64,000 nucleotides of DNA from Malacoraja senta (taxonomy: Eukaryota), in assembly GCA_038087875.1 (NCBI GenBank), contig CM075994.1, positions 4,156,001 through 4,220,000 of the forward strand, written 5' to 3'. The position numbers were made by a program, and so were the translations under genes. The notes beneath the pieces were generated by a model. It was not told the origin of the DNA, ran no database searches, and saw only the letters and a program-made list of their open reading frames with translations. Positions 1 through 64,000 of the stretch are shown here, piece by piece (positions within the stretch are counted from its first letter, which is position 1; every line of letters begins with the position of its first letter).

Positions 1-714
1 GGTGCAGAATATAGTCTTGATCTCCAGACTACTACATGATACCTATTCAAAATCTAAAATCAGTATATCTTTGGTTACATCAACATCGCTTTTGCGAGCA
101 ATATTCGATAGAGCTACGTTGCTACGTAATTAAAAACATATTCGAACAATGATCAATCCACGGGTCGGCATTGTGCACCACCTCTGCCGATAGAAATGCG
201 GGCCCGTCAACACGATACGTGAACAAACCCAATACAATTTTCCAACTTTGGAACCAAAATCGCATCCATTTTAATTCGAAGATAAATCAATTGTTTTACT
301 TAAATTCAGAGAGGAGATAAATTGCTGAACCCACGTTATTCTGCTGTGAATTTTCTTGACATTGGCAGCTCGGAAGTTCTGAACCTGAGCCATCTTGTCC
401 CATGTTCCTCCGAGCAAAAGATACAAAAGCTTCCAACTTCTAAACGGGTGGATAGATATATATTTCAAATGTTCTAATTAATAACGGAAGGCTATAGATG
501 AATTCATGTTATTCAATTGATTGACCTTCGCCATTACTGTAATTAATATGGTTGCTCTTTCTGTCCTTCCTCGAAAATCAACGCGACTAAGAAACTGGTA
601 AGCGCACAGCAAATTGTGCCCTAAAAACGCATGATTTTTTTTAAAACATTTTTTTTATTTGAGTGTTGGTCTACTTCCCATGCATTTGGAATGGGAAGGA
701 TAGGATAGGGTTAG

Positions 715-1870
715 TCAGCATTGATTTGCATGTGGAAAATCAGATTCAGCAATTTAGAAGAGCTGAGCATTAGGATTGAACAAGTGAGCAGGGGTAGCAT
801 ATGATGGATTAGTCTGGAAGGCTCGATCATGTGGGCTCCAAGGCGGGAAATCTAACGGAATACAAAATTGACTTGAAGGGAGAAGACAAAGAATGGTGGT
901 AAACGGTTGCTTGACAAACTGGCGATCGACCCGTTACGACTGATGTGACACAAGATCGGTACTGAGTCCACTGTTGTTCGGTATTGACCGTGACATTTTG
1001 GAAGTGAATATCAGTATCATGGTTCGTGAGTTTCAATATTGCACGGACGTTGGTGCTATGATGGATACTGAAGAGGATTAAACTACGATTACAACGGGCT
1101 TTTCATCAACTGGGCCAAAGGGCCAACGAGTGGCAGATGGAATTTAATTCAGATGAATCGGAAGTGTTGGGTTTTGAAAAGACAAACTACTGCAGGACGC
1201 ACACGGCAAATAGAGACATGGAGTCATACAGACAAACAGCATGGATACAGGCCCTTCGGCCCTTATTCCCCACGCCGCCCAACAAGCCGCTCTACCCTTG
1301 TCCCAACTGACTGCGTTTGGCACATATCGCTCTAAACCTATCCTATTATTGTACCTGTCTAAATGTTTCTTAATCTCTGTGATAGTACCGGCCTCAATTA
1401 CGTCCACCTGCAGCTCGTTCCATACATCTACCATTCATTGTGTAAAATGATTGATCCTCGGGTTTCTACTAAATCTTTCCCCTCTCAACTTCAACATATG
1501 TCCTCTGGTGCTCGATTTCTTTACTATGTAAAAGACTGCATTCAATGCATCTGTTCCTCTCACGATCTTGTAGATCTCTATATAATTACCCTTTATCCTC
1601 CTGTGCTCTAAGCAATACAGATTGGATGTAGATGCAATGGTTCCTGAAGGTCGCAGCACAGATAGGCAGGGTATTTAGTATGGCAGCTGAGACGCCCTGT
1701 CACAACTGTTTAAAACGTTAAGGCCACGGTTGATATACTGCGTATAGTACAAGTCACCATCTTATGCGAAGGATGTAAATAAACTGGAAAAGATACAGAG
1801 TAGATTTATGGGAATGCTACCGTGTCTGGAGGTTTCAATTACAAGGAGAAGCTGGGTCGATTGGCATAAT
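715..1870 (+). mobile_element. Old, highly decayed CR1-type LINE RT fragment, interrupted by a younger antisense CR1 3' end
   Basis: Degenerate remnants of CR1 RT motifs (SQHGF-like at ~715, [12 protein letters not shown] at ~940-970, VRPxLEYC/IQSRF-like at ~1720-1810); no intact ORF. Confidence 0.55.
1212..1610 (-). mobile_element. CR1 LINE 3' end fragment
   Basis: Minus ORFs 1435-1659 and 1144-1434 give RRIKGNYIEIYKI...TRGHMLKLRGERF...WNELQ, the CR1 ORF2 C-terminus, plus 3' UTR ggccgaagggcc. Confidence 0.8.
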
Positions 1871-1956
1871 TTCCCAGGATGGTAAAAACCCATGGGCTGT
1901 AGTTAGAAATGGGTAGCGTGCTAATGCATTGCAATAACACAACTTCATTTTTGCAG

Positions 1957-1992
1957 AAATGGAAAAGCTTAGGAAAGCTGTTCGCGACATGG
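1957..1992 (+). CDS. Putative 36-nt phase 1-1 micro-exon (EMEKLRKAVRDM)
   Basis: acttcatttttgcag | AA ATG GAA AAG CTT AGG AAA GCT GTT CGC GAC ATG G | gtaagg; strong sites, open frame, amphipathic charged peptide. Confidence 0.7.
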
Positions 1993-2858
1993 GTAAGGCA
2001 GCATAAAATGGCATCACTTTTATAGTAAGTTTCAAAGCAGTCACAGCAACTATTGCAAGGAAGATAAATCGGATGAAGTGCTACCACATTGTACAAATTA
2101 ATTGCTACCACAAGATATTTAGGTTGAATTTTAGTTTTCGTGAATTAGATAACATTATTGACTTCTAAAATGACAACGTATCCACGTCACTTGCCTGTAT
2201 TTTAGTTTATTGTCAGAAGAAACGATTCATGCCGCTTGTTACCATATATTTCGTTGCCTTTCACTCTTTAACGTTTCAAATCATGTTGCCTGCACCCTAT
2301 GGATTGCTCTCATGTCTTCAGTATAAATACTACCGCGATCGAATTAGCCATTATATATTTCGATAGAAGAAAGATTAGTGTAAAGTTTTGTACATTCTGC
2401 ATGTGACTTGACGGTCAATCTCGCACGGCAGTATGAAATGGAACACGAATTTAAAGTCGGACGGGTTTGTGGAATTTGGCACCATGGGAAGTTCTAAGGC
2501 CAAATATCTGAAAATATTTCTGAAGAAGATAGATTGCCAGTCAAAAAGGTTTCGGGGGATATCGGCGATAGCGCTGACTTAAGTTAGGCGATCGGTAGAA
2601 ACTAAACGTCTTTGATTGCGGGACAGCTTGATGTTGAATAATGAATTTAACTAAGTATAAATGTACTAACAAAATTAGTTACCCTCTTCGATGTTCACGA
2701 CAGAGAGAAAACTACGTCAGAGAGAATCTGGTATTTCAAAAAATATTTCACTGCTTTGTACCACTTCATTTAAATGTAATAGTTTCAAATGTATATCATG
2801 TAGTAATGGGATTTTCCACATGGCATCAGTGCTTCTTTCCTAAATTCGACTGTTTCAG

Positions 2859-2885
2859 AACTAGAAGGAGAAGGTCAAAACAGCG
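2859..2885 (+). CDS. Putative 27-nt phase 1-1 micro-exon (ELEGEGQNS)
   Basis: ctgtttcag | AA CTA GAA GGA GAA GGT CAA AAC AGC G | gtgagt. Confidence 0.7.
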
Positions 2886-3447
2886 GTGAGTGGTTGCACA
2901 TTTTCCCGTAAATTGTGTTACATTATGTTGATATCGGTAAACATGGACTTGGATTTGCGTGATTGTTGCCGAGAAAACAAATAGCGGTGTAACTTCGGAA
3001 CTTTAAGAAGTAATTATCAACCTGATCCTAAATTCTTGTCACTGGACAGATTAATCTGCTTGCTATCACTATCAACAGATTATTTTATTGGCCTTTTCTC
3101 TTTCAAACAAGTCCTCCAAGCCTTCCATCTAGCGTTGGCATATGTCTGTCGATAGACATAGGATTTTCTAACAGCTCATTTGACCAAATTCAGCAGAATA
3201 GTTTCCAATAGATTTAAACTGCATCTTCAGAGTTGATTTTCCTTAATTATATATAAGGTGGCGTGGGATTCGATATCATATTTGATTTAATAGGAACAAT
3301 GTTGTTCAACTATCAGCGTACTCTTTCACTCGGTGTTGTGTTAATTGCGATGCTGATTTCCCCATAAGCACGTTATTGCATGAAATCTCCCGATCAATAT
3401 TTTGGCATTTCCTCGCTTTGAGACTATTTCAAATTCGCAACAAAAAT

Positions 3448-3740
3448 GGGTGGCGTAGCGGTTGAGTTGCTGCCTTACAACGCCAGAGACCCTTGTTCGA
3501 ATGTGACTACGGGTGTTGTCTCTACGGAGTTTGTTCGTTCTCGCTGTGAGCGCGTGGATTTTCTCCGGATGCTCCAGTTTCCTCCCTCATTCCAAAGTCG
3601 TGCAGGTTAGGAGCTTAATAAGCTTCCGTAATTTGCGAAGGGGAGATAACATAGTACTAGTGTACGTGTGATCTATGAATGGTGCGGACTCGGTGGGTGC
3701 GAATGCCCTTTTTTCACGCTGTACCTCAAAACAAAAACAT
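3448..3740 (+). mobile_element. tRNA-derived SINE, HE1/V-SINE-like
   Basis: A-box-like gtggcgtagcgg, B-box-like gttcgaat, V-domain-like ttctccggatgctccagtttcctccctcattccaaag, CR1-like 3' tail and A-rich end. Confidence 0.75.
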
Positions 3741-3978
3741 AAATTAAAAACACCAAATGAGGACTTCCTGATATTTTAAACCTTCATGTATTGCTTTCTG
3801 GTCAAATATGCGAGTCAGCTTTTATCATCATTCCGAAAATATTCATCAAGCAAATGATATATCAGAGTTATTATGATATGGCACTGAAAGCATTTGTTGC
3901 AATATTAACTATGAGGAAACGCAATCGAATTTAATGAATCAGAAATAGCCGTATTCAGGTCCTGGATTTTTTTTTCAG

Positions 3979-4014
3979 ATCTTAAGGAGATGGAAGACAT
4001 CCGCGAAGAACTAG
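3979..4014 (+). CDS. Putative 36-nt phase 1-1 micro-exon (DLKEMEDIREEL)
   Basis: ttttttttcag | AT CTT AAG GAG ATG GAA GAC ATC CGC GAA GAA CTA G | gttaat; donor weaker. Confidence 0.6.
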   Translation: MLRRWKTSAKN

Positions 4015-4485
4015 GTTAATTCTTAAATATAATTTACCAAATATTTATGTTTCATGCCACAAATAACGGCGGTGCTTATTGCGCATGGTGTCGGTTAATA
4101 TTGGTCTTACATTAGTTGAGAAGATGCGTTTCAAGTGAAGGAATTCACAAATTAAAATATAATTTCTAAATTATTTTATTTGCAAAGAAATATGACGAAA
4201 CCAATATTGACTGAATTATCCAAACAATTTGGTACAATGCGAATGTCAGCATACATCATTTAGTAAGGCACTGACAAAGCACAATTCACAATTGGATATT
4301 CATTTGTACAAAATATTCACATACTCAACTTGAAGTCGTTAGAAAGAAATGTCTATATTTCACTTCCAGTATCCTTCTCTCAAAATGTTATCTTTCACGC
4401 AGGGCTAATGCTCAACTCAAAGTTTGTGCATTCTAATAACTCACCAATCACTTTCAACAACTAGTTCCAATTAATCTCTATCCAG

Positions 4486-4542
4486 ACAATATCCGTATTC
4501 ATAGTTTTCGACATAACCTCATTTTTAGAAAAAGGCATAAAC
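4486..4542 (+). CDS. Weak candidate 57-nt phase 1-1 exon (DNIRIHSFRHNLIFRKRHK)
   Basis: atctctatccag acceptor, gtaagg donor, open frame; composition differs from neighbouring candidates. Confidence 0.25.
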
Positions 4543-4824
4543 GTAAGGGATAGAAGAAAACCAGATGTCGCCTAACAGCAATGATATGTTCTGAGGTAGA
4601 TTTGTTGGAGATGCAATGCGTGGCTTTTAAAGGCCAACGTGAAACTGATATCCCATTATTGACAGGCTATCGTCAACTGGAAGCTGACATTTCATGATAG
4701 CTTACGAGTTCTCAAAATCATCTTAACTTTTTATGGTTTCATAGTTTTATCGTGTGTAGGATCTCCTTCGCGAAGTTTACAGTAGGATTGCTCGTGCACT
4801 AGTAATCTCTTGGCTGATTCAAGT

Positions 4825-5150
4825 CAATAGACAATAGACAATAGACCATAGACAATAGGTGCAGGTTTAGGCCATTCGGTCTTTCGAGCAAGCACCGCCA
4901 TTCAATTTGATCATGGCTGATCATCCACAATCAGTACCCCGTTCCTGCTTTCTCCCCATATCCCTTGACTCCACTATATTTAAGAGCTCGATCCAACTCT
5001 CTCTTGAAAGCCTCCAAAAAATTGGCCTCCACTGCCTTCTGAGGCAGAGAATTCCACAGATTCACAGCTCTCTGTGTCAAAATGTTTTTCCTCATCTCCG
5101 TTCTAAATGGCATACCCCTTATTCTTAAACTGTGACTCCTTGTTCTGGAC
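4825..5150 (-). mobile_element. CR1 LINE 3' end
   Basis: Minus ORF ...[16 protein letters not shown]...GEKAGTGY and (caataga)n tail. Confidence 0.9.
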
Positions 5151-5443
5151 TCTTATAATTATTCCTTATAATAAACAGAGGGAACGCCATAACAACATGT
5201 ACGACTTGAGGAAAGCGATTCAAATGGGAGCCTCCGAAGAAACAGACGTATTACCAGATAAAGATATACGAGATTACCGTACGGAAGTCAAACATACAGG
5301 TCTTAGTTTCCACATTGAAGAAGTTCTTATAAAACCAAATTCAAATGATTTTTTGATCATTTTGCAAATAATTGGTTATTTCGTTCCTGTGCCTGTTCAA
5401 ATTGCAAAACCACGAGAATAATTAACATTTCATTTTTCATCAG

Positions 5444-5470
5444 AGGAAAAATTGCGTGAAAAGGAGTCAG
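5444..5470 (+). CDS. Putative 27-nt phase 1-1 micro-exon (EEKLREKES)
   Basis: tttcatttttcatcag | AG GAA AAA TTG CGT GAA AAG GAG TCA G | gtaacg. Confidence 0.7.
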
Positions 5471-5798
5471 GTAACGTACGTCATACTAGTTATATTATAT
5501 CCCCAATGATAGCTTATACATTCAGAAGGGCACGGAAATTATTTGTCGATTAAGAACTGTGTGCTGGCTTCCACACTCAATGATCTGCGAATGACGTGTA
5601 AGCTTTGTTGCAATTATAGATCTAAGCAGCGCTGCATTCTTTCTGGGGGAAGCAGCAAATGGTTTTAGGGAGAGCATAATGTATCATTTATTTCAATCAA
5701 ATTTACGAGATAACCGTTGATACTAGGATGTGTGAGTTCCAATACAGTTCATATTAGATTCACGAATATTAAACGGAACAATGATTGAAAACCGGTTG

Positions 5799-8120
5799 GA
5801 CAATAGACAATAGACAATAGGTGCAGGAGTAGGCCATTCGGCCCTTCGAGCCAGCACCGCCATTCAATGTGATCATGGCTGATCATCCCCAATCAGTACC
5901 CCGTTCCTGCCTTCTACACATATCCCCTGACTCCGCTATCTTTAAGAGCCCTATCCAGCTCTCTCTTGAAAGAATCCAGAGAACCGGCCTCCACCGCCCT
6001 CTGAGGCAGCGAATTCCACAGACTCACAACTCTCTGTGAGAAAAAGTGTTTCCCCGTCTCCGTTCTTAATGGCTTACTCCTTATTCTTAAACTGTGGCCC
6101 CTGGTTCTGGGCTCCCCCAACATCGGGAACCTGTTTCCTGCCTCTAGCGTGTCCAAACCCTTAACAATCTTATATGTTTCAATAAGATCCCCTCTTATCC
6201 TTCCAAACTCCACGGTGTACAAGCCCAGTCGCTCCATTCTCTCAGCATATGAAAGTCCCGCCATCCCGGGAATTAACCTTCTAAACCTACGCTGCACTCC
6301 CTCAATAGCAAGACTCTCCGTCCTCAAATTAGGGGACCAAAACTGCACACATTACTCCAGCTGTGGTCTCACTGGGGCTCTGTATAACTGCATAAGGACC
6401 TCTCTGCTCCTATACTCGATTCCTCTAGTTATAAAGGCCAACATGCCATTCACTTTCTTCACTGCCTGCTGCACCTGCATGCTTACTTTCATAGACTGAT
6501 GAACAAGGACCTCCAGATCCCGTTGTACTTCCTCTTTTCCCAACTAGACGCCATTTACATATTAATCTGCCTTCCTGTTTTTGATACCAAAGTGGATAAC
6601 CTCACATTTATTCACATTAAACTTCATCTGCCATGCATCTGCCCACTCCCCCAACATGAGCAAGTCACAATGCATTCTCATAGCATTCTCCTGACAGTTC
6701 ACACTGCCACCCAGCTTTGTGTCATCTGAAAATTTGCTAATGTTACTTTGAACCCCTTCATCCCAATCATTGATGTATATTGTAAATAGCTGCGGTCCCA
6801 TCACCGAGCCTTGCGGTACACCACTAGTCACTGCCTGCCATTCTGAAAGGGACCTGTTAATCCCCACTCTTTGTTTCCTGTCTGCCAACCAATTATCTAT
6901 CAATGTCAGCAATCTACCCCCAATACAATGTGCCCTAATTTTACCCACTAATCTCCTATGTGGGACCTTATCAAAAGTTTTCTGAAAGTCCAGGTACACT
7001 ACATCCACTGGCTCTACTTTGTCCATTTCTATAGTTACATACTCAAAATATTCCAGAAGATTAGTCAAGCATGATTTCCCCGTCGTAAATCCATGCTGAC
7101 TCGGACCGATCCTGATACTGCTATCCAAATGTGCGGCTATTTCATCTTTTATAATTGACTCTAGCATCTTCCCTACCAACGATGTCAGGCTAACTGGTCT
7201 ATAATTCCATGTTTTCTCTCTCCCGCCTTTCTTAAAAAGTGGGATACCATTAGCTACTCTCCAATCCACAGGAACTGATCCTGAGTCTATAGAACATTGG
7301 GAAATTATCACCAATGCATCCACGATTTCTAGAGCCACTTCCTTACCCTGGGATGCAGACCATCAGGCCCTGGGGATTTATCAGCCTTCAGTCGCATCAG
7401 TCTACCGAACACCATTTCCTGCCTAATGTGAATTTCCTTCAGTTCCTCCGTCACCCATGATCCTCTGGCCACTACTATATCAGGAAGATTGTTTGTGTCC
7501 TCCTTAATGAAGACGGATCCAAAGTACCTGTTCAACACATCTGCCATTTCCTTGTTCCCCATAATAAATTCACCACTTTCAGTCTTCAAGGGTCCAACTT
7601 TGGTCTTAAATATTGTTTTCCTCTTCACATACCTAAAGAAGCTTTTACTATCCTCCTTTATATTCTTGGCTAGCTTACCTTCGTACCTCATCTTTTCTCT
7701 CCGTATTGTCTTTTTAGTTATCTTCTGTTGCTCTTTAAACAATACCCAATCCTCTTGCTTCCCGCTCATCTTTGCTCCGTTGTACTTCTTCTCTTTCATT
7801 TTTATACTGTGCCTGACGTCCCTTGTCAGCCACGGTTGCCCCTTACTCCCCTTGGAATCTTTCTTCCTCCTAGGAATGAACTGATCCTGCACCTTCTGTA
7901 TTATTCCTAGAAATACCTGCCATTGTTGTTCCACTGTCATCCCTCTACCTTTCCAGTCAACTTTGGCCAGCTCCTCCCTCAGGGCCCCATAGTCCCCTTT
8001 ATTCAACAGTAACAGTGACACCTCCGATCTACCCTTCCCCCTCTCCAATTGTAGATTAAACCTGACCACATTATGGTCACTACCTCCTAATGGCTCATTA
8101 ACCTCGTTCCTTTATCAAAT
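5799..8120 (-). mobile_element. 5'-truncated CR1 LINE, disrupted ORF2 (RT)
   Basis: ORFs 7329-8069, 6562-7338, 6352-6543 and 5914-6348 with [30 protein letters not shown]; (caataga)n tail. Confidence 0.95.
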
Positions 8121-8414
8121 CCGGCGGAAATAGAAGAGAAATACAGAAATACAGAAAAAATATTTTCCATCTGGTAAACCTATTTGAAATCCGAAATCTT
8201 ATATTTGCAAAATTGCTTGCTCCGTGGGAAGTGTTCAGATAGTTACAGCTAAGGAATATATTGCTGTTCAAATCAAACTGCATATGAAAACACAATCCTG
8301 GTAATCATACCATTGCATGACTACGTCAGGTAGTGCCACAGTGTCATACAGCACAGAAACGGGTCCTATGGCCGAACTAGTCCATCTAAGATACACTTAG
8401 GTACCTAATCTAAG

Positions 8415-8628
8415 CAACAACAAAAAAGACTGTACAGCATAGTTTTACAGTTACAGAGAACCTGCGGGTATCACAAAGTGCAGGAGCTGCAATGAGGTGC
8501 ATGGGAAGGTCGGGAATTCATCCATAACACATCCTTAGACTTCAAGTGTCTGCTAACAGCGGAGAAGAGGCTGTTCCTGTATCTAGTGCTATGTGCTTTC
8601 AAGCTTTGGTATCTACTGCCCGAGGGAA
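8415..8628 (-). mobile_element. Rex/Babar-like LINE 3' fragment
   Basis: Minus frame [22 protein letters not shown], similar to the C-terminus of the element at 43666-44262. Confidence 0.55.
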
Positions 8629-8629
8629 G

Positions 8630-9693
8630 TTTCAATCTTTCCTCATATGACAGTCCCGCCATCCCAGGGATCAATTTCGTGAACCTACGCTGCACTGCCT
8701 GAATCTCAAGGAAGTCCTTCCTCAAATTAGGAGACCAAAACTGTACGCAATATTCCAGATGTGGTCTTACCAGAGCCCTATACAACTGCAAAGAACCTCT
8801 CTACTCCTATACTGAAATCCTCTTGTCGTGAAGGCCAACATTTCATTAGCTTTCTTCACTGCCCGCTGTACCTGCACGCCAACTTTCAGTGAACGGTGTA
8901 CAAGGACACCCAGGTCTCGCTGTACCTCACCCTTACCTAACCTAACCCCATTGAGATAATAATCTGCCCCCTTGTTTTTGCCAACAAAGTGGATAATCTC
9001 ACATTTACCTATATTATACTGCATCTGCCACGCATCTGCCCACTAACTCAACCTGTCCAGGTCATCCTGCAACCTCCGAACACCCTCTTCACAGTTCACA
9101 CTGCCACCCAGCTTCGTGTCATCCGCAAACTTGCTAGTGCTGCTCCTAATTCCCTCTTCCAAATCATTTATATATATGGTAAACAGTTCCGGCCCCAACA
9201 CCGACCCTTGCGGCACTCCACTCGCCACTGCCTGCCATTCTGAAAAGGACCCGTTCACTCCTACTCTTTGCTTCCTGTCTGCCAACCAATTTTCTATCCA
9301 CGTCAACACCCTACCACCAATACCATGTGCTCTAATTTTAGTCACCAGTCTCCCGTGCGGGACCTTATCAAAGGCTTTCTGAAAGTTTAGATACACTACA
9401 TCCACTGGCTCCCCTTCATCCATTTTACTTGTCACATCCTCAAAAAATTCCAGAAGATTAGTCAAGCATGATTTTTCTTTCATAAATCCATGCTGACTTG
9501 GACTAATCCTTTTACTGCTATCCAAATACCACATTATTACCTCTTTAATAATTAACTCTAGCATTTTCCCACCACCGAAGTCAGGCTAACTGGTCTGTAA
9601 TTCCCCGTTTACTCTCTCGCTCCTTTCTTGAAAAATGGGATAACTTTAGCTATCCTCCAATCCACAGGAACTGATCCTGAATCTATTGAACAT
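8630..9693 (-). mobile_element. Internal CR1 RT fragment
   Basis: ORFs 9043-9564, 8767-9024 and 8471-8791 with [30 protein letters not shown]. Confidence 0.95.
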
Positions 9694-9790
9694 CTGAAGG
9701 AGGGTTTCGGCCCGAAACGTTGCCTATCTCCTTCGCTCCATAGATGCTGCTGCACCCGCTGAATTCCTCCAGCTTTTTGTGTACCTTCTA
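9694..9790 (+). mobile_element. Penelope-derived short repeat with hammerhead-like core
   Basis: ctgaaggagggtttcggcccgaaacg core; 15-bp direct repeat tctattgaacatctg at 9682-9696 and 9787-9801. Confidence 0.6.
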
Positions 9791-10414
9791 TTGAACATCT
9801 GTTATCTGTTTAACGTACCAACTGCTACAAATGTTATTACATTTAATGCCGAGAAATAAATGTTGAGAAATGTGAAGTGTTACATTTTGGTAGGAAAAAC
9901 ATTAAAGACTCTTGAAATCGAGCGCACAATACCGAAGAAAACGGAAAACCAACGGTTTATGGGCATTTTCCTCTGAGAATCAATGACAGACTGAGAATGA
10001 CATTACAATGGTTGTAAGAAGACTGAGTACAATGCTAGCTTTGTACCAGTAGAGCAATTTGTTAAAAAGGAACAACCACAACAGATGGGATTTCGCTCGC
10101 TTCTGGGCGCATGTCTGAATAAAGACATACAGACTTGGAAAGAATGCCGATTCCTCTAAATAATGATATTGACGAGTGAACCTTGTTATGTGGATAGACT
10201 GGATAGTTGGAACTCAATGTAACAAACAACGTGAATAGATCGGGAAAGTTATTTAAACTTCTCAAGGAGATGGGCGTAGTTAGAATGATACTCTTTTTTG
10301 ACTGAGGAATGAATGATTGTCAAATATACCAAACGCGATACCCCCCAAATACACTGTGATTTACTGGTCTTTGGAAATAACTTTTAGAAGTGCGGCTACG
10401 AATAACTTCAAATT

Positions 10415-12515
10415 TCAGGGCATAACCCGGAAGACACAGGATCATTTCATTCCAAAAAGGAAGAAAGATTCTAAGGGGAGTAGGAGGCAACCGTGGCTGA
10501 CAAGAGAAGTTAGGGATAGAATAAAATAAAAATAAAAGATGTATAACACAGCAAAGAGTAGCCGAAAGCCAGTGGATTGGGAAACCTTCATAGGACAACA
10601 GAAGGAAACAAAACGGGCAATACGGGCTGAAAAGATGAAGTATGAAGGGAAGCTGGCCAGGAATATAAAGAAGGACAGGAAAAGCTTCTTTAGATATGTT
10701 AATGGGAAAAGAGTAGCAAAATCAAATGTGGGTCCCTTGAAGGCAGACACGGGTGAAATTATTATGGGCAACAAGGAAATGGCAGAAGAGTTGAATATGT
10801 ACTTCGGATCTGTCTTCACTAAGGAAGACACAAACAATCTCCCAGATGTACTGGAGGACAGAGGATCCAAGGGGGTAGAGGAACTGAAAGAAATTTTCAT
10901 TAGGCGGGAAATAGTATTAGGTAGGCTAATGGGACTGAAGGACGATAAATCCCCTGGGCCTGATGGTCTGCATCCCAGGGTCCACAGGGAGGTGGCTTTA
11001 GAAATAGTGGACGCATTGGTGATTATTTTCCAATGTTCAATAGATTCAGGATCAGTTCATGTGGGTTGGAGGATAGCTAATGTTATCCCACTTTTCAAGA
11101 AAGGAGCGAGAGAGAGAAAACGGGGAATTACAGACCAGTTAGCCTGACTTCGGTGGTGGGAAAGATGCTGGAGTCAATTATTAAAGAGGTAATAATGGTG
11201 CATTTGAGTAGCAGTAAAAGGATTAGTCCAAGTCAAGATGGATTTATGAAAGGGAACTCATGCTTGACTAATCGTCTGGAATTTTTTGAGGATGTGACAA
11301 TAAAATGGATGAAAGGATGCCAGTGGATGTAGTGTATCTAGACTTTCAGAAAGCCTTTGATAAGGTCCCGCACGGGAGACTGGTGACTAAAATTAGAGCA
11401 CATGGTATTGGATAGAAAATTGGTTGGCAGACCGGAAGCAAAGTGTAGGAGTGAACGGGTCCTTTTCAGAATGGCAGGCAGTGGCGAGTGGAGTGCCGCA
11501 AGGCTCGCTGTTGGGGCCGCAACGGTTTACCATATATATTAATGATTTGGAAGAGGGAATTAGGAGCAACACTAGCAAGTTTGCGGATAACACCGTGCGG
11601 CGTTGTGAACTGTGAAGAGGATGTTAGGAGGTTGCAGGGTGACCTGGATAGGTTGCGTGAGTGTGCAGATGCGTGGCAGATGCAGTATAATATAGATAAA
11701 TGTGAGGTTATCCACTTTGGCGGCAAAAACAAGGGGGCAGATTATTATCTCAATGGGGTTAGGTTAGGTAAGGGGGAGGTACAGCGAGACCTGGGTGTCC
11801 TTGTACACCGGTCACTGAAAGTTGGCGTGCAGGTACATCAGGCAGTGAAGAAAGCTAATGGAATGTTGGCCTTCATAACAAGAGGGTTTCTGTATAGGAG
11901 TAAAGAGGTTCTTCTGCAGTTGTATAGGGCTCTGGTGAGACCACATCTGGAGTATTGTGTACAGTTTTTGTCTCCTAATTTGATGAAGGACATCCTTGTG
12001 ATTGAGGCAGTGCAGCGTATGTTCACGAGATTGATCCCTGGGATGGCGGGACTGTCATATGAGGAAAGATTGAAAAGACTAGGTTTGTTTTCACTGGAGT
12101 TTAGAAGGATGAGGGGAGGGTCATAGAAACATATAAAATTATAAAAGGACTGGACAAGCTAGATGCAGGAAAAATGTTCCCAATGTTGGGTGAGGCCAGA
12201 ACCAGGGCAACAGTCTTAGAATATAGAAGGGGAGGTAATTTAAGACTGAGGTGAGAAAAAACGTTTTCACCCAGAGAGTTGTGAATTTATGGAATTCCCT
12301 GCCACAGAGGGCAGTGGAGGCCAAGTCACTGGATGGATTTAAGAGAGAGTTAGATAGTGCTCTGGGGGCTAGTGGAGTCAAGGGATATGGGGAGAAGGCA
12401 GGCACGGGTTATTGATAGGGGACGATCAGCCATGATCACAAAGAATGGCGGTGCTGGCTCGAAGGGCCGAATGGCCTCCTCCTGCACCTATTTCTATGTT
12501 TCTATATGTCTATGT
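10415..12515 (+). mobile_element. 5'-truncated CR1 LINE, disrupted ORF2
   Basis: ORFs 10539-11147, 11424-11615 and 11488-12126 with CR1 RT motifs; (tttctatg)n tail. Confidence 0.95.
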
Positions 12516-12820
12516 TAAATGCAGCGCTGAAAAAGAAGCTGGATAGTCACCTCTTAGTACATCGTTCTCTGGGTAACGGAAAAACGGCGACTGAATGGAA
12601 CTAGCTGTATATTACTAGCGTCGAGATGGTACGAACTCAACAATCCAAATAGCATCCTATTATGCTGTGACCCTTCTATGCTTCTCTACAATCTCCTTGC
12701 ATGTAAAAACTGATCAATTATTAAACGTTTTACGTTCTGTCTTACACAAAGAAAAAAAACATATCACAATTATATGAAAAATCTCTCGATGTCATTCATC
12801 TCGGGCGTATTTATCTTTAG

Positions 12821-12847
12821 AGCTGAATTATCTTCGTGAAATTTGCA
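12821..12847 (+). CDS. Putative 27-nt phase 1-1 micro-exon (ELNYLREIC)
   Basis: atttatctttag | AG CTG AAT TAT CTT CGT GAA ATT TGC A | gtaagt (consensus donor). Confidence 0.7.
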
Positions 12848-13010
12848 GTAAGTATCAAGTCGTGTTTACTGATTACGTGTTTACATGTTGGAGAACGTAA
12901 TGTTGCAATGTTAGCATTCGCGTGTCACATATGTCAGTACTAATTTTAGGAAAACACTACGATACGATTAGAAAGATAAAACGTTCGGCGCTTTTGTTTT
13001 TACTTTTCAG

Positions 13011-13045
13011 TTGAAGTGCAAGGCCGACAACGAAATCTCTCTTAG
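13011..13045 (+). CDS. Candidate 35-nt exon ending in an in-frame stop (IEVQGRQRNLS*)
   Basis: Very strong acceptor cttttgtttttacttttcag; TAG immediately before gtacaa; length not a multiple of 3. Confidence 0.3.
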
Positions 13046-14466
13046 GTACAATAGTGCTATATCACAGCGGAGCCTAATTTAGAAATTGCCAGAATAACTC
13101 CAAATAAAGATGTCCCAACATACTTCACAACTAATGATATAGGATTTGAGTCTCGTGACTTTTCAGAGCATAAACTCACTTTGGCTGATAATGAGAGCCC
13201 TTTTGTTATTTGACGCGCCATCCTATCAAATCAGGGGTGAAATGTCTGAAAATGGCCTAACAGTGCGATTAAACTGAATGTTTGAATGTGAGCGGCGACG
13301 GGGTGTTTGAAGGGTGTGGCAATAGTGAATATGATTTGGAAATCATACAGCCAGTTCCACATAGAACATAATTATTCCAACTGGTCACGTTGTTTGCAAA
13401 CAAAAGCAGAAAATGTCACGGATATTTTTTTATTTTTTTTATTTAACCTTTATTTAACCAGGAGAAGTCTCATTGAGATTAAAAATCTCTTTTACAAGAG
13501 TCCTGGCCAAGACAGGCAGCAGCACAGTTCCACAGTTACAGACAATAATATAAAAACAACAGAGAACATATAAATAGAGTCACAGTCAGAATATCATCAA
13601 ACAACGCATGTACAGACAGAAGAGCCCGCTTCCACGTCATTAAGAAGGGATTTAAATCTGTTTATAGAAACCAGCTCCTTAAGTTTCAGTTCATTCTGCA
13701 GCTGGTTCCATGCGAAGGGAGCAGCATAACTAAATGCCCTTTTCCCCAGTTCAGTACGGACTTTAGGTACAGTTAGTTAAGAACAAGTCCTCAGAGCGGA
13801 GCTGATAAGTTCCTGTGCTTTTTGAATTACATACTTCTGCAGGTATGGAAGAAGAACACCGAGGATAGTCTTATAAATAAGAACATGCCAATGATGGAGT
13901 CTGCGGGTGGACAGGGCAAACCATCCAACTTGAGCATACAAAGAGCAGTGGTGCGTGAGGGTTTTAAATTAGTAACAAATCTCAGTGCTCCGTGGTAGAT
14001 CGTGTCCAAAGACTGTAGGCATTTTGAAGATGCATTCATATATAAAACATCACCATAGTCTAACACAGACATAAACGTTGCAGCAACAAGTCTTTTTTTG
14101 GCTTCAAAAGGAAAACAAGATTTGTTTCTAAAGTAAAAACCTAATTTTATCTTTGGTTTTTTCACAAGTTGCTGGATTTGAGGTTTAAAAGAGAGAGAAT
14201 CGTCAATTATAATTCCCAGATATTTATATTGAGACACAGATTCAACCACAGAGCCCTGCAAAGTGGTGATAGGAGGGAGGTCCGAGGGCTTTCAATTAGC
14301 TTTAGTGAACAGCATGAGCTTTGTCTTGTCAGCATTTAAAACAAGTTACGTTGAACAGTGTTAAAAGCAGTTTGGAGCTGACAGAGAGCCTGATTTGGGG
14401 TAGACGCAGAGCAATATATCACTGTGTCGTCAGCATAAAAGTGAAATTTTGCGTTCGGAACTTTAA

Positions 14467-15041
14467 AGGCCTGTCTCACGAGTCTGCGGTCATTGGCGGC
14501 GAAACGGGAAGAATCTGCCGCCATAGACCGCGCACTCGTGAGAACGCACAATTCCGGGGCCGTGCGGCGTTGTTCCCAACACCGCACGGTGCTAAAATAA
14601 AACCTACACTGTTGAAAAATATTTTCCTACCGCACAGCCTCCACCAGTGATGCACGAGTGCGGCACGGCCGTCGCCACAGCCGCCGCCAGTGTGGCTCGA
14701 GCGCCGTGCGTCGAACTTTCACCGTCGCAGCCTCCGCCAGTGAGGCACGTGTGCGGCACGGCCGCTGGCACAGCCACCGCTACAGCGCCGCGATCAGGAT
14801 GGCCGCCGCCACAGCCGCCGCTAGTGAGTCACGTCCGGCGGGCCGACGTCATCGCAGTCGGCCCGCCCTTTTTTTAACTTACCGCAAGCACGTGGGACCA
14901 GCCGTATTTGAATCACTCGGCCCCCGCGCAGCATCCGTGCGGCGCTCCCGTGGCATAGGCTCGGCGCTCTCGCCGTTGCCGTGCGGTCCACTCTACAGGC
15001 GAAGCCGCGCTTCACCGCCGATGACCGCAAACACGTAAGAC
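14467..15041. mobile_element. GC-rich MITE-like element, copy 1, inserted in the L2 RT
   Basis: Imperfect TIRs ctgtctcacgagtctgcggtcattggcggcgaa / ttcaccgccgatgaccgcaaacacgtaagac; internal tandem GC-rich units. Confidence 0.7.
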
Positions 15042-15109
15042 TTTATGATCTAGACTATTAATATAAATAGTAAATAATAAAGGTCCTAGAACAGATCCCT
15101 GTGGCACAC

Positions 15110-15620
15110 CCTGTCTCACGAGTCTGCGGTCATTGGCGGCGAAACAGGAACAATCTACCGCTCCTGGGCCGCCAGAGACCGCGCACTCGGTCAAACGCAC
15201 AATTCCGGGGCCGTGCGGCGTTGTTCCCAACACCGCACGGTGCTAAATTAAAACCAACACTGTTCAAAAAACGTTTCCTACCCCACAGGCGCCGTCAGTG
15301 AGGCACGAGTGCGGCACGGCCGCCACAGCCTCCGCCAGTGAGGCACGTGTGCGGCACGGCCGCCGCCACAGCGCCGCGATCAGCACGGCCGCCGCCACAG
15401 CCCCGCAGATCCGAAATGACGTCATCGCAGTCGGCCCGCCCTTTTTTTTTACTTACCGCAAGCTCGTGGGACCAGCCGTCCTTAAATCACTCGGCCCCCG
15501 CGCAGCACCCGTGCGGCGCTCCCGTGGCATAGGCTCGGCGCTCTCGCCGTTGCCGTGCTGTCCCCTCTACCGGCGACGCCGCGCTTCACCGCCGATGACC
15601 GCAACACCGTGAGACAGAGC
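15110..15620. mobile_element. GC-rich MITE-like element, copy 2
   Basis: Same family as 14467-15041; ends ctgtctcacg ... cgtgagacag. Confidence 0.7.
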
Positions 15621-18403
15621 ATATATCTTCTCCTCGCACACACTGGGATCTGCCTGATAGATAGTTTTTAAACCAACAGACAGCTTGATCAGACAAACCG
15701 ATGCTGCATAGTCTTTGTAACAATAAGGCATGATCCACAGTATCGAAAGCCTTTGATAGGTCAACGAAAAGGGCTGCACAGTGTTGCTTATTGTCTAAAA
15801 ATTCAATAAAATCATTTACTACTTTTTAAGCAGCTGTTGACGTACTATATTTTTTCCTAAAACCAGATTGAAATTCAGATAAAATACTGTTAGTTGATAA
15901 AAAAAAGTCCTTCAGTTGCTGGTTTACAATGGATTCCAGCACCTTAATTAAAACAGACAGTTTGGAGATGGGCCTATAGTTGTTTAGCACAGTGGGATCC
16001 CTCCCTTTTAACAGTGGGAGAACAGAGGCAGATTTCCAAATAAGGGGAATTTCGTTTGTCTCCAGGGATAGATTAAAAAGATAAGTCAGAGGAAATGCAA
16101 TAAAATCAGCGGCTAACTTTAGGAAGTAAGGTTCAAGGTTGTCTGGACCTGCCGATTTTTTTTGTGTCTAAACATCTCAGGGCCTTATGCACCTCTGAAA
16201 GTGTAACAGCGTCAAAAGTAAAGGCTTGTCCCTCAAGAAAACAACTACTATCAGAGCAAGCAGAGGAGCCCTGAGCTGTGTTTTGAGAGTTGAAAAGTGA
16301 ACCAGAGGCAATGAAATGCTCATTAAAACAACCAAGCATGTCAGCCTTTTCACAAATTTGGGTAGAGTCTTTGACAATGCATGGAGGTAGCTCAATAACA
16401 TTTTTATTTCCAGTTATTGATTTAATGGTTTTCCAGAATTTCAACGGATTGTTTAGGTTATTTGAAGTTTCAGTAAGGAAATGATCAGCTTTGGCTTTTC
16501 AAATTGCAACTGTGCTTGCATTTCGCAGCTGCCTAAAGAGCAACCAGTCTGATCCAAGACCAGTACTCCTGGCCTTAGACCATGCCACGTTGCGCTCATG
16601 GAGTATAATGGATAACTCTGACGTGAACCATGCATTATCCTTGCCCCTTATTCTATACTTCCTAAAAGGAGCGTGCTTGTTAACAATTTCAATAAAACCA
16701 TCATAAAAGAATTTCCAGGCATTTTCAACATCAGGAATGACATTAATTTTCTCCCAGCCAAAGAGAAACAGGTCATGAAAAATTGCTTGCTCCACAAAAT
16801 GTTTCATGTCCCGCTTTATGATGACACGCGGTTTGGTTTTAGGAACTTTTGTATTTCTTACTGTTGCAATGACACAGTGGTCACTGATGTCATTTGCAAA
16901 TACAGAAGCAGCAGAATATTTATAAGGAACATTAGTTAAGATAAGATCAATTAAAGAAGATTTTTCCGGACATTTCAGATTAGGTCTAGTAGGACTGTCA
17001 ACAATCTGAAAGAAATTAAACGAATCACAAAATGCTTTAAATCATCTGATGCTGGTAGCAGCCAGTTCCAGTTTAGGTCACCAATAAGGACAATTTCATT
17101 AAGGTTCAACCCGGATAAAAGATCCATTAAAGATGGTAAGGTGCAGCTGATAGCTGAAGGTGGCCTATAGCAACCGACGACAGTGATGTGGAGAGTTTTT
17201 GAGATTTCCATGTCAAGAGCCAAAAGTTCAAATTGCTTACTCACTGATGTAGAGAGACGGATCTTCACATGAAACTTAGACTTGACATAGACTGCGACCC
17301 CTCCGCCCTTCTTGGGTCGATCAGTCCTATACACATTGTAGCCGTCAATGTTGATATCCTTGTTTAAAACTGCTTTCTTTAGCCAAGTTTTAGATATGAC
17401 AATAACATCAGCATCAGTTGAATGAGCCCAGATACGAATCATATCCATTTTTGCAATCATACTGCGCACATTCAAATGGATGAAGCCAAGTCCAGACCTT
17501 GATTCAAATTCAGCAGGGGTGTTAAAATTAACAGCAGACTCAGCAGAGCCTGGGCCTGGGTTAGGTTGAACATTCCCTGAAATCAGCAGCAACAGAACAA
17601 TTATACACCTATAATCAGACCTTATAGATTTGCTTAAATGATCTTTTTTAATCTTTAAAAATATAAAAAAAAGTCACGAAGGCAACTTGAAGGAATAATA
17701 AAGTTGTCTTGAAAGGCCATCAAGCTGAACGGATAGGCAACAAATCTCCACTTTGAGCAATGTGGCCCCCAAAGTTTTATTTGTTCCCAAAGATACAATT
17801 GGCATAGGGCTGTGCAGCCAAAGTGCTGGTGGGCACGCCAATTTTCATCGCACCGATCAAGAGCTGAACAGTGGATCAGACGGTCTGCAAACACTCGGAT
17901 TGGTCGCTGCCAGTTACTAGCAAACGGACGCGTTCGCCGTGCCTGCCAGGATGCAGCATTCTGCTCCGGAGGTGGGCCTTAAAACGGTCATACCGTCCAT
18001 TCTATCCATTCTGTCAAAAGCCAACATTTCCGTGTAGCAGCCCTGCGCTCATCCATGGGAAGGTTTTATGCACAGGAAGATCGAACGGGTGCACACATCT
18101 TCGACAGGTGACTGGCACAGCAGCGCTCTCAGTATTGCATCTGCCTATTTCAAGGGAAGTCTGCGGGTAGCTGGACAAAGTGGGTTAACAGTTAGGAAAG
18201 GTTACGAGCTCTAAATGTTTGCTCGATGTCACCATCGGTGATAATTGGGAAATCTTCTAAGTTAACAGTTTCTGGTGTATGCGCACAAAGGGGTAAAGGC
18301 AACAATGGCAATAAATAGGGTAGCAATGGCATTGTAAATTCAGGAATGGTATTTTTTAAACATCTACCCCAAAACTATCTAATCTGAAAACTCTATTTTT
18401 CAG

Positions 18404-18424
18404 ATCAAGATGAAGTCATGCAAA
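18404..18424 (+). CDS. Putative 21-nt phase 1-1 micro-exon (xQDEVMQ)
   Basis: ctctatttttcag | AT CAA GAT GAA GTC ATG CAA A | gtaaga. Confidence 0.65.
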
Positions 18425-19156
18425 GTAAGATAGATCCGTTTATTAGATTTCGCATAGAAACTTTTTTTTCCTGGAATTGAATACATAATTGATAACACCC
18501 ATCAATTAATTTATTTCCGGAATGAATGAATACCGTTAAACGTAATCAGACAGTCCCTTCCTGCATCCGCTGTGATGTAATATTATTGTCACTTGAAGTG
18601 AGACTTAGAAATCCCCCGTAGGTCCATTGAATCTTTTTCATGCGTCAACTTCCTGCCGGTGGATGCTGAGAATAATTTACGATATATCTGGACAGTAAAA
18701 AAGAAATTGGCATGGGATGCTGGTTGAGGCAAACTACCGTCACTGTCCTCAGCCCGTCCTACTACATTATTGGGATGAATTCGGCAGCGGAGAAGGCAGA
18801 CAAAAATATTGGCACGTGCCTCAGTCTTGTGCATTGCAATGCATAGACATGGAGTCGAAAGACATCTGATCCGCCGTCAGATGTAATCAAACACTTCCAT
18901 CAAATTCCCGATCGAGGTATGCAAGGTGTGTCCCAGTAAAATATAATAAGGAGGCGATCATTGATGCACTCGATACTACATTTTAATGCTATAGATTACG
19001 TTAATTACTCCATCACATGCTTTCGATTAATCATTATATCACGTAGTTGACGGATGTGTTTACATCCGTCGCCTTTCACAGAAACAAATAGAAATACGAC
19101 TCTAACCTGACATTTATATAAATAAATATACAGCCATAAAACAGCGTCGAGCACGG

Positions 19157-21645
19157 AATTGAGGGAGTGCAGCGTAGGTTTACAAGGTTAATTCCCGGGA
19201 TGGCGGGACTGTCATATGCTGAGAGAATGGAGCGGCTGGGCTTGTACACTGTGGACTTTAGAAGGATGAGAGGGAATCTTAATGAAACATATAAGATTAT
19301 TAAGGGTTTGGACACGCTAGAGGCCGGAAACATGTTCCCGATATTGGTGGATTCCAGAACCAGGGGCCACAGTTTAAGAATAAGAGGTAAGCCATTAAGA
19401 ACGGAGACGAGGAAACATTTATTCTCACAGTTGTGAGTCTGTGGAATTCTCTGCCTCAGGTGGAGGCCGGTTCTCTGTATACTTTCAATAGAGAGCCAGA
19501 TAGGGCTCTTAAAGATAGCGGAGTCAGGGGATATGGGGAGAAGGCAGGAGCGGGGTACTGGAAACATAGAAACATAGAAAATAGGTGCAGGAGGAGGACA
19601 TTCGGCCCTTCGAGCCAGCACCGCCATTCATTGCTATCATGGCTGATCGTCCCCAATCAATAACCCGTGCCGGCCTTCTCCCCATATCCCTTGATTCCGC
19701 TAGCCCCTAGAGCCTTATCTAACTCGCTCTTAAATCCATCCAGTTATTTGGCCTCCACTGCCCTCTGTGGCAGGGAATTCCACAAATTCACAATTCTCTG
19801 GGTGAAATAGTTTTTGCTCACCTCAGTCTTAAATGGCCTCCCCTTTATTCCAAGACTGTGGCCCCTGGTTCTGGAGTCCAACAATGGAATTCTTTCCTGC
19901 ATCTACCTTGTCCAGTCCTTTTATAATTGTATATGTTTCTATAAGAACCCGCTCATCTTTCTAAACTCCAGTGAATACAAGCCTAGTCTTTTCAATCTTT
20001 CCTTATATGACAGTCTCGCCATCCCAGGGATCAATCTCGTGAGCCTACGCTGCACTGCCTCAATCACAAGGATGTCCTTTCTCAAATTAGGAGACCAAAA
20101 CTGTCCGCAATACTCCAGATGTGGTCTTACCAGCGCCCTATACAACTGCAGAAGAACCACTCTTCTCCTATACTGAAATCCTCTTGTTATGAAGGTCAAC
20201 ATTCCATTAGCTTTCTTCACTTCCTGCTGTACCTGCCCTCCAACTGTCAGTAACCGGTGTAGAAGGACACCCAGGTCTCGCTGTGCCTCCCCCTTACCTA
20301 ACCTAACCCCATTGAGATAATAATCTGCCCCCTTGTTTTTGCAAACAAAGTGGATAACCACACATTTATCTATATTATACTGCATCTGCCACGCATCTGC
20401 CCACTCACTCAACCTGTCCAGGTCATCCTGCAACCTCCTTAAATCCTCTTCACATTTCACACTGCCACCCAGCTTTGTGTCATCGGCAAACTTGCTCCTG
20501 ATTCCCTCTTCCAAATCATTAATATATATTGTAAACAGTTGCGGCCCCAACAGCGAGCCTTGCGGCACTCCACTCGCCACTGCCTGCCATTCTGAAAAGG
20601 ACCCGTTCATTCCTATTCTTTGTTTCCTGTCTGCCAATCAATTTTCTATCCACGTCAACAACCTACCCCCAATACCATGTGCTCTAATTTTAGTCACCAG
20701 TCTCCAGTGCGGGACCTTATCAAAGGCTTTCTGAAAGTCTAGATACACTACATCCACTGGCTCCCCTTCATCCATTTTACTTTACACATCCTCAAAAAAC
20801 TCCAGAAGATTAGTCAAGCATGATTTTCCTTTCATAAATCCATGCTGACTTGGACTAATCCTTTCACTGCTATCCAAATGCCCCATTATTACTTCTTTAA
20901 TAATTGACCAGCATCTTTCCCACCACCGAAGTCAGGCTAAATGGTTTGTAATTCCCCGTTTTCTCTCTCGCTCCTTTCTTGAAAAGTGGGATAACATTAG
21001 CTATCCTCCATCCACAGGAACTGATCCTGAATTTAATGAAGATTGGAAAATGATCACCAATGCGTCAACTATTTCTAGAGCCACCATCCTGAGGACCCTG
21101 TGATGCAGTCCATCAGGCCCCGGGGATTTGTCATCCTTCAGTCCCATTAGCCTACCCAATACTATTTCTCGCCTAATGGAAATTTCTTTCAGTTCCTGGA
21201 CCCCCTTGGATCCCTCTGTCCTCCAGTACTTCTGGGAGATTGTTTGTGTCTTCCTTAGTGAAGACAGATCCGAAGTACCTGTTCAACTCTTCTGCCATTT
21301 CCTTGTTACCCATAATAATTTCACCAGTGTCTGCCTTCAAGGGACCCATATTTGACTTTGCTACTCTTTTTCCCTTAACATATCTAAAGAAGATTTTACT
21401 CTCCTTCTTTATATTCCTGGCCAGCTTCCCTTCGCACTTCATCTTTTCAGCCCGTATTGCCCGTTTTGTTTCCTCCTGTTGTCCTATGAAAGTTTCCAAA
21501 TCCTCGGGCTTTCGGCTATTTTTTGCTGTGTTGGACATCTTTTTCTTTTAGAGATGATCAGCCATGATCACATTGAATGGCGGTGCTGGCTCGAAGGGCC
21601 GAATGGCCTACTCCTGCACCTATTGTTTATTTTCTATTGACTATT
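19157..21645 (+). mobile_element. CR1 3' fragment (19157-19560 plus 21551-21645) split by a nested antisense CR1
   Basis: ORF 19167-19436 [10 protein letters not shown]...; 3' UTR breaks at ggggtactg and resumes at gatgatcagccatgatc ~21553. Confidence 0.85.
19561..21550 (-). mobile_element. 5'-truncated CR1 LINE (nested)
   Basis: ORFs 21173-21538 and 19939-20637 with RT motifs; (catagaaa)n tail at 19561. Confidence 0.95.
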
Positions 21646-21690
21646 GAATCCCTTTCACTTAATAAGAACTGATTATAACCTCTTTTTCAG

Positions 21691-21711
21691 GAAAAGGTGA
21701 GGATACAAAAA
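21691..21711 (+). CDS. Putative 21-nt phase 1-1 micro-exon (xKGEDTK)
   Basis: acctctttttcag | GA AAA GGT GAG GAT ACA AAA A | gtaaga. Confidence 0.65.
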
Positions 21712-22169
21712 GTAAGACTGATTCGTTTTCCAGCTGCAATTATATTCTATCTCCAAAGACAAATTAAAAAAATTATATTCGATTTTTAAAATGCGGTTAT
21801 TTGTTCCCATACTCCCAGTCCTATGAACATCATTGAGATTACACTTCAAAATATGGTAAATTCTGCGAAATTAACATTTTGAAGTTTGCACCCTCGGAAC
21901 AGCAGCATGTTCTGTTAAATTGTTCTGTACTCAATTATATACCATTGGAGTTTGTGCTTAAAACCGAGTATACCATTGGTTGACAGGTTAATTTGATTTA
22001 CTTTTCTTTGGACTGAATGGTGGTGTGTATTTAGAATGCTGTATTCATGAAACACTTTCCAGTAATAATACTCGAAAAGTTTCAGGGCGTTACGGAATCA
22101 TCCAGAAACCTATGGTTTGACACAATGAGGTTATTCAGACCATCGGTCCTATCAGCTTTACGGATAGTA

Positions 22170-22745
22170 GGTTCCCTCGGATAGAGGCGTGGAGAGAGTA
22201 TATCTCCACGAGTGGGAGTGTCTAAGAGCAGAAGTCGTATACTCAGAATTACAGGACGTTCCATAGACCATAGACCATAGACCATAGGCAATAGGTGCAG
22301 GGGTAGGCCATTTGGCCCTTCGAGCCAGCACCGCCATTCAATGTGATCATGGCTGATCATCCCCAATCAGTACCCCGTTCCTGCCTTCTCCCCATATCCC
22401 CTGACTCCGCTATTTTTAAGAGCCCTATCTAGCTCTCTCTTGAAAGCATCCAGAGAACCTGCCTCCACCGCCCCTCCTTTAGGAAGGAGACGAGGAGTAA
22501 TTTAGTTAGTCGGGGGGTGGTAAAGCTGTGGACTTCTCTGTCACAGGAGGCAGTGGAGGCCAAGTGAATGGATATTACTAAGGCAGGGAGTGATAGATTC
22601 TTGATTAGAACCGGTGTCAGGGGTTGTGGGCAGAATGCAGGAGAATGGGGTTAGAGGAAAATAGACATCAGCCACGATTGAATGGCAGAGTCGACGTCAA
22701 AGACCGAGTGGACTAATTCTGCTCCTATCACTTATCAACTTATGA
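22170..22745 (+). mobile_element. Older CR1 3' end containing a nested antisense CR1 tail (22261-22472)
   Basis: ggacgtt|...|cctttaggaaggag split by a (ccataga)n-tailed fragment. Confidence 0.7.
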
Positions 22746-22999
22746 AGTTATCGATTATTTATTACGCTGTTGGTATTTCTGTTCTGCCATGCCATTCAAT
22801 GTCACCATATCCTTTATATGGTTTTGACAATATTAGAGATGCTGGCAGAGTTGTTGGCTCTTTGCGCGTCAGGCCCAGAAGCGGATCTAATATCATCCGA
22901 TAGAATCACTTCACTATTTTACCTCTCTGTTCCACGTAAATCTATCAGTAAATCTATACTCTACCTTTTGTGCTTGTGTATGGCTTAATTATAGTCATG

Positions 23000-23822
23000 C
23001 ATAGAAACATAAAAATATAGAAACATAGAAAAATACGTGCAAGACTAGGCCATTGGTCCTTCTAGTCAGCACCGCCATTCAATATGATAATGGCTGATCA
23101 TCTAAAATCAGTACCCAGTTCCTGTTTTTCCCCCCATATCCCCTGGTTCCTTTAGCCCTAAGAGCTATATCTAACTCCCTTGAAAACATCCAGTGAATTG
23201 GCCTCCATTCATTTCTGTGGCAGAGAAATCCATTGATTCACAACTCTCTGGGTGAAGTATTTCCTCATCTCAGTCCGAAATGGCCTACCCCTTATTCTTA
23301 AACCGTGACTCCTGGTTCTGGACACCTACAACATCGGGAACATTTTTTCCTGCATCTAACCTGTCCAATCTTTTAAGAATGTTATATGGTTCTATAAGAT
23401 CTTCTCTCATCCTTCTAAATACCAGTGAATACAAGCCCAGTCGATCTATTCTTTCATCATATGTCTGTCCCGCCATCCCAGGAATTAACCTACGCTGCAC
23501 TCCCTCAATAGGAATAACGTCCTTCCTCAAATTAGGAGACCAAAATTGCACACAATACTCCAGGTGCGGTCTCACCGGGGCCCTGTACAACTGCAGTAAC
23601 TCCTTGCTCCTAAACTCAAATCCTTTCGCAGGAAGGCCAACATGCCATTAGTTTTCTTCATTGCCTGCTGTATCTGCATCCTTACTTTCAGTTACTGATG
23701 TAGAAGCACACGCAGGTCTCGGTGCACCTCCCCTTTTCCAAATTTGACACCACTCAGATAATAACTTGCCTTCCTGTTCTTGCCACCAAAGTGGATAACC
23801 TCACATTTATCCACATTATGCA
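23000..23822 (-). mobile_element. CR1 3' fragment
   Basis: ORF 23285-23590 [13 protein letters not shown]; (catagaaa)n tail. Confidence 0.9.
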
Positions 23823-25012
23823 TTATCTACTTTGATTAGATAGCGCGCAAAGAAAAGCCTTTCCCTGCATCTGTGTGCGCGTGGCAATAATAAACCATTA
23901 TCCATAACAATACCAATTGTAGATGACACCAGCATATTAGTTATTTTGATTACAATCAATTTGTCAATTTCTATTTACTGTACAAACAGTAACATAACAT
24001 CTCGACTTCTGTAGTCAGTGCCCTATCTGATGAAGGAAAATATACCGAAACCCTTCTAGACCACACCCGTGACGGCCCCTGGAAGGAACTATGCAGCTGC
24101 ACTCCTAAAGCCCTCTCCCCATCAAACAATAGGTAAAGCAGTTTCACGTGGTTAACCGATCGTACGTTTTGCTGTATCTTGGATTAACTAAACAATGGTT
24201 GTATGTTATTGAGTTCGAGTAAAATACATTTGCGAAAAGCTAGTTGTAAAATAATACATCTTCCTTCAAATCTTTATGTTTCAGAACCAATCGAAGACAC
24301 AAGGAGCTAGACACTGCTGAAAAGTTCGTCGATAGAACAGAATCATTTATCTTTCCACCTTTCTTCCAACGGCATTAGGCTTGATTGGAATACATAGTTT
24401 TTTTGTGTGCTAAATCTGCAATTAACATAGTTATCTGCTAATTCTTGTTCTGAGGGATTGTTCAACATTGCAGTGGAAAATATAGGTGAATTATCACAAC
24501 TAAGCTATTTTTACAATAACTTCTCTGTAATAGCAGCTTGAACATGTCTCGTGGTTGATCATGCTGGTGATCCATACCAGAAATGCTTGTTATTCTCTTG
24601 CACTTATTGGCATGTATTTCAATATTAAGATTTCACAGCTAATGTCGGCACAGATTTCGTACTCATTGGTATTAATAATTACAATTGTTATTGTCATTTA
24701 TGCAAGCCACCAAATCCATTCGATATCCTCATGAAAGTTTGGATAATCACGCCAAACGAACGATCTGCAAGTCAGTATTCAATGCAAATGTTCAGTGAAG
24801 CTCATTTCAATTGAAAACTATTTCAACTCAATCAGTGCAGTGCAGTGCAGTTACTTCATTTTACACAAATATTACTAACTGGATATCAGACGGAAAATAT
24901 TAATTCGTTCGACCATGCATTAACCACGCAAAATTTGCAGAAATCAGAATTGTGTCGCAATAACACAGTGGTCATCGACACTTTAACCAATATATAATGC
25001 ACATGGTAAGAT

Positions 25013-25210
25013 GACAATAGACAATAGATAATAGACAATGGATGCAGGAGTAGGCCATTCGGCCCTTCGAACCAGCACCGCCATTCACTGTGATCATAGC
25101 TGATCATCCATAATCGGTACCCCGTTCCTGCCTTCTCCCCCCATCCATTGACTCCGCTATCTGTAAGAGCTCTATCTAACTCTCTCTCTTGAAAGCATCC
25201 AGAGAATCGG
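25013..25210 (-). mobile_element. CR1 3' UTR fragment
   Basis: (caataga)n tail and the CR1 3' UTR seen in the other copies. Confidence 0.85.
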
Positions 25211-25987
25211 TGACTGACCCGGGTCCAGGCATTATCAAGTATTCTTAAACATACCCGGATATGCCATAAGAAACACCACGATTATTGGACATACGTTGAA
25301 ACATTGCACCTCGACGTGTATTCTACTTCCAAGTATGTCACAATTAAATTTGTATTTGTCCGATCATTCATGTTCCAAGCGATAAAATATGAATTTCGAA
25401 ATGGAATAAAACTAAATAGTTTTTAAGATATGTTATTGACTTACAGATTCGACACATGCTTACAGAAGCAATACTTACAGTGAAGAACGCATTCAATTAC
25501 CTTGTTTTTATTGTTTTCTGATGAAGGCATACACATTCATCAGTACCTACATTTCCGGTACCGTTACATTACTAGAAAAAAACAGTCATTTTGGTTTTCT
25601 ATTTTACAATGGCAATGCATACCCAGTCACTGCAACCCGATTTAGTTCAAGCAATCTAGCAATTAATATATTCATTTGAAGTACGCTCAAACACGAAACA
25701 TGCTCCTTTCACGCTTACATAATTTACATTTTACCAAAGGTCGCTTTCTGATTATTTGCTCTCATGCATTTAATGGCAAATTATTTCAATAGCAAGATTT
25801 CCACACAATTCCCAGAGTCATCAAGGAAGCGTTTGCGTATATTATCCGTTAGATTGTGGAGCATGCCTTAATTATAGGATCATAGAGCCATATTCAACAT
25901 AAAGAACACCAGTGGGGAATGTGCTGATTTTAATGTTTAAAAATATCTAGTTTTACAGTTTGTGCTAATAGACTCTTAATAAACCTA

Positions 25988-26805
25988 ATCATCATCGGTA
26001 GTCATTCGAAACGTGTATGACTGTCACCTCCTCTCCATAGGGACGTCTACTTGTGGGTCTTTAGATGTCTTTAGGCGGCCGATCAGCGAACCACGCACCT
26101 TGGTGCAACGTGGACACCGGAGACTGGCGGTGGTTGGTTGTCGTCGTCCCCCCCCCCCCTCCTTCTCTCTCTCCCTACGGTGCTGTCGCTTTGTCTCTGC
26201 GACACGGCGTAGTTGCGTTTCATGACGTGCAGTTCCTTCCTGCACGGATTTCCTCCAGGAGCGCCTGTCCAGTGCAATATGCTCCCAGTTGCTCGATGTG
26301 ATGTGGAGTTTGTTCAGACTGTTCTTGGTGATTTCTTTGAAGCGTTTCTTTAGTCCGCCGGGGGCTCGCCGACATTCCTTCAGTTGAGAGTACAGGGTCT
26401 GTTTAGGGAGGCGTGTGTTGGACATGTCAATGACATGGCCAGTCCATCGAAGTTGATGCTGCATTATTGTGGTGGTGATGCTGGTCATGTTGGCTTCCTC
26501 CTAAACGCTGATGTTGGTGCGTTTGTCCTCCCAACTGACCCTCAGATTCTTTCGCAAGGATCTTTGATGGTATTGTTCCAGGACCCTCAGGTGCCTGCTG
26601 CAGGTGATCCATGACTCGGTTCCATACAACAGGGTGGGGAGAACAACTGCTCTGTAAACTAGCAGTTTTGTTTGAGCCTTTAGGTCTCGGTCTTCAAGGA
26701 CTCTTTTCCTGAGTCTGGCATAGGCTCCACTGGCACAACTCAGGCGATGGTTGACCAGAGAGTCGATGTCAGGTTTTGAAAAAAGAATCCTGCCAAGGTA
26801 GGGTA
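25988..26805 (-). mobile_element. RTE-clade LINE 3' fragment
   Basis: ORF 26024-26488 LRWTGHVIDMSNTRLPKQTLYSQL...GGLKKRFK...DRRSWRK and a CPRC motif; LLYGTESW-like upstream; short (atg)n tail. Confidence 0.8.
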
Positions 26806-27878
26806 TATGATCACAAATAGTACATGTTTAAGAGTTCCGTTACATCTCCAAGTGAGTGCTTTGTTTCCTGTTTATTGAGAGAAAAGATCATCAATTATAT
26901 CCATTTGGTAGACGTCTTTGCCAGTGTAATCTCATAGTTTTCGAAATGCCCTTAGTCACGTTAGATAATCAGAAATATTCAGTGAATACACCGCTCAATG
27001 GTCCCGTATTTCAAATTTACTATTTTGTACCAGTGGCTTAAAAGTGGTTGAGGCACCTCTGCATAATACTGTGCATTATGATCAAAATAACGTATTACAT
27101 TGTTAGAGGTAAAAACGAAAGATTCCTTCACTCCCGGAAAAATATTTAATAAAATGAATCATCTCCAATCCGGACTTCATTCACAGATTCCTTGGGCGTA
27201 CCTTGATGTTCGCGTGCATAAATGATGCCGTGCTCACAACTTGTAGCGACGACTTCTTACGGATCAAATGTAGGATCTTCTCGGAACAGTCAGTGAACAT
27301 TTTGCTGCCCTGCATGCCAGAACATGGGTGTTTTTTTTCTTATTTGCTCAGCATTGTCCCTTTAGTTCCACCCCTAAATACGCACACATATCGGTGTCAA
27401 TTTATCAGCGGCCTTTCTTTGCGACATAACCCCTGTGCAGCGATTTTATTGTTCAAAACTGAGCGTCGCATGAAGGGCCAAAACTACTAATTTCTTATCC
27501 ATTTGATTAAGGTCATTGTGGTTTATCAAAAGTCTGTATCTGCCGTGCGCTCTGTCGTGTACGATGCATGAAATGAGATTTTGAAGGTGCTTAAATCTCT
27601 CTATGCTTGTGTCAATTAAAATACTCATTTATCTGAACAATGCGTCGCTTTCGTATGGAACATTAACCACTGGACGTTGTTAACATGAAAGTAACGAAAG
27701 TATGGGTGGGGTCTCTCATTTCTGCGTATGGGATACCAGCACACCGGAACCTTTTCATCTTTGAAATCCTGTATATAAGCCACATTAACCCTCCGGGATT
27801 TGCATGGTCAGTGTGAAGTCAAACATTAACGAAAACAGCAAGCAATTTGTTCTGCATGTCCGTTTAAAATCTATACAG

Positions 27879-27899
27879 ATGGCAAACGAGGAAGATTAA
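27879..27899 (+). CDS. Candidate 21-nt phase 1-1 micro-exon (xGKRGRL)
   Basis: tctatacag | AT GGC AAA CGA GGA AGA TTA A | gtatca; both sites moderate. Confidence 0.35.
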   Translation: MANEED

Positions 27900-27987
27900 G
27901 TATCATTATTTAATTGGTCAGAAAAGGAGATTACATTTTAGGTTCAAAATGAGAAACCAGCTCATAAAAACGATTAATATAATCAAT

Positions 27988-28174
27988 AGGTACACAAAAA
28001 TGCTGGAGAAACTCAGCGGGTGCAGCAGCATCTATGGAGCGAAGGAAATAGGTAACGTTTCGGGCCGAAACGTTACCTATTTCCTTCGCTCCATAGATGC
28101 TGCTGCACCCGCTGAGTTTCTCCAGCATTTTTGTGTACCTTCGATTTTCCAGCATCTGCAGTTCCTTCTTTAAC
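27988..28174. repeat. Fold-back Penelope-derived element: perfect 153-bp palindrome with 14-bp TSD
   Basis: 27988-28140 is self-reverse-complementary around g28064; aatataatcaatag at 27976-27989 and 28175-28188. Confidence 0.9.
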
Positions 28175-31100
28175 AATATAATCAATAGTTTGGATTGGCA
28201 TTTGCAGTCAGTGAAACTTGTAAGCTATCAATTTCCATTAGATGTTCTATAAATATTGCTATCCTATCTATTAATTTCAGTATAATTGAAGGAGCAATTA
28301 TGAATAAAGCAAGGAATTATGAAGTTATTTCATTAATTCGATTTAAATTAATTAATTACGGAACTGCTGAATTCATTGCTTTTTCAAATAATAACTGCAT
28401 AATAATTTTGAGCAGGGGATTATTTTATAGAGGAGCCTTCACGTAAAAGCATTATGAAAGCTGTTGTGCTCGATTGAATTTGAATAAAGAGATTCCTTCT
28501 ATATTTATGGAGGTCACAGAAAAACTAAGCAAAGAATTGCGTTCTCGAATCCGCGCAATTGGAATGCAGAGAAAATATATATTTTTGAAACCATTGCTCA
28601 GAGACCTAAACCAGAAGGTAATCTAAATACACGATGACGGGGGGGGGGGGGGGTCATTAAATTCCACTGGACAAACGAGAAGACATTTGAATGTTACATT
28701 CCTCAGAGTAAAATTGTTAGTGATCCAGGTTAATGGGAGGCAGCGAGTACATATTGACATTGCCATTGACGTCCATTGCTTCCGAAGAAACGCATTAAAA
28801 ATAAAACACATTTCCCCGGGGCGTTACTATACCAACACATTCAATTTCGGTCCATACCTTTCTACTGCCTATAATTCAGATAATTGAAATATTTCCAGGT
28901 GCATTCCCAATTCCCAATGAGTCCTTGTCACCCTCACTTATTCATCTGCGTTGACTCGGTGAAGCGGTGAAGACATGATGGGTAAGATGATTCAGTGTGA
29001 TGCTTGGAGGGTGTGGGATGTGGGAGGTCAGGAACACTGATGGTGCCTCTGGCTGCTACACCTGTGGTAACTGTGTCTAGGTTCAGCTCCTGAAAGACCG
29101 TGTTGGGGCACTGGGGAAGCAACTTGATGACCGCAGGATCATCCGGGAAAACGTGAGCTTCCTGGACACGACCTGCAGTGAGGTTGTCTCGCCAAGGAAA
29201 CAGGAAGAGCGAAGGTGGGTGAGTGGGAGAAAGGGGAGTAACCGTGTAGTGCAGGAGACCCCAATGTCTGTGCCAAATTATAACAGGTACACCCTTATGG
29301 GAGCTGTCGGGGCAGACGACGCTTCCAGTCCGAGCGAAGGACAGGTCGGTGGCTCCAATCCTAGCGCTGAGACTCGACTGCTGAGACCAACGTCGGGCAG
29401 AGCTATAGTGGTGGGTGACTCCATTGTCCGAGGTGGGGACGGGAGATTCTGTGGCGGCACGCGAGACTCGAGGATGGTCTGTTGCCTCCCTGATGGCGGG
29501 GTTCAGGATGTCAGTAACCGACTTCAGAACATCCTCCAGAGGGAAGGTGAACAGCCGGCAGTTTAGAGAGTTAGAAAGAAAACTGAAAAGCAGGACTTTT
29601 TGGGTGGTTATCTGTGCATTGCTTCCAGTACCTCGCGCTGGTGAGTGCAGAAACAGGGAGATAGGGGATCTGAATGTGTGGCTGGCGGGTTGGTGCAGGG
29701 AGCAAGGATTTAGCTTTACAGACCACTATACAGGTCTCTTCTGGGGTAGGGGTTACTTGTACAAAGGTTACACCTTAACTCGAGTGGGACCAACGTTCTG
29801 GCAGGCAGGTTTGCTCTTGCTACACGTGTGGGTTTAAACTAATAGTTGGAGGGGTTGACAAATTGGGAGTATAAAGATGGAGTTAAAGGGGAAGGGAGTG
29901 CAGGAAAAGTTACAAAAGACTCCCGAATTAATGGGAAGGAATGTTCGAGGAGGGATAAGAGAGTAAGATCAGGACCAATAGTGACCGGTGTGAGAGGGGA
30001 GGTGAATGCCGGAGTGAAAAGTGTTGTTTATAAATGCGCGAAGTATAAGAAATAAAGTGGACAAGCTCGAGGCTCAGTTAGAAATTGGCAAGTGTGATGT
30101 TGTGGGAATTACAGAGACATGGCTGCAAGAGGGGCAGGGCTGGGAACTGAATATTCAAGAGTATACGTCCTATCGAAAAGACAGACAGATAGGCAGAGGG
30201 GTGGGGTAGCTCTGTTGGTGAGGATTTAAATTCAGTCTCTTGCAAGAGATAACAATGAAACAGGAGATATGGAGTCATTATGGATAGAACTAAGAAATTC
30301 TAAGGGTAAAAATACCCTATTGGGACATCTACAGGCCCCATAAAAGTATCCTGGATATAGGGTGCAAGTTGAATCAAGAGTCAAAATTGGAATGTTGTAA
30401 AGGTTGATATGGGAGATTTCAACATGCAGGTAAACTGGGAAAACCGGGTTGGTACTGGACCCTAAGAAAGGGAGTTTGTGTAGTGCCTCCGTGGTGCATT
30501 CTTAGAGCAGCTTGTACTGGAACCTACCAGGGAGAAGGCAATTCTGGATTTGTGTTGTGTAATGAACCGGATTTGATAAGGGAACTCAAGGTAAAGGTGG
30601 CCACAATATGATAAGTTTAAATGTACAATTTGAGAGGGAGACGGGTAAATCGGAGGTGTCAGTATTACAGTTGAACAAAGGGGACTATGGAGCCATGAGA
30701 GCGGAACTGGTCAAGTTGCCTGGAAAGATACCCTAGCAGGGATGCCAATGGAGCAACAGTGGCGGGTATTTCTGGGAACAATACAGAAGGTGCAGGATCA
30801 GTTCATTCCAAAGAGGAAGAAAGATTCCAATGGGAGTAAGGGCGACCGTGCCTGAGAAGGGAAGTCTGGGACAGTGTTAAAAATAAAGGAAACGAAGTAT
30901 AACAGAGCAAAGATGAGCGGGAAGCCAGAGGATTGGGCAACTTTTAAAGAGCAACATAAGATAACTAAAAAGGCAGGAGAAAATATGAGGTATGAAGATA
31001 AGCTAGCCAGGAATATAAAGGAGGGTAGTAAAATCTTCTTAAGGTATGTGAATAGGAAAAATTTAGTTAAGACCAAAGTTGGACCCTTGAAGACTGAAAA

Positions 31101-31373
31101 AAGGTGAATTTATTATGGGGAACATGGAAATTGCAGACGAGTTGAATAGGTACTTTGGATCCGTCTTCACTAAGGAGGACACAAACAATCTCCCTGATGT
31201 ACTAGTGGCCAGAAGATCTAGGGTGACGGAGGAACTGAAGGAAATTCACATTAGAAAGGAAATGGTGTTGGGTAGACTGATAAGACTGAAAGCAGATAAA
31301 TCCCCAGGGCCTGATAGTCTGTATCCCAGGGTACTTAAGGAAGTGGCTCTGGAAATTGTAGACGCATTGGTGA

Positions 31374-31822
31374 CGGCAGTGGTGGCTTCTTCTTCTCCCT
31401 GGTCCCCCACGAGGGATCGCGGGCTTCGGACCCCGCGCCAGCTGGAGCTCTGCAGACCGCGGCTTCAGGCTGCCGGCTGCCACGGGCCAGCGAAACGGAG
31501 CGCTCCCCTCCGCGCTGCGCCCGCCGCTGAAGCCCCGGGTGCGTCTCCGGGAAAGGCCGCGCCGATCCTCGCTGTTAGGCCACGGGGGAGGTGACATGAA
31601 AAAAAAGTCGCCTCTCCATGGAGGAGGCGACCAAACGGTTTCCCCCTCACCCCCCCCCCCCCCCACCCCCCACCCCTACACACACACACACACCAACCCC
31701 CCACACAAGACACACAAAGAAACATTAAAAACATACATATAAACATATTAAAAATGAAAAAAAGGTTGAAAAAAACGGACACGCTGCTCACAGGGCGCCG
31801 GCTTGCAGCGCCCCCACCGACC
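31374..31822 (-). mobile_element. GC-rich non-autonomous element inserted in CR1
   Basis: Interrupts CR1 after DALV; shares blocks (ccgggaaaggccgc, aaagtcgc) with 32068-32792; poly-C and (CA)n tracts. Confidence 0.6.
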
Positions 31823-32067
31823 GACTAGTTAGCCTGACCTCTTTTTTGGGGAAGATACTGGTGGCGATTATAAAAGATGAAATAGCGGCACATTTGGATA
31901 GCAGTAGCAGGATCGGCCCGTGTCAGCATGGATTTACGAAGGGGAAATCATGCTTGACTAATCTTCTGGAATTTTTTGTGGATATAACGTAGAAAATGGA
32001 CAAGGGAGAGCCAGTGGATGTAGTGTAACTGGACTTTCAAAAAGCATTTGATACGGTCACACAGAGG

Positions 32068-32792
32068 TTTAAAGGTTCAAAGGTTCACATTTGTCACATG
32101 CACCATAAGGTGCAGTGAAATGAATTTACCATGCAGCGTTACAATTAAAAAAGGACATAATACACATCATAATTCAACACAGACATCCACCACAACATTT
32201 ATCAATGTGGTGGAAGGCAATACAGTTCAGACAGTCCTCCTCCCTTGTTCACCCGTGGCTGGGGCCTTGACCCTCAGTAGACGCCGCTATGGATGGCCCG
32301 ATGTTCAAGCCCTCTGATCGGGATGGTCGGAACGCCGACGTCGGAACAGGTCGAGCACACCACGCGGCCAGGAGCTCCCAAATCGACCACCACTTTACCG
32401 GAGACCGCGGCTTCAAGATGTTGTTGGCCGCAGGCCGGCAGTCGGACCCCTTCTCCGGCGACCCCCGGCGAGGGATCGCCCGTTCCACGATGTTAAATTC
32501 CCCGCTGCGCCGCCGCTGAAGCTCTGGGCCCGGCTCCGGGAAAGGCCGCACCAAACCAGCTGTAAGGCCGCGGGGAGGGAGGCGAAGAAGCGACAACGAA
32601 GAAAGTCGCATCTCCGTCGAGGTAGGGGATTGAAAAACGGTTTCCCCTTATTCCCCTCCCGCCACACAAGACATACAGAGAAACACTGAAACATACTTTT
32701 GGATATACAAAAAACAAAAAAAAATGTCAAAACAACGAACCCGCTGCAGGCGAGGCAGCCGACTCGCAGCGCCATCGGAACCGGATCCGGAT
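32068..32792 (-). mobile_element. GC-rich SINE-like element with LINE-type 3' tail, inserted in CR1
   Basis: (aaaggtt) repeated tail at 32068-32086, GC-rich body homologous to 31374-31822, CR1 resumes ~32793. Confidence 0.6.
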
Positions 32793-35262
32793 ATTAATGG
32801 GGAAAATTGGAGCACATGGAGTTGGGGGTAGTGTGTTCACATGGATAGAAAATTGTTTGGCAGACAGGAAACAAAGAGGAGGGATTAACGGGTCCCTTAC
32901 AGAATGGCAGGCAGTGACTAGATGGTCGGTGCTGGGACCGCAGCTATTTACAATATACATTAATGAATTAGATGAAGGGATTAAAATTGACATTAGCAAA
33001 TTTGCAGATGACACAATGCTGGGTGGCAGTGTGAACTGTGAAGTTGATGCTATGAGGATGCAGGGTGGCTTGGACAGGTTGGGTGAGTGGGCAGATGCAT
33101 GGCAGATACAGTTTAATGTGGATGATGTGAGGTTATCAACTTTGGTGGCAAAAACCGGAAGGCAGATTATTATCTAAATGGAGTCAAGTTGGGAAAAGGG
33201 GAAGTACGACGGGATCTGGGGGGTCCTTGTTCATCAGTCGATCAAAGTAAGCATGCAGGTACAGCAGGACGTGAAGAAAGCAAATGGCATGTTGGCCTTC
33301 ATAACAAGAGGAGTTGAGTAGAGGAGAAAAAAGGTCCTTCCGCAGTTCTACAGGGCCCCAGTGAGACCACACCTGGATTATAGTGTGCAGTTTTGGTCTC
33401 CCAATTTGAGGAAGGCCGTTCTTACTATTGAGGGAGTGCAGCGTAGGTTCACCAGGTTAATTCCCGGTATGGCGGGACTGTCATATGTTGATAGAATGGA
33501 GCGGCTGAGCTTGTATACTTTGGATTTTAGAAGGTTGCGAGGGGATCTTATTGAAACATATAAGATTGTTAAGTGTTTGGACACGCTAGCGGCAGGAAAC
33601 ATGTCCCCGACGTTGGGGGAATCCAGAAGCAGAGGCCACAGTTTATGAATAAGGGGTAAGCCATTTCGAACGGAGATAAGGAAAAAAACGTTTTCACACA
33701 GAGAGTTGTGAGTCTGTGGAATTCTCTGCCTCAGAAGGCGGTGGAGGCTGGTTCTCTGGATGCTTTCAAGAGAGAGCTAGGCAGAGCTCTTAAAGATAGC
33801 GGAGTCCAGGGATATGGGGAGAAGGCAGGAACGGGGTACTGATTGGGGATGATCAGCCAGGATCATATTGAATGGCGGTGCTGACACGAGAGGCCGAATG
33901 GCTACTCTTTCACCTATTTTCTCTTGTCCCCGTGAAGCAATATTTCGGATTTTGGATGTTATTCGGTGTTTTCATATCCCCGTGTCATTTTTATCTTTCC
34001 GATCAGTAACATCACGCCCCACATCCCCCGTAACGCTTGAATCTCCTAACGAAACAAAGAAAACTATTTTTCAGCTGGTGTGAGCAATAAGAAGACTATC
34101 CACCCTGTTCTGAGGTCCCTGAAACCACGATAGCCAATATTCACATAATTCATTTCACAACATAGGAAGATTCATACAATGAACACCACAACATCAGTAC
34201 AATGAGATAAAAAGACCGCAATTACACTGATGCAATCACGAACCGCATTAGGAGGCAAGGTGTTGACATAAATATACATTAGATTTTAGACTTTTATCAA
34301 CATCAGAAAAGTGATGGAATATATCAAAGTAACCAAGCTAAATTAAACTCCCGGTAAACTATGCATTTCTCCTTATTGTCACATTTTATCATGAGATAAA
34401 AGAGGAGAATTGTCTTTTCGAGCCGATGGCACCTCTCAACTTAACCTCGTCAGTCGGGTTCCTCCACTTATTCTGTGAAACGTATTCTCTCACTCATTAA
34501 GGTAACACCCACCTTCGTAAATCTTCCAATCACGTCGATTTACAAGTGGACCACTTTGTACTTCGCAACAGCACGGTTTTAGGATGTGAGGGAAACGGGA
34601 ACCTCCCAGGGCACCATCAGAGATATCGTTAACACTGCAAGCTCGACGCAGATAACATTAGGTATCACAATCGAACCTCATCCAATGTAGCTACGAAGCC
34701 TACCAGAAGCTAATCAGGATTTCGAAGGCCTGTCAGGAATTCAATGGATTTCCAGGAAACACCGGAATACTGACCAACCAAACACTGCGACCAACCTCGT
34801 CAGATGACCTATGGTAGCGTTGACACAAAATCGTCTCGTAAGGCCATTTTCTAATGGCCAACGTATTTAGACCTGGCAATCATGTCCACGGCTCCACAAG
34901 CACAGAAGGCTTTCGATTTCATCAAAGAACGCAATATTCTCCCCATCAACATCTGGCTATCAAGGCCACCTCGAGTGTGCAGTGTGTATCTTTCATAACA
35001 GTGTCTGCAATGTTCGAAAATACTACTTCAGAGTATTTCCCTACATGACCACCTCAATAAAGGTACGCGTAGCATGCGCAGGGGGTTCGACTACCTTGGA
35101 ATATTGTTACATTAATCAAACCATTCTTGCAAATATTCCGGCATTCGCATATGTTCACTTGGTCTAAAAATCTACCCAATAAAACACTGCGAATATGCCG
35201 TGTGAAGAACCTCAACATTGCATAAAAAAGCTCAGTATCATATTCTCAGTCGTTAAATGATA

Positions 35263-35352
35263 TAGAAACATAGAAACTTAGAAATTAGGTGCAGTAGTAG
35301 GCCATTCGGCCCTTCGAGCCTGCACCGCTATTCAATATGATCATGGCTGATA
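35263..35352 (-). mobile_element. Short CR1 3' tail
   Basis: (tagaaac) tail plus ggccattcggcccttcgagcc. Confidence 0.8.
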
Positions 35353-35686
35353 TGCGATAAATTTGGTCCTGTGCCCCGTGTATTGTTCAAACGATAATGG
35401 CGACATTTCTTCGAGCTAAGCTCAGCAGTTAAACACTGAAAAATGAACCTAGCAAGTCGCGTTCTCTAACATCACAGCGCATAATTCAATATTGCTCACA
35501 ATCTGAACTAACCATGAACAGAAACATATATGTGTCAGCTAAAGAACCACAATGAAAGTGAGAATGTGTTTCATTTGATCAACCGGAACCATTCCCCAAT
35601 TTAAAGTTATAAATCAGTATTTAGAGAACAAAATTTCGGCTGCGTCTATAGACGTTGACGCTATAACTCCCATGCGATCCTCATTT

Positions 35687-36292
35687 AGAAATGTGTCAAG
35701 AAACAAGAGTGTTTTACTGTCATTTACTGAAATGGAACAATCACATTTTACTTGCAGCAGAACAACCGGTTATCAACTCATACCAGTAGATAATATAGCA
35801 AACAACAAAAGGTAAATAAATGCTGCCGTGTGTTCATCATCGTTTCTCCATTCTCAGCAACTAAGGAATTTTCTTCACCAAGAGGACTGCAGCAGCTTCA
35901 AATAATTCGTTGATCACCACTGTCAGCGAGAGTTAGAAAATGACAGCAAATTCTAGTATTTCCAATATTACGGTTACCCGCTGCATGAGCGAAATATTTT
36001 CGACCTTACGGTGCTAAAACCAGATCCAAATTAACTATCATAACTTTCATGCAATAAACCCCTCCACCGGTGTCATTGATTTTTATACCGGTTGTTTTGA
36101 AATAAATCAATTGCTCGAAGATCGACAATAACGCGTCAGATGACAGCGTATGTCAATTGCTGCACTGAAAACCCACAAACCGATTCTCTGTATCCCGTTG
36201 TTCTGCTGTCACTCTCCTCTCTCAAGACGGAACAAGGACAGCGCTACTTTCGTCCTGACCTTTCTCTAACCTGCCTCCACGCCCAACACGAT
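35687..36292 (+). repeat. Left copy of a ~605-bp direct duplication flanking the L1
   Basis: Near-identical to 39897-40501 from agaaatg..tcaagaaac to cccaacacgat. Confidence 0.92.
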
Positions 36293-39200
36293 CAATCAAG
36301 TGTATTTTCTAAATTCATTTATTAATACCACTAATATTAAAGATGTCTGGAGAATAGAAAATCCAACTGGACGGGAATATTCATTTTACTCTCCAGTACA
36401 CAAAACATACTCAAGAATAGATTATTTTTTAGTTGACTCCCACGTTTATCCCATTTACTTATAACTCAAAATACCATAATATTATAATCTCAGACCACGC
36501 ACCTGTAACATTTATGATTAAATTAAATGGATTGTCAGAGAAACAAACATATTGGCGATTTAACCCACAAATCTTGAACGAAAGATCATGCCAGGAATAT
36601 ATTATTAAACAGATACAAATATTTTTTGAGGTAAATGATAACCCTGACACACCTACTTCTCTTATGTGGGAAACGTTTAAAGCGTTTGTTCGAGGTGCAT
36701 TAATCTCTGCTCAAGTATTTTATAATAAAGAGAACAGGATTAAACAACAAACATTGGAAAGGGAAATCAAGACAACTAGATTTAGACAATGCGAGAATGT
36801 CATCTATTTCAAAACATAATAAAATTGCAGTATTGAAATATCAATTAAATAAAATGTATTCAGAACAAGTAATAAAACTTTATCAAAAAACCAAACAATT
36901 ACATTTTGAATTTGGAGACAAACCACAAAAACTATTAGCACGTCAGTTACGAAAAATGGAAGGGGAAAAAATAATTCATAAAATTAGAACAGAGACAGGA
37001 GAATTATTAAAAATGCCCAAGGACATAAATGAAAGATTTCTCCAATACTATCATAACCTTTATTCAACTAAAGCTGTAACACAAACGGAAGGAATAGCAG
37101 ATTTTTTACTAAAATGTAATTTAAAAGGTTTAGATTCAAATGATAGAGAATTATTAGAAAGGGAGATTACGATAAAGGATATTGAGGAGTCTATTGGCTC
37201 TTTAAAAAATGGTAAAGCAGTAGGACCAGATGGTTTAGGCTCTGAATGTTATTAAAAAAATTATGACTTGCTATGCCCACGTTTACAAAGACTGTATGAG
37301 CATATGTATACTCAACAGAAACTCCCAGATACTTTAAATGAATCTATAATAACACTTATTCCTAAAGCTGATAAAGATCCGGAAGATCCGGGATCTTATA
37401 AAGCAATTGCACTTTTAAATACAGATCAGAAAATATTAACTAAAATACTAGCGCATAGCTTAAGTACAGTGATGAATAAAATAATACACCCTGACCAAAC
37501 AGGCTTTATTCAGAAACGGTACTCATATTATAATCTAAGAAGATATTTAATATTATTTATTCTAAGAGAATGATTAATGAAGATTTAGCAATAATCTCAC
37601 TCGATGCTGAAAAAGCATTTGATCAGGTTGAATGGTCTTATTTATTCTCAGTGATGGAAAATATGCAACTAGGGGAGAAATTCTGTACATGGATAAAACT
37701 GTTATATACAAATCCTACGGCTAGAATATTAACAAATCAAAGGTTGTCACCAAAATTCAACCTATCTAGAGGTTGTAGACAAGGATTCCCGTTATCTCCA
37801 TTATTATTTGCTTTAGCTATTGAACCACTTGCAGAAAGAGTTAGGGGTCATCCGGAAATATATGGGTATATCACAAAGGACACAGTGAATAAAATTTCTC
37901 TATACGCAGATGATGTACTAATTTACATTACAAAACCAGAAATTAGTATTCCAAACTTATTAGAGCTAATAACCCAATTTGGGTCACTCTCAGGATACAA
38001 AATAAATTGGAATAAGAGTGAAATTATGCCAATAAGGGAACATAACAAACACATAATACAACAATTTCCATTTAAAATAGTAAACGAAAAATTTAAATAC
38101 CTAGGTATCTATGTAACTAAGATATATACATCATCATTTAAAGCAAACTTTCCCCCACTACTGAATAAACTACATAAGAATATTCAATACTGGAAAACAC
38201 TCCCTATTTCAATGATTGGCAAAATTAATTTGTCTATTGTTAATGATTTTATCTGGGATTATAAGAACCATAGGATAAACAAAAGACATTTGTGTAAATC
38301 AAAAATAAATGGAGGTTTGGTTTTACCCAACTTTCTGTTTTATTTTTGGGCAGTTAATATTAAAAATATGAATTTCTGGTTGGAAGAAATAGAACAACAA
38401 CCAGATTGGTTAAAAATGGAAAAGGAAGACTGTTTGCCTTTTGATATCGGGTCGATATTATTTGCTACATCTAAATTAAACAAAAAAAATTATAGGGAAA
38501 ACCCTATAATATTTAGTACCATACGAATTTGGAAACAATTAAAAAAGACATTAAAATTAGATAATTTATCACTATTTCTCCCGATTGTGAATAACCCTTT
38601 GTTTAAACCCTCATGGTTGGACAGGGGTTTTACACAATGGAAGAATTATGGAATTAAAAATATGGGACAACTTTATAAGGAAGGCACTTTTCTGACATTT
38701 CAGGAGTTGCAACAGACTTACGGACTTCGAGGAAATGATTATTTCAGATATCTTCAACTCAGAGATTATGTAAAATCGAATACTCAAAACTTTCGAATTA
38801 GAAATTCAGAAATTCTTGACGAATGTTGGAATAAACATCCTAATACAGAAAAATTAATATCTTATATATATAATATCTTATTAGACAGTGACATTCCATC
38901 GACGGACTTACACAGACAAACATGGGAAAAAGAATTAAATGAAATAATAACGAAAGATACTTGGGAAGAAAGTTTACAACAGATACATCAATGTTCATTA
39001 AATGCCAGACATTCTTTAATACAATTTAAAGTAATACATAGATTACATTATTCAAAAACAAAATTACATAAAATCTTTCAACATATCTCACCTATATGTG
39101 ATAAATGCCAACATTTAGAAGCTACCTTATCTCATATGTTTGCAAACTGTACAAAAATTAAAAAATTCTGGGTAAATATTTTTAGTATAATATCTAAAGT

Positions 39201-39897
39201 GACCAGCACACAAGTGGACCTGGATTCAAAAATTATAATACTCGGAACATCAGAATTAAATCAAACATTTACAACAACACAAAGAAACTTTATTGATTAT
39301 AGTATAATAACAGGAAAAAAATTAATTCTAAAATTTTGGAAAGGCCCTACGGCCCCCACAATCAAAATGTGGATTATAGAAATGACGGAGACCTTAAACG
39401 TGGAAAGAATCAGATTTTCCCTGTTGGATAAACAGGAAGTATTCGTTGGAACATGGTCTCCCTTTATTGATTATTTAAATGGTCAGAATGGTTCAGCACG
39501 GGAACCTGACTAATGCTCGGGCTAAAAAATGGATGAAATGCTATATTCTGAAATGTACGAATATATCTCGAATGAAGTTTTTTATTTTAATAATTTTTTC
39601 CACTCTTCTTTAACTATCTTTCTCTTTTGTTTTGTTTTTTTGTTTTGTGTTTCTTGTTTTTTGTTAAAAAAATTAAATATTTTTTTTTTCTCTCTTTTTC
39701 TTCTCTTTCTTTTCTTTCTTTACTTCATCTATCTTTTTAGTTCTATCTAGTTTAAAATAAAAAAAAATAAAAAGGTAAAAGGTATTGGAGACAATGTAAT
39801 AATAATTGATAATATTATCAATTTAAAAATGTAAGACTGTAATGATGTTAATAGGTTATGTACTTATCTCCAATAAAAAATATTTAAAAAAAAAAAA
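36293..39897 (+). mobile_element. 5'-truncated L1-clade LINE (ORF2: end of APE, RT, C-terminal Cys/His motif), 3' UTR, AATAAA, poly(A)
   Basis: SRIDYF, SDHAP, GPDG, SLDAEKAFD, RGCRQGFPLSP, YADD, YLG, CDKC-x8-H-x4-C; AATAAA at 39872, poly(A) 39886-39897; several frameshifts. Confidence 0.95.
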
Positions 39898-40501
39898 GAA
39901 ATGAGTCAAGAAACAAGAGTGTTTTATGTCATTTTATTGAAATGGAACAATCACATTTTACTTGCAGCAGAACAACCGGTTATCAACTCATACCCAGTAG
40001 ATAATATAGCAAACAACAAAAGGTAAATAAATGCTGCCGTGTGTTCATCATCGTTTCTCCATTCCCAGCAACTAAGGAATTTTCTTCACCAAGAGGACTG
40101 CAGCAGCTTCAATAATTCGTTGATCACCACTGTCAGCGAGAGTTAGAAAATGACAGCAAATTCTAGTATTTCCAATATTACGGTTACTCGCTGCATGAGC
40201 GAAATATTTTCGACCTTACGGTGCTAAAACCAGATCCAAATTAACTATCATAACTTTCATGCAATAAACCCCTCCACCGGTGTCATTGATTTTTATACCG
40301 GTTGTTTTGAAATAAATCAATTGCTCGAAGATCGACAATAACGCGTCAGATGACAGCGTATGTCAATTGCTGCACTGAAACCCACAAACCGAATCTCTGT
40401 ATCCGTTGTTCTGCTGTCACTCTCCCTCTCTCAAGACGGAACAAGGACAGCGCTACTTTCGTCCTGACCTTTCTCTAACCTGCCTCCACGCCCAACACGA
40501 T
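39897..40501 (+). repeat. Right copy of the ~605-bp direct duplication
   Basis: Matches 35687-36292 apart from a few small indels/substitutions. Confidence 0.92.
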
Positions 40502-40900
40502 ATTCTCGGACACTTCCGCAAAATTCAACGTCATCACTCCACCATTCAACCTTCCCATCCACATACCGTTCCTCTTTTCGTGGCAACCGCTTCCTCCGCA
40601 ACTCTTTAGTTCGCTCATCCATCCCCCACACAACCCTTCTCCTCCCAGGTACTCTCCCCTCCATCCGCAGGACATGCAACACCCATCTCTCTATCTCCAC
40701 ATCCAGAGACACAAGCAGCCCGCTGGAGTGAGACGCAGGCTGTTTACATGCACCTCCTCCAACCTCAGTAACTACATTCAATGTTCCCGATGTAGCCTCC
40801 CACATCTGTAAAATGTAGACGAGGAGACAGGTCCGCCCAATCGCCTAGCTGCAAACGATTTTAACTCCCATTTCCATTCCCACTCCGACCTCCCTGCTAT
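40430..40900 (+). mobile_element. Decayed Penelope-like (GIY-YIG region) fragment
   Basis: Remnant RNSLVRSS, PGT, FTCTSSNL, CSRCSL, FNS motifs recognised by eye; no intact ORF. Confidence 0.55.
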
Positions 40901-40926
40901 TGTCGTATATTGACTACCATTCAACG

Positions 40927-41020
40927 GTAGACACAAATCCAGGAGAAACTCAGCGGGTGAGGCAGCATCTATGGAGCGAAGGAATGGGTGACGTTTCGGG
41001 TCGAGACTCTTCTTCAGACC
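40927..41020 (-). ncRNA. Penelope-derived repeat with minimal hammerhead ribozyme core
   Basis: Reverse strand ggt-CTGAAGA-agagtctcgaccc-GAAACGTC-acc. Confidence 0.55.
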
Positions 41021-41302
41021 ATTTACATTCATGTCTCCAATATGAGATGTATAATTAACGCTAATTATTTTGCTATCCTTTTTTATTCTACACAGGTAGT
41101 CCTCTGCTATTCTTGGGAAATACCCTGTTACTATGAACACTGATACAAAACCTTACATTCTCCAATATAATTTCAATAGTCGCCATCTGCAAGTGACGAC
41201 CGTGTATATTTGTGTGTTTTCTTTTTTTATGGATTAATTAATGTTGTATTCTTTGTTTTAATGTCTCTTGCCAGACATTATCTCTTCCCTTCATTTTCAT
41301 TT

Positions 41303-42141
41303 CATAGATACATAGATACATAGAAAATAGGTGCAGGAGTAGGCCATACGGCCCTTCGAGCCTGCACCGCCATTCAATATGATCCTGGCTGATCATCCAA
41401 CTCAGTATCCCGTACCTGCCTTCTCTCCATACCCCCTGATCCCTTTAGCCACAAGGGCCACATCTAACTCTCTCTTAAATATAGCCAATGAACTGGCCTC
41501 AACTACCCTCTGTGGCAGAGAGTTCCAGAGATTCACCACTCTCTGTGTGAATTTTTTTTTCTCATCTCGGTCTTAACGGATTGCCCCCTTATCCTTAAGC
41601 TGTGACCCCTTGTCCTGGACTTCCCCAACATCGGAAACAATCTTCCTGCATCTAGCCTGTCCAACCCATTAAGAAATTTGTAAGTTTCTATAAGATCCCC
41701 TCTCAATCTCCTAAATTCTAGCGAGTATAAGCCGAGTCTATCCAGTCTTTCTTCATATGAAAGTCCTGACATCCCAGGAATCAGTCTGGTGAACCTTCTC
41801 TGCACTCCCTCTATGACTATAATGTCCTTCCTCAGATTTGGAGACCAAAACTGTACGCAATACTCCAGGTGTGGTCTCACCAAGACCATGTACAACTGCA
41901 GTAGAACCTCCCTGCTCCTATACTCAAATCCTTTTGCTATGAAAGCTAACATACCATTCGCTTTCTTCACTGCCTGCTGCACCTGCATGCCTACTTTCAA
42001 TGACTGGTGTACCATGACACCCAGGGCTCGCTGCATCTCCCCTTTTCCTAATCGGCCACCATTTAGATAATAGTCTGCTTTCCTGTTTTTGCCACCAAAG
42101 TGGATAACCTCACATTTATCCACATTATACTGCATCTGCCC
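41303..42141 (-). mobile_element. Young CR1 3' fragment, same subfamily as 44859-49918
   Basis: ORF 41533-42156 nearly identical to the C-terminal part of 44961-45893; (catagata)n tail. Confidence 0.95.
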
Positions 42142-42211
42142 TTCAATTCCCTTCAATCCTTTATTTTTATTTTGTTAAATGTTCCCAACCTTCAGTCTTA
42201 CTTTTATTTAG

Positions 42212-42228
42212 AATTCTCAATTGACCAG
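42212..42228 (+). CDS. Candidate 17-nt phase 1-0 micro-exon (xFSIDQ)
   Basis: cttacttttatttag | AA TTC TCA ATT GAC CAG | gtatca; phase-compatible with 53708-53720. Confidence 0.3.
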
Positions 42229-44960
42229 GTATCATTGTCAACTACTCTATACAACCTTACGAGATCTATTTTCTCTTGCATATTCGATTAAAATTGATAT
42301 ACATTATCTGAAAGCTATGTCACAGTTTTTAAAACGTGTTTGTATTTGCTTTACAACCAAAGCATTTAATGTGATTCCCAAAGTTCCATGTTCAGCTCAT
42401 GCCTCACGCCTTGCACTTTGCTTTATTGGGATTTAAATCTGGTTTCCGTTTCAACAAGATTTAGTTCAATATTCACATTTAACCCTACGGTCATAGATGT
42501 TCTGCGTACGTCGTATGTATTCAAACGTAATATTGATTAGAGATCAAGAAACATTCAACTGTCCCATGCATGCTTTTCGTTGGAATACCTGTTTGCCAGC
42601 CACTCACACTATGCCTGCAATAACCTAAATAGTGTATCGTGCTGACCATCAAATACTACGCCTCCCTGGTGACCAGAGTAACGGAGATTGTTAGTCAAAC
42701 TCTGAAACCGGGAACCCCAGCTGATGATACGTCTAAGAAACAGGAATCGTCCTGGATTTCCCATTGTGGAAAGCATTCCGACAGGCTGAATTTCCAGGCC
42801 GTGCATCTCCTTCATGCATTAATATATTAATCATACATCTGACATTGGAAATTGCACCTGTTGACCCTGCAAATTCTTCCTGCTGAATTTTCTGCTAGTT
42901 CAAAAATCTAAGAATTTTACTCTGTTCTATGAAACTGGTCCACCGTGTTCTGTTACATCAATACATATTCTAAGCGACTGAATTGACCACAGCTGACAGC
43001 AAGAATTTAATTATCAATAATAACCAGCACCTAATGAACAGTTGGAATGCCAGGAGCAAATTGGTTACTCTTACCTGAACATATGTTCAAGTATGTTAAT
43101 GTCAACGTTAAAGTTCCATTAATTATAAACTGCAAACTGAGTAAAAATTCGAGAAAGAGGTAAGTAATGAATCTCTTAAGTTTATTTCACTCGCTAAAAT
43201 CCCGGTCACCTACCCTCCAAAACAGGAATCCATGCCGCTAACTGCCAGCACAATAATCCTGTATTAATACAAGCTAAATTTGAAAGATTCGCGTCATCCC
43301 GGCTGCCAGCGGGTAATTGGTAAAGGGCATGGTGATAATTTCAAACTTAAGAAATCATTCAATGCGAACAGCAAAGCAAATAAAAAGAATTGACACCAAT
43401 CAATCCGTAAAGTTTGAAATTCCTCAACATCCCATAATCATATCAAGAGTCAAGAGTGCTTTATTGTCAAATGTCCCAGATAGAACAATGACATTCTTAC
43501 TTGCTGCAAAACAACAGAATATGTAAACATAGTACATAAACGAGCGGGGAAAAAAGCGTTCAGTGTGTATATATACACATACCTACATACTCAAAAAACA
43601 AACAATTATAGTGCAATAGTAATAATAATAGTCTGTGGCAGTTCAAAGCTTATTGTTTGTCGTGTTTAATAGCCTAATGGCTGCAGGGAGATGCTTTTCC
43701 TGAACCTGGACGTTACAGTTTTCAGGCTCCTATGCCTTCTACCCGATGACAGTGGTGAAATGAGCGTGTGGCCAGGAGGGTGTGGGTCTCTGAAGATGTT
43801 AGCTGCTTTTTTCAGGCAGCGACTCCGATAAATCCCTTCGATGGTGGGGAGGTCAGAGCCGATGATGGACTGGGCAGTGGTCACAACTCTCTGCATTCCA
43901 TTCCGCTCCTGGACGTCCAAGTTGCCGAACCAGGCCATGATGCAACCAGGCAATATGCTCTTTAATGTACACCTGCAGAAGTTCAAGAGAATCCTCTTTG
44001 ACACATTGAATATCCGTAATCTTCCCAGGAAGTAGAGGCGCTGATGTACTTTCTTTGGAATTACATCAGTGTGCTGGGTCCAGGAAAGATCTTCGGAAAT
44101 ATGCACACCCAAGAATTTGATGTTTTTGACTCTCTCCACCATCTTCCCATTGATATAAACAGGGTTGTAGGTTCCCATCCTTCCCCTTGCAAAGTGCACA
44201 ATCGGTTCCTTGGTTTTGCTGATATTGAGAGACAGGTTGTTGTGCTGGCACCATTTGGTCAATCGGTCGATCTCACTTCTATACTCTGACTCATCACCAT
44301 CTGTAATTCGCCCAACAACGATGGTGTCGTCGGCGAACTTGATGATGGAGTTCGCACTATGTCCGGCTACACAGTCATGAGCTTAGAGTGAGTAGAGCAG
44401 GGGGCTGAGCACGCAGCCTTGAGGTGCTCCCGTACTGATTGTTACTGAGGATGAAGTATTTCTGCCAACACGAACAGACTGTGGTGTGTGGATGAGGAAG
44501 TCGAGGATCCAATTGCAGAGGGATGCGCAGAGACCCAGTTCCGTGAGCTTGGTAATCAGCTTGGAGGGGATGATGGTATTGAACGCCGAGCTGTAGTTTA
44601 TAAAAACAGCCTGGCGTAAGTGTTTTTATTGTCCAAGTGGTCCAGTGCGGAGTGGAGAGCCAGTGAGATCGCATCCTCCGTTGACCTGTTGTGACGGTAC
44701 GGGAACTGTGCAGTGGGTCAAGGTTCTTGTCGAAGTAGGAGTTGATATGCCCTATAACTAAGCTCTCAAAGTACTTCCTCATCACGGACTTTAGTACCAC
44801 TGGTTGACAGTCGTTAAGGCACATAACCTTTCTCTTCTTGGGCACCGGTAATATTGATATACATAGATACATAGATACATAGAAAATAGGTGCAGGAGTA
44901 GGCCATTCGGCCCTTCGAGCCTGCACCGCCATTCAATACGATCATGGCTGATCATCCAAC

Positions 44961-47900
44961 TCAGTATCCCGTACCTGCCTTCTCTCCATACCCCCTGATC
45001 CCTTTAGCCACAAGGGCCACATCTAATTCCTTCTTAAATATAGCCAATGAACTGGCCTCAACTACCCTCTGTGGCAGAGAGTTCCAGAGATTCACCACTC
45101 TCTGTGTGAAAAAGTTTTTTCTCATCTCGGTCCTAAAGGATTTCCCCCTTATCCTTAAGCTGTGACCCCTTGTCCTGGACTTCCCCAACATCGGGAACAA
45201 TCTTCCTGCATCTAGCCTGTCCAACCCCATAAGAATCTTGTACGTTTCTATAAGATCCCCTCTCAATCTCCTAAATTCTAGCGAGTATAAGCCAAGTCTA
45301 TCCAGTCTTTCTTCATATGAAAGTCCTGACATCCCAGGAATCAGTCTGGTGAACCTTCTCTGCACTCCCTCTATGGCTATAATGTCCTTCCTCAGATTTG
45401 GAGACCAAAACTGTACGCAATACTCCAGGTGTGGTCTCACCAAGACCCTGTACAACTGCAGTAGAACCTCGCTGCTCCTATACTCAAATCCTCTTGCTAT
45501 GAAGGCCAACATACCATTCTCTTTCTTCACTGCCTGCTGCACCTGCATGCCTACTTTCAATGACTGGTGTACCATGACACCCAGGTCTCGCTGCATCTCC
45601 CCATTTCCTAATCGGCCACCATTTAGATAATAGTCTGCCTTCCCGTTTTTGCTACCAAAGTAGATAACCTCACATTTATCCACATTATACTGCATCTGCC
45701 AAACATTTGCCCACTCACCCAGCCTATCCAAGTCACCTTGCAGTCTCCTAGCATCCTCCTCACAGCTAACACTGCCCCCCCAGCTTAGTGTCATCCGCAA
45801 ACTTGGAGATGTTGCTTTCAATTCCCTCGTCCAGATCATTAATATAAATTGTAAATAGCTGGGGTCCCAGCACTGAGCCTTGCGGTACCCCACTAGTCAC
45901 TGCCTGCCATTGTGAAAAGAACCCGTTTACTCCTACTCTTTGCTTCCTGTTTGCCAGCCAGTTCTCTATCCACATCAATACTGAACCCCCAATACCGTGT
46001 GATTTAAGTTTGTATCCTAATCTCTTATGTGGTACCTTGTCGAAAGCCTTCTGAAAGTCCAGATACAACACATCCACTGGTTCTCCCCTATCCACTCTAC
46101 TAGTTACATCCTCGAAAAATTCTATAAGATTCGTCAGACACGATTTACCTTTCGTAAATCCATGCTGACTTTGTCCAATGATTTCACCACTTTCCAAATG
46201 TGCTGCTATCCCATCTTTAATAACTGACTCTAGCAGTTTCCCCACTACCGATGTTAGACTAACTGGTCTGTAATTCCCCGTTTTCTCTCTCCCTCCCTTC
46301 TTAAAAAGTGGGGTTACGTTTGCTACCCTCCAATCCTCAGGAACTACTCCAGAATCTAAAGAGTTTTGAAAAATTATCACTAATGCATCCACTATTTCTG
46401 GAGCTACTTCCTTAAGTACTCTGGGATGCAGCCTATCTGGCCCTGGTGATTTATCGGCCTTTAATCCATTCAATTTACCCAACACCACTTCCCGACTAAC
46501 CTGGATTTCACTCAGTTCCTCCATCTCCTTTGACCCGCGGCCCCCTGCTATTTCCGGCAGATTATTTATGTCTTCCTTAGTGAAGGCGGAACCAAAGTAG
46601 TTATTCAATTGGTCTGCCATATCCTTGTTCCCCATGATCAATTCACCTGTTTCTGACTGCAAGGGACCTACATTTGATTTAACTAATCTCTTTCTCTTCA
46701 CATATCTATAAAAACTTTTGCAGTCAGTTTTTATGTTCCCTGCCAGTTTCCTTTCATAATCTATTTTCCCTTTCCTAATTAAGCCCTTTGTCCTCCTCTG
46801 CTGGTCTCTGAATTTCTCCCAGTCCTCTGGTATGCTGCTTTTTCTAGCTAATTTGTACGCATCATCTTTTGCTTTGATACTATCCCTGATTTCCCTTGTT
46901 ATCCACGGATGCACTACCTTCCTTGATTTATTCTTTTGCCAAACTGGGATGAACAATTTTTGTAGTTCATCCATGCAGTCTTTAAATGCCTTCCATTGCA
47001 TATCCACCGTCAACCCTTTTAGAACTAATTGCCAGTCAATCTTGGCCAATTCACATCTCATACCATCAAAGTTACCTTTCTTTAAGTTCAGAACTGTTGT
47101 TTCTGAATTAACAATGTCACTCTCCATCCTAATGAAGAACTCAACCATATTATGATCACTCTTGCCCAAGGGGGCACGCACAACAAGTCTGCTAACTAAC
47201 CCTTCCTCATTACTCAATACCCAGTCTAGAATAGCCTGCTCTCTCGTTGGTTCCTCTACATGTTGGTTTAGATAACTATCCCTCATACATTCCAAGAAAT
47301 CCTCTTCCTCAGCACCCCTGCCAATTTGATTCACCCAATCTATATGTAGATTGAAGTCACCCATTATAACTGTTTTGCCTTTGTTGCACGCATTTCTAAT
47401 TTCCTGTTTGATGCCATCCCCAACTTCACTACTACTGCTAGGTGGCCTGTACACAACTCCCACCAGCGTTTTCTGCCCCTTAGTGTTTCGCAGCTCTACC
47501 CATACCGATTCCACATCCTCCAAGCTAATGTCCTTCCTTTCCACTGCGTTAATCTCCTCTCTAACCAGCAACGCTACCCCACCTCCTTTTCCTTTCTCTC
47601 TATCCCTCCTGAATATTGAATATCCCTGGATGTTCAGCTCCCAGCCTTGGTCACCTTGGAGCCATGTCTCCGTGATCCCAACTATATCATAATCATTAAT
47701 TGCTATCTGCACGTTCAACTCATCCACCTTATTACGAATGCTCCTTGCATTGAGACACAAAGCCTTCAGGCTTGTTTTTACAACGCTCTTACCCCTTATA
47801 CAATTATGTTGAAAAGTGGCTCTTTTTGATTTTTGCCCTGAATTTGTCTGCCTGCCACTTTTACCTTTCACCTTGCTACCTATTGCTTCCGCCCGCATTT

Positions 47901-48087
47901 TACACCCCTCTGTTTCTCTGCTCACCCATTTAAGAACCCCACCACCTCTTATTCTCTGTTTATTATTGTTTTCTTCTTTCACCCCTACATGTTGGGTCTG
48001 AGTGCTTTCCTTCTCTGCCTCCTGCCTCACACACTGTCTAATAGCATTCTCTATTTGAGTCCCTCCCCCCAACCATTCTAGTTTAAA
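44961..48087 (-). CDS. CR1 ORF2 (APE endonuclease + reverse transcriptase), single +1 frameshift in the C7 run at 45775-45781
   Basis: 768-aa and 310-aa ORFs overlap at [47 protein letters not shown] all intact. Confidence 0.93.
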
Positions 48088-49013
48088 GTCTCCCCAGTAG
48101 CCTTTGCAGATCTCCCCGCCAGGATATCAGTCCCCCTCAGGTTCAAGTGCAACCCATCCTTTTTGTACAGGTCGAACCTTCCACAAAAGAAGTCCCAATG
48201 ATCCAGAAATTTGAATCCCTGCCTTCTGCACCAGTCCTTCAGCCACGCATTTATCCTCCACCTCGCTCCATTCCTACTCTCACTGTCGCGTGGTACAGGC
48301 AGTAATCCCGAGATTGTTACCTTTGCTGTCCTTCTCTTTAACTCCCCTCCTAACTCCCTAAATTCTCCTTTCAGGACCTCTTCTCTTTTTTTACCTATGT
48401 CATTGGTACCTATGTGTATCACGACCTCGGGCTCCTCTCCCTGCCCTTTCAGGATGTCTTGGACACGTTGGGACACATCACAGACCCTGGCACCCGGGAG
48501 GCAAACTACCATCCGGGTCTCCCGACTGCGTCCACAGAATCGCCTGTCTGACCCCCTAACTATAGAGTCCCCTATTAATATTGCCCTCCTCTTCTTTTCC
48601 TTACCCTTCTGAGCAACAGGACCGGTCTCTATACCGGAGGCCCGGCCGCTGTCGCTACCCCCAGGTAGGCTGTCCCCCCCAACAGTACTCAAACAGGAGT
48701 ACTTATTGTCAAGGTGTACAGCCACCGGGGTACTCTCTAGTCCCTGCCTGTGCCCCTTGCCTCTCCCAACCGTGATCCACTTGCCTGCCTCCTGTGGTGT
48801 TGGAGTGACCACATCCCTGTAACTCCTCTCAATTACTTCCTCGCTCTCCCTGACCAGACGGAGGTCATCGAGCTGCTGCTCCAGGTTCCTAATACGGTCC
48901 ATTAGGAGCCCCATCTCGATACACCTGGCGCAGATGTGGACGTCTGGAGGGCTATCTGACTCCATGACTTCCCACATCTGACATCCAGAACAGTAAACTG
49001 CCCTGGCCGTCAT
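48078..49013 (-). CDS. CR1 ORF1 (zinc finger, leucine zipper, SGNH/GDSL esterase-like domain)
   Basis: [11 protein letters not shown]...CARC, heptad [29 protein letters not shown]. Confidence 0.9.
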
Positions 49014-49033
49014 ACTCCCCTTACCCTGGATAG

Positions 49034-49179
49034 AATATAAAACAAACTGATAGAATACAAAACAAACTGCTACAATACAAAACAAACTGCTACAATAGAA
49101 AACAAACTGCTACAATACAAAACAAACTGCTACAATACAAAACAAACTGCTACAATACAAAACAAACTGCTACAATACA
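49034..49179. repeat. 20-bp tandem repeat (~7 copies) in the CR1 5' UTR
   Basis: Unit aacaaactgctacaatacaa. Confidence 0.9.
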
Positions 49180-49293
49180 GTACAATCAGCAGGGATCTGA
49201 CTCCCAATCAGCTGCTCTCTCTTATCTGCGTCCACCAATCAGCGGCTTCCTCAAACCCACTTGTTTTTGAAGTGGAACGTTGCCGATTTGGGT

Positions 49294-49911
49294 TCCTTTT
49301 TAAGTCCTACCGCTCGGTTGTAGCTCCTCCCTCAGCGACCTCTCCAACGGCTTTCGGATCTCTGTTAGGAACAAGCCCCCGCGCTCCTTTTTAAGTCCTA
49401 CCACTCGGTTGTAGCTCCTCCCTCAGCGACCTCTCCAACGGCTTTCGGATCTCTGTTAGGAACAAGCCCCCGCGCTCCTTTTTAAGTCCTACCGCTCGGT
49501 TGTAGCTCCTCCCTCAGCGACCTCTCCAACGGCTTTCGGATCTCTGTTAGGAACAAGCCCCCGCGCTCCTTTTTAAGTCCTACCGCTCGGTTGTAGCTCC
49601 TCCCTCAGCGACCTCTCCAACGGCTTTCGGATCTCTGTTAGGAACAAGCCCCCGCGCTCCTTTTTAAGTCCTACCGCTCGGTTGTAGCTCCTCCCTCAGC
49701 GACCTCTCCAACGGCTTTCGGATCTCTGTTAGGAACAAGCCCCCGCGCTCCTTTTTAAGTCCTACCGCTCGGTTGTAGCTCCTCCCTCAGCGACCTCTCC
49801 AACGGCTTTCGGATCTCTGTTAGGAACAAGCCCCCGCGCTCCTTTTTAAGTCCTACCGCTCGGTTGTAGCTCCTCCCTCAGCGACCTCTCCAACGGCTTT
49901 CGGATCTCTGT
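49294..49911. repeat. 91-bp tandem monomer array (~6.8 copies) at the CR1 5' end
   Basis: taagtcc recurs at 49301, 49392, 49483, 49574, 49665, 49756 and 49847; units almost identical. Confidence 0.97.
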
Positions 49912-51339
49912 ACCGCTCTTGATGCGCTCTTAAAGCAGGTGGCAAACTCAGACCTCAGTAGTGAGAGGTTGAAAATGTCCGCGAAAACTCCAGCCAGTTG
50001 GTCTACACAGGTTTTGAGAACTCGGCTGGGTATACCATCAGGCCCAGGCGCTTTCCGAGGGTTCACCCCCCTGAAGGATCTTCTGACGTCGGCCTCTGTG
50101 ACTGTTACTGTAATACTACGGGGGTTCGGGAAGGCACATCAATGTTCTCCCTATCAAAGCGTGCGTAGAACGCATTTAGCTCGTCAGGGAGTGATGCTTC
50201 GCTGTCGTTTGAGCTGCCTCCTAATTTCGCCATGTAGGAGGCGGTGGCATTCAAGCCCTGCCACAGTTGCCGAACATCCGTCCCATCCTCCAGCTTAGAG
50301 CAGAAGTCCCTTTTGGCCTTTTTGATGGCCTTGTCAATGTCGTATCTGCACTTCTTATAGACCTCTGCGTCACCGGACCTGAATGTCCCGGATCTGGTCA
50401 TCAGAAGAATGCGGATCTCCTGGTTCATCCAAGGCTTCTCGTTAGGAAACACTCGGAAGGTTTTTGTTGGAATAGTCCTCCACACATTTCCTTATGAAGT
50501 CTGTAACGACTGTGGCGTATTCATTCAGGTCCGTTGCCGAGTCCTTGAACTTTGCCCAGTCTACTGACTGCAAGAAGTCCTGTAGTTGTTCCTCTGTCTC
50601 CCCAGACCAGTTCTGTGCAGTCCTCACATCTGGGGGTGCGCTCTTCAGTTGTTACATGTATGCGGGAAGAAGCAGCACCGCGGAATGGTCGGATTTCCCG
50701 AAGTGAGGGCGAGGGAGAGAGCGGTAGGCATCCTTGATGGTCGTATTGCAGTGGTCAAGGGTGTTTAATCCTCTGCACGAGACATGTTGGTGGTAGTTTG
50801 GGAGTGATTCTGTAAAAACAGCACTCTGTATGTCAGTTCTCATGTGATTCTCCATCCGAAAAGGCGCCCACCCCTTTGCTTCTGTAGATGCTGCTCGATC
50901 CGCTGATTCTTCCTGTATTGAGTTTCCTTCTACTGCAGGTTTCCGTACTTGCTATCTATTGTGTCTGGAACTGGCCGCTATGCTACTTACGTCTTGGCCA
51001 ACCCATGACATCCAAGCACCTGTTAAGCGTGCTTCTACTTCTACGTTACTAAGCAGTGCAAGTGAAATATAAACAAACCATTTGCACCCGGGTGATTACG
51101 ATGGGGGCAAAAATGTGTCTGCGGCCTGGCGAATGGAGTCGACATTGCAGACTGAGAGTCATGCCATAAAACCATCCATGCAACCCCTCTTTCTTTGTCC
51201 CACCCCACCCAAGTCGTTGGCTTCAAAGCCGTCTGTTTGAGGCTCATTTGTTTTAACTCGTTTCACTTGGGCCACAGCGTTATCGTCCCTTTATCATCGT
51301 TAAATGTTTTACATATCTTTCACTTATGTGTTCTATATC

Positions 51340-51486
51340 TATATATATCACCGTCTATATCTCTCGTTTCCTTATTCCCTGATTCTGTCTGAAGAAATGT
51401 CTCGTCCCGAAACGTCAACTATTTATTTTCTCCAGGGATGGTGCCTGACCCGCTGAGTTGCTCCAGCATTTTGTATCTGTCTTCAG
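51340..51486 (+). ncRNA. Penelope-derived repeat with hammerhead core
   Basis: CTGAAGA at 51389-51395 and GAAACGTC at 51409-51416; stem II degenerate. Confidence 0.5.
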
Positions 51487-51719
51487 ATGGTACACAGGCT
51501 GGGTTAGACCTCAGGCGGCACACAGGCAGGCCCTGCTTTAAATAGTCTTAAATTGAAAATAATTTCTCAAACAACACAAGAGGGATAATCACCAAAAAAT
51601 CTAAATAAAATGTATACATTTATGAAAACACTTATTTGACATATATTCACCAGAATATTATTAATCGTTAACATAAAACAAAGAAAATGTATCATTTACA
51701 TGCATATAACGCTATGAAC

Positions 51720-51900
51720 GAGGTCACGAATCTTACGCCGGACAGGCAGAAAGCTGATAGGCCAGGTGCATACCGCGTGCAGCCGCTCAGCTCACCAAAT
51801 ACTGAACCCCGCCCCTGAACAATCCAGCGACCGAGTGGACGTCAGACACGCCATTTTCTAACCACTAACGAGTCCATGACGGATCACATTGCAATGCATA
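51720..51900 (+). promoter_or_regulatory. Possible promoter: local CpG enrichment with GC box, CRE-like and YY1-like motifs
   Basis: ccccgcccc 51807-51815, gacgtca 51838-51844, cgccatttt 51849-51857, followed by donor aag|gtaaga at 51975/6. Confidence 0.35.
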
Positions 51901-51921
51901 AACACGGCTATCAGAAATACA

Positions 51922-51975
51922 ATGACCTATGAGGAGGACCTAATCGATGCTTCGTATCCTCACCTCCGTCTAAAG
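51922..51975 (+). CDS. Candidate first coding exon (MTYEEDLIDASYPHLRLK), phase 0
   Basis: acaATG at 51922, open to strong donor AAG|gtaaga. Confidence 0.3.
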
Positions 51976-53707
51976 GTAAGAACAGATTGGGTTACGATGT
52001 GCAACCAAAATAAATACACAAATTGGTCAATTACGACCACTTCCATGTCAGATATTGTTTTTTTCCTGGACATGTTGGGTGTCATTTTGCATTACGGTTG
52101 TCGCAATCTCGGCAGCTTCAAATAAACTAGGCGTTTTAGGAATGGTAGTGGATCTACACTTTATAAATGGGATGAGAGCAAGGAATCCGAAATCACGCCC
52201 GCGTTTAATGTACCGAATTCAATGAAGTTACCGATACCAGAGTGTGAATCTGTTGTAGTTTTCGGAGCTAAAGTTAGATGGGGACCCATAGGCTGAGAAC
52301 ACCAGATAGATTAGATTTGATATACCTTCGATGCATACTTCCTGTCATGTGCTTTATTCGTATTAAGACGGGATGTACTGAAGACTAGCCTAACTCTGTG
52401 TAAATATTCCCTGCATGCGTCAACTGTTGCTCTACTTTAAGTGGTAGTTTTGAGCGGAAATAGGTTTGCGCTGGCTTTCGCGTAAAATAAGCCTACCTCT
52501 CATGTTTCACAGAAAAAACAAATATATCGAAAGCTGCAAATGACCCCTTTATGCACACGTCTAATACATTTCAGCAGTCACAAATGTAACCAGAATATTT
52601 GTATAAAGGACATTTGCATACCACTAAAATAAATATAAAACTTTGCAGTTTAAAACTTATGGAACTGAAACATTTTGAATCGTATTATGAATAAAGAGTC
52701 AAGATCGTCGAAATGTCTGCCAATATATCGATGTTGTTACACCAAACGACGCATCGGGTTAGTTGCATGCTGCCATTTGGTTGTATACTAACATAGCTGG
52801 TGGCAGTCGTCCATTTTCAAAAGGTATATTTACAGTCTGTCTCACGTTCAAGATAAGGGACACCACCCAGTTGTAGCTTTGTTCGGTACGAAATATCTCT
52901 GGTAAAACTTAGGACAAAATGCTTCTCCAAAGAAGGGTTAAATTGTTAGAAGTATTATCTCGATGTTTGTCCGGTGGATATGGAAAAAATGCCTGCCAAT
53001 AGATTGATAGTAAATGCAACAGTTTAACAATTTGCCCGTTACGGAAAATATTTTGACGTCAGAATGCCCTTGACAACGCTTTTAGTTTTAACTGAATACC
53101 TTTAACAATGTTTTACTATAGTCTTGCCGCGCTGAAACAATTGGGAATATTTCTATGAATGGAGTGAGCTGCACCCATTCTGACTTTGGTCACGAGAGAA
53201 ATACCAGAGATATCAATGATAACAAAAGCAAACATCGACAATAGGTATGAAAACAATTATTTGTGTTGTTTAAGCTGTATCTCCATTAGACTTTGATCTT
53301 AAAATGGTGTTCACATCAAAAGCAATTTCACAAGTAAACTACGCTTATTATTAAAGGTAAATAATTTGGAAAGAAGCGTGGAACACTTTTAAGGAAATAA
53401 TCCGGCATCGATAACGCAAGGAATGAATATTTAGAAGTAAACCGGGGAGAGACTAACGTGTCAGCATTTATGTGGCAATATCAATTGCAACACAATCGAA
53501 ATGACCGCGGTTATCAACCACAAAATGTTACAGTCAGCAGCATTCTCTTGATTGTTACTGTCCATTGTTATATATTTGGAAAATGTTCATGCGCCACAAA
53601 TTCCTTATCTCACGATTCATTCCACTGGAATGTGTTTTTTTTTCTCCTTACAATAGTTCAGAGTAAAAATCGTGAGGGTACGGATTACTTCCCTCTTTTG
53701 TATTCAG

Positions 53708-53720
53708 ATTGCAATAGAAG
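53708..53720 (+). CDS. Candidate 13-nt phase 0-1 micro-exon (IAIE)
   Basis: ttccctcttttgtattcag | ATT GCA ATA GAA G | gtatgt; supplies the G for the next exon. Confidence 0.45.
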
Positions 53721-53725
53721 GTATG

Positions 53726-53925
53726 TTTAAGAAATAACTGCAGATGCTGGAAAAATCGAATGTAGACAAAAATGCTGGAGAAACTCAGCGGGTGAGGCAG
53801 TATCTATGAAGCGAAGGAATAGGTGACGTTTCGGGTCGAGACCCTTCTTCTGACTGATGTGGGGGCGGGAAGAAGAAAGGAAGAGGCGGAGACAGTGGGC
53901 TGTGGGAGAGCTGAGAAGGGGAGGG
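53726..53925 (-). mobile_element. Penelope-derived short repeat with 9-bp flanking direct repeat
   Basis: Homologous to 27988-28174; mutated hammerhead core (CAGAAGA) at 53822-53855; gaaggtatg at 53717-53725 and 53926-53934. Confidence 0.7.
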
Positions 53926-54790
53926 GAAGGTATGCTTACTTGCGCTCAATATCTCAAATGATCCTCATGTACTAAATGGTGGTTTACGTCTTCAATGTCA
54001 ATATTCACTTTGATAACGTTATTATCACAAGCATCTGCAAATATATATGTTTTTTAGAGCCCGAGACTTTCCCATATCGACATGTATGTCCTTCAGTCTA
54101 ACTGTGGATCATAATACGGAGAGCACAATATTAAAGTGATCGACTACTGACATCGGAGTTGCGTTGCTATAAAGCCAGGTTTCAATTTTTTCTAGGAAAT
54201 TCTAAACAAAATGTTCACAAGTAAAATTCTAAAGTGCTCGTTTCATAGCAAGTATCTTGAATCCTTGGATACATGGCTGGTTGATGTAAATAAATTGAGC
54301 TGAACTTTAATTGCACTGAAATTGGGACAATGGGAATAATAGAAGAGGTTTGGTTTACGTGCTCTACCATCATTTGTTGCAGAACGTGAACAGGTAATCG
54401 TGAATTGGCTTCGTTCAGTTGTGTCTTGATGTTCATTGCTGTTGACCATGGGAAATAAATATTGCAAGTGTGATACAGATCTAATAATCACTATCTTGTA
54501 TTATTGTGCACATTGTAAACCAAGAACTGGCATTGTAAACCAAGAACCTAAGCTGAAGATTGAAATCGCCAAGTATTAAAGGGACAGTGTCGGTGGAAAA
54601 ATACTACATTGTGCGTTTATACTACTACTTTAAAAAAAATCAAATGTGACTTCTCCACTCATTCCAATCAGGTGCTCGTTTTTTTGCCTTGTGGAAAATG
54701 TCGGATATAATTTCCTTTGGCACATGTAGATACACATCCACTGTTATAAAGTAGTAACAAGAAACAATAACTCACTTTTCTTTCCCGCAG

Positions 54791-54922
54791 GTTATGAATT
54801 TGAAATGGAAGCACGCGTTGATGAATGCATCGACACAGGAGGATTACCGATTGATATCAACATTTCAAGTCAAGTTTCCACTTGCAAGCCTGAAACAATG
54901 TCTCAATCCTTTTCTACAAGAG
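54791..54922 (+). CDS. Putative 132-nt phase 1-1 exon (GYEFEMEARVDECIDTGGLPIDINISSQVSTCKPETMSQSFSTR)
   Basis: Branch-like taactcac, ttttctttcccgcag acceptor, 43 open codons, gag|gtaatt donor. Confidence 0.7.
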
Positions 54923-55039
54923 GTAATTATTTACTGAAAACAAGCTGATAATAATGGCAATGTGGTGTAGAAAATAAATGTGCATTTTTAACCTTTCATC
55001 TTGTTAACATCAGCAATGTTTATCATACTAATAATCTTA

Positions 55040-55202
55040 AGATAGACACAAACATCTGGAGTAATTCAGCGGGTCAGACAGTGTCTAGAGAAAAGGAATA
55101 GGTGACGTTTCGGGTCGAGACCTTTCTTCAGACTGCGACTCTGACCCGCTGAGTTACTCCAGCTTTTTGTATCTATCTTCGGTTTAACAAGCATTTGCAG
55201 TT
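55040..55202. mobile_element. Imperfect fold-back Penelope-derived repeat with intact minus-strand hammerhead core (55101-55134)
   Basis: gatagacacaaa...ctggagtaattcagcgggtcag / ctgacccgctgagttactccag...tatctatc arms. Confidence 0.65.
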
Positions 55203-55518
55203 GAATCCTACACATACTATAACTCCATTCTGCAATAAATATCCTGGAAAAGATGCAGCTTGATATCAATGGAATGCGAAGGACATGGTGTTGTTTATTT
55301 CTGATATGGTCTTGAAACAATGAACTCCGGAGCGTTGGTGAGAAGCACCATTTAGGAGCAAAGTCCATATCTAAACCATTCTGAAGAGGCACCCGACCCC
55401 AAACATCGGTTATCCATTCCCTCTACAGATGCTGCCTGATCGAGAGGGTTACTCCACAACCTTGCGCTTTGCTCGAAACCATTCATGCCCTCATGCCTAT
55501 CTTAACTCCGTTGTTATG

Positions 55519-55640
55519 GGCGGCACAGTGGCGCAGCGCTGGGGCTGTCTTACAGCGCCAGAGCCTTTTGATCTTGACTACGGGTGATTTCTGTACTGAG
55601 TCCGTACGTTCTCCCTTTGAGCTCGTGAGTTTTCTCATAC
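55519..55640 (+). mobile_element. HE1/V-SINE-like 5' fragment
   Basis: ggcggcacagtggcgcagcg...gactacgggtg...cgtacgttctccc, similar to 3448-3740. Confidence 0.65.
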
Positions 55641-56473
55641 ACGGAGTCATTTTCAGAATAGTGGTAGTTACACAACAATGAATTCCACCATTTGTGAAAT
55701 GAGATCCCGAATCAGCCAAATTGTAGGAATCACGCTAGTTGAAATTTCAGTATCATCGCATTAGTAAGTTCAACAAAATCTGGCCTCCATTAAGTCATTC
55801 AACATTAAGTCATTCGACATTAAGTTCCATGAATCTCAAAAGTACTGCTTTGCATCAGGAAAGAACAAAATCGAAAAGTCCGTGTTTCACATTCGGCCGA
55901 ATATAAGTAAACGCAGATATAATTTCCATCAATTTGAATGAACATTTCAGCAATTCCAAAACCGGTGGAAAACTTGAAAAAAAGCTGTACAATCAAGAAT
56001 TAAGTCAAGAGTATATAATTGTCATATGTAATGACAATGGAACAGCAGATAACCTTGATGAACCTTAGCAGGCAATCAAATGCTATAACACAGAGATAAT
56101 ACATAATAATCAAAAATGCAACACATTAATAATCATAACATTAGCAAGTATTGTGATCATTATTGATTGAGCGGCGAAACATACTGGATCGGCCGATTGG
56201 CTTCTATTTGCACCGATGATTTGTGAACAAATAAAGTATCTCTCAACAAGTATCTATTGTGATGTTCTGAACAAGTTTTGTTTCGATTATTATAATTGAC
56301 ATTCTGTACGCAGAGGCAAATAGCAGGTTGCATAATATTCAAAATTCTCCTAAAAGAACATCAGGTCTTAGGGAATTGGAACGTACAGGTTGTCCCGTGG
56401 AAACTCGCTCTTTGTTCTTCCGAACAGAATTGTAAATCGTAATAGCTGTCTTCCAAAATACACAAGTTAAGTC

Positions 56474-56846
56474 ATGTACAAAATCACGAGAAGAATGGAT
56501 CGGGTAGGTGCACAGAGTCTCTTGCCCAGAGTAGGGGAATCGAGGACCAGGGGACATAGGTTCAAGGTGAAGGGGAAACGATTTAATAGGAATCCGAGGG
56601 GTAGCTTTTTCACACAAATGGTGGTGGGTGTATGGAACAAGCTGCCAGAGGAGGTAGTTGAGGCTGGGACTATCTCATCGTTTAAGAAAGAGTTAGACAG
56701 GTACATGGATATAACAGGTTTGGAGGGAGCAAGCGCAGGCAAGTGAGACTAGTGTAGCTGGGACACTGTTGGCAGGTGTGGACGTTGGGCCGAAGGGCCT
56801 GTTTCCATACTGTATCACTCTAGGACTCTAAGACTCTATGACTCTA
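56474..56846 (+). mobile_element. CR1 3' end
   Basis: ORF 56474-56746 YKITRRMDRV...TRGHRFKVKG...WNKLP; (gactcta)n tail. Confidence 0.9.
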
Positions 56847-57457
56847 ACTGGTTGACTCCGAGTCCATTTTTTTCTGTTTTCTTGTCTGTAACCGCACTGA
56901 ATGAAAACGAAAACGGTATACATTTATAAACCTATCCCTAACAACATAGAATAATTCCAATCGCACTGGGCCTCGTTCTGTAATACAAGTTGAGGTATAT
57001 TTGCTGCTCTGCCGTTTGGAGGTAATGATAATAATTGGAACTAAAAGTTCTCATTAGAATATCAAAAGGTTAAGAGGAGCGATAGCATATCATACAGAAC
57101 AGGCATTTGGCGAATTACTTGATTGTCCATCTGAAGCATAACATGGCTAACGCAACACGGAAATTCCCAAATGCACTGATGTTTCAAGCAACGAAAATCA
57201 ATGGCCTTCTATTGGCCTGCTTCAGTTGTGCTACCCGGGCCACATCAGATAGTCCATGACGTTATGCTCACAGTTATCACCTGTTAAATAGAAGAGTCCA
57301 GTAATAATAAGTTAACCCGTGTGCCTTGTCATCCAATATTAAAAAAATAAATCGTGACTGAAAAATATGCACCTGATCTGTACTTGCTATTGCAAATATG
57401 GAAACGAAATAAATTCGCCACAGAAATAAAAGCTTGAATTCTTAATGTTGCATATAG

Positions 57458-57493
57458 AATTGGAAAACACCATGGAAACCGTAACTAAGAAAG
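57458..57493 (+). CDS. Candidate 36-nt phase 1-1 micro-exon (ELENTMETVTKK)
   Basis: gttgcatatag | AA TTG GAA AAC ACC ATG GAA ACC GTA ACT AAG AAA G | gtgatc. Confidence 0.45.
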
Positions 57494-57789
57494 GTGATCA
57501 ACACAGATACTTTTTTTAATTTAACCGTGATGAAATATCGTGTACATTTCCATGCCGAACATTTTTAAATTAACAATGTTTCGTTGTTCTACGAGTGAGT
57601 TAAGATTTAGCACGAAATGCCGTTTTCTATCACAATTTCATTTGTTCAAATTTAATTGTATTGATTGAGCAGTTACTTCTTTAGCCGTTTTAATTCATTG
57701 CACTCGGCGTTTAATTTATTTATTGTGAGTTCAGAAAGCGATATATCCATATTCAATATAATTCGGTATTTGCGTTTGTTTATCAACAG

Positions 57790-57816
57790 AACAAATCTCC
57801 AGCCTTCAAGAGAAAG
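57790..57816 (+). CDS. Putative 27-nt phase 1-1 micro-exon (EQISSLQEK)
   Basis: tttgtttatcaacag | AA CAA ATC TCC AGC CTT CAA GAG AAA G | gtgtct. Confidence 0.55.
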
Positions 57817-59054
57817 GTGTCTACTTCGGAAATGGGCAGAGTTCGTTGCATTCTATCTCCATTTTAGAGGTTTCTGACTTTCGTTACTAATTCGTAAAAA
57901 AACGGACTAGCCTTTTCAGAACTCATCAGAAAAAAGGACAATTTGAAAGGCCAAAATGATGGACCCTCGTGCCACCCACACAACCATTACTATCATCCCT
58001 GAGTGCCGCTTCCCTTTATTAACACCATGCCTCTTGGCTTCCTTAATGTCGAAAAACGTGTCAAATCTGACTTTGGATATCCTCAGCTACGTCGTCGCCA
58101 CATTCCTCTTGGATAATGTGTTCCACAGACTGCCTTGAGATGAAGTTTATTTCTCACATTTCTGTCCGGACTGGTTGAATCCTTATTTTGAAGCTGTAAT
58201 CTCTCGTTCTCGCCGAGGCAGGTAATAATTCTACATATACAATGTCAAGAGTCTTAACATTTGCGAGATTATCCCACATTCCTTTAAACTAGCGAGTACA
58301 AATTGATTCTCCCCATAGGGCTAACACTATAAATGCATCATGGCGAAAGACGATGCTGAGAATGTAGATAAGGTAGCGACACATTACTGCGTGATTGTGC
58401 ATTCCACCACCACCACCACCACCACAGGCATACAAACACATAATGTTTCCCTGTTCTTGTGCTTCTTGTTTTGAGTTATCGAGTGAAAGGTGAAAACGGA
58501 AGCTGTTGGAAATCGGAAATGAAAGAAAACATGTTGAAATGCTCATCAGATCAGACAGTGTCTGTGGAAAAGGAAGCAGATAGATCAAACACCGTTGTTA
58601 AGAACTGGAAGAAGATGCATATATTGTGTTTAAGTAGCCGCGAGGATGAGAGAGGAATGAATGATGCAGATGAGATAAGTTTGTATCATATTCTGCTCAG
58701 ACATTGTGAGACGAAGGGTTTGTTCCTGTGCTATACTATGCTTGTTCTATAGTCAGCTCTTTTATCATTGCCCTCTCCTTTACCCGTCCACCAAGCAGTC
58801 CAGAATCCTGTTAGCCATGCTTCAACGGTGCAGACATCAGGCCTCCAGTGACCAACATAGCACGATATCGTTTGGCAATGAAATCGACATCCTTCACGAT
58901 AGCAGCACAGCCAGCCGATCTCGCTAATTGGCGTAAACTGTTCATAGTCAAATATCCTTCTACTATCATTGTGGATCATCCTTTGTGCTTAAATACAATC
59001 GTGAAATAGAATGAAAAGCACGTGGTAAACTATGTATTACTTATTATCAGACAG

Positions 59055-59078
59055 AGTTCTCAACGAAAGAAAATATGG
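59055..59078 (+). CDS. Candidate 24-nt phase 1-1 micro-exon (EFSTKENM)
   Basis: ttattatcagacag | AG TTC TCA ACG AAA GAA AAT ATG G | gtaaat; competing AG 4 nt upstream. Confidence 0.4.
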
Positions 59079-60152
59079 GTAAATGCATTTCAATCTCATG
59101 AACGATAACTCTGCATTCATGAATCAATAATGACACAGACCAGCAACCAGATTTCTGCTTTTCGTCAATTTGAACCAAATATAGCAACAAATGAAATGAA
59201 ATCCTTCTCAGCCACGGTAGAGTTTCTGCCCGACTTTTACACGCCATCCATATTTTGCTGAAATTGTAAATGGACCATCACACTCCAGGTAATTTTGTGT
59301 TATGCCTTAAATGGCTGTATTCGACCAATCATTATGCCCAACCTCGTACGTCCTTTCCCTTGAATGGGAACCCGCTTTCTATATCGCCCAAAGTTAAACG
59401 TATTTAGTGCATTAATGGAATCGAGTTTGAATTTGCCAGTTCCTCCACCCCTATAGGTTTCAATTGCATCTGAACCGGATTTCATCATGAACATAAATAC
59501 AAACCAAATTGTCATGTCCAGAATGAGAGGTGACATCAGCTCCTATTCACTAGCCATCAACACAAGTGAGGCTCTAGGCTATGTGTTTATTCTTAAGCTC
59601 TACTCTCCTTCAAATGTTAAAGGTGGACGATACATGGGCGAGCGTTAACCTCGAGGAAGCATATAAGAACCCGAAATAATTGGTATGGCAGAGGTGGAAA
59701 AGTAGTTTATTTTCGAGGCTGAGTCAACAGTGAAGTAATTCACCCGAGAAAAAACCCACGCAAAGCAGTATCTTCCAAATCGTTGCTGCATTTATATCAA
59801 ACTTACCACCAGGTGTATCTCTGTGCCTTCACTGAGACAGTAAAACAGACTTCTAACTCCGGGTTCCTGTATTACCATGTTCATTTAACCTTAGCGGGTA
59901 TTCTTGCTTGATTTCATTTTATTTACCATGATATTTTAGCTCTGAATAATTACTGCAAACGCTAAACCAGCTTAGCTCTTCAAATCGTTGAGATATATGT
60001 CTGATCGTTACATGTGAAATCATATGAACAACTAAATGACGTGATCATAACGAGATAGATTATAAACTATTCAAGATTCTTTTAGAGGTTGCAGGCGGAA
60101 GGCAAATATAAATAAATGATTAATACATGTAGGATTTCGTTTCTATTTGCAG

Positions 60153-60176
60153 AACTGGCAAAATCTGAACAAGCAG
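60153..60176 (+). CDS. Putative 24-nt phase 1-1 micro-exon (ELAKSEQA)
   Basis: tttcgtttctatttgcag | AA CTG GCA AAA TCT GAA CAA GCA G | gtgaag. Confidence 0.6.
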
Positions 60177-60769
60177 GTGAAGAAACATGCATGTCAATGT
60201 TATTGTCGTTAATTGGAGAAATCTGTAATTTGTCTTGCTAGAGGTTGTAAATTATGGTTGAGAACACAAAACTATTGTTCTATTCTTTAAGTCAACTTCC
60301 ACATAAGAAATAGGAGCAGAGATAGGACATTTTGCCCTATGGCTTGCCCCATCATTCATATGCGTATTCTTCATTCATTAAAATACATCCCACTGCTATA
60401 CTGTAAATGTTCGGGCTATGGACATCCTTTGACCACATATGCCATGTGCCATACCTTCAGATAGTTAGCGCAGAGGCCTACAAAACATCACACACTATTT
60501 TTCTGTCTGGGTTATGTCGCTTGCCTTAATGGAAGGCTTTACATACTCCACAAAGAAATGTGTTCAGCATGCTCTAATTCGCAAGTGCCACGACTAAAGA
60601 ATTTGTTTCTACTTTCAAAGGCGTAAAAGTTAAGAGACAAGCACCAAACATCGGTAAGGATTGCAGTTCGTGTTGAAATAAGTAAGTTCATTAGTAACTG
60701 TATGTTTCGTCTGGTGACTTCAGAAATACTTCTGTTAAGAAACTGCATTAAGAAATAGACGCCCTGTGC

Positions 60770-60925
60770 ATTAAAGACATAGTTAGACAGGGACGTGGAT
60801 AGTACATTCTTGGAGGGATATGGACCAAAGCGCAAGTAGGTGCGACTGGTGTAGCTGGGACATGTTGGTTGGTGTGGGCAAGTTGGGAGAAGGCTGTTTT
60901 CACGCTATAAGACTCTGTGACTCTA
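60770..60925 (+). mobile_element. CR1 3' UTR fragment
   Basis: Similar to 56680-56846. Confidence 0.7.
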
Positions 60926-61649
60926 TTAGTTTTGCATATTATACCTGATCCGATTAATCCATTCAATACGTGGAAAATTATGTAATGGAAGTTGCAACCC
61001 AAATCTGCTGGACTAAAATCTAATGTACCAGCAACGCTCATGTAAAATGACACTGATGCTCAATTACACTTTCAACCTTCAATTTTGATATCAGGTTGTT
61101 TCCCAAAGTAATCGAAATTGTGTATGCCGTAATAGCAAACCATATAGCGTTCGCCTGGGTGCTTGTTACAATCTTCTTCTCTTCGTGCATTTAGGAAATA
61201 AGCTTTCAAGCCAACGAAATCGCAAATAGTATTCATATTTAAAGTAATTTAATTTCTCTGATGCGGGCATTTATCACGAGGACAATTTTATTTGCTGTGT
61301 GACAAAATCCTATTGCAAATTGTAATGCGTTGCTTTAAATCTAGATTGTGCTTGAATCCACAGTTCAATAAGAATTTATTTAATAAGATGAATGAAATGA
61401 ATATAATACACACGCACTACGTTTACGCTCTTCTGTCATCGAAGAGTGTGTTCTTGAGCATAATTTCATATTTTACGGAACAAATAATACTCCTTTCCCA
61501 AAGTGAGACAGATCGGCCTTAAACTGGAAACAGAATCCTGTTGAAAGGGATTAATCCATTATTTTGCACATTTTGAGAATACGTTGATGACCCTTGTGTC
61601 TTAAACTAATAAAAAATGTCGCTGAATCGATATCACTTTTTTTAATACA

Positions 61650-62235
61650 AGAAGTGCTGGAATAACTCAGCAGCATCTCTGGAGAACATCAATAAGTGAT
61701 GTTTCGGTTGGGTCTTTTCTTCAGACTGATTGTGGTGGTGGAGGGGGGAGAGCTGGCGAGACGAGGTCTGGCAAGATAACAGGTGAATACAGGTGTAGGT
61801 GTGGGGCAATTGGCAGAAGGTTGCACAAAAGCCAGAGATGAATAGAGAAAATATGTAAAATAATGAGATGGGGATAGAAGACGCAGAGGTGGAAGGGGAC
61901 AGAGGTAAGAGGAAAGGGAGATATGCGCGCGGACCCAGTGGGGCACTGGAAGAGCGAGAGGGGGGGCAAGGGAGGGGATGTCTGTTACTTAACTAAAACT
62001 GGAGAATTCAATCCCCATAAAGTCAGGCTATAGGCTACCCAAGAACACAAAGTGTTTTCCTCCAATTTATGCGTGGCGCCACTCTGGAGTTAGGGGAGCC
62101 CCCGATCAGAAAGATCAGTATGAGATTGGTAACGGGTGAGCAACCGGGAAAGCCAACAGCCCTTGGCGGAGCGAACGTAACTGTTCGGCGAAACGTTGCA
62201 ACCTAGGATTCTCCGATCTCCCGGATGCCGAGCAA
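61650..62235 (-). mobile_element. Penelope-like element 3' end (GIY-YIG C-terminus plus terminal repeat with decayed hammerhead)
   Basis: Reverse strand HKLEE...LGSL*PD..GIEFSSF remnant adjoining the ctgaaga...ccgaaacatcac repeat. Confidence 0.65.
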
Positions 62236-63290
62236 TAATCAGGCATTCCATTGCGTTCGTCCAGCGGATTGTTTATGCTCCAGATTCGAACATCTACTTC
62301 CATCTGTCAGTACGCCTAGATCTTTGAACTCGAAACCAATGCATTTTTTAGATTTACGACACGATGTTATTAGGTTATGTATGGCTAAATAAATTATGAT
62401 ATTTGGCAGTTTTATTTCAAATAGTTTATTTGTCCCCTCCCTGAATATATGTACATGGCAAATGAATAAACCCAATGAAGAACGAGTGTAGACTCTCCCA
62501 CTGCCATCCAATACAATTGTGACAGTCGTATAAACCATTAAAATCATGTTCAATTCGGGTAATGGGAGGGGCGTGACTACTGACGAGAAACAACAGAATC
62601 AGCACTATTATGTTTGGTGGTTACCAAGGTTGGTGAGGAATTGGGTCTCTTTGAGCGATTACTTCATCTCATCACTCTGCCAAACGTTCCTGTCTGCCAC
62701 TAGATATGTTTAGAATAAAGTGGAGCATACCATTTTCCTCTGTGAGCACAGTTCCTAGAGCGAAAAGTTCTATATCATCCCAGATGAAATCCTACCTTCC
62801 ATTGACAATCAATACACTATGTTAAATATCTGTTTGCACCATTACTGGTACAAGAAGACCAAATGGTCAATGTATAACATGTCCGGAATCAACGTACCTT
62901 CTAAACGCGAGACTTTGGCATAGACGATAACTGTATAAGAATAACGTCACATTTACGTTTCTCTCCAAGAGAAACGCCATTTTGACTTCAAAATATATCA
63001 CAGTTTCTTCATTGTCCTTGCGCCTAAATATTGGAGTTTATTTATGTAGCAGCGAAAGACTTCACTCGAAAAAATGCTGGCCCTCCCTGCGACGCTCTCA
63101 TATTGCTAACTAAAATAAAATTGCGAGGTTCGAAATGTAATGCAAAATTTCACGATAACACGTATTTGGTACACCGCTGTAGTAAATGATGCCTGCAATC
63201 TCAGTGAATGGGAGGGATGGATGCAGACTATTGATGATCAATGTATGTTGTCACTGTTGACATAACATCTTCCCCTTCATATGTCTTCAG

Positions 63291-63308
63291 GTTTCGCAAC
63301 TCAAGAGG
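63291..63308 (+). CDS. Putative 18-nt phase 1-1 micro-exon (GFATQE)
   Basis: cttccccttcatatgtcttcag | GT TTC GCA ACT CAA GAG G | gtaagc. Confidence 0.6.
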
Positions 63309-63564
63309 GTAAGCCTAAAATATTCCAAAGTACGTGTTGCGATCTATTTAATGTTATTATATCGCTCTGAATTAATTTGAAATTACCCTCGGATGTAATG
63401 AATAACTAGCTTTATTTTAATTAAATATTGAGCAGTGCCGATTTCTTCACCCTAATAAATGTAAACTAAATTTGACTTCAGAAAATAAATAAAGCCTGCT
63501 ATATTTGAATAGTTTGATTTTCACGCATTGAACTCTTGTCTATTGTTCAACCAACCTGTTTCAG

Positions 63565-63591
63565 AGTATGAATTACTGCGGCAACGACTGG
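63565..63591 (+). CDS. Putative 27-nt phase 1-1 micro-exon (EYELLRQRL)
   Basis: acctgtttcag | AG TAT GAA TTA CTG CGG CAA CGA CTG G | gtaaac. Confidence 0.6.
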
Positions 63592-63877
63592 GTAAACTGC
63601 GTCTTTGAGTCAATGTTTAATCTTCAAAGGAGGACATAAATCCGCGCATTCCAAAATCTAAATCATCGTTCAGTACATTTATCCCTAAATGATTCGCTGA
63701 TAATGAAGTAGAATTTTAAATAGCGTTATAATAGCAATCCACCGACACCCTACTTCAATTGCTCAATATATCATAATAAATGAAACATTGTTTTTTTTTT
63801 AAATTGAATAAATTTTTATCAGGATACATGTTTCATTTGCTGCTTAAGTTATACCTTGTCATCGAATGATTCGCCAG

Positions 63878-63901
63878 TTGCAACTTTACAAGAAATTGCA
63901 G
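63878..63901 (+). CDS. Putative 24-nt phase 1-1 micro-exon (VATLQEIA)
   Basis: attcgccag | TT GCA ACT TTA CAA GAA ATT GCA G | gtaatc. Confidence 0.5.
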
Positions 63902-64000
63902 GTAATCCGTTCACAATGGCAGATGTGTATTAAACACAGAATGTGATTTGATAATTACGATCCATGTGTATACTTTGGTTCTAGTTGTATTAGAATTTTG

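Follow-up and report, generated by a model that had tools for sequence, protein, structure and literature searches.

The window analyzed here, a 64,000-nucleotide stretch from Malacoraja senta, probably covers parts of two neighboring genes, A1 with its 3' end and A2 with its 5' beginning, both belonging to a tandem, MHC-linked family of cartilaginous fishes whose micro-exons are under purifying selection. Their products are predicted to be cytoplasmic parallel rods of about 900 to 1,400 residues, likely serving sister proteins with a terminal B30.2 domain as dimerizing scaffolds or regulators; we give this account as a whole moderate confidence. For A1 and A2 we infer expression, as well as the location, dimerization and role of their products. 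An initial annotation had proposed a hidden host gene, or genes, built from symmetric phase-1 micro-exons and encoding a coiled coil, and our analysis supports that proposal.

All 15 segments of the annotation that can be located lie on the plus strand in low-copy DNA, as it had said, with AG and GT bounds, the lengths given and an open phase 1-1 frame. A bracketed 21-nt segment came without coordinates, and no well-scoring 21-nt candidate was found between 21711 and 54791 (best score 9.3, versus 14.9 and 17.1 for the two listed 21-mers). With splice matrices whose training set was confined to 40 exons lying upstream of the window, candidates of 15 to 45 nt numbered 17 on the plus strand (13 with a length divisible by three, 11 of them also open in phase 1) and 10 on the minus strand (three and two, respectively), bearing out the anticipated plus-strand excess. 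With a second model, trained on 253 exons all outside the window and its duplicate, 10 plus-strand and no minus-strand candidates in the window scored 14 or higher.

Six of the seven previously listed exons between 1957 and 21711, all on the plus strand and assigned to A1, are intact in a paralogue, B. These comprise a 36-nt phase 1-1 coding micro-exon at 1957-1992 (10 of 11 residues identical), a 27-nt exon at 2859-2885 that is 24 nt in B, an in-frame length change, a 36-nt exon at 3979-4014 with a weak donor (GTTAAT) and 11 of 11 residues identical, a 27-nt exon at 5444-5470 encoding the same peptide in B, a 27-nt exon of a recurring Cys-ending class at 12821-12847, and a 21-nt exon at 21691-21711, the last internal exon called. 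The exception, a 21-nt exon at 18404-18424 (score 17.1), is less secure because it has no aligned counterpart in B. The list was also incomplete: on the same strand it missed a 27-nt exon at 2704-2730 (score 12.5), conserved in B with its AG, GT and frame, and two terminal exons. At 24285-24310, the likely terminal coding exon of A1 has seven codons followed by TAG (24308-24310); the stop is conserved in B, and the acceptor is the highest-scoring one beyond the last internal exon (12.4 in A1, 12.8 in B). A possible alternative terminal exon at 27187-27206, with five codons and then a stop, is conserved in B in acceptor, frame and stop position. A decayed 24-nt plus-strand exon at 24109-24132 retains its donor, and in the alignment its acceptor reads AA versus AG in B.

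A2 likely begins with the 132-nt plus-strand exon at 54791-54922, which resembles the ATG exon of A1 (117 nt, C18:3,923,115, conserved in B) in type and at its 3' end. The segment is present as annotated, but its first 14 nt are probably 5' UTR, with an ATG at 54805 and a phase-1 donor; a protein search found no match to this exon. Downstream on the same strand lie micro-exons of 36 nt at 57458-57493 (score 18.5), 27 nt at 57790-57816 (16.7), 24 nt at 59055-59078 (12.2) and 60153-60176 (27.1), 18 nt at 63291-63308, 27 nt at 63565-63591 (13.8) and 24 nt at 63878-63901. The 18-nt exon has generic splice scores of 6.2/5.2 and a score below 9 in the family model; a matching 18-27-24-27 run is found in A1 at C18:4,023,681-4,028,070. 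The 27-nt exon behind it also has a positional match in A1. The last one, whose acceptor is weak (negative-scoring), is called on the basis of its positional match to a 24-nt A1 exon that likewise starts with TT. Positions 27673-64000 are part of a 51.4-kb repeated stretch (99.84% identity) directly behind a 200-N gap; the repeat is likely an assembly effect, with both haplotypes represented, rather than a genuine duplication, and five substitutions between the copies correspond to alternative letters in runs X1/X2.

Exons of the same kind fill the surrounding region. A splice-site scan of C18:3.26-4.52 Mb (1.26 Mb), run without a length prior, gave 394 plus-strand calls, 160 of them 27 nt and 88 of them 36 nt long; the 150 minus-strand calls include none of 27 nt and three of 36 nt. 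At a score of at least 12, about 7% of calls are expected to be false (34 minus versus 501 plus). Exon calling leaves some exons missed. The resulting tandem cluster comprises at least six genes and about 470 micro-exons in 1.4 Mb, with 90 to 140 micro-exons per gene, mostly of 27 or 36 nt, spread over 170 to 320 kb. A second gene combining a rod with B30.2 is found at C18:5.65-5.71 Mb, where the 36/27 alternation is near-perfect. Phase 1-1 exons of 27, 36 and 24 nt with a continuous heptad pattern place the cluster in a chondrichthyan rod-B30.2 family.

The coding unit is not the heptad but 9 or 12 residues; a 36-nt plus a 27-nt exon gives 21 residues, or three heptads. In genomic order the exons retain the heptad register across joins. 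The periodicity peak, at 3.46-3.52, was reached by 0 of 200 exon-order shuffles for A1, A2, G0 and G2b and by 2 of 200 for B; in G2 it is marginal (11 of 200). The suggestion that exons can be skipped freely is not supported. RefSeq isoforms of the orthologues of G2 in electric ray and catshark differ by 6- or 9-residue cassettes, so single cassettes can be lost in frame, but the heptad register is then lost. Free skipping also sits poorly with the exon order, in which a 36-nt exon is followed by a 27-nt exon 102 times and by another 36-nt exon 12 times, and with the removal of most of the 3.5-residue periodicity when that order is shuffled. When residues 12-196 of the Narcine rod were modeled in two copies, a parallel in-register dimer was predicted with a score of 0.33 (best control 0.00), with runs agreeing in at least 50% of contacts and a partner pLDDT of at least 59. 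The mark is 0.32: among solved pairs 21 of 30 attain it, in animals 7 of 16, and among single chains 0 of 23. The Narcine score lies at the mark, and its pass may reflect likeness to solved coiled coils.

The 9- and 12-residue micro-exons are under purifying selection, as judged by comparing A1 with B. Of 107 aligned exons, 100 are intact (30 more were not aligned); in control segments with lengths not divisible by three, both ends are kept in 9 of 22. Identity at the three codon positions is 0.857/0.878/0.765, and 0.766 (about 77%) in introns. The dN/dS ratio of 0.39 (bootstrap 0.31-0.49) indicates only moderate constraint. All three length changes are multiples of three, and predicted core positions are more often identical than others (124 of 151 versus 418 of 595, P=0.003). 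Seven A1 exons have broken sites in B, and one exon has been lost in A1.

One cluster member, G2, closes with a single B30.2 exon with a phase-1 acceptor at C18:3,733,604, whose SPRY match is above cut-off. This exon, together with synteny to the elasmobranch MHC, upholds the kinship to butyrophilin and BG heptad-exon tails that the annotation had drawn. Across C18:2.75-4.52 Mb the search turned up no B30.2 exon belonging to A1, A2, B, G0 or G2b; within that scope the 3' end of A1 is covered, with conserved stop exons, and the 3' region of A2 contains an assembly gap. The G2-type domain forms a chondrichthyan clade (100/100; 13 rows among 46), its frame is open at all five loci examined (C18:5.71 Mb, three on C5, and G2), and the nearest solved domain is that of BTN3A1 (89 bits versus 72 for TRIM58).

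RefSeq models XP_069775384-90 (Narcine bancroftii), XP_038672306-10 (Scyliorhinus canicula) and XP_042192744 (Callorhinchus milii) fall in this clade, the first two also sharing exon-level motifs with G2; databases thus already contain family members in the form of automatic models, under the misleading names 'zinc-binding protein A33-like', 'TRIM39-like' and 'nuclear-pore anchor-like'. The spliced evidence in public protein sets is confined to orthologues of G2. The exon model of G2 can be aligned, with matches spanning its joins, to catshark XP_038672306 (E 3e-25, 92 bits versus a shuffle maximum of 45) and Narcine XP_069775384 (E 3e-20, 76 bits versus 44). A1 reaches 47.8 and 45.4 bits against the same two proteins (shuffle maxima 36.6 and 37.0), and A2 aligns weakly (33.5 bits versus 29.3; 31.6 versus 31.2). 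A chimaera protein of 1,697 residues combines a long rod with a G2-type B30.2; neither A1 nor A2 resembles the chimaera rod better than shuffles do.

The cluster is linked to the MHC. It adjoins RPS5 and phostensin (Pfam), along with what we take, by likeness, to be a nurim-like exon and RBM4-like neighbors. The order and relative strands of the neighbors match the MHC chromosomes of sawfish, catshark and white shark (supplement of PMC10751288, in part). In the white shark and sawfish annotations, the syntenic place is a blank of 1-1.8 Mb.

Location and domain type suggest a possible immune role for the family. There is a real though minority chance that the rods instead serve a structural purpose unrelated to immunity, as filaments or tethers of the cytoskeleton, of germ cells or of some other specific tissue, the MHC position and the B30.2 heads of a few members being historical. 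Five of six cluster units are without a detectable B30.2 exon, yet A1 and B are under purifying selection that is strongest at the core; narrow expression would account for the lack of annotated genes in white shark and sawfish; and a soluble BG tail, the 'zipper protein', is reported to act on actin-myosin (PMC5938342, in part). Against this reading stand the B30.2 frames kept open at every locus examined, a turnover of copy number with exon gain and loss that resembles immune families, and BTN3A1 as the nearest solved domain.

As to gene number, the single gene annotated across the window is, from its sequence, likely two: A1 ending at the stop at 24308-24310, and A2 starting with its ATG exon and first micro-exons from 54791. 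The annotated join from 21711 to 54791 is probably not a real splice. Since every exon is phase 1-1, any order would be in frame, and the plus-strand chain could be transcribed as a single giant unit or as two, A1 continuing into A2 for instance; the stop exons would then be alternative ends, and a B30.2 exon would lie concealed in the assembly gap at C18:4,431,207. Such a unit would suit the 132-nt exon, open along its entire length, a 1.18-Mb catshark model at the syntenic place, and the last exons of A2, which resemble those before the B30.2 exon of G2 and are followed by a gap at a similar distance. We nonetheless consider it improbable: A2 is colinear with the middle part of A1, repeating its exon order over 57 aligned exons (exon-level score 790 versus a shuffle maximum of 253), and A1 and B share the ATG exon, an upstream exon not divisible by three and both stop exons, the duplicated unit starting and ending there. 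In addition, the catshark has seven separate models, no closer B30.2 paralogue was found on another contig, and a short stop-exon candidate at C18:4,425,045 would give A2 an end of its own.

The annotation had also looked to flanking Ig-V/transmembrane or B30.2 exons; only B30.2 was found, in G2. A profile of 14 Ig segments gave a best E of 0.25 over six frames of C18:2.75-4.52 Mb (1.77 Mb), and a motif scan and a scan for long exons were negative. Long phase 1-1 candidates include no transmembrane segment (highest hydropathy 1.7, intronic-looking), the called exons no signal segment, and a profile of 33 TRIM N-termini, with a best E of 0.75 in the cluster, gave neither RING nor B-box. Ig and RING/B-box motifs are absent from eight database members of the clade, and Pfam returned only PRY/SPRY for the two scanned. 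The start exons of A1 and A2 are polar, and 19-residue hydropathy over called micro-exons peaks at 0.44 and 0.57, respectively; further 5' exons beyond those called may exist. The absence of a signal or transmembrane segment suggests that the rods are cytoplasmic. That the arrays are tails of butyrophilin- or BG-type receptors with unrecognized Ig and transmembrane exons is thus very improbable, despite the phase-1 heptad micro-exons, the 21-nt exons near the 3' end, the MHC linkage and the closeness to BTN3A1. Decaying pseudogenes or chance splice-like motifs can hardly explain arrays with such strand and length asymmetry, constraint, codon-position pattern, retained splice sites and register across joins, even with the broken exons in B and A1; a very recent inactivation of A1 or A2 is possible.

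Among known systems, chicken BG shares with the cluster a long coiled coil encoded by many small split-first-codon exons, MHC linkage, turnover of copy and exon number, and length altered by splicing (PMC5938342 and PMC8813856, in part). BG genes differ in having signal, Ig-V and transmembrane exons, not found in the cluster, and 27-38 exons of 21 nt per gene, whereas the cluster has mostly 27- and 36-nt exons, three heptads per pair, 90-140 exons per gene and, in some members, a B30.2 end. Mammalian BTN3A1, BTN2A1 and BTNL likewise have a heptad region followed by B30.2, and the parallel dimer predicted for the family resembles theirs; BTN proteins have an IgV-IgC-TM front and only a few heptads (PMC8813856, in part), whereas the family has no ectodomain, a length of up to about 190 heptads and, in A1, no B30.2. 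TRIM39-like and A33-like TRIM/B30.2 proteins also combine a cytoplasmic coiled coil with PRY/SPRY in MHC-linked clusters, but the family is without RING or B-box, and its B30.2 clade is separate from the TRIM-type domains of the same genome. TRIM rods are antiparallel and encoded by few, larger exons. Guinea-pig enterophilins are cytosolic, with about 30 heptads and B30.2, and are not known to carry RING or TM; these mammalian proteins are likened to the family by architecture. An interaction of enterophilin-1 with SNX1 is listed (PMC13749957, in part).

Because a 36-nt and a 27-nt exon make three heptads, rods would grow by duplication of exon pairs and blocks. Each exon being frame-neutral, splicing could change rod length; loss of a pair would keep the register and loss of one exon would make a discontinuity. 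In members with B30.2, a long dimeric arm would carry a head that binds ligand, and headless members such as A1 may form pairs with these proteins or with coiled coils of the cytoskeleton, much like the soluble BG tail.

At least six giant genes fill a part of the elasmobranch MHC, 1-1.8 Mb long, in which the white shark and sawfish annotations show no gene. That small symmetric exons can encode heptads is already known from BG; an architecture in which 90-140 micro-exons make up one gene and exons of 9 and 12 residues combine to three heptads is an extreme one, invisible to exon-by-exon searches. A bolder and rather unlikely reading is that this megabase blank of sharks and rays is an undescribed immune complex made up of free 'butyrophilin tails', giant rods, some headed by B30.2 and others headless, that pair combinatorially and are tuned in length by splicing of the frame-neutral exons. 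They would conserve an intracellular module that came later, in butyrophilins and BG, to be joined to an Ig-TM front. Besides TRIMs and butyrophilins, the family offers a third, testable kind of B30.2 protein with MHC linkage, and it bears on the origin of the heptad-exon tails of BTN and BG.

All 15 locatable segments of the initial annotation, which had described a single gene of at least 15 phase-1 plus-strand micro-exons, are present in the window as described. The plus-strand excess is borne out by two models trained outside the window: one made 11 calls on the plus strand against 2 on the minus strand, and the other, a family model, 10 against none at a score of at least 14. Three of the 14 short segments (59055, 63291 and 63878) scored below 13 or were uncalled by the family model, the last two being backed by a matching 18-27-24-27 run in A1, the gene whose 3' end lies in the window. 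A scan of 1.26 Mb that applied no length prior made 394 plus-strand calls, of which 160, 88 and 27 have lengths of 27, 36 and 24 nt; the corresponding counts among 150 minus-strand calls are 0, 3 and 2. On C18 (contig CM075994.1), the family model at a score of at least 14 returned 442 calls in 3.06-4.43 Mb (the duplicated stretch left out), with 26 further calls at 2.98-3.06 Mb, versus 17 on the minus strand of the whole region. The sequence covered comprised C18:2.75-4.52 Mb as a whole, C18:5.65-5.71 Mb and three stretches of a second contig, C5; a generic splice matrix drawn from general knowledge was too strict. No RNA run was listed for positions 54400-64000. In X1 and X2, the two sequencing runs compared with the window, no exon-to-exon joint was found among the 15 joints listed (1,241 others), and intron coverage was even.

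The micro-exons of A1 and its paralogue B are coding exons. The two genes are paired by an old segmental duplication (C18:3.920-4.184 Mb with 3.225-3.542 Mb), in which 107 of the 137 A1 calls align to B, 100 of them intact and 7 broken; the reverse mapping gave 97 intact, 2 broken and 12 unaligned. Retention is 56% for intronic AG dinucleotides and 53% for GT, and both ends survive in 9 of 22 control segments. In the phase-1 frame, codon positions 1, 2 and 3 show identities of 0.857, 0.878 and 0.765, with introns at 0.766, and dN/dS over 97 exon pairs is 0.39 (0.31-0.49). Four apparent stops arise at joins, one in A1, two in B and one in G2b, another unit of the same tandem cluster. That in A1 vanishes on adding an overlooked exon of 33 nt that B conserves, and both in B involve low-support calls.

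The segments probably do not form one gene across the window, as had been proposed: A1 and B share stop exons 3' of the segment at 21691-21711, and the 132-nt exon at 54791-54922 is of an ATG start type. A short stop exon at 24285-24310 is common to A1 and B, with a second candidate at 27187-27206, and similarity between the two genes stops near 27,856. The start of A1 lies about 233 kb before the window, in a 117-nt exon with its ATG at +3. B retains this exon, with an in-frame indel, and in front of it lies a conserved exon of non-3n length at which the duplicated unit starts. The 132-nt exon, with its ATG at 54805, is of the same type and likely begins the downstream neighbor, A2, whose chain tracks the middle part of A1 exon by exon (57 exons aligned at a score of 790, versus a maximum of 253 in 20 shuffles). 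The window thus probably holds parts of two genes, of about 137 (A1; about 1,310 residues) and 90 (A2; about 860 residues) called micro-exons. They belong to a cluster of at least six units (G0, B, G2, G2b, A1 and A2); for G0 and G2b, the boundaries come from chain gaps only. As a protein query, the 132-nt exon returned one candidate and none at E<=0.1; neither start exon matched Pfam, nor did two open frames near the A1 3' end at E<=1. Upstream of the A1 ATG exon, a 540-bp block (C18:3,922,126-3,922,668), 78% identical in B, carries a conserved acceptor and a short upstream ATG frame, and is possibly a UTR exon or regulatory element.

Positions 27673-79004, counted from the window start, recur at 99.84% beyond a 200-N gap (C18:4,183,673-4,235,004 and 4,235,205-4,286,536), the copies differing by 27 substitutions and 56 gap columns. 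Five of the seven inter-copy substitutions in 52500-64000 appear as alternative letters in X1 and X2. A true recent duplication is judged less likely than a haplotype artefact; the repeat fits two haplotypes assembled in tandem and is likely a false duplication. The genome, of 1.94 Gb, has many LINE frames. Within the window, a tandem repeat of several near-identical units, recognized by eye, adjoins a LINE (49300-49910), and an AT-rich plus-strand element with a 659-residue open frame (36433-39513) is presumably L1/Tx1-like.

The predicted product is a coiled coil with a register continuous across exons. Hydrophobic residues mark positions 2, 5 and 9 of the 36-nt exons (80%, 83% and 64%) and position 4 of the 27-nt exons (56%). 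After a 36-nt exon, the next is 27 nt long in 102 cases and 36 nt in 12, and the 12 + 9 residues of such a 36+27-nt pair make three heptads. Period-3.5 power lies above all 200 exon-order shuffles in A1, A2, G0 and G2b, and is matched by 2 of 200 in B and 11 of 200 in G2. Conservation is 82% at core positions versus 70% elsewhere (P=0.003). Since the heptad register runs through the exon joins, the earlier view that these exons can be skipped freely holds for the reading frame, which any skip preserves, but not for the register, which is kept by pairs only. Among the 27-nt exons, classes with His-x-x-x-Asp or a terminal Cys recur cluster-wide (for example, 12821-12847), regularly spaced within a higher-order run some seven exons long; they could provide inter-chain metal or disulphide sites.

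Exactly one B30.2 exon was found by profile search in C18:2.75-4.52 Mb, at 3,733,604-3,734,121, where it has a phase-1 acceptor and closes G2. Of the two domain types suggested for inspection, the flanks yielded B30.2, and no Ig domain was found (best E 0.25). The profile was built from B30.2 exons of this genome, two of its nine seed frames being wrong-frame; an earlier motif scan had missed the G2 exon, and a genome-wide SPRY search placed none in the cluster among the 150 of 696 candidates scored. RING and B-box domains were not found in the cluster region (best E 0.75), nor hydrophobic segments in the gene models. Domains of the G2 type occur at C18:5.71 Mb in a second micro-exon gene (71% identity to G2), three times on C5 at 15.35 and 17.41-17.47 Mb (37-39%; micro-exons were called upstream of two, and a single one for the third), and in proteins of Narcine (XP_069775384-90; 65%), catshark (XP_038672306-10; 49%) and chimaera (1,697 residues; 38%). 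The G2 domain and its relatives form a clade with support 100/100 (13 of 46 rows), against a mostly unnamed outgroup made up of every fourth match from P0040 onward and four TRIM-type domains from this genome; in the same tree, very short branches separate a B30.2 domain of this genome from a neighboring Leucoraja protein, so the animal is probably a skate or near relation. Across its joins, the exon model of G2 matches the catshark and Narcine proteins at scores far beyond those of shuffles; the match is modest for A1 and marginal for A2. When the chimaera rod served as query, nothing but the rod itself and its older model came back among 8,000 candidates. Five isoforms in Narcine vary in a 6-residue cassette, a 9-residue cassette and their starts, and among three catshark isoforms a 9-residue cassette and the starts vary; RefSeq isoforms usually rest on RNA reads.

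Downstream of the cluster lie RPS5 and phostensin, identified by Pfam, and an exon without a Pfam match that we take to be nurim-like. The cluster is split at 3.55-3.60 Mb by a gene with a Pfam zinc knuckle, presumably RBM4-like; near-identical tandem copies (99.62%) flank a 200-N gap there (C18:3,547,488-3,603,891), likely a false duplication that doubles this gene. The upstream bounds are, as we would name them, a 2,406-residue AHNAK/periaxin-like repeat frame (C18:2,826,961, plus strand) and a FoxG-like forkhead frame (C18:2,949,134, minus strand). Retrovirus-like pol and env frames adjoin an assembly gap at C18:2,761,630-2,768,000. In excerpts of a published supplement, the sawfish MHC chromosome shows phostensin, rps5, a nurim-like gene, 962 kb without a gene and then an RBM4B-like gene; white shark has 1.83 Mb without a gene behind NRM, in catshark seven unnamed models on the same strand, 177 kb to 1.18 Mb in size, occupy the corresponding place, and in reedfish dhx16 lies within 7 kb of nrm (PMC10751288 supplement). 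The gene-free stretches of sawfish and white shark may hold the micro-exon rod family, and the catshark models, which lie upstream of NRM, may be members, judged by position, strand and size only.

The micro-exon rod genes are real, and some members are already in databases as misnamed automatic models. No description of the family was found in the literature searched, with most subscription journals outside its coverage; in excerpts of an account reporting butyrophilins in cartilaginous fish, the family is absent (PMC12841164). In its working it resembles a BG or butyrophilin tail freed of its membrane part. By defining domains it is not BG, BTN or TRIM.

AlphaFold2 predicted three long helices over residues 4-195 of the Narcine protein (pLDDT mostly 55-83), the B30.2 part not being folded (mean 49). 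Two copies of the rod were modelled parallel and in register over residues 107-146; the exon pair encoding this segment is found again in A1, A2 and B. The dimer score was 0.33 versus 0.00 for the best control, at the mark of 0.32 reached by 21 of 30 solved pairs (animals 7 of 16) and 0 of 23 single chains, a pass that may reflect likeness to solved coils. The prototype would be a cytoplasmic rod, dimeric and parallel, that bears a B30.2 head. Headless A1, its rod kept under selection, may act as a scaffold or regulator pairing with headed sisters or cytoskeletal coils, a reading that draws on precedent: a soluble BG tail acts on actin-myosin, and BG tails have been proposed to pair with orphan B30.2 domains, according to excerpts of these reports (PMC5938342, PMC8813856). 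A purely structural role of the rods is a serious rival to this pairing role.

Within A2, five to six tandem copies of the 36+27-nt pair with intron similarity still visible (C18:4,353,175-4,372,998) represent recent growth by three-heptad units. The B30.2 exons on C5 mean that the family is also present off the MHC scaffold. The member outside the cluster at C18:5,652,784-5,710,525 has an almost perfect 36/27 alternation and near-identical repeated exon pairs, and is a good model for rod growth.

Follow-up and report, generated by a model that had tools for sequence, protein, structure and literature searches.

Esterase-type CR1 LINEs probably express their second open reading frame by programmed -1 frameshifting, which would join ORF1, an endonuclease (EN) and a reverse transcriptase (RT) in a single fusion protein. 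Such a fusion had been proposed in a preliminary description of the window (64,000 nucleotides of Malacoraja senta DNA, contig CM075994.1), and the proposal is now supported by the conservation of a slippery heptamer down to synonymous positions in widely diverged CR1 lineages, its fixed phase, swaps among shift sites, an ORF2 AUG of unfixed position and four out-of-frame AUGs ahead of that AUG. The site, its X_XXY_YYZ phase, its conservation at the codon level (T/G_TTA_AAC) and the open -1 frame that follows it are all present in the DNA.

Structure of the element

The element in which the junction was found, copy A, is a full-length CR1-type LINE of 5,060 bp on the minus strand (44859–49918). 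It is bounded by a 5-bp target-site duplication (49923–49919 and 44858–44854); CR1 insertions are often said to have no clear target-site duplications. Copy A sits inside a different LINE, interrupting the latter's RT gene (50400–49919 and 44858–43666, minus strand), as the flanks of copy A encode both halves of one RT motif. We take the interrupted LINE to be of the Rex/L2 type. The 5' UTR of copy A has two tandem arrays on the minus strand, one of 6.8 near-perfect 91-bp units (49294–49911, 99% matches) and one of 7.3 units of 20 bp (49034–49179), and both recall monomer-type internal promoters.

ORF1 (48078–49013, minus strand) encodes 311 amino acids and ends T-L-N-stop. It has a Cys motif, in which C28 and C31 are nearly invariant, a putative coiled coil and an SGNH/GDSL esterase domain (PF13472, E=3e-14), and the profile of its family matches the structure of the ZfL2-1 ORF1 esterase (4C1B) with E=1.5e-43. 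The 5' part of ORF2 (45766–48087, minus strand) is in the -1 frame relative to ORF1 and consists of a linker of about 110 codons, an APE endonuclease and an RT (PF03372, PF14529, PF00078). Counted from the heptamer, ORF2 stays open for 773 codons, and its 3' part (44961–45896, minus strand) is in a different frame. Copy A is inactive – its ORF2 is disrupted near 45775, where the frame changes at a run of G. The 3' tail is made up of 3.1 copies of an 8-bp unit (44859–44883, minus strand); a tail of short tandem repeats in place of poly(A) is a known trait of the CR1 clade. With an APE endonuclease followed by RT in ORF2, a Cys motif and SGNH esterase in ORF1, and a short-repeat tail, copy A is probably a CR1 element, a label that comes from this architecture and known traits of the clade rather than from an RT tree against L2. 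CR1 elements are abundant in this genome, and there are many more 5'-truncated copies within the window.

The ORF1/ORF2 junction

The sequence at the end of ORF1 reads ACT TTA AAC TAG. The heptamer T_TTA_AAC (48081–48087, minus strand) is in X_XXY_YYZ phase with ORF1, as the preliminary description had stated, and the stop codon TAG (48078–48080) follows it immediately. A -1 slip at this site enters the ORF2 frame, continuing LEWLGGGTQ, and the stop-to-stop ORF in that frame (48126–45766, minus strand), which begins upstream of the heptamer, carries both the EN and the RT domains. Copy A contains both an in-phase X_XXY_YYZ heptamer and, downstream of it, an ORF that is open in the -1 frame. 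Of the 128,000 positions in the window, 537 (0.42%) have a canonical heptamer and 64 (0.05%) one of the four shiftiest heptamers.

The first in-frame ATG of ORF2 is at 47896–47898 (minus strand), after four out-of-frame ATGs (48076, 48047, 47990 and 47929). The late position of this ATG had been noted earlier and holds, with none in frame before 47898, but the distance has to be corrected from about 58 codons to 61 codons past the CTA codon. Between the heptamer and the first Met, 63 codons of the -1 frame pass with neither a stop nor an AUG, while the other two frames have six and five stops. In 2000 shuffles a 63-codon stretch was open by chance in 1.3%. The AUG just past the ORF1 stop in copy A was considered as a start for ORF2 and rejected – its frame is +1, and it is variable among family members.

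In contigs of two sequencing runs (12,152 and 368), which cover 47800–48400 very deeply, the variants listed include no common indel across the junction, so the -1 phase is the state of the family and not a lesion of copy A. Among the 40 variants listed of 62, not one affects the heptamer, the stop codon or the G-rich tract.

Conservation of the junction in DNA

A second, distant CR1 family is represented in the window by copy B. Its decayed ORF1 (28994–29842, plus strand) is 40–51% identical to that of copy A at the amino acid level over two main segments, and its junction (from 29833–29842, plus strand) has T_TTA_AAC, TAA, a G-rich tract and then EN. The -1 frame of copy B meets a stop after 13 codons, consistent with its decay. 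Copy B runs on as a decayed EN-RT region (30018–32085, plus strand), making this the second near-full-length CR1 family in the window.

A metagenome scan with the ORF1 alignment found 24 loci, of which 14 were followed to the end of ORF1; 10 of these reach the junction and four stop at a contig edge, and the other 10 of the 24 end further upstream. Nine of the 10 metagenome junctions belong to a single bird-like group and have T_TTA_AAC, and the nine loci are presumably bird CR1. The tenth, the distant locus L002 (ORF2 44% identical), has G_TTA_AAC. Together with copies A and B there are 12 DNA junctions, 11 with T_TTA_AAC and one with G_TTA_AAC, and across these loci the site is conserved at the level of codons. 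The stop codon, TAG or TAA, directly follows the heptamer in 11 of the 12 and has been lost in the remaining one, the decayed locus L020.

This conservation goes beyond what the protein needs, as judged from codon counts, an invariant block and the residue that precedes the site. Although the residue encoded by the codon that supplies the first T of the heptamer varies (Thr, Gly, Ala, Cys or Ser), the third base of that codon is T in 11 of the 12 junctions, compared with a third-position T frequency of 15–40% elsewhere in these ORF1s. At other places in the same ORF1s, Leu is encoded by TTA in 18 of 152 cases and Asn by AAC in 11 of 37. By a hand estimate, the full motif given Leu-Asn has a chance of about 1% per independent lineage, with roughly four lineages represented. 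In an alignment of 10 rows, TTAAACTA is the sole long invariant block. From the heptamer, the -1 frame is free of stops into EN in seven of the 12 junctions and open to the end of the contig in two; the other three are decayed. The longest open -1 frame among the junctions has 1006 codons.

There were no relatives in viral contigs and plasmids, where the ORF1 classes ending in GN, KN and GF (see below) had no DNA match. In prokaryote genomes the matches were a single short contig, which breaks off ahead of the junction, and a bacterial GDSL enzyme whose stop has no heptamer.

ORF1 termini in related proteins

The closest named homologs of ORF1 are from skates, rays and sharks. Among 90 homologs, 65 end 22–33 residues past the DGxH motif, 16 do not have the motif, one is shorter and eight are longer. 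LN is the terminal dipeptide in 52 of the 65, including Hyla and Xenopus proteins. This suggests that sharks, rays and frogs share the CR1 -1 site, and birds probably do as well. CR1-type ORF1 sequences also appear under bacterial names (P0022 and L025; Pseudomonas aeruginosa and a gammaproteobacterial MAG), probably through eukaryotic contamination, and several ray gene models with ordinary gene names have absorbed pieces of CR1 ORF1 or ORF2 (P0229, P0230, P0032, P0063, P0076).

Among the best 150 distant representatives, 89 qualify, with LN ends in 40, GN in 14 and KN in four, and GF or FF stands at or beside the end in several others. At the protein level, the ends of distant ORF1s thus appear to switch among LN, GN, KN and GF, the dipeptides encoded by the four shiftiest -1 heptamers. 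The residue ahead of the dipeptide also appears to co-vary as a frameshift heptamer requires. Only one of 89 residues before LN has no T-ending codon. Before GN, the residue is Gln in 10 of 15 proteins and could have a G-ending codon in 15 of 15; such a codon is impossible in 28 of the 89 LN cases. The Fisher P values (1e-9 and 0.01) overstate independence because the rows are related.

One clade of 35 rows (support 97) in a FastTree tree of the esterase domain, built without the junction site, includes 16 GN, 10 GF/FF-type, three KN and two LN ends and four others. The end labels come from a crude pattern and some rows outside this clade are mislabelled (for example P0083, P0162, P0172 and P0207), and counts of changes derived from the tree were therefore set aside. 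In the tree set of 174 ORF1s there are five SN ends and 23 with no compatible dipeptide. The SN-ending group is related to L002 (P0072, P0074, P0075, P0103, P0120) and may have an imperfect shift site or some other mechanism. A window test for compatible tripeptides was not discriminating, with 95 of 117 at the site and 83 and 69 of 117 in two control windows.

Four database proteins run from the esterase straight into F-K-L-x-x-x-G-x-G, which is the -1 frame of the site. Decayed copies shifted into the -1 frame would be expected to look like this, and the four proteins thereby testify indirectly to the DNA of further families. Among longer fused proteins, a search found four matches and no intact ORF1-ORF2 fusion, a result that is weak either way. 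The ORF2 N-termini given by gene callers vary widely and were not used as evidence, since the choice of start is arbitrary.

The region downstream of the heptamer

A G-rich tract in copy A (48061–48074, minus strand) is a candidate stimulator. It begins 6 nt past the heptamer, at 48074, as previously described, and its conserved core is a run of six G (48070–48065) that starts 10 nt past the heptamer. A run of at least four G is found at an offset of 10 nt in eight of the 11 junctions that are long enough, while the offsets in the remaining three are 7, 9 and 11 nt; in most copies the run at 10 nt has five or six G. The G4Hunter score of the tract is in the top 0.1–2.6% of windows in all 10 elements scored.

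A conserved stem-loop or pseudoknot 5–9 nt past the heptamer was not found. The RNAalifold consensus of nine rows has no pairs, and copy A has only weak single folds downstream, with z-scores of -0.4 to -1.2; the folding tools used predict no pseudoknots or quadruplexes directly. The site had been called coronavirus-type, a description that stands for the heptamer and fails for the 3' structure, there being no shared stem or pseudoknot-like stem. Two candidate pairings of the G tract were rejected. One, a stem with bases about 75 nt downstream, is in the fold of copy A and not shared by the others, and the best long-range partners of the tract lie at unrelated places among the elements. The G run could instead reflect a constraint on a Gly-x-Gly peptide, which would imply that the stretch itself is translated.

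In described systems, structured -1 stimulators have spacers of 5–9 nt and linear or protein-bound ones 11–15 nt, and stop-dependent shift sites are also described; stimulation by quadruplexes was limited to synthetic constructs, with natural ones not yet known as of 2016 (from the part of PMC5009743 consulted).

A model for ORF2 expression and its alternatives

Under the frameshift model, most ribosomes would terminate at the TAG, setting ORF1p free. A minority, caught while UUA occupies the P site and AAC the A site, would slip back by one base, bypass the stop and cross a variable linker of 37–110 residues into EN and RT. The product would be an ORF1-EN-RT fusion at low stoichiometry, like Gag-Pol. 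Slipping would be helped by the adjacent stop and by the G run at 10 nt, whether as a quadruplex, through pairing with rRNA or through a bound protein. A wider version of the model, which we put forward tentatively as possible rather than probable, is that this -1 frameshift is ancient, extending from cartilaginous fish to tetrapods and more distant hosts, and that the Gag-Pol-like fusion is driven, with no pseudoknot, by the stop next to the site together with the G run 10 nt downstream, the G run being a quadruplex or protein-bound (possibly sensing ORF1p) and a type of stimulator not yet described.

It is unlikely that most ORF2 protein is instead translated on its own, from a downstream AUG or non-AUG codon reached by termination-reinitiation or stop-start coupling, with the motif aiding termination or reinitiation. 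There is an in-frame AUG ahead of EN in all seven junctions open into EN, four bird-like loci (L001, L003, L004 and L011) have TAG-NN-ATG, and the AUG at 47898 is untouched among the 40 variants listed of 62. Initiation also has precedents among LINEs: Zorro3 requires its first ORF2 ATG (part of PMC1965478), and an unusual form of initiation is favoured for L1 ORF2 (part of PMC5009743). However, the position of the AUG is not fixed. The first in-frame Met is at codon 4, 22, 28, 63 or 89 across the junctions; codon 4 is GTG, TGG, TCG or TCC rather than ATG in five other bird-like loci; and in copy A four out-of-frame AUGs precede the one in frame. Reinitiation leaves unexplained the X_XXY_YYZ pattern, the heptamer swaps and the fixed -1 phase, and it does not account for a frame that is open upstream of the AUG (shuffles of five loci, joint P about 6e-6). 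Initiation at an AUG may coexist with frameshifting, above all in the bird-like TAG-NN-ATG copies.

The motif might also work on the DNA or the pre-mRNA, as an internal promoter (TATA-like plus GC box) or a splice signal that gives a message for ORF2, a reading we consider very improbable. TTTAAA and the G-rich box do resemble promoter elements, and CTAG a 3' splice site, but neither function requires the phase of ORF1 or an open -1 frame. For splicing in particular, the AG is AA in copy B, the sequence upstream is purine-rich, and no well-supported joint is found at the site; the seven joints listed are from single low-depth contigs of a run that is probably DNA, which makes this last point weak. 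There is least to be said for the motif as a by-product of shared ancestry and a constraint on a C-terminal Leu-Asn, which we regard as extremely improbable. A terminal Asn in 63 of 87 short-tailed representatives, many of them close kin, fits such a constraint; synonymous positions fixed in the DNA junctions do not, nor does the replacement of Leu by Gly and Lys rather than by hydrophobic residues. In a group with tails of 10–14 residues KN is internal, and the match to the ZfL2-1 esterase stops four profile positions short of the terminal Asn.

Relation to known elements and recoding systems

The element resembles CR1s with ORF1 of type IVB (zinc finger/leucine zipper plus esterase; subgroup 7 of Metcalfe and Casane 2014, PMC4120745), which likewise have two ORFs, a Cys-motif esterase, APE-RT and a short-repeat tail. 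The difference from the type as described is that ORF2 is here proposed to be fused to ORF1; the passages and supplements consulted of that paper do not mention a frameshift or an overlap of ORFs. The ORF1 esterase is homologous to the SGNH esterase of zebrafish ZfL2-1 (PDB 4C1B), an element of a different LINE clade, L2.

The proposed cassette resembles those of retroviral Gag-Pol and nidovirus ORF1a/1b, where a structural or accessory ORF likewise closes on these heptamers and a polymerase ORF follows in the -1 frame. U_UUA_AAC is found in IBV and G_UU(A) in equine arteritis virus (part of PMC5009743). Unlike those systems, the CR1 junction has a stop next to the heptamer and a G run 10 nt downstream in place of a conserved stem at 5–9 nt, and it belongs to a non-LTR element in which no protease domain was detected. 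Linear 3' elements are likewise found in arterivirus nsp2 (nsp1beta-PCBP), cardiovirus, Semliki Forest virus and Ty3, at a longer spacing of 11–15 nt, and pea enation mosaic virus likewise has a nearby stop that matters. The CR1 element differs from these linear or protein-bound stimulators in being G-rich and at 10 nt.

Mammalian L1, Candida Zorro3 and silkworm SART1 share with the CR1 model a bicistronic LINE RNA and low-level ORF2, but their ORFs do not overlap and their mechanisms are of the initiation type; the ORF2 of SART1 is translated by stop-start coupling. For some non-LTR elements of insects and protists whose ORFs overlap, frameshifting has been suggested, without a test. In the part of PMC5009743 searched, a frameshift is described within the HeT-A gag gene, TART and L1 are discussed with none at the ORF junction, and CR1 is absent.

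No report of CR1 frameshifting and no account of CR1 ORF2 translation were found in the full-text literature searched, which included parts of PMC11818727, PMC4255032, PMC3905857, PMC6609765, PMC5408684, PMC3159450, PMC8665684 and PMC5633606 and of the supplements of PMC4316615. An overlap of the ORFs or a proposed frameshift may already be on record in Kapitonov and Jurka 2003, Haas 1997, Kajikawa 1997 or Repbase Reports. In the literature searched, the element and the recoding mechanism are each known and their combination, as predicted here from sequence, was not found in print.

If the model is right, the RT of CR1, an element that makes up 11.8% of the chicken genome (part of PMC11835228), would be a fusion tethered to an esterase, in contrast to L1. 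RNP assembly, cis preference and membrane targeting could then follow from the fusion itself, and annotations of ORF2 that begin at an internal Met would be truncated. It would also be a widespread case of -1 recoding in nuclear genomes, in which the G tract is a candidate for a natural stimulator. The cassette, at about 40 nt, lends itself to direct testing.

Other retroelements in the window

The window contains a second type of recoding signal. Another LINE (17673–16975, minus strand) has a 2A-like motif, ending N-P-G-P, just before its endonuclease domain. There is also an AT-rich RT ORF of 659 codons (37534–39513, plus strand), presumably of the L1/Tx1 type.
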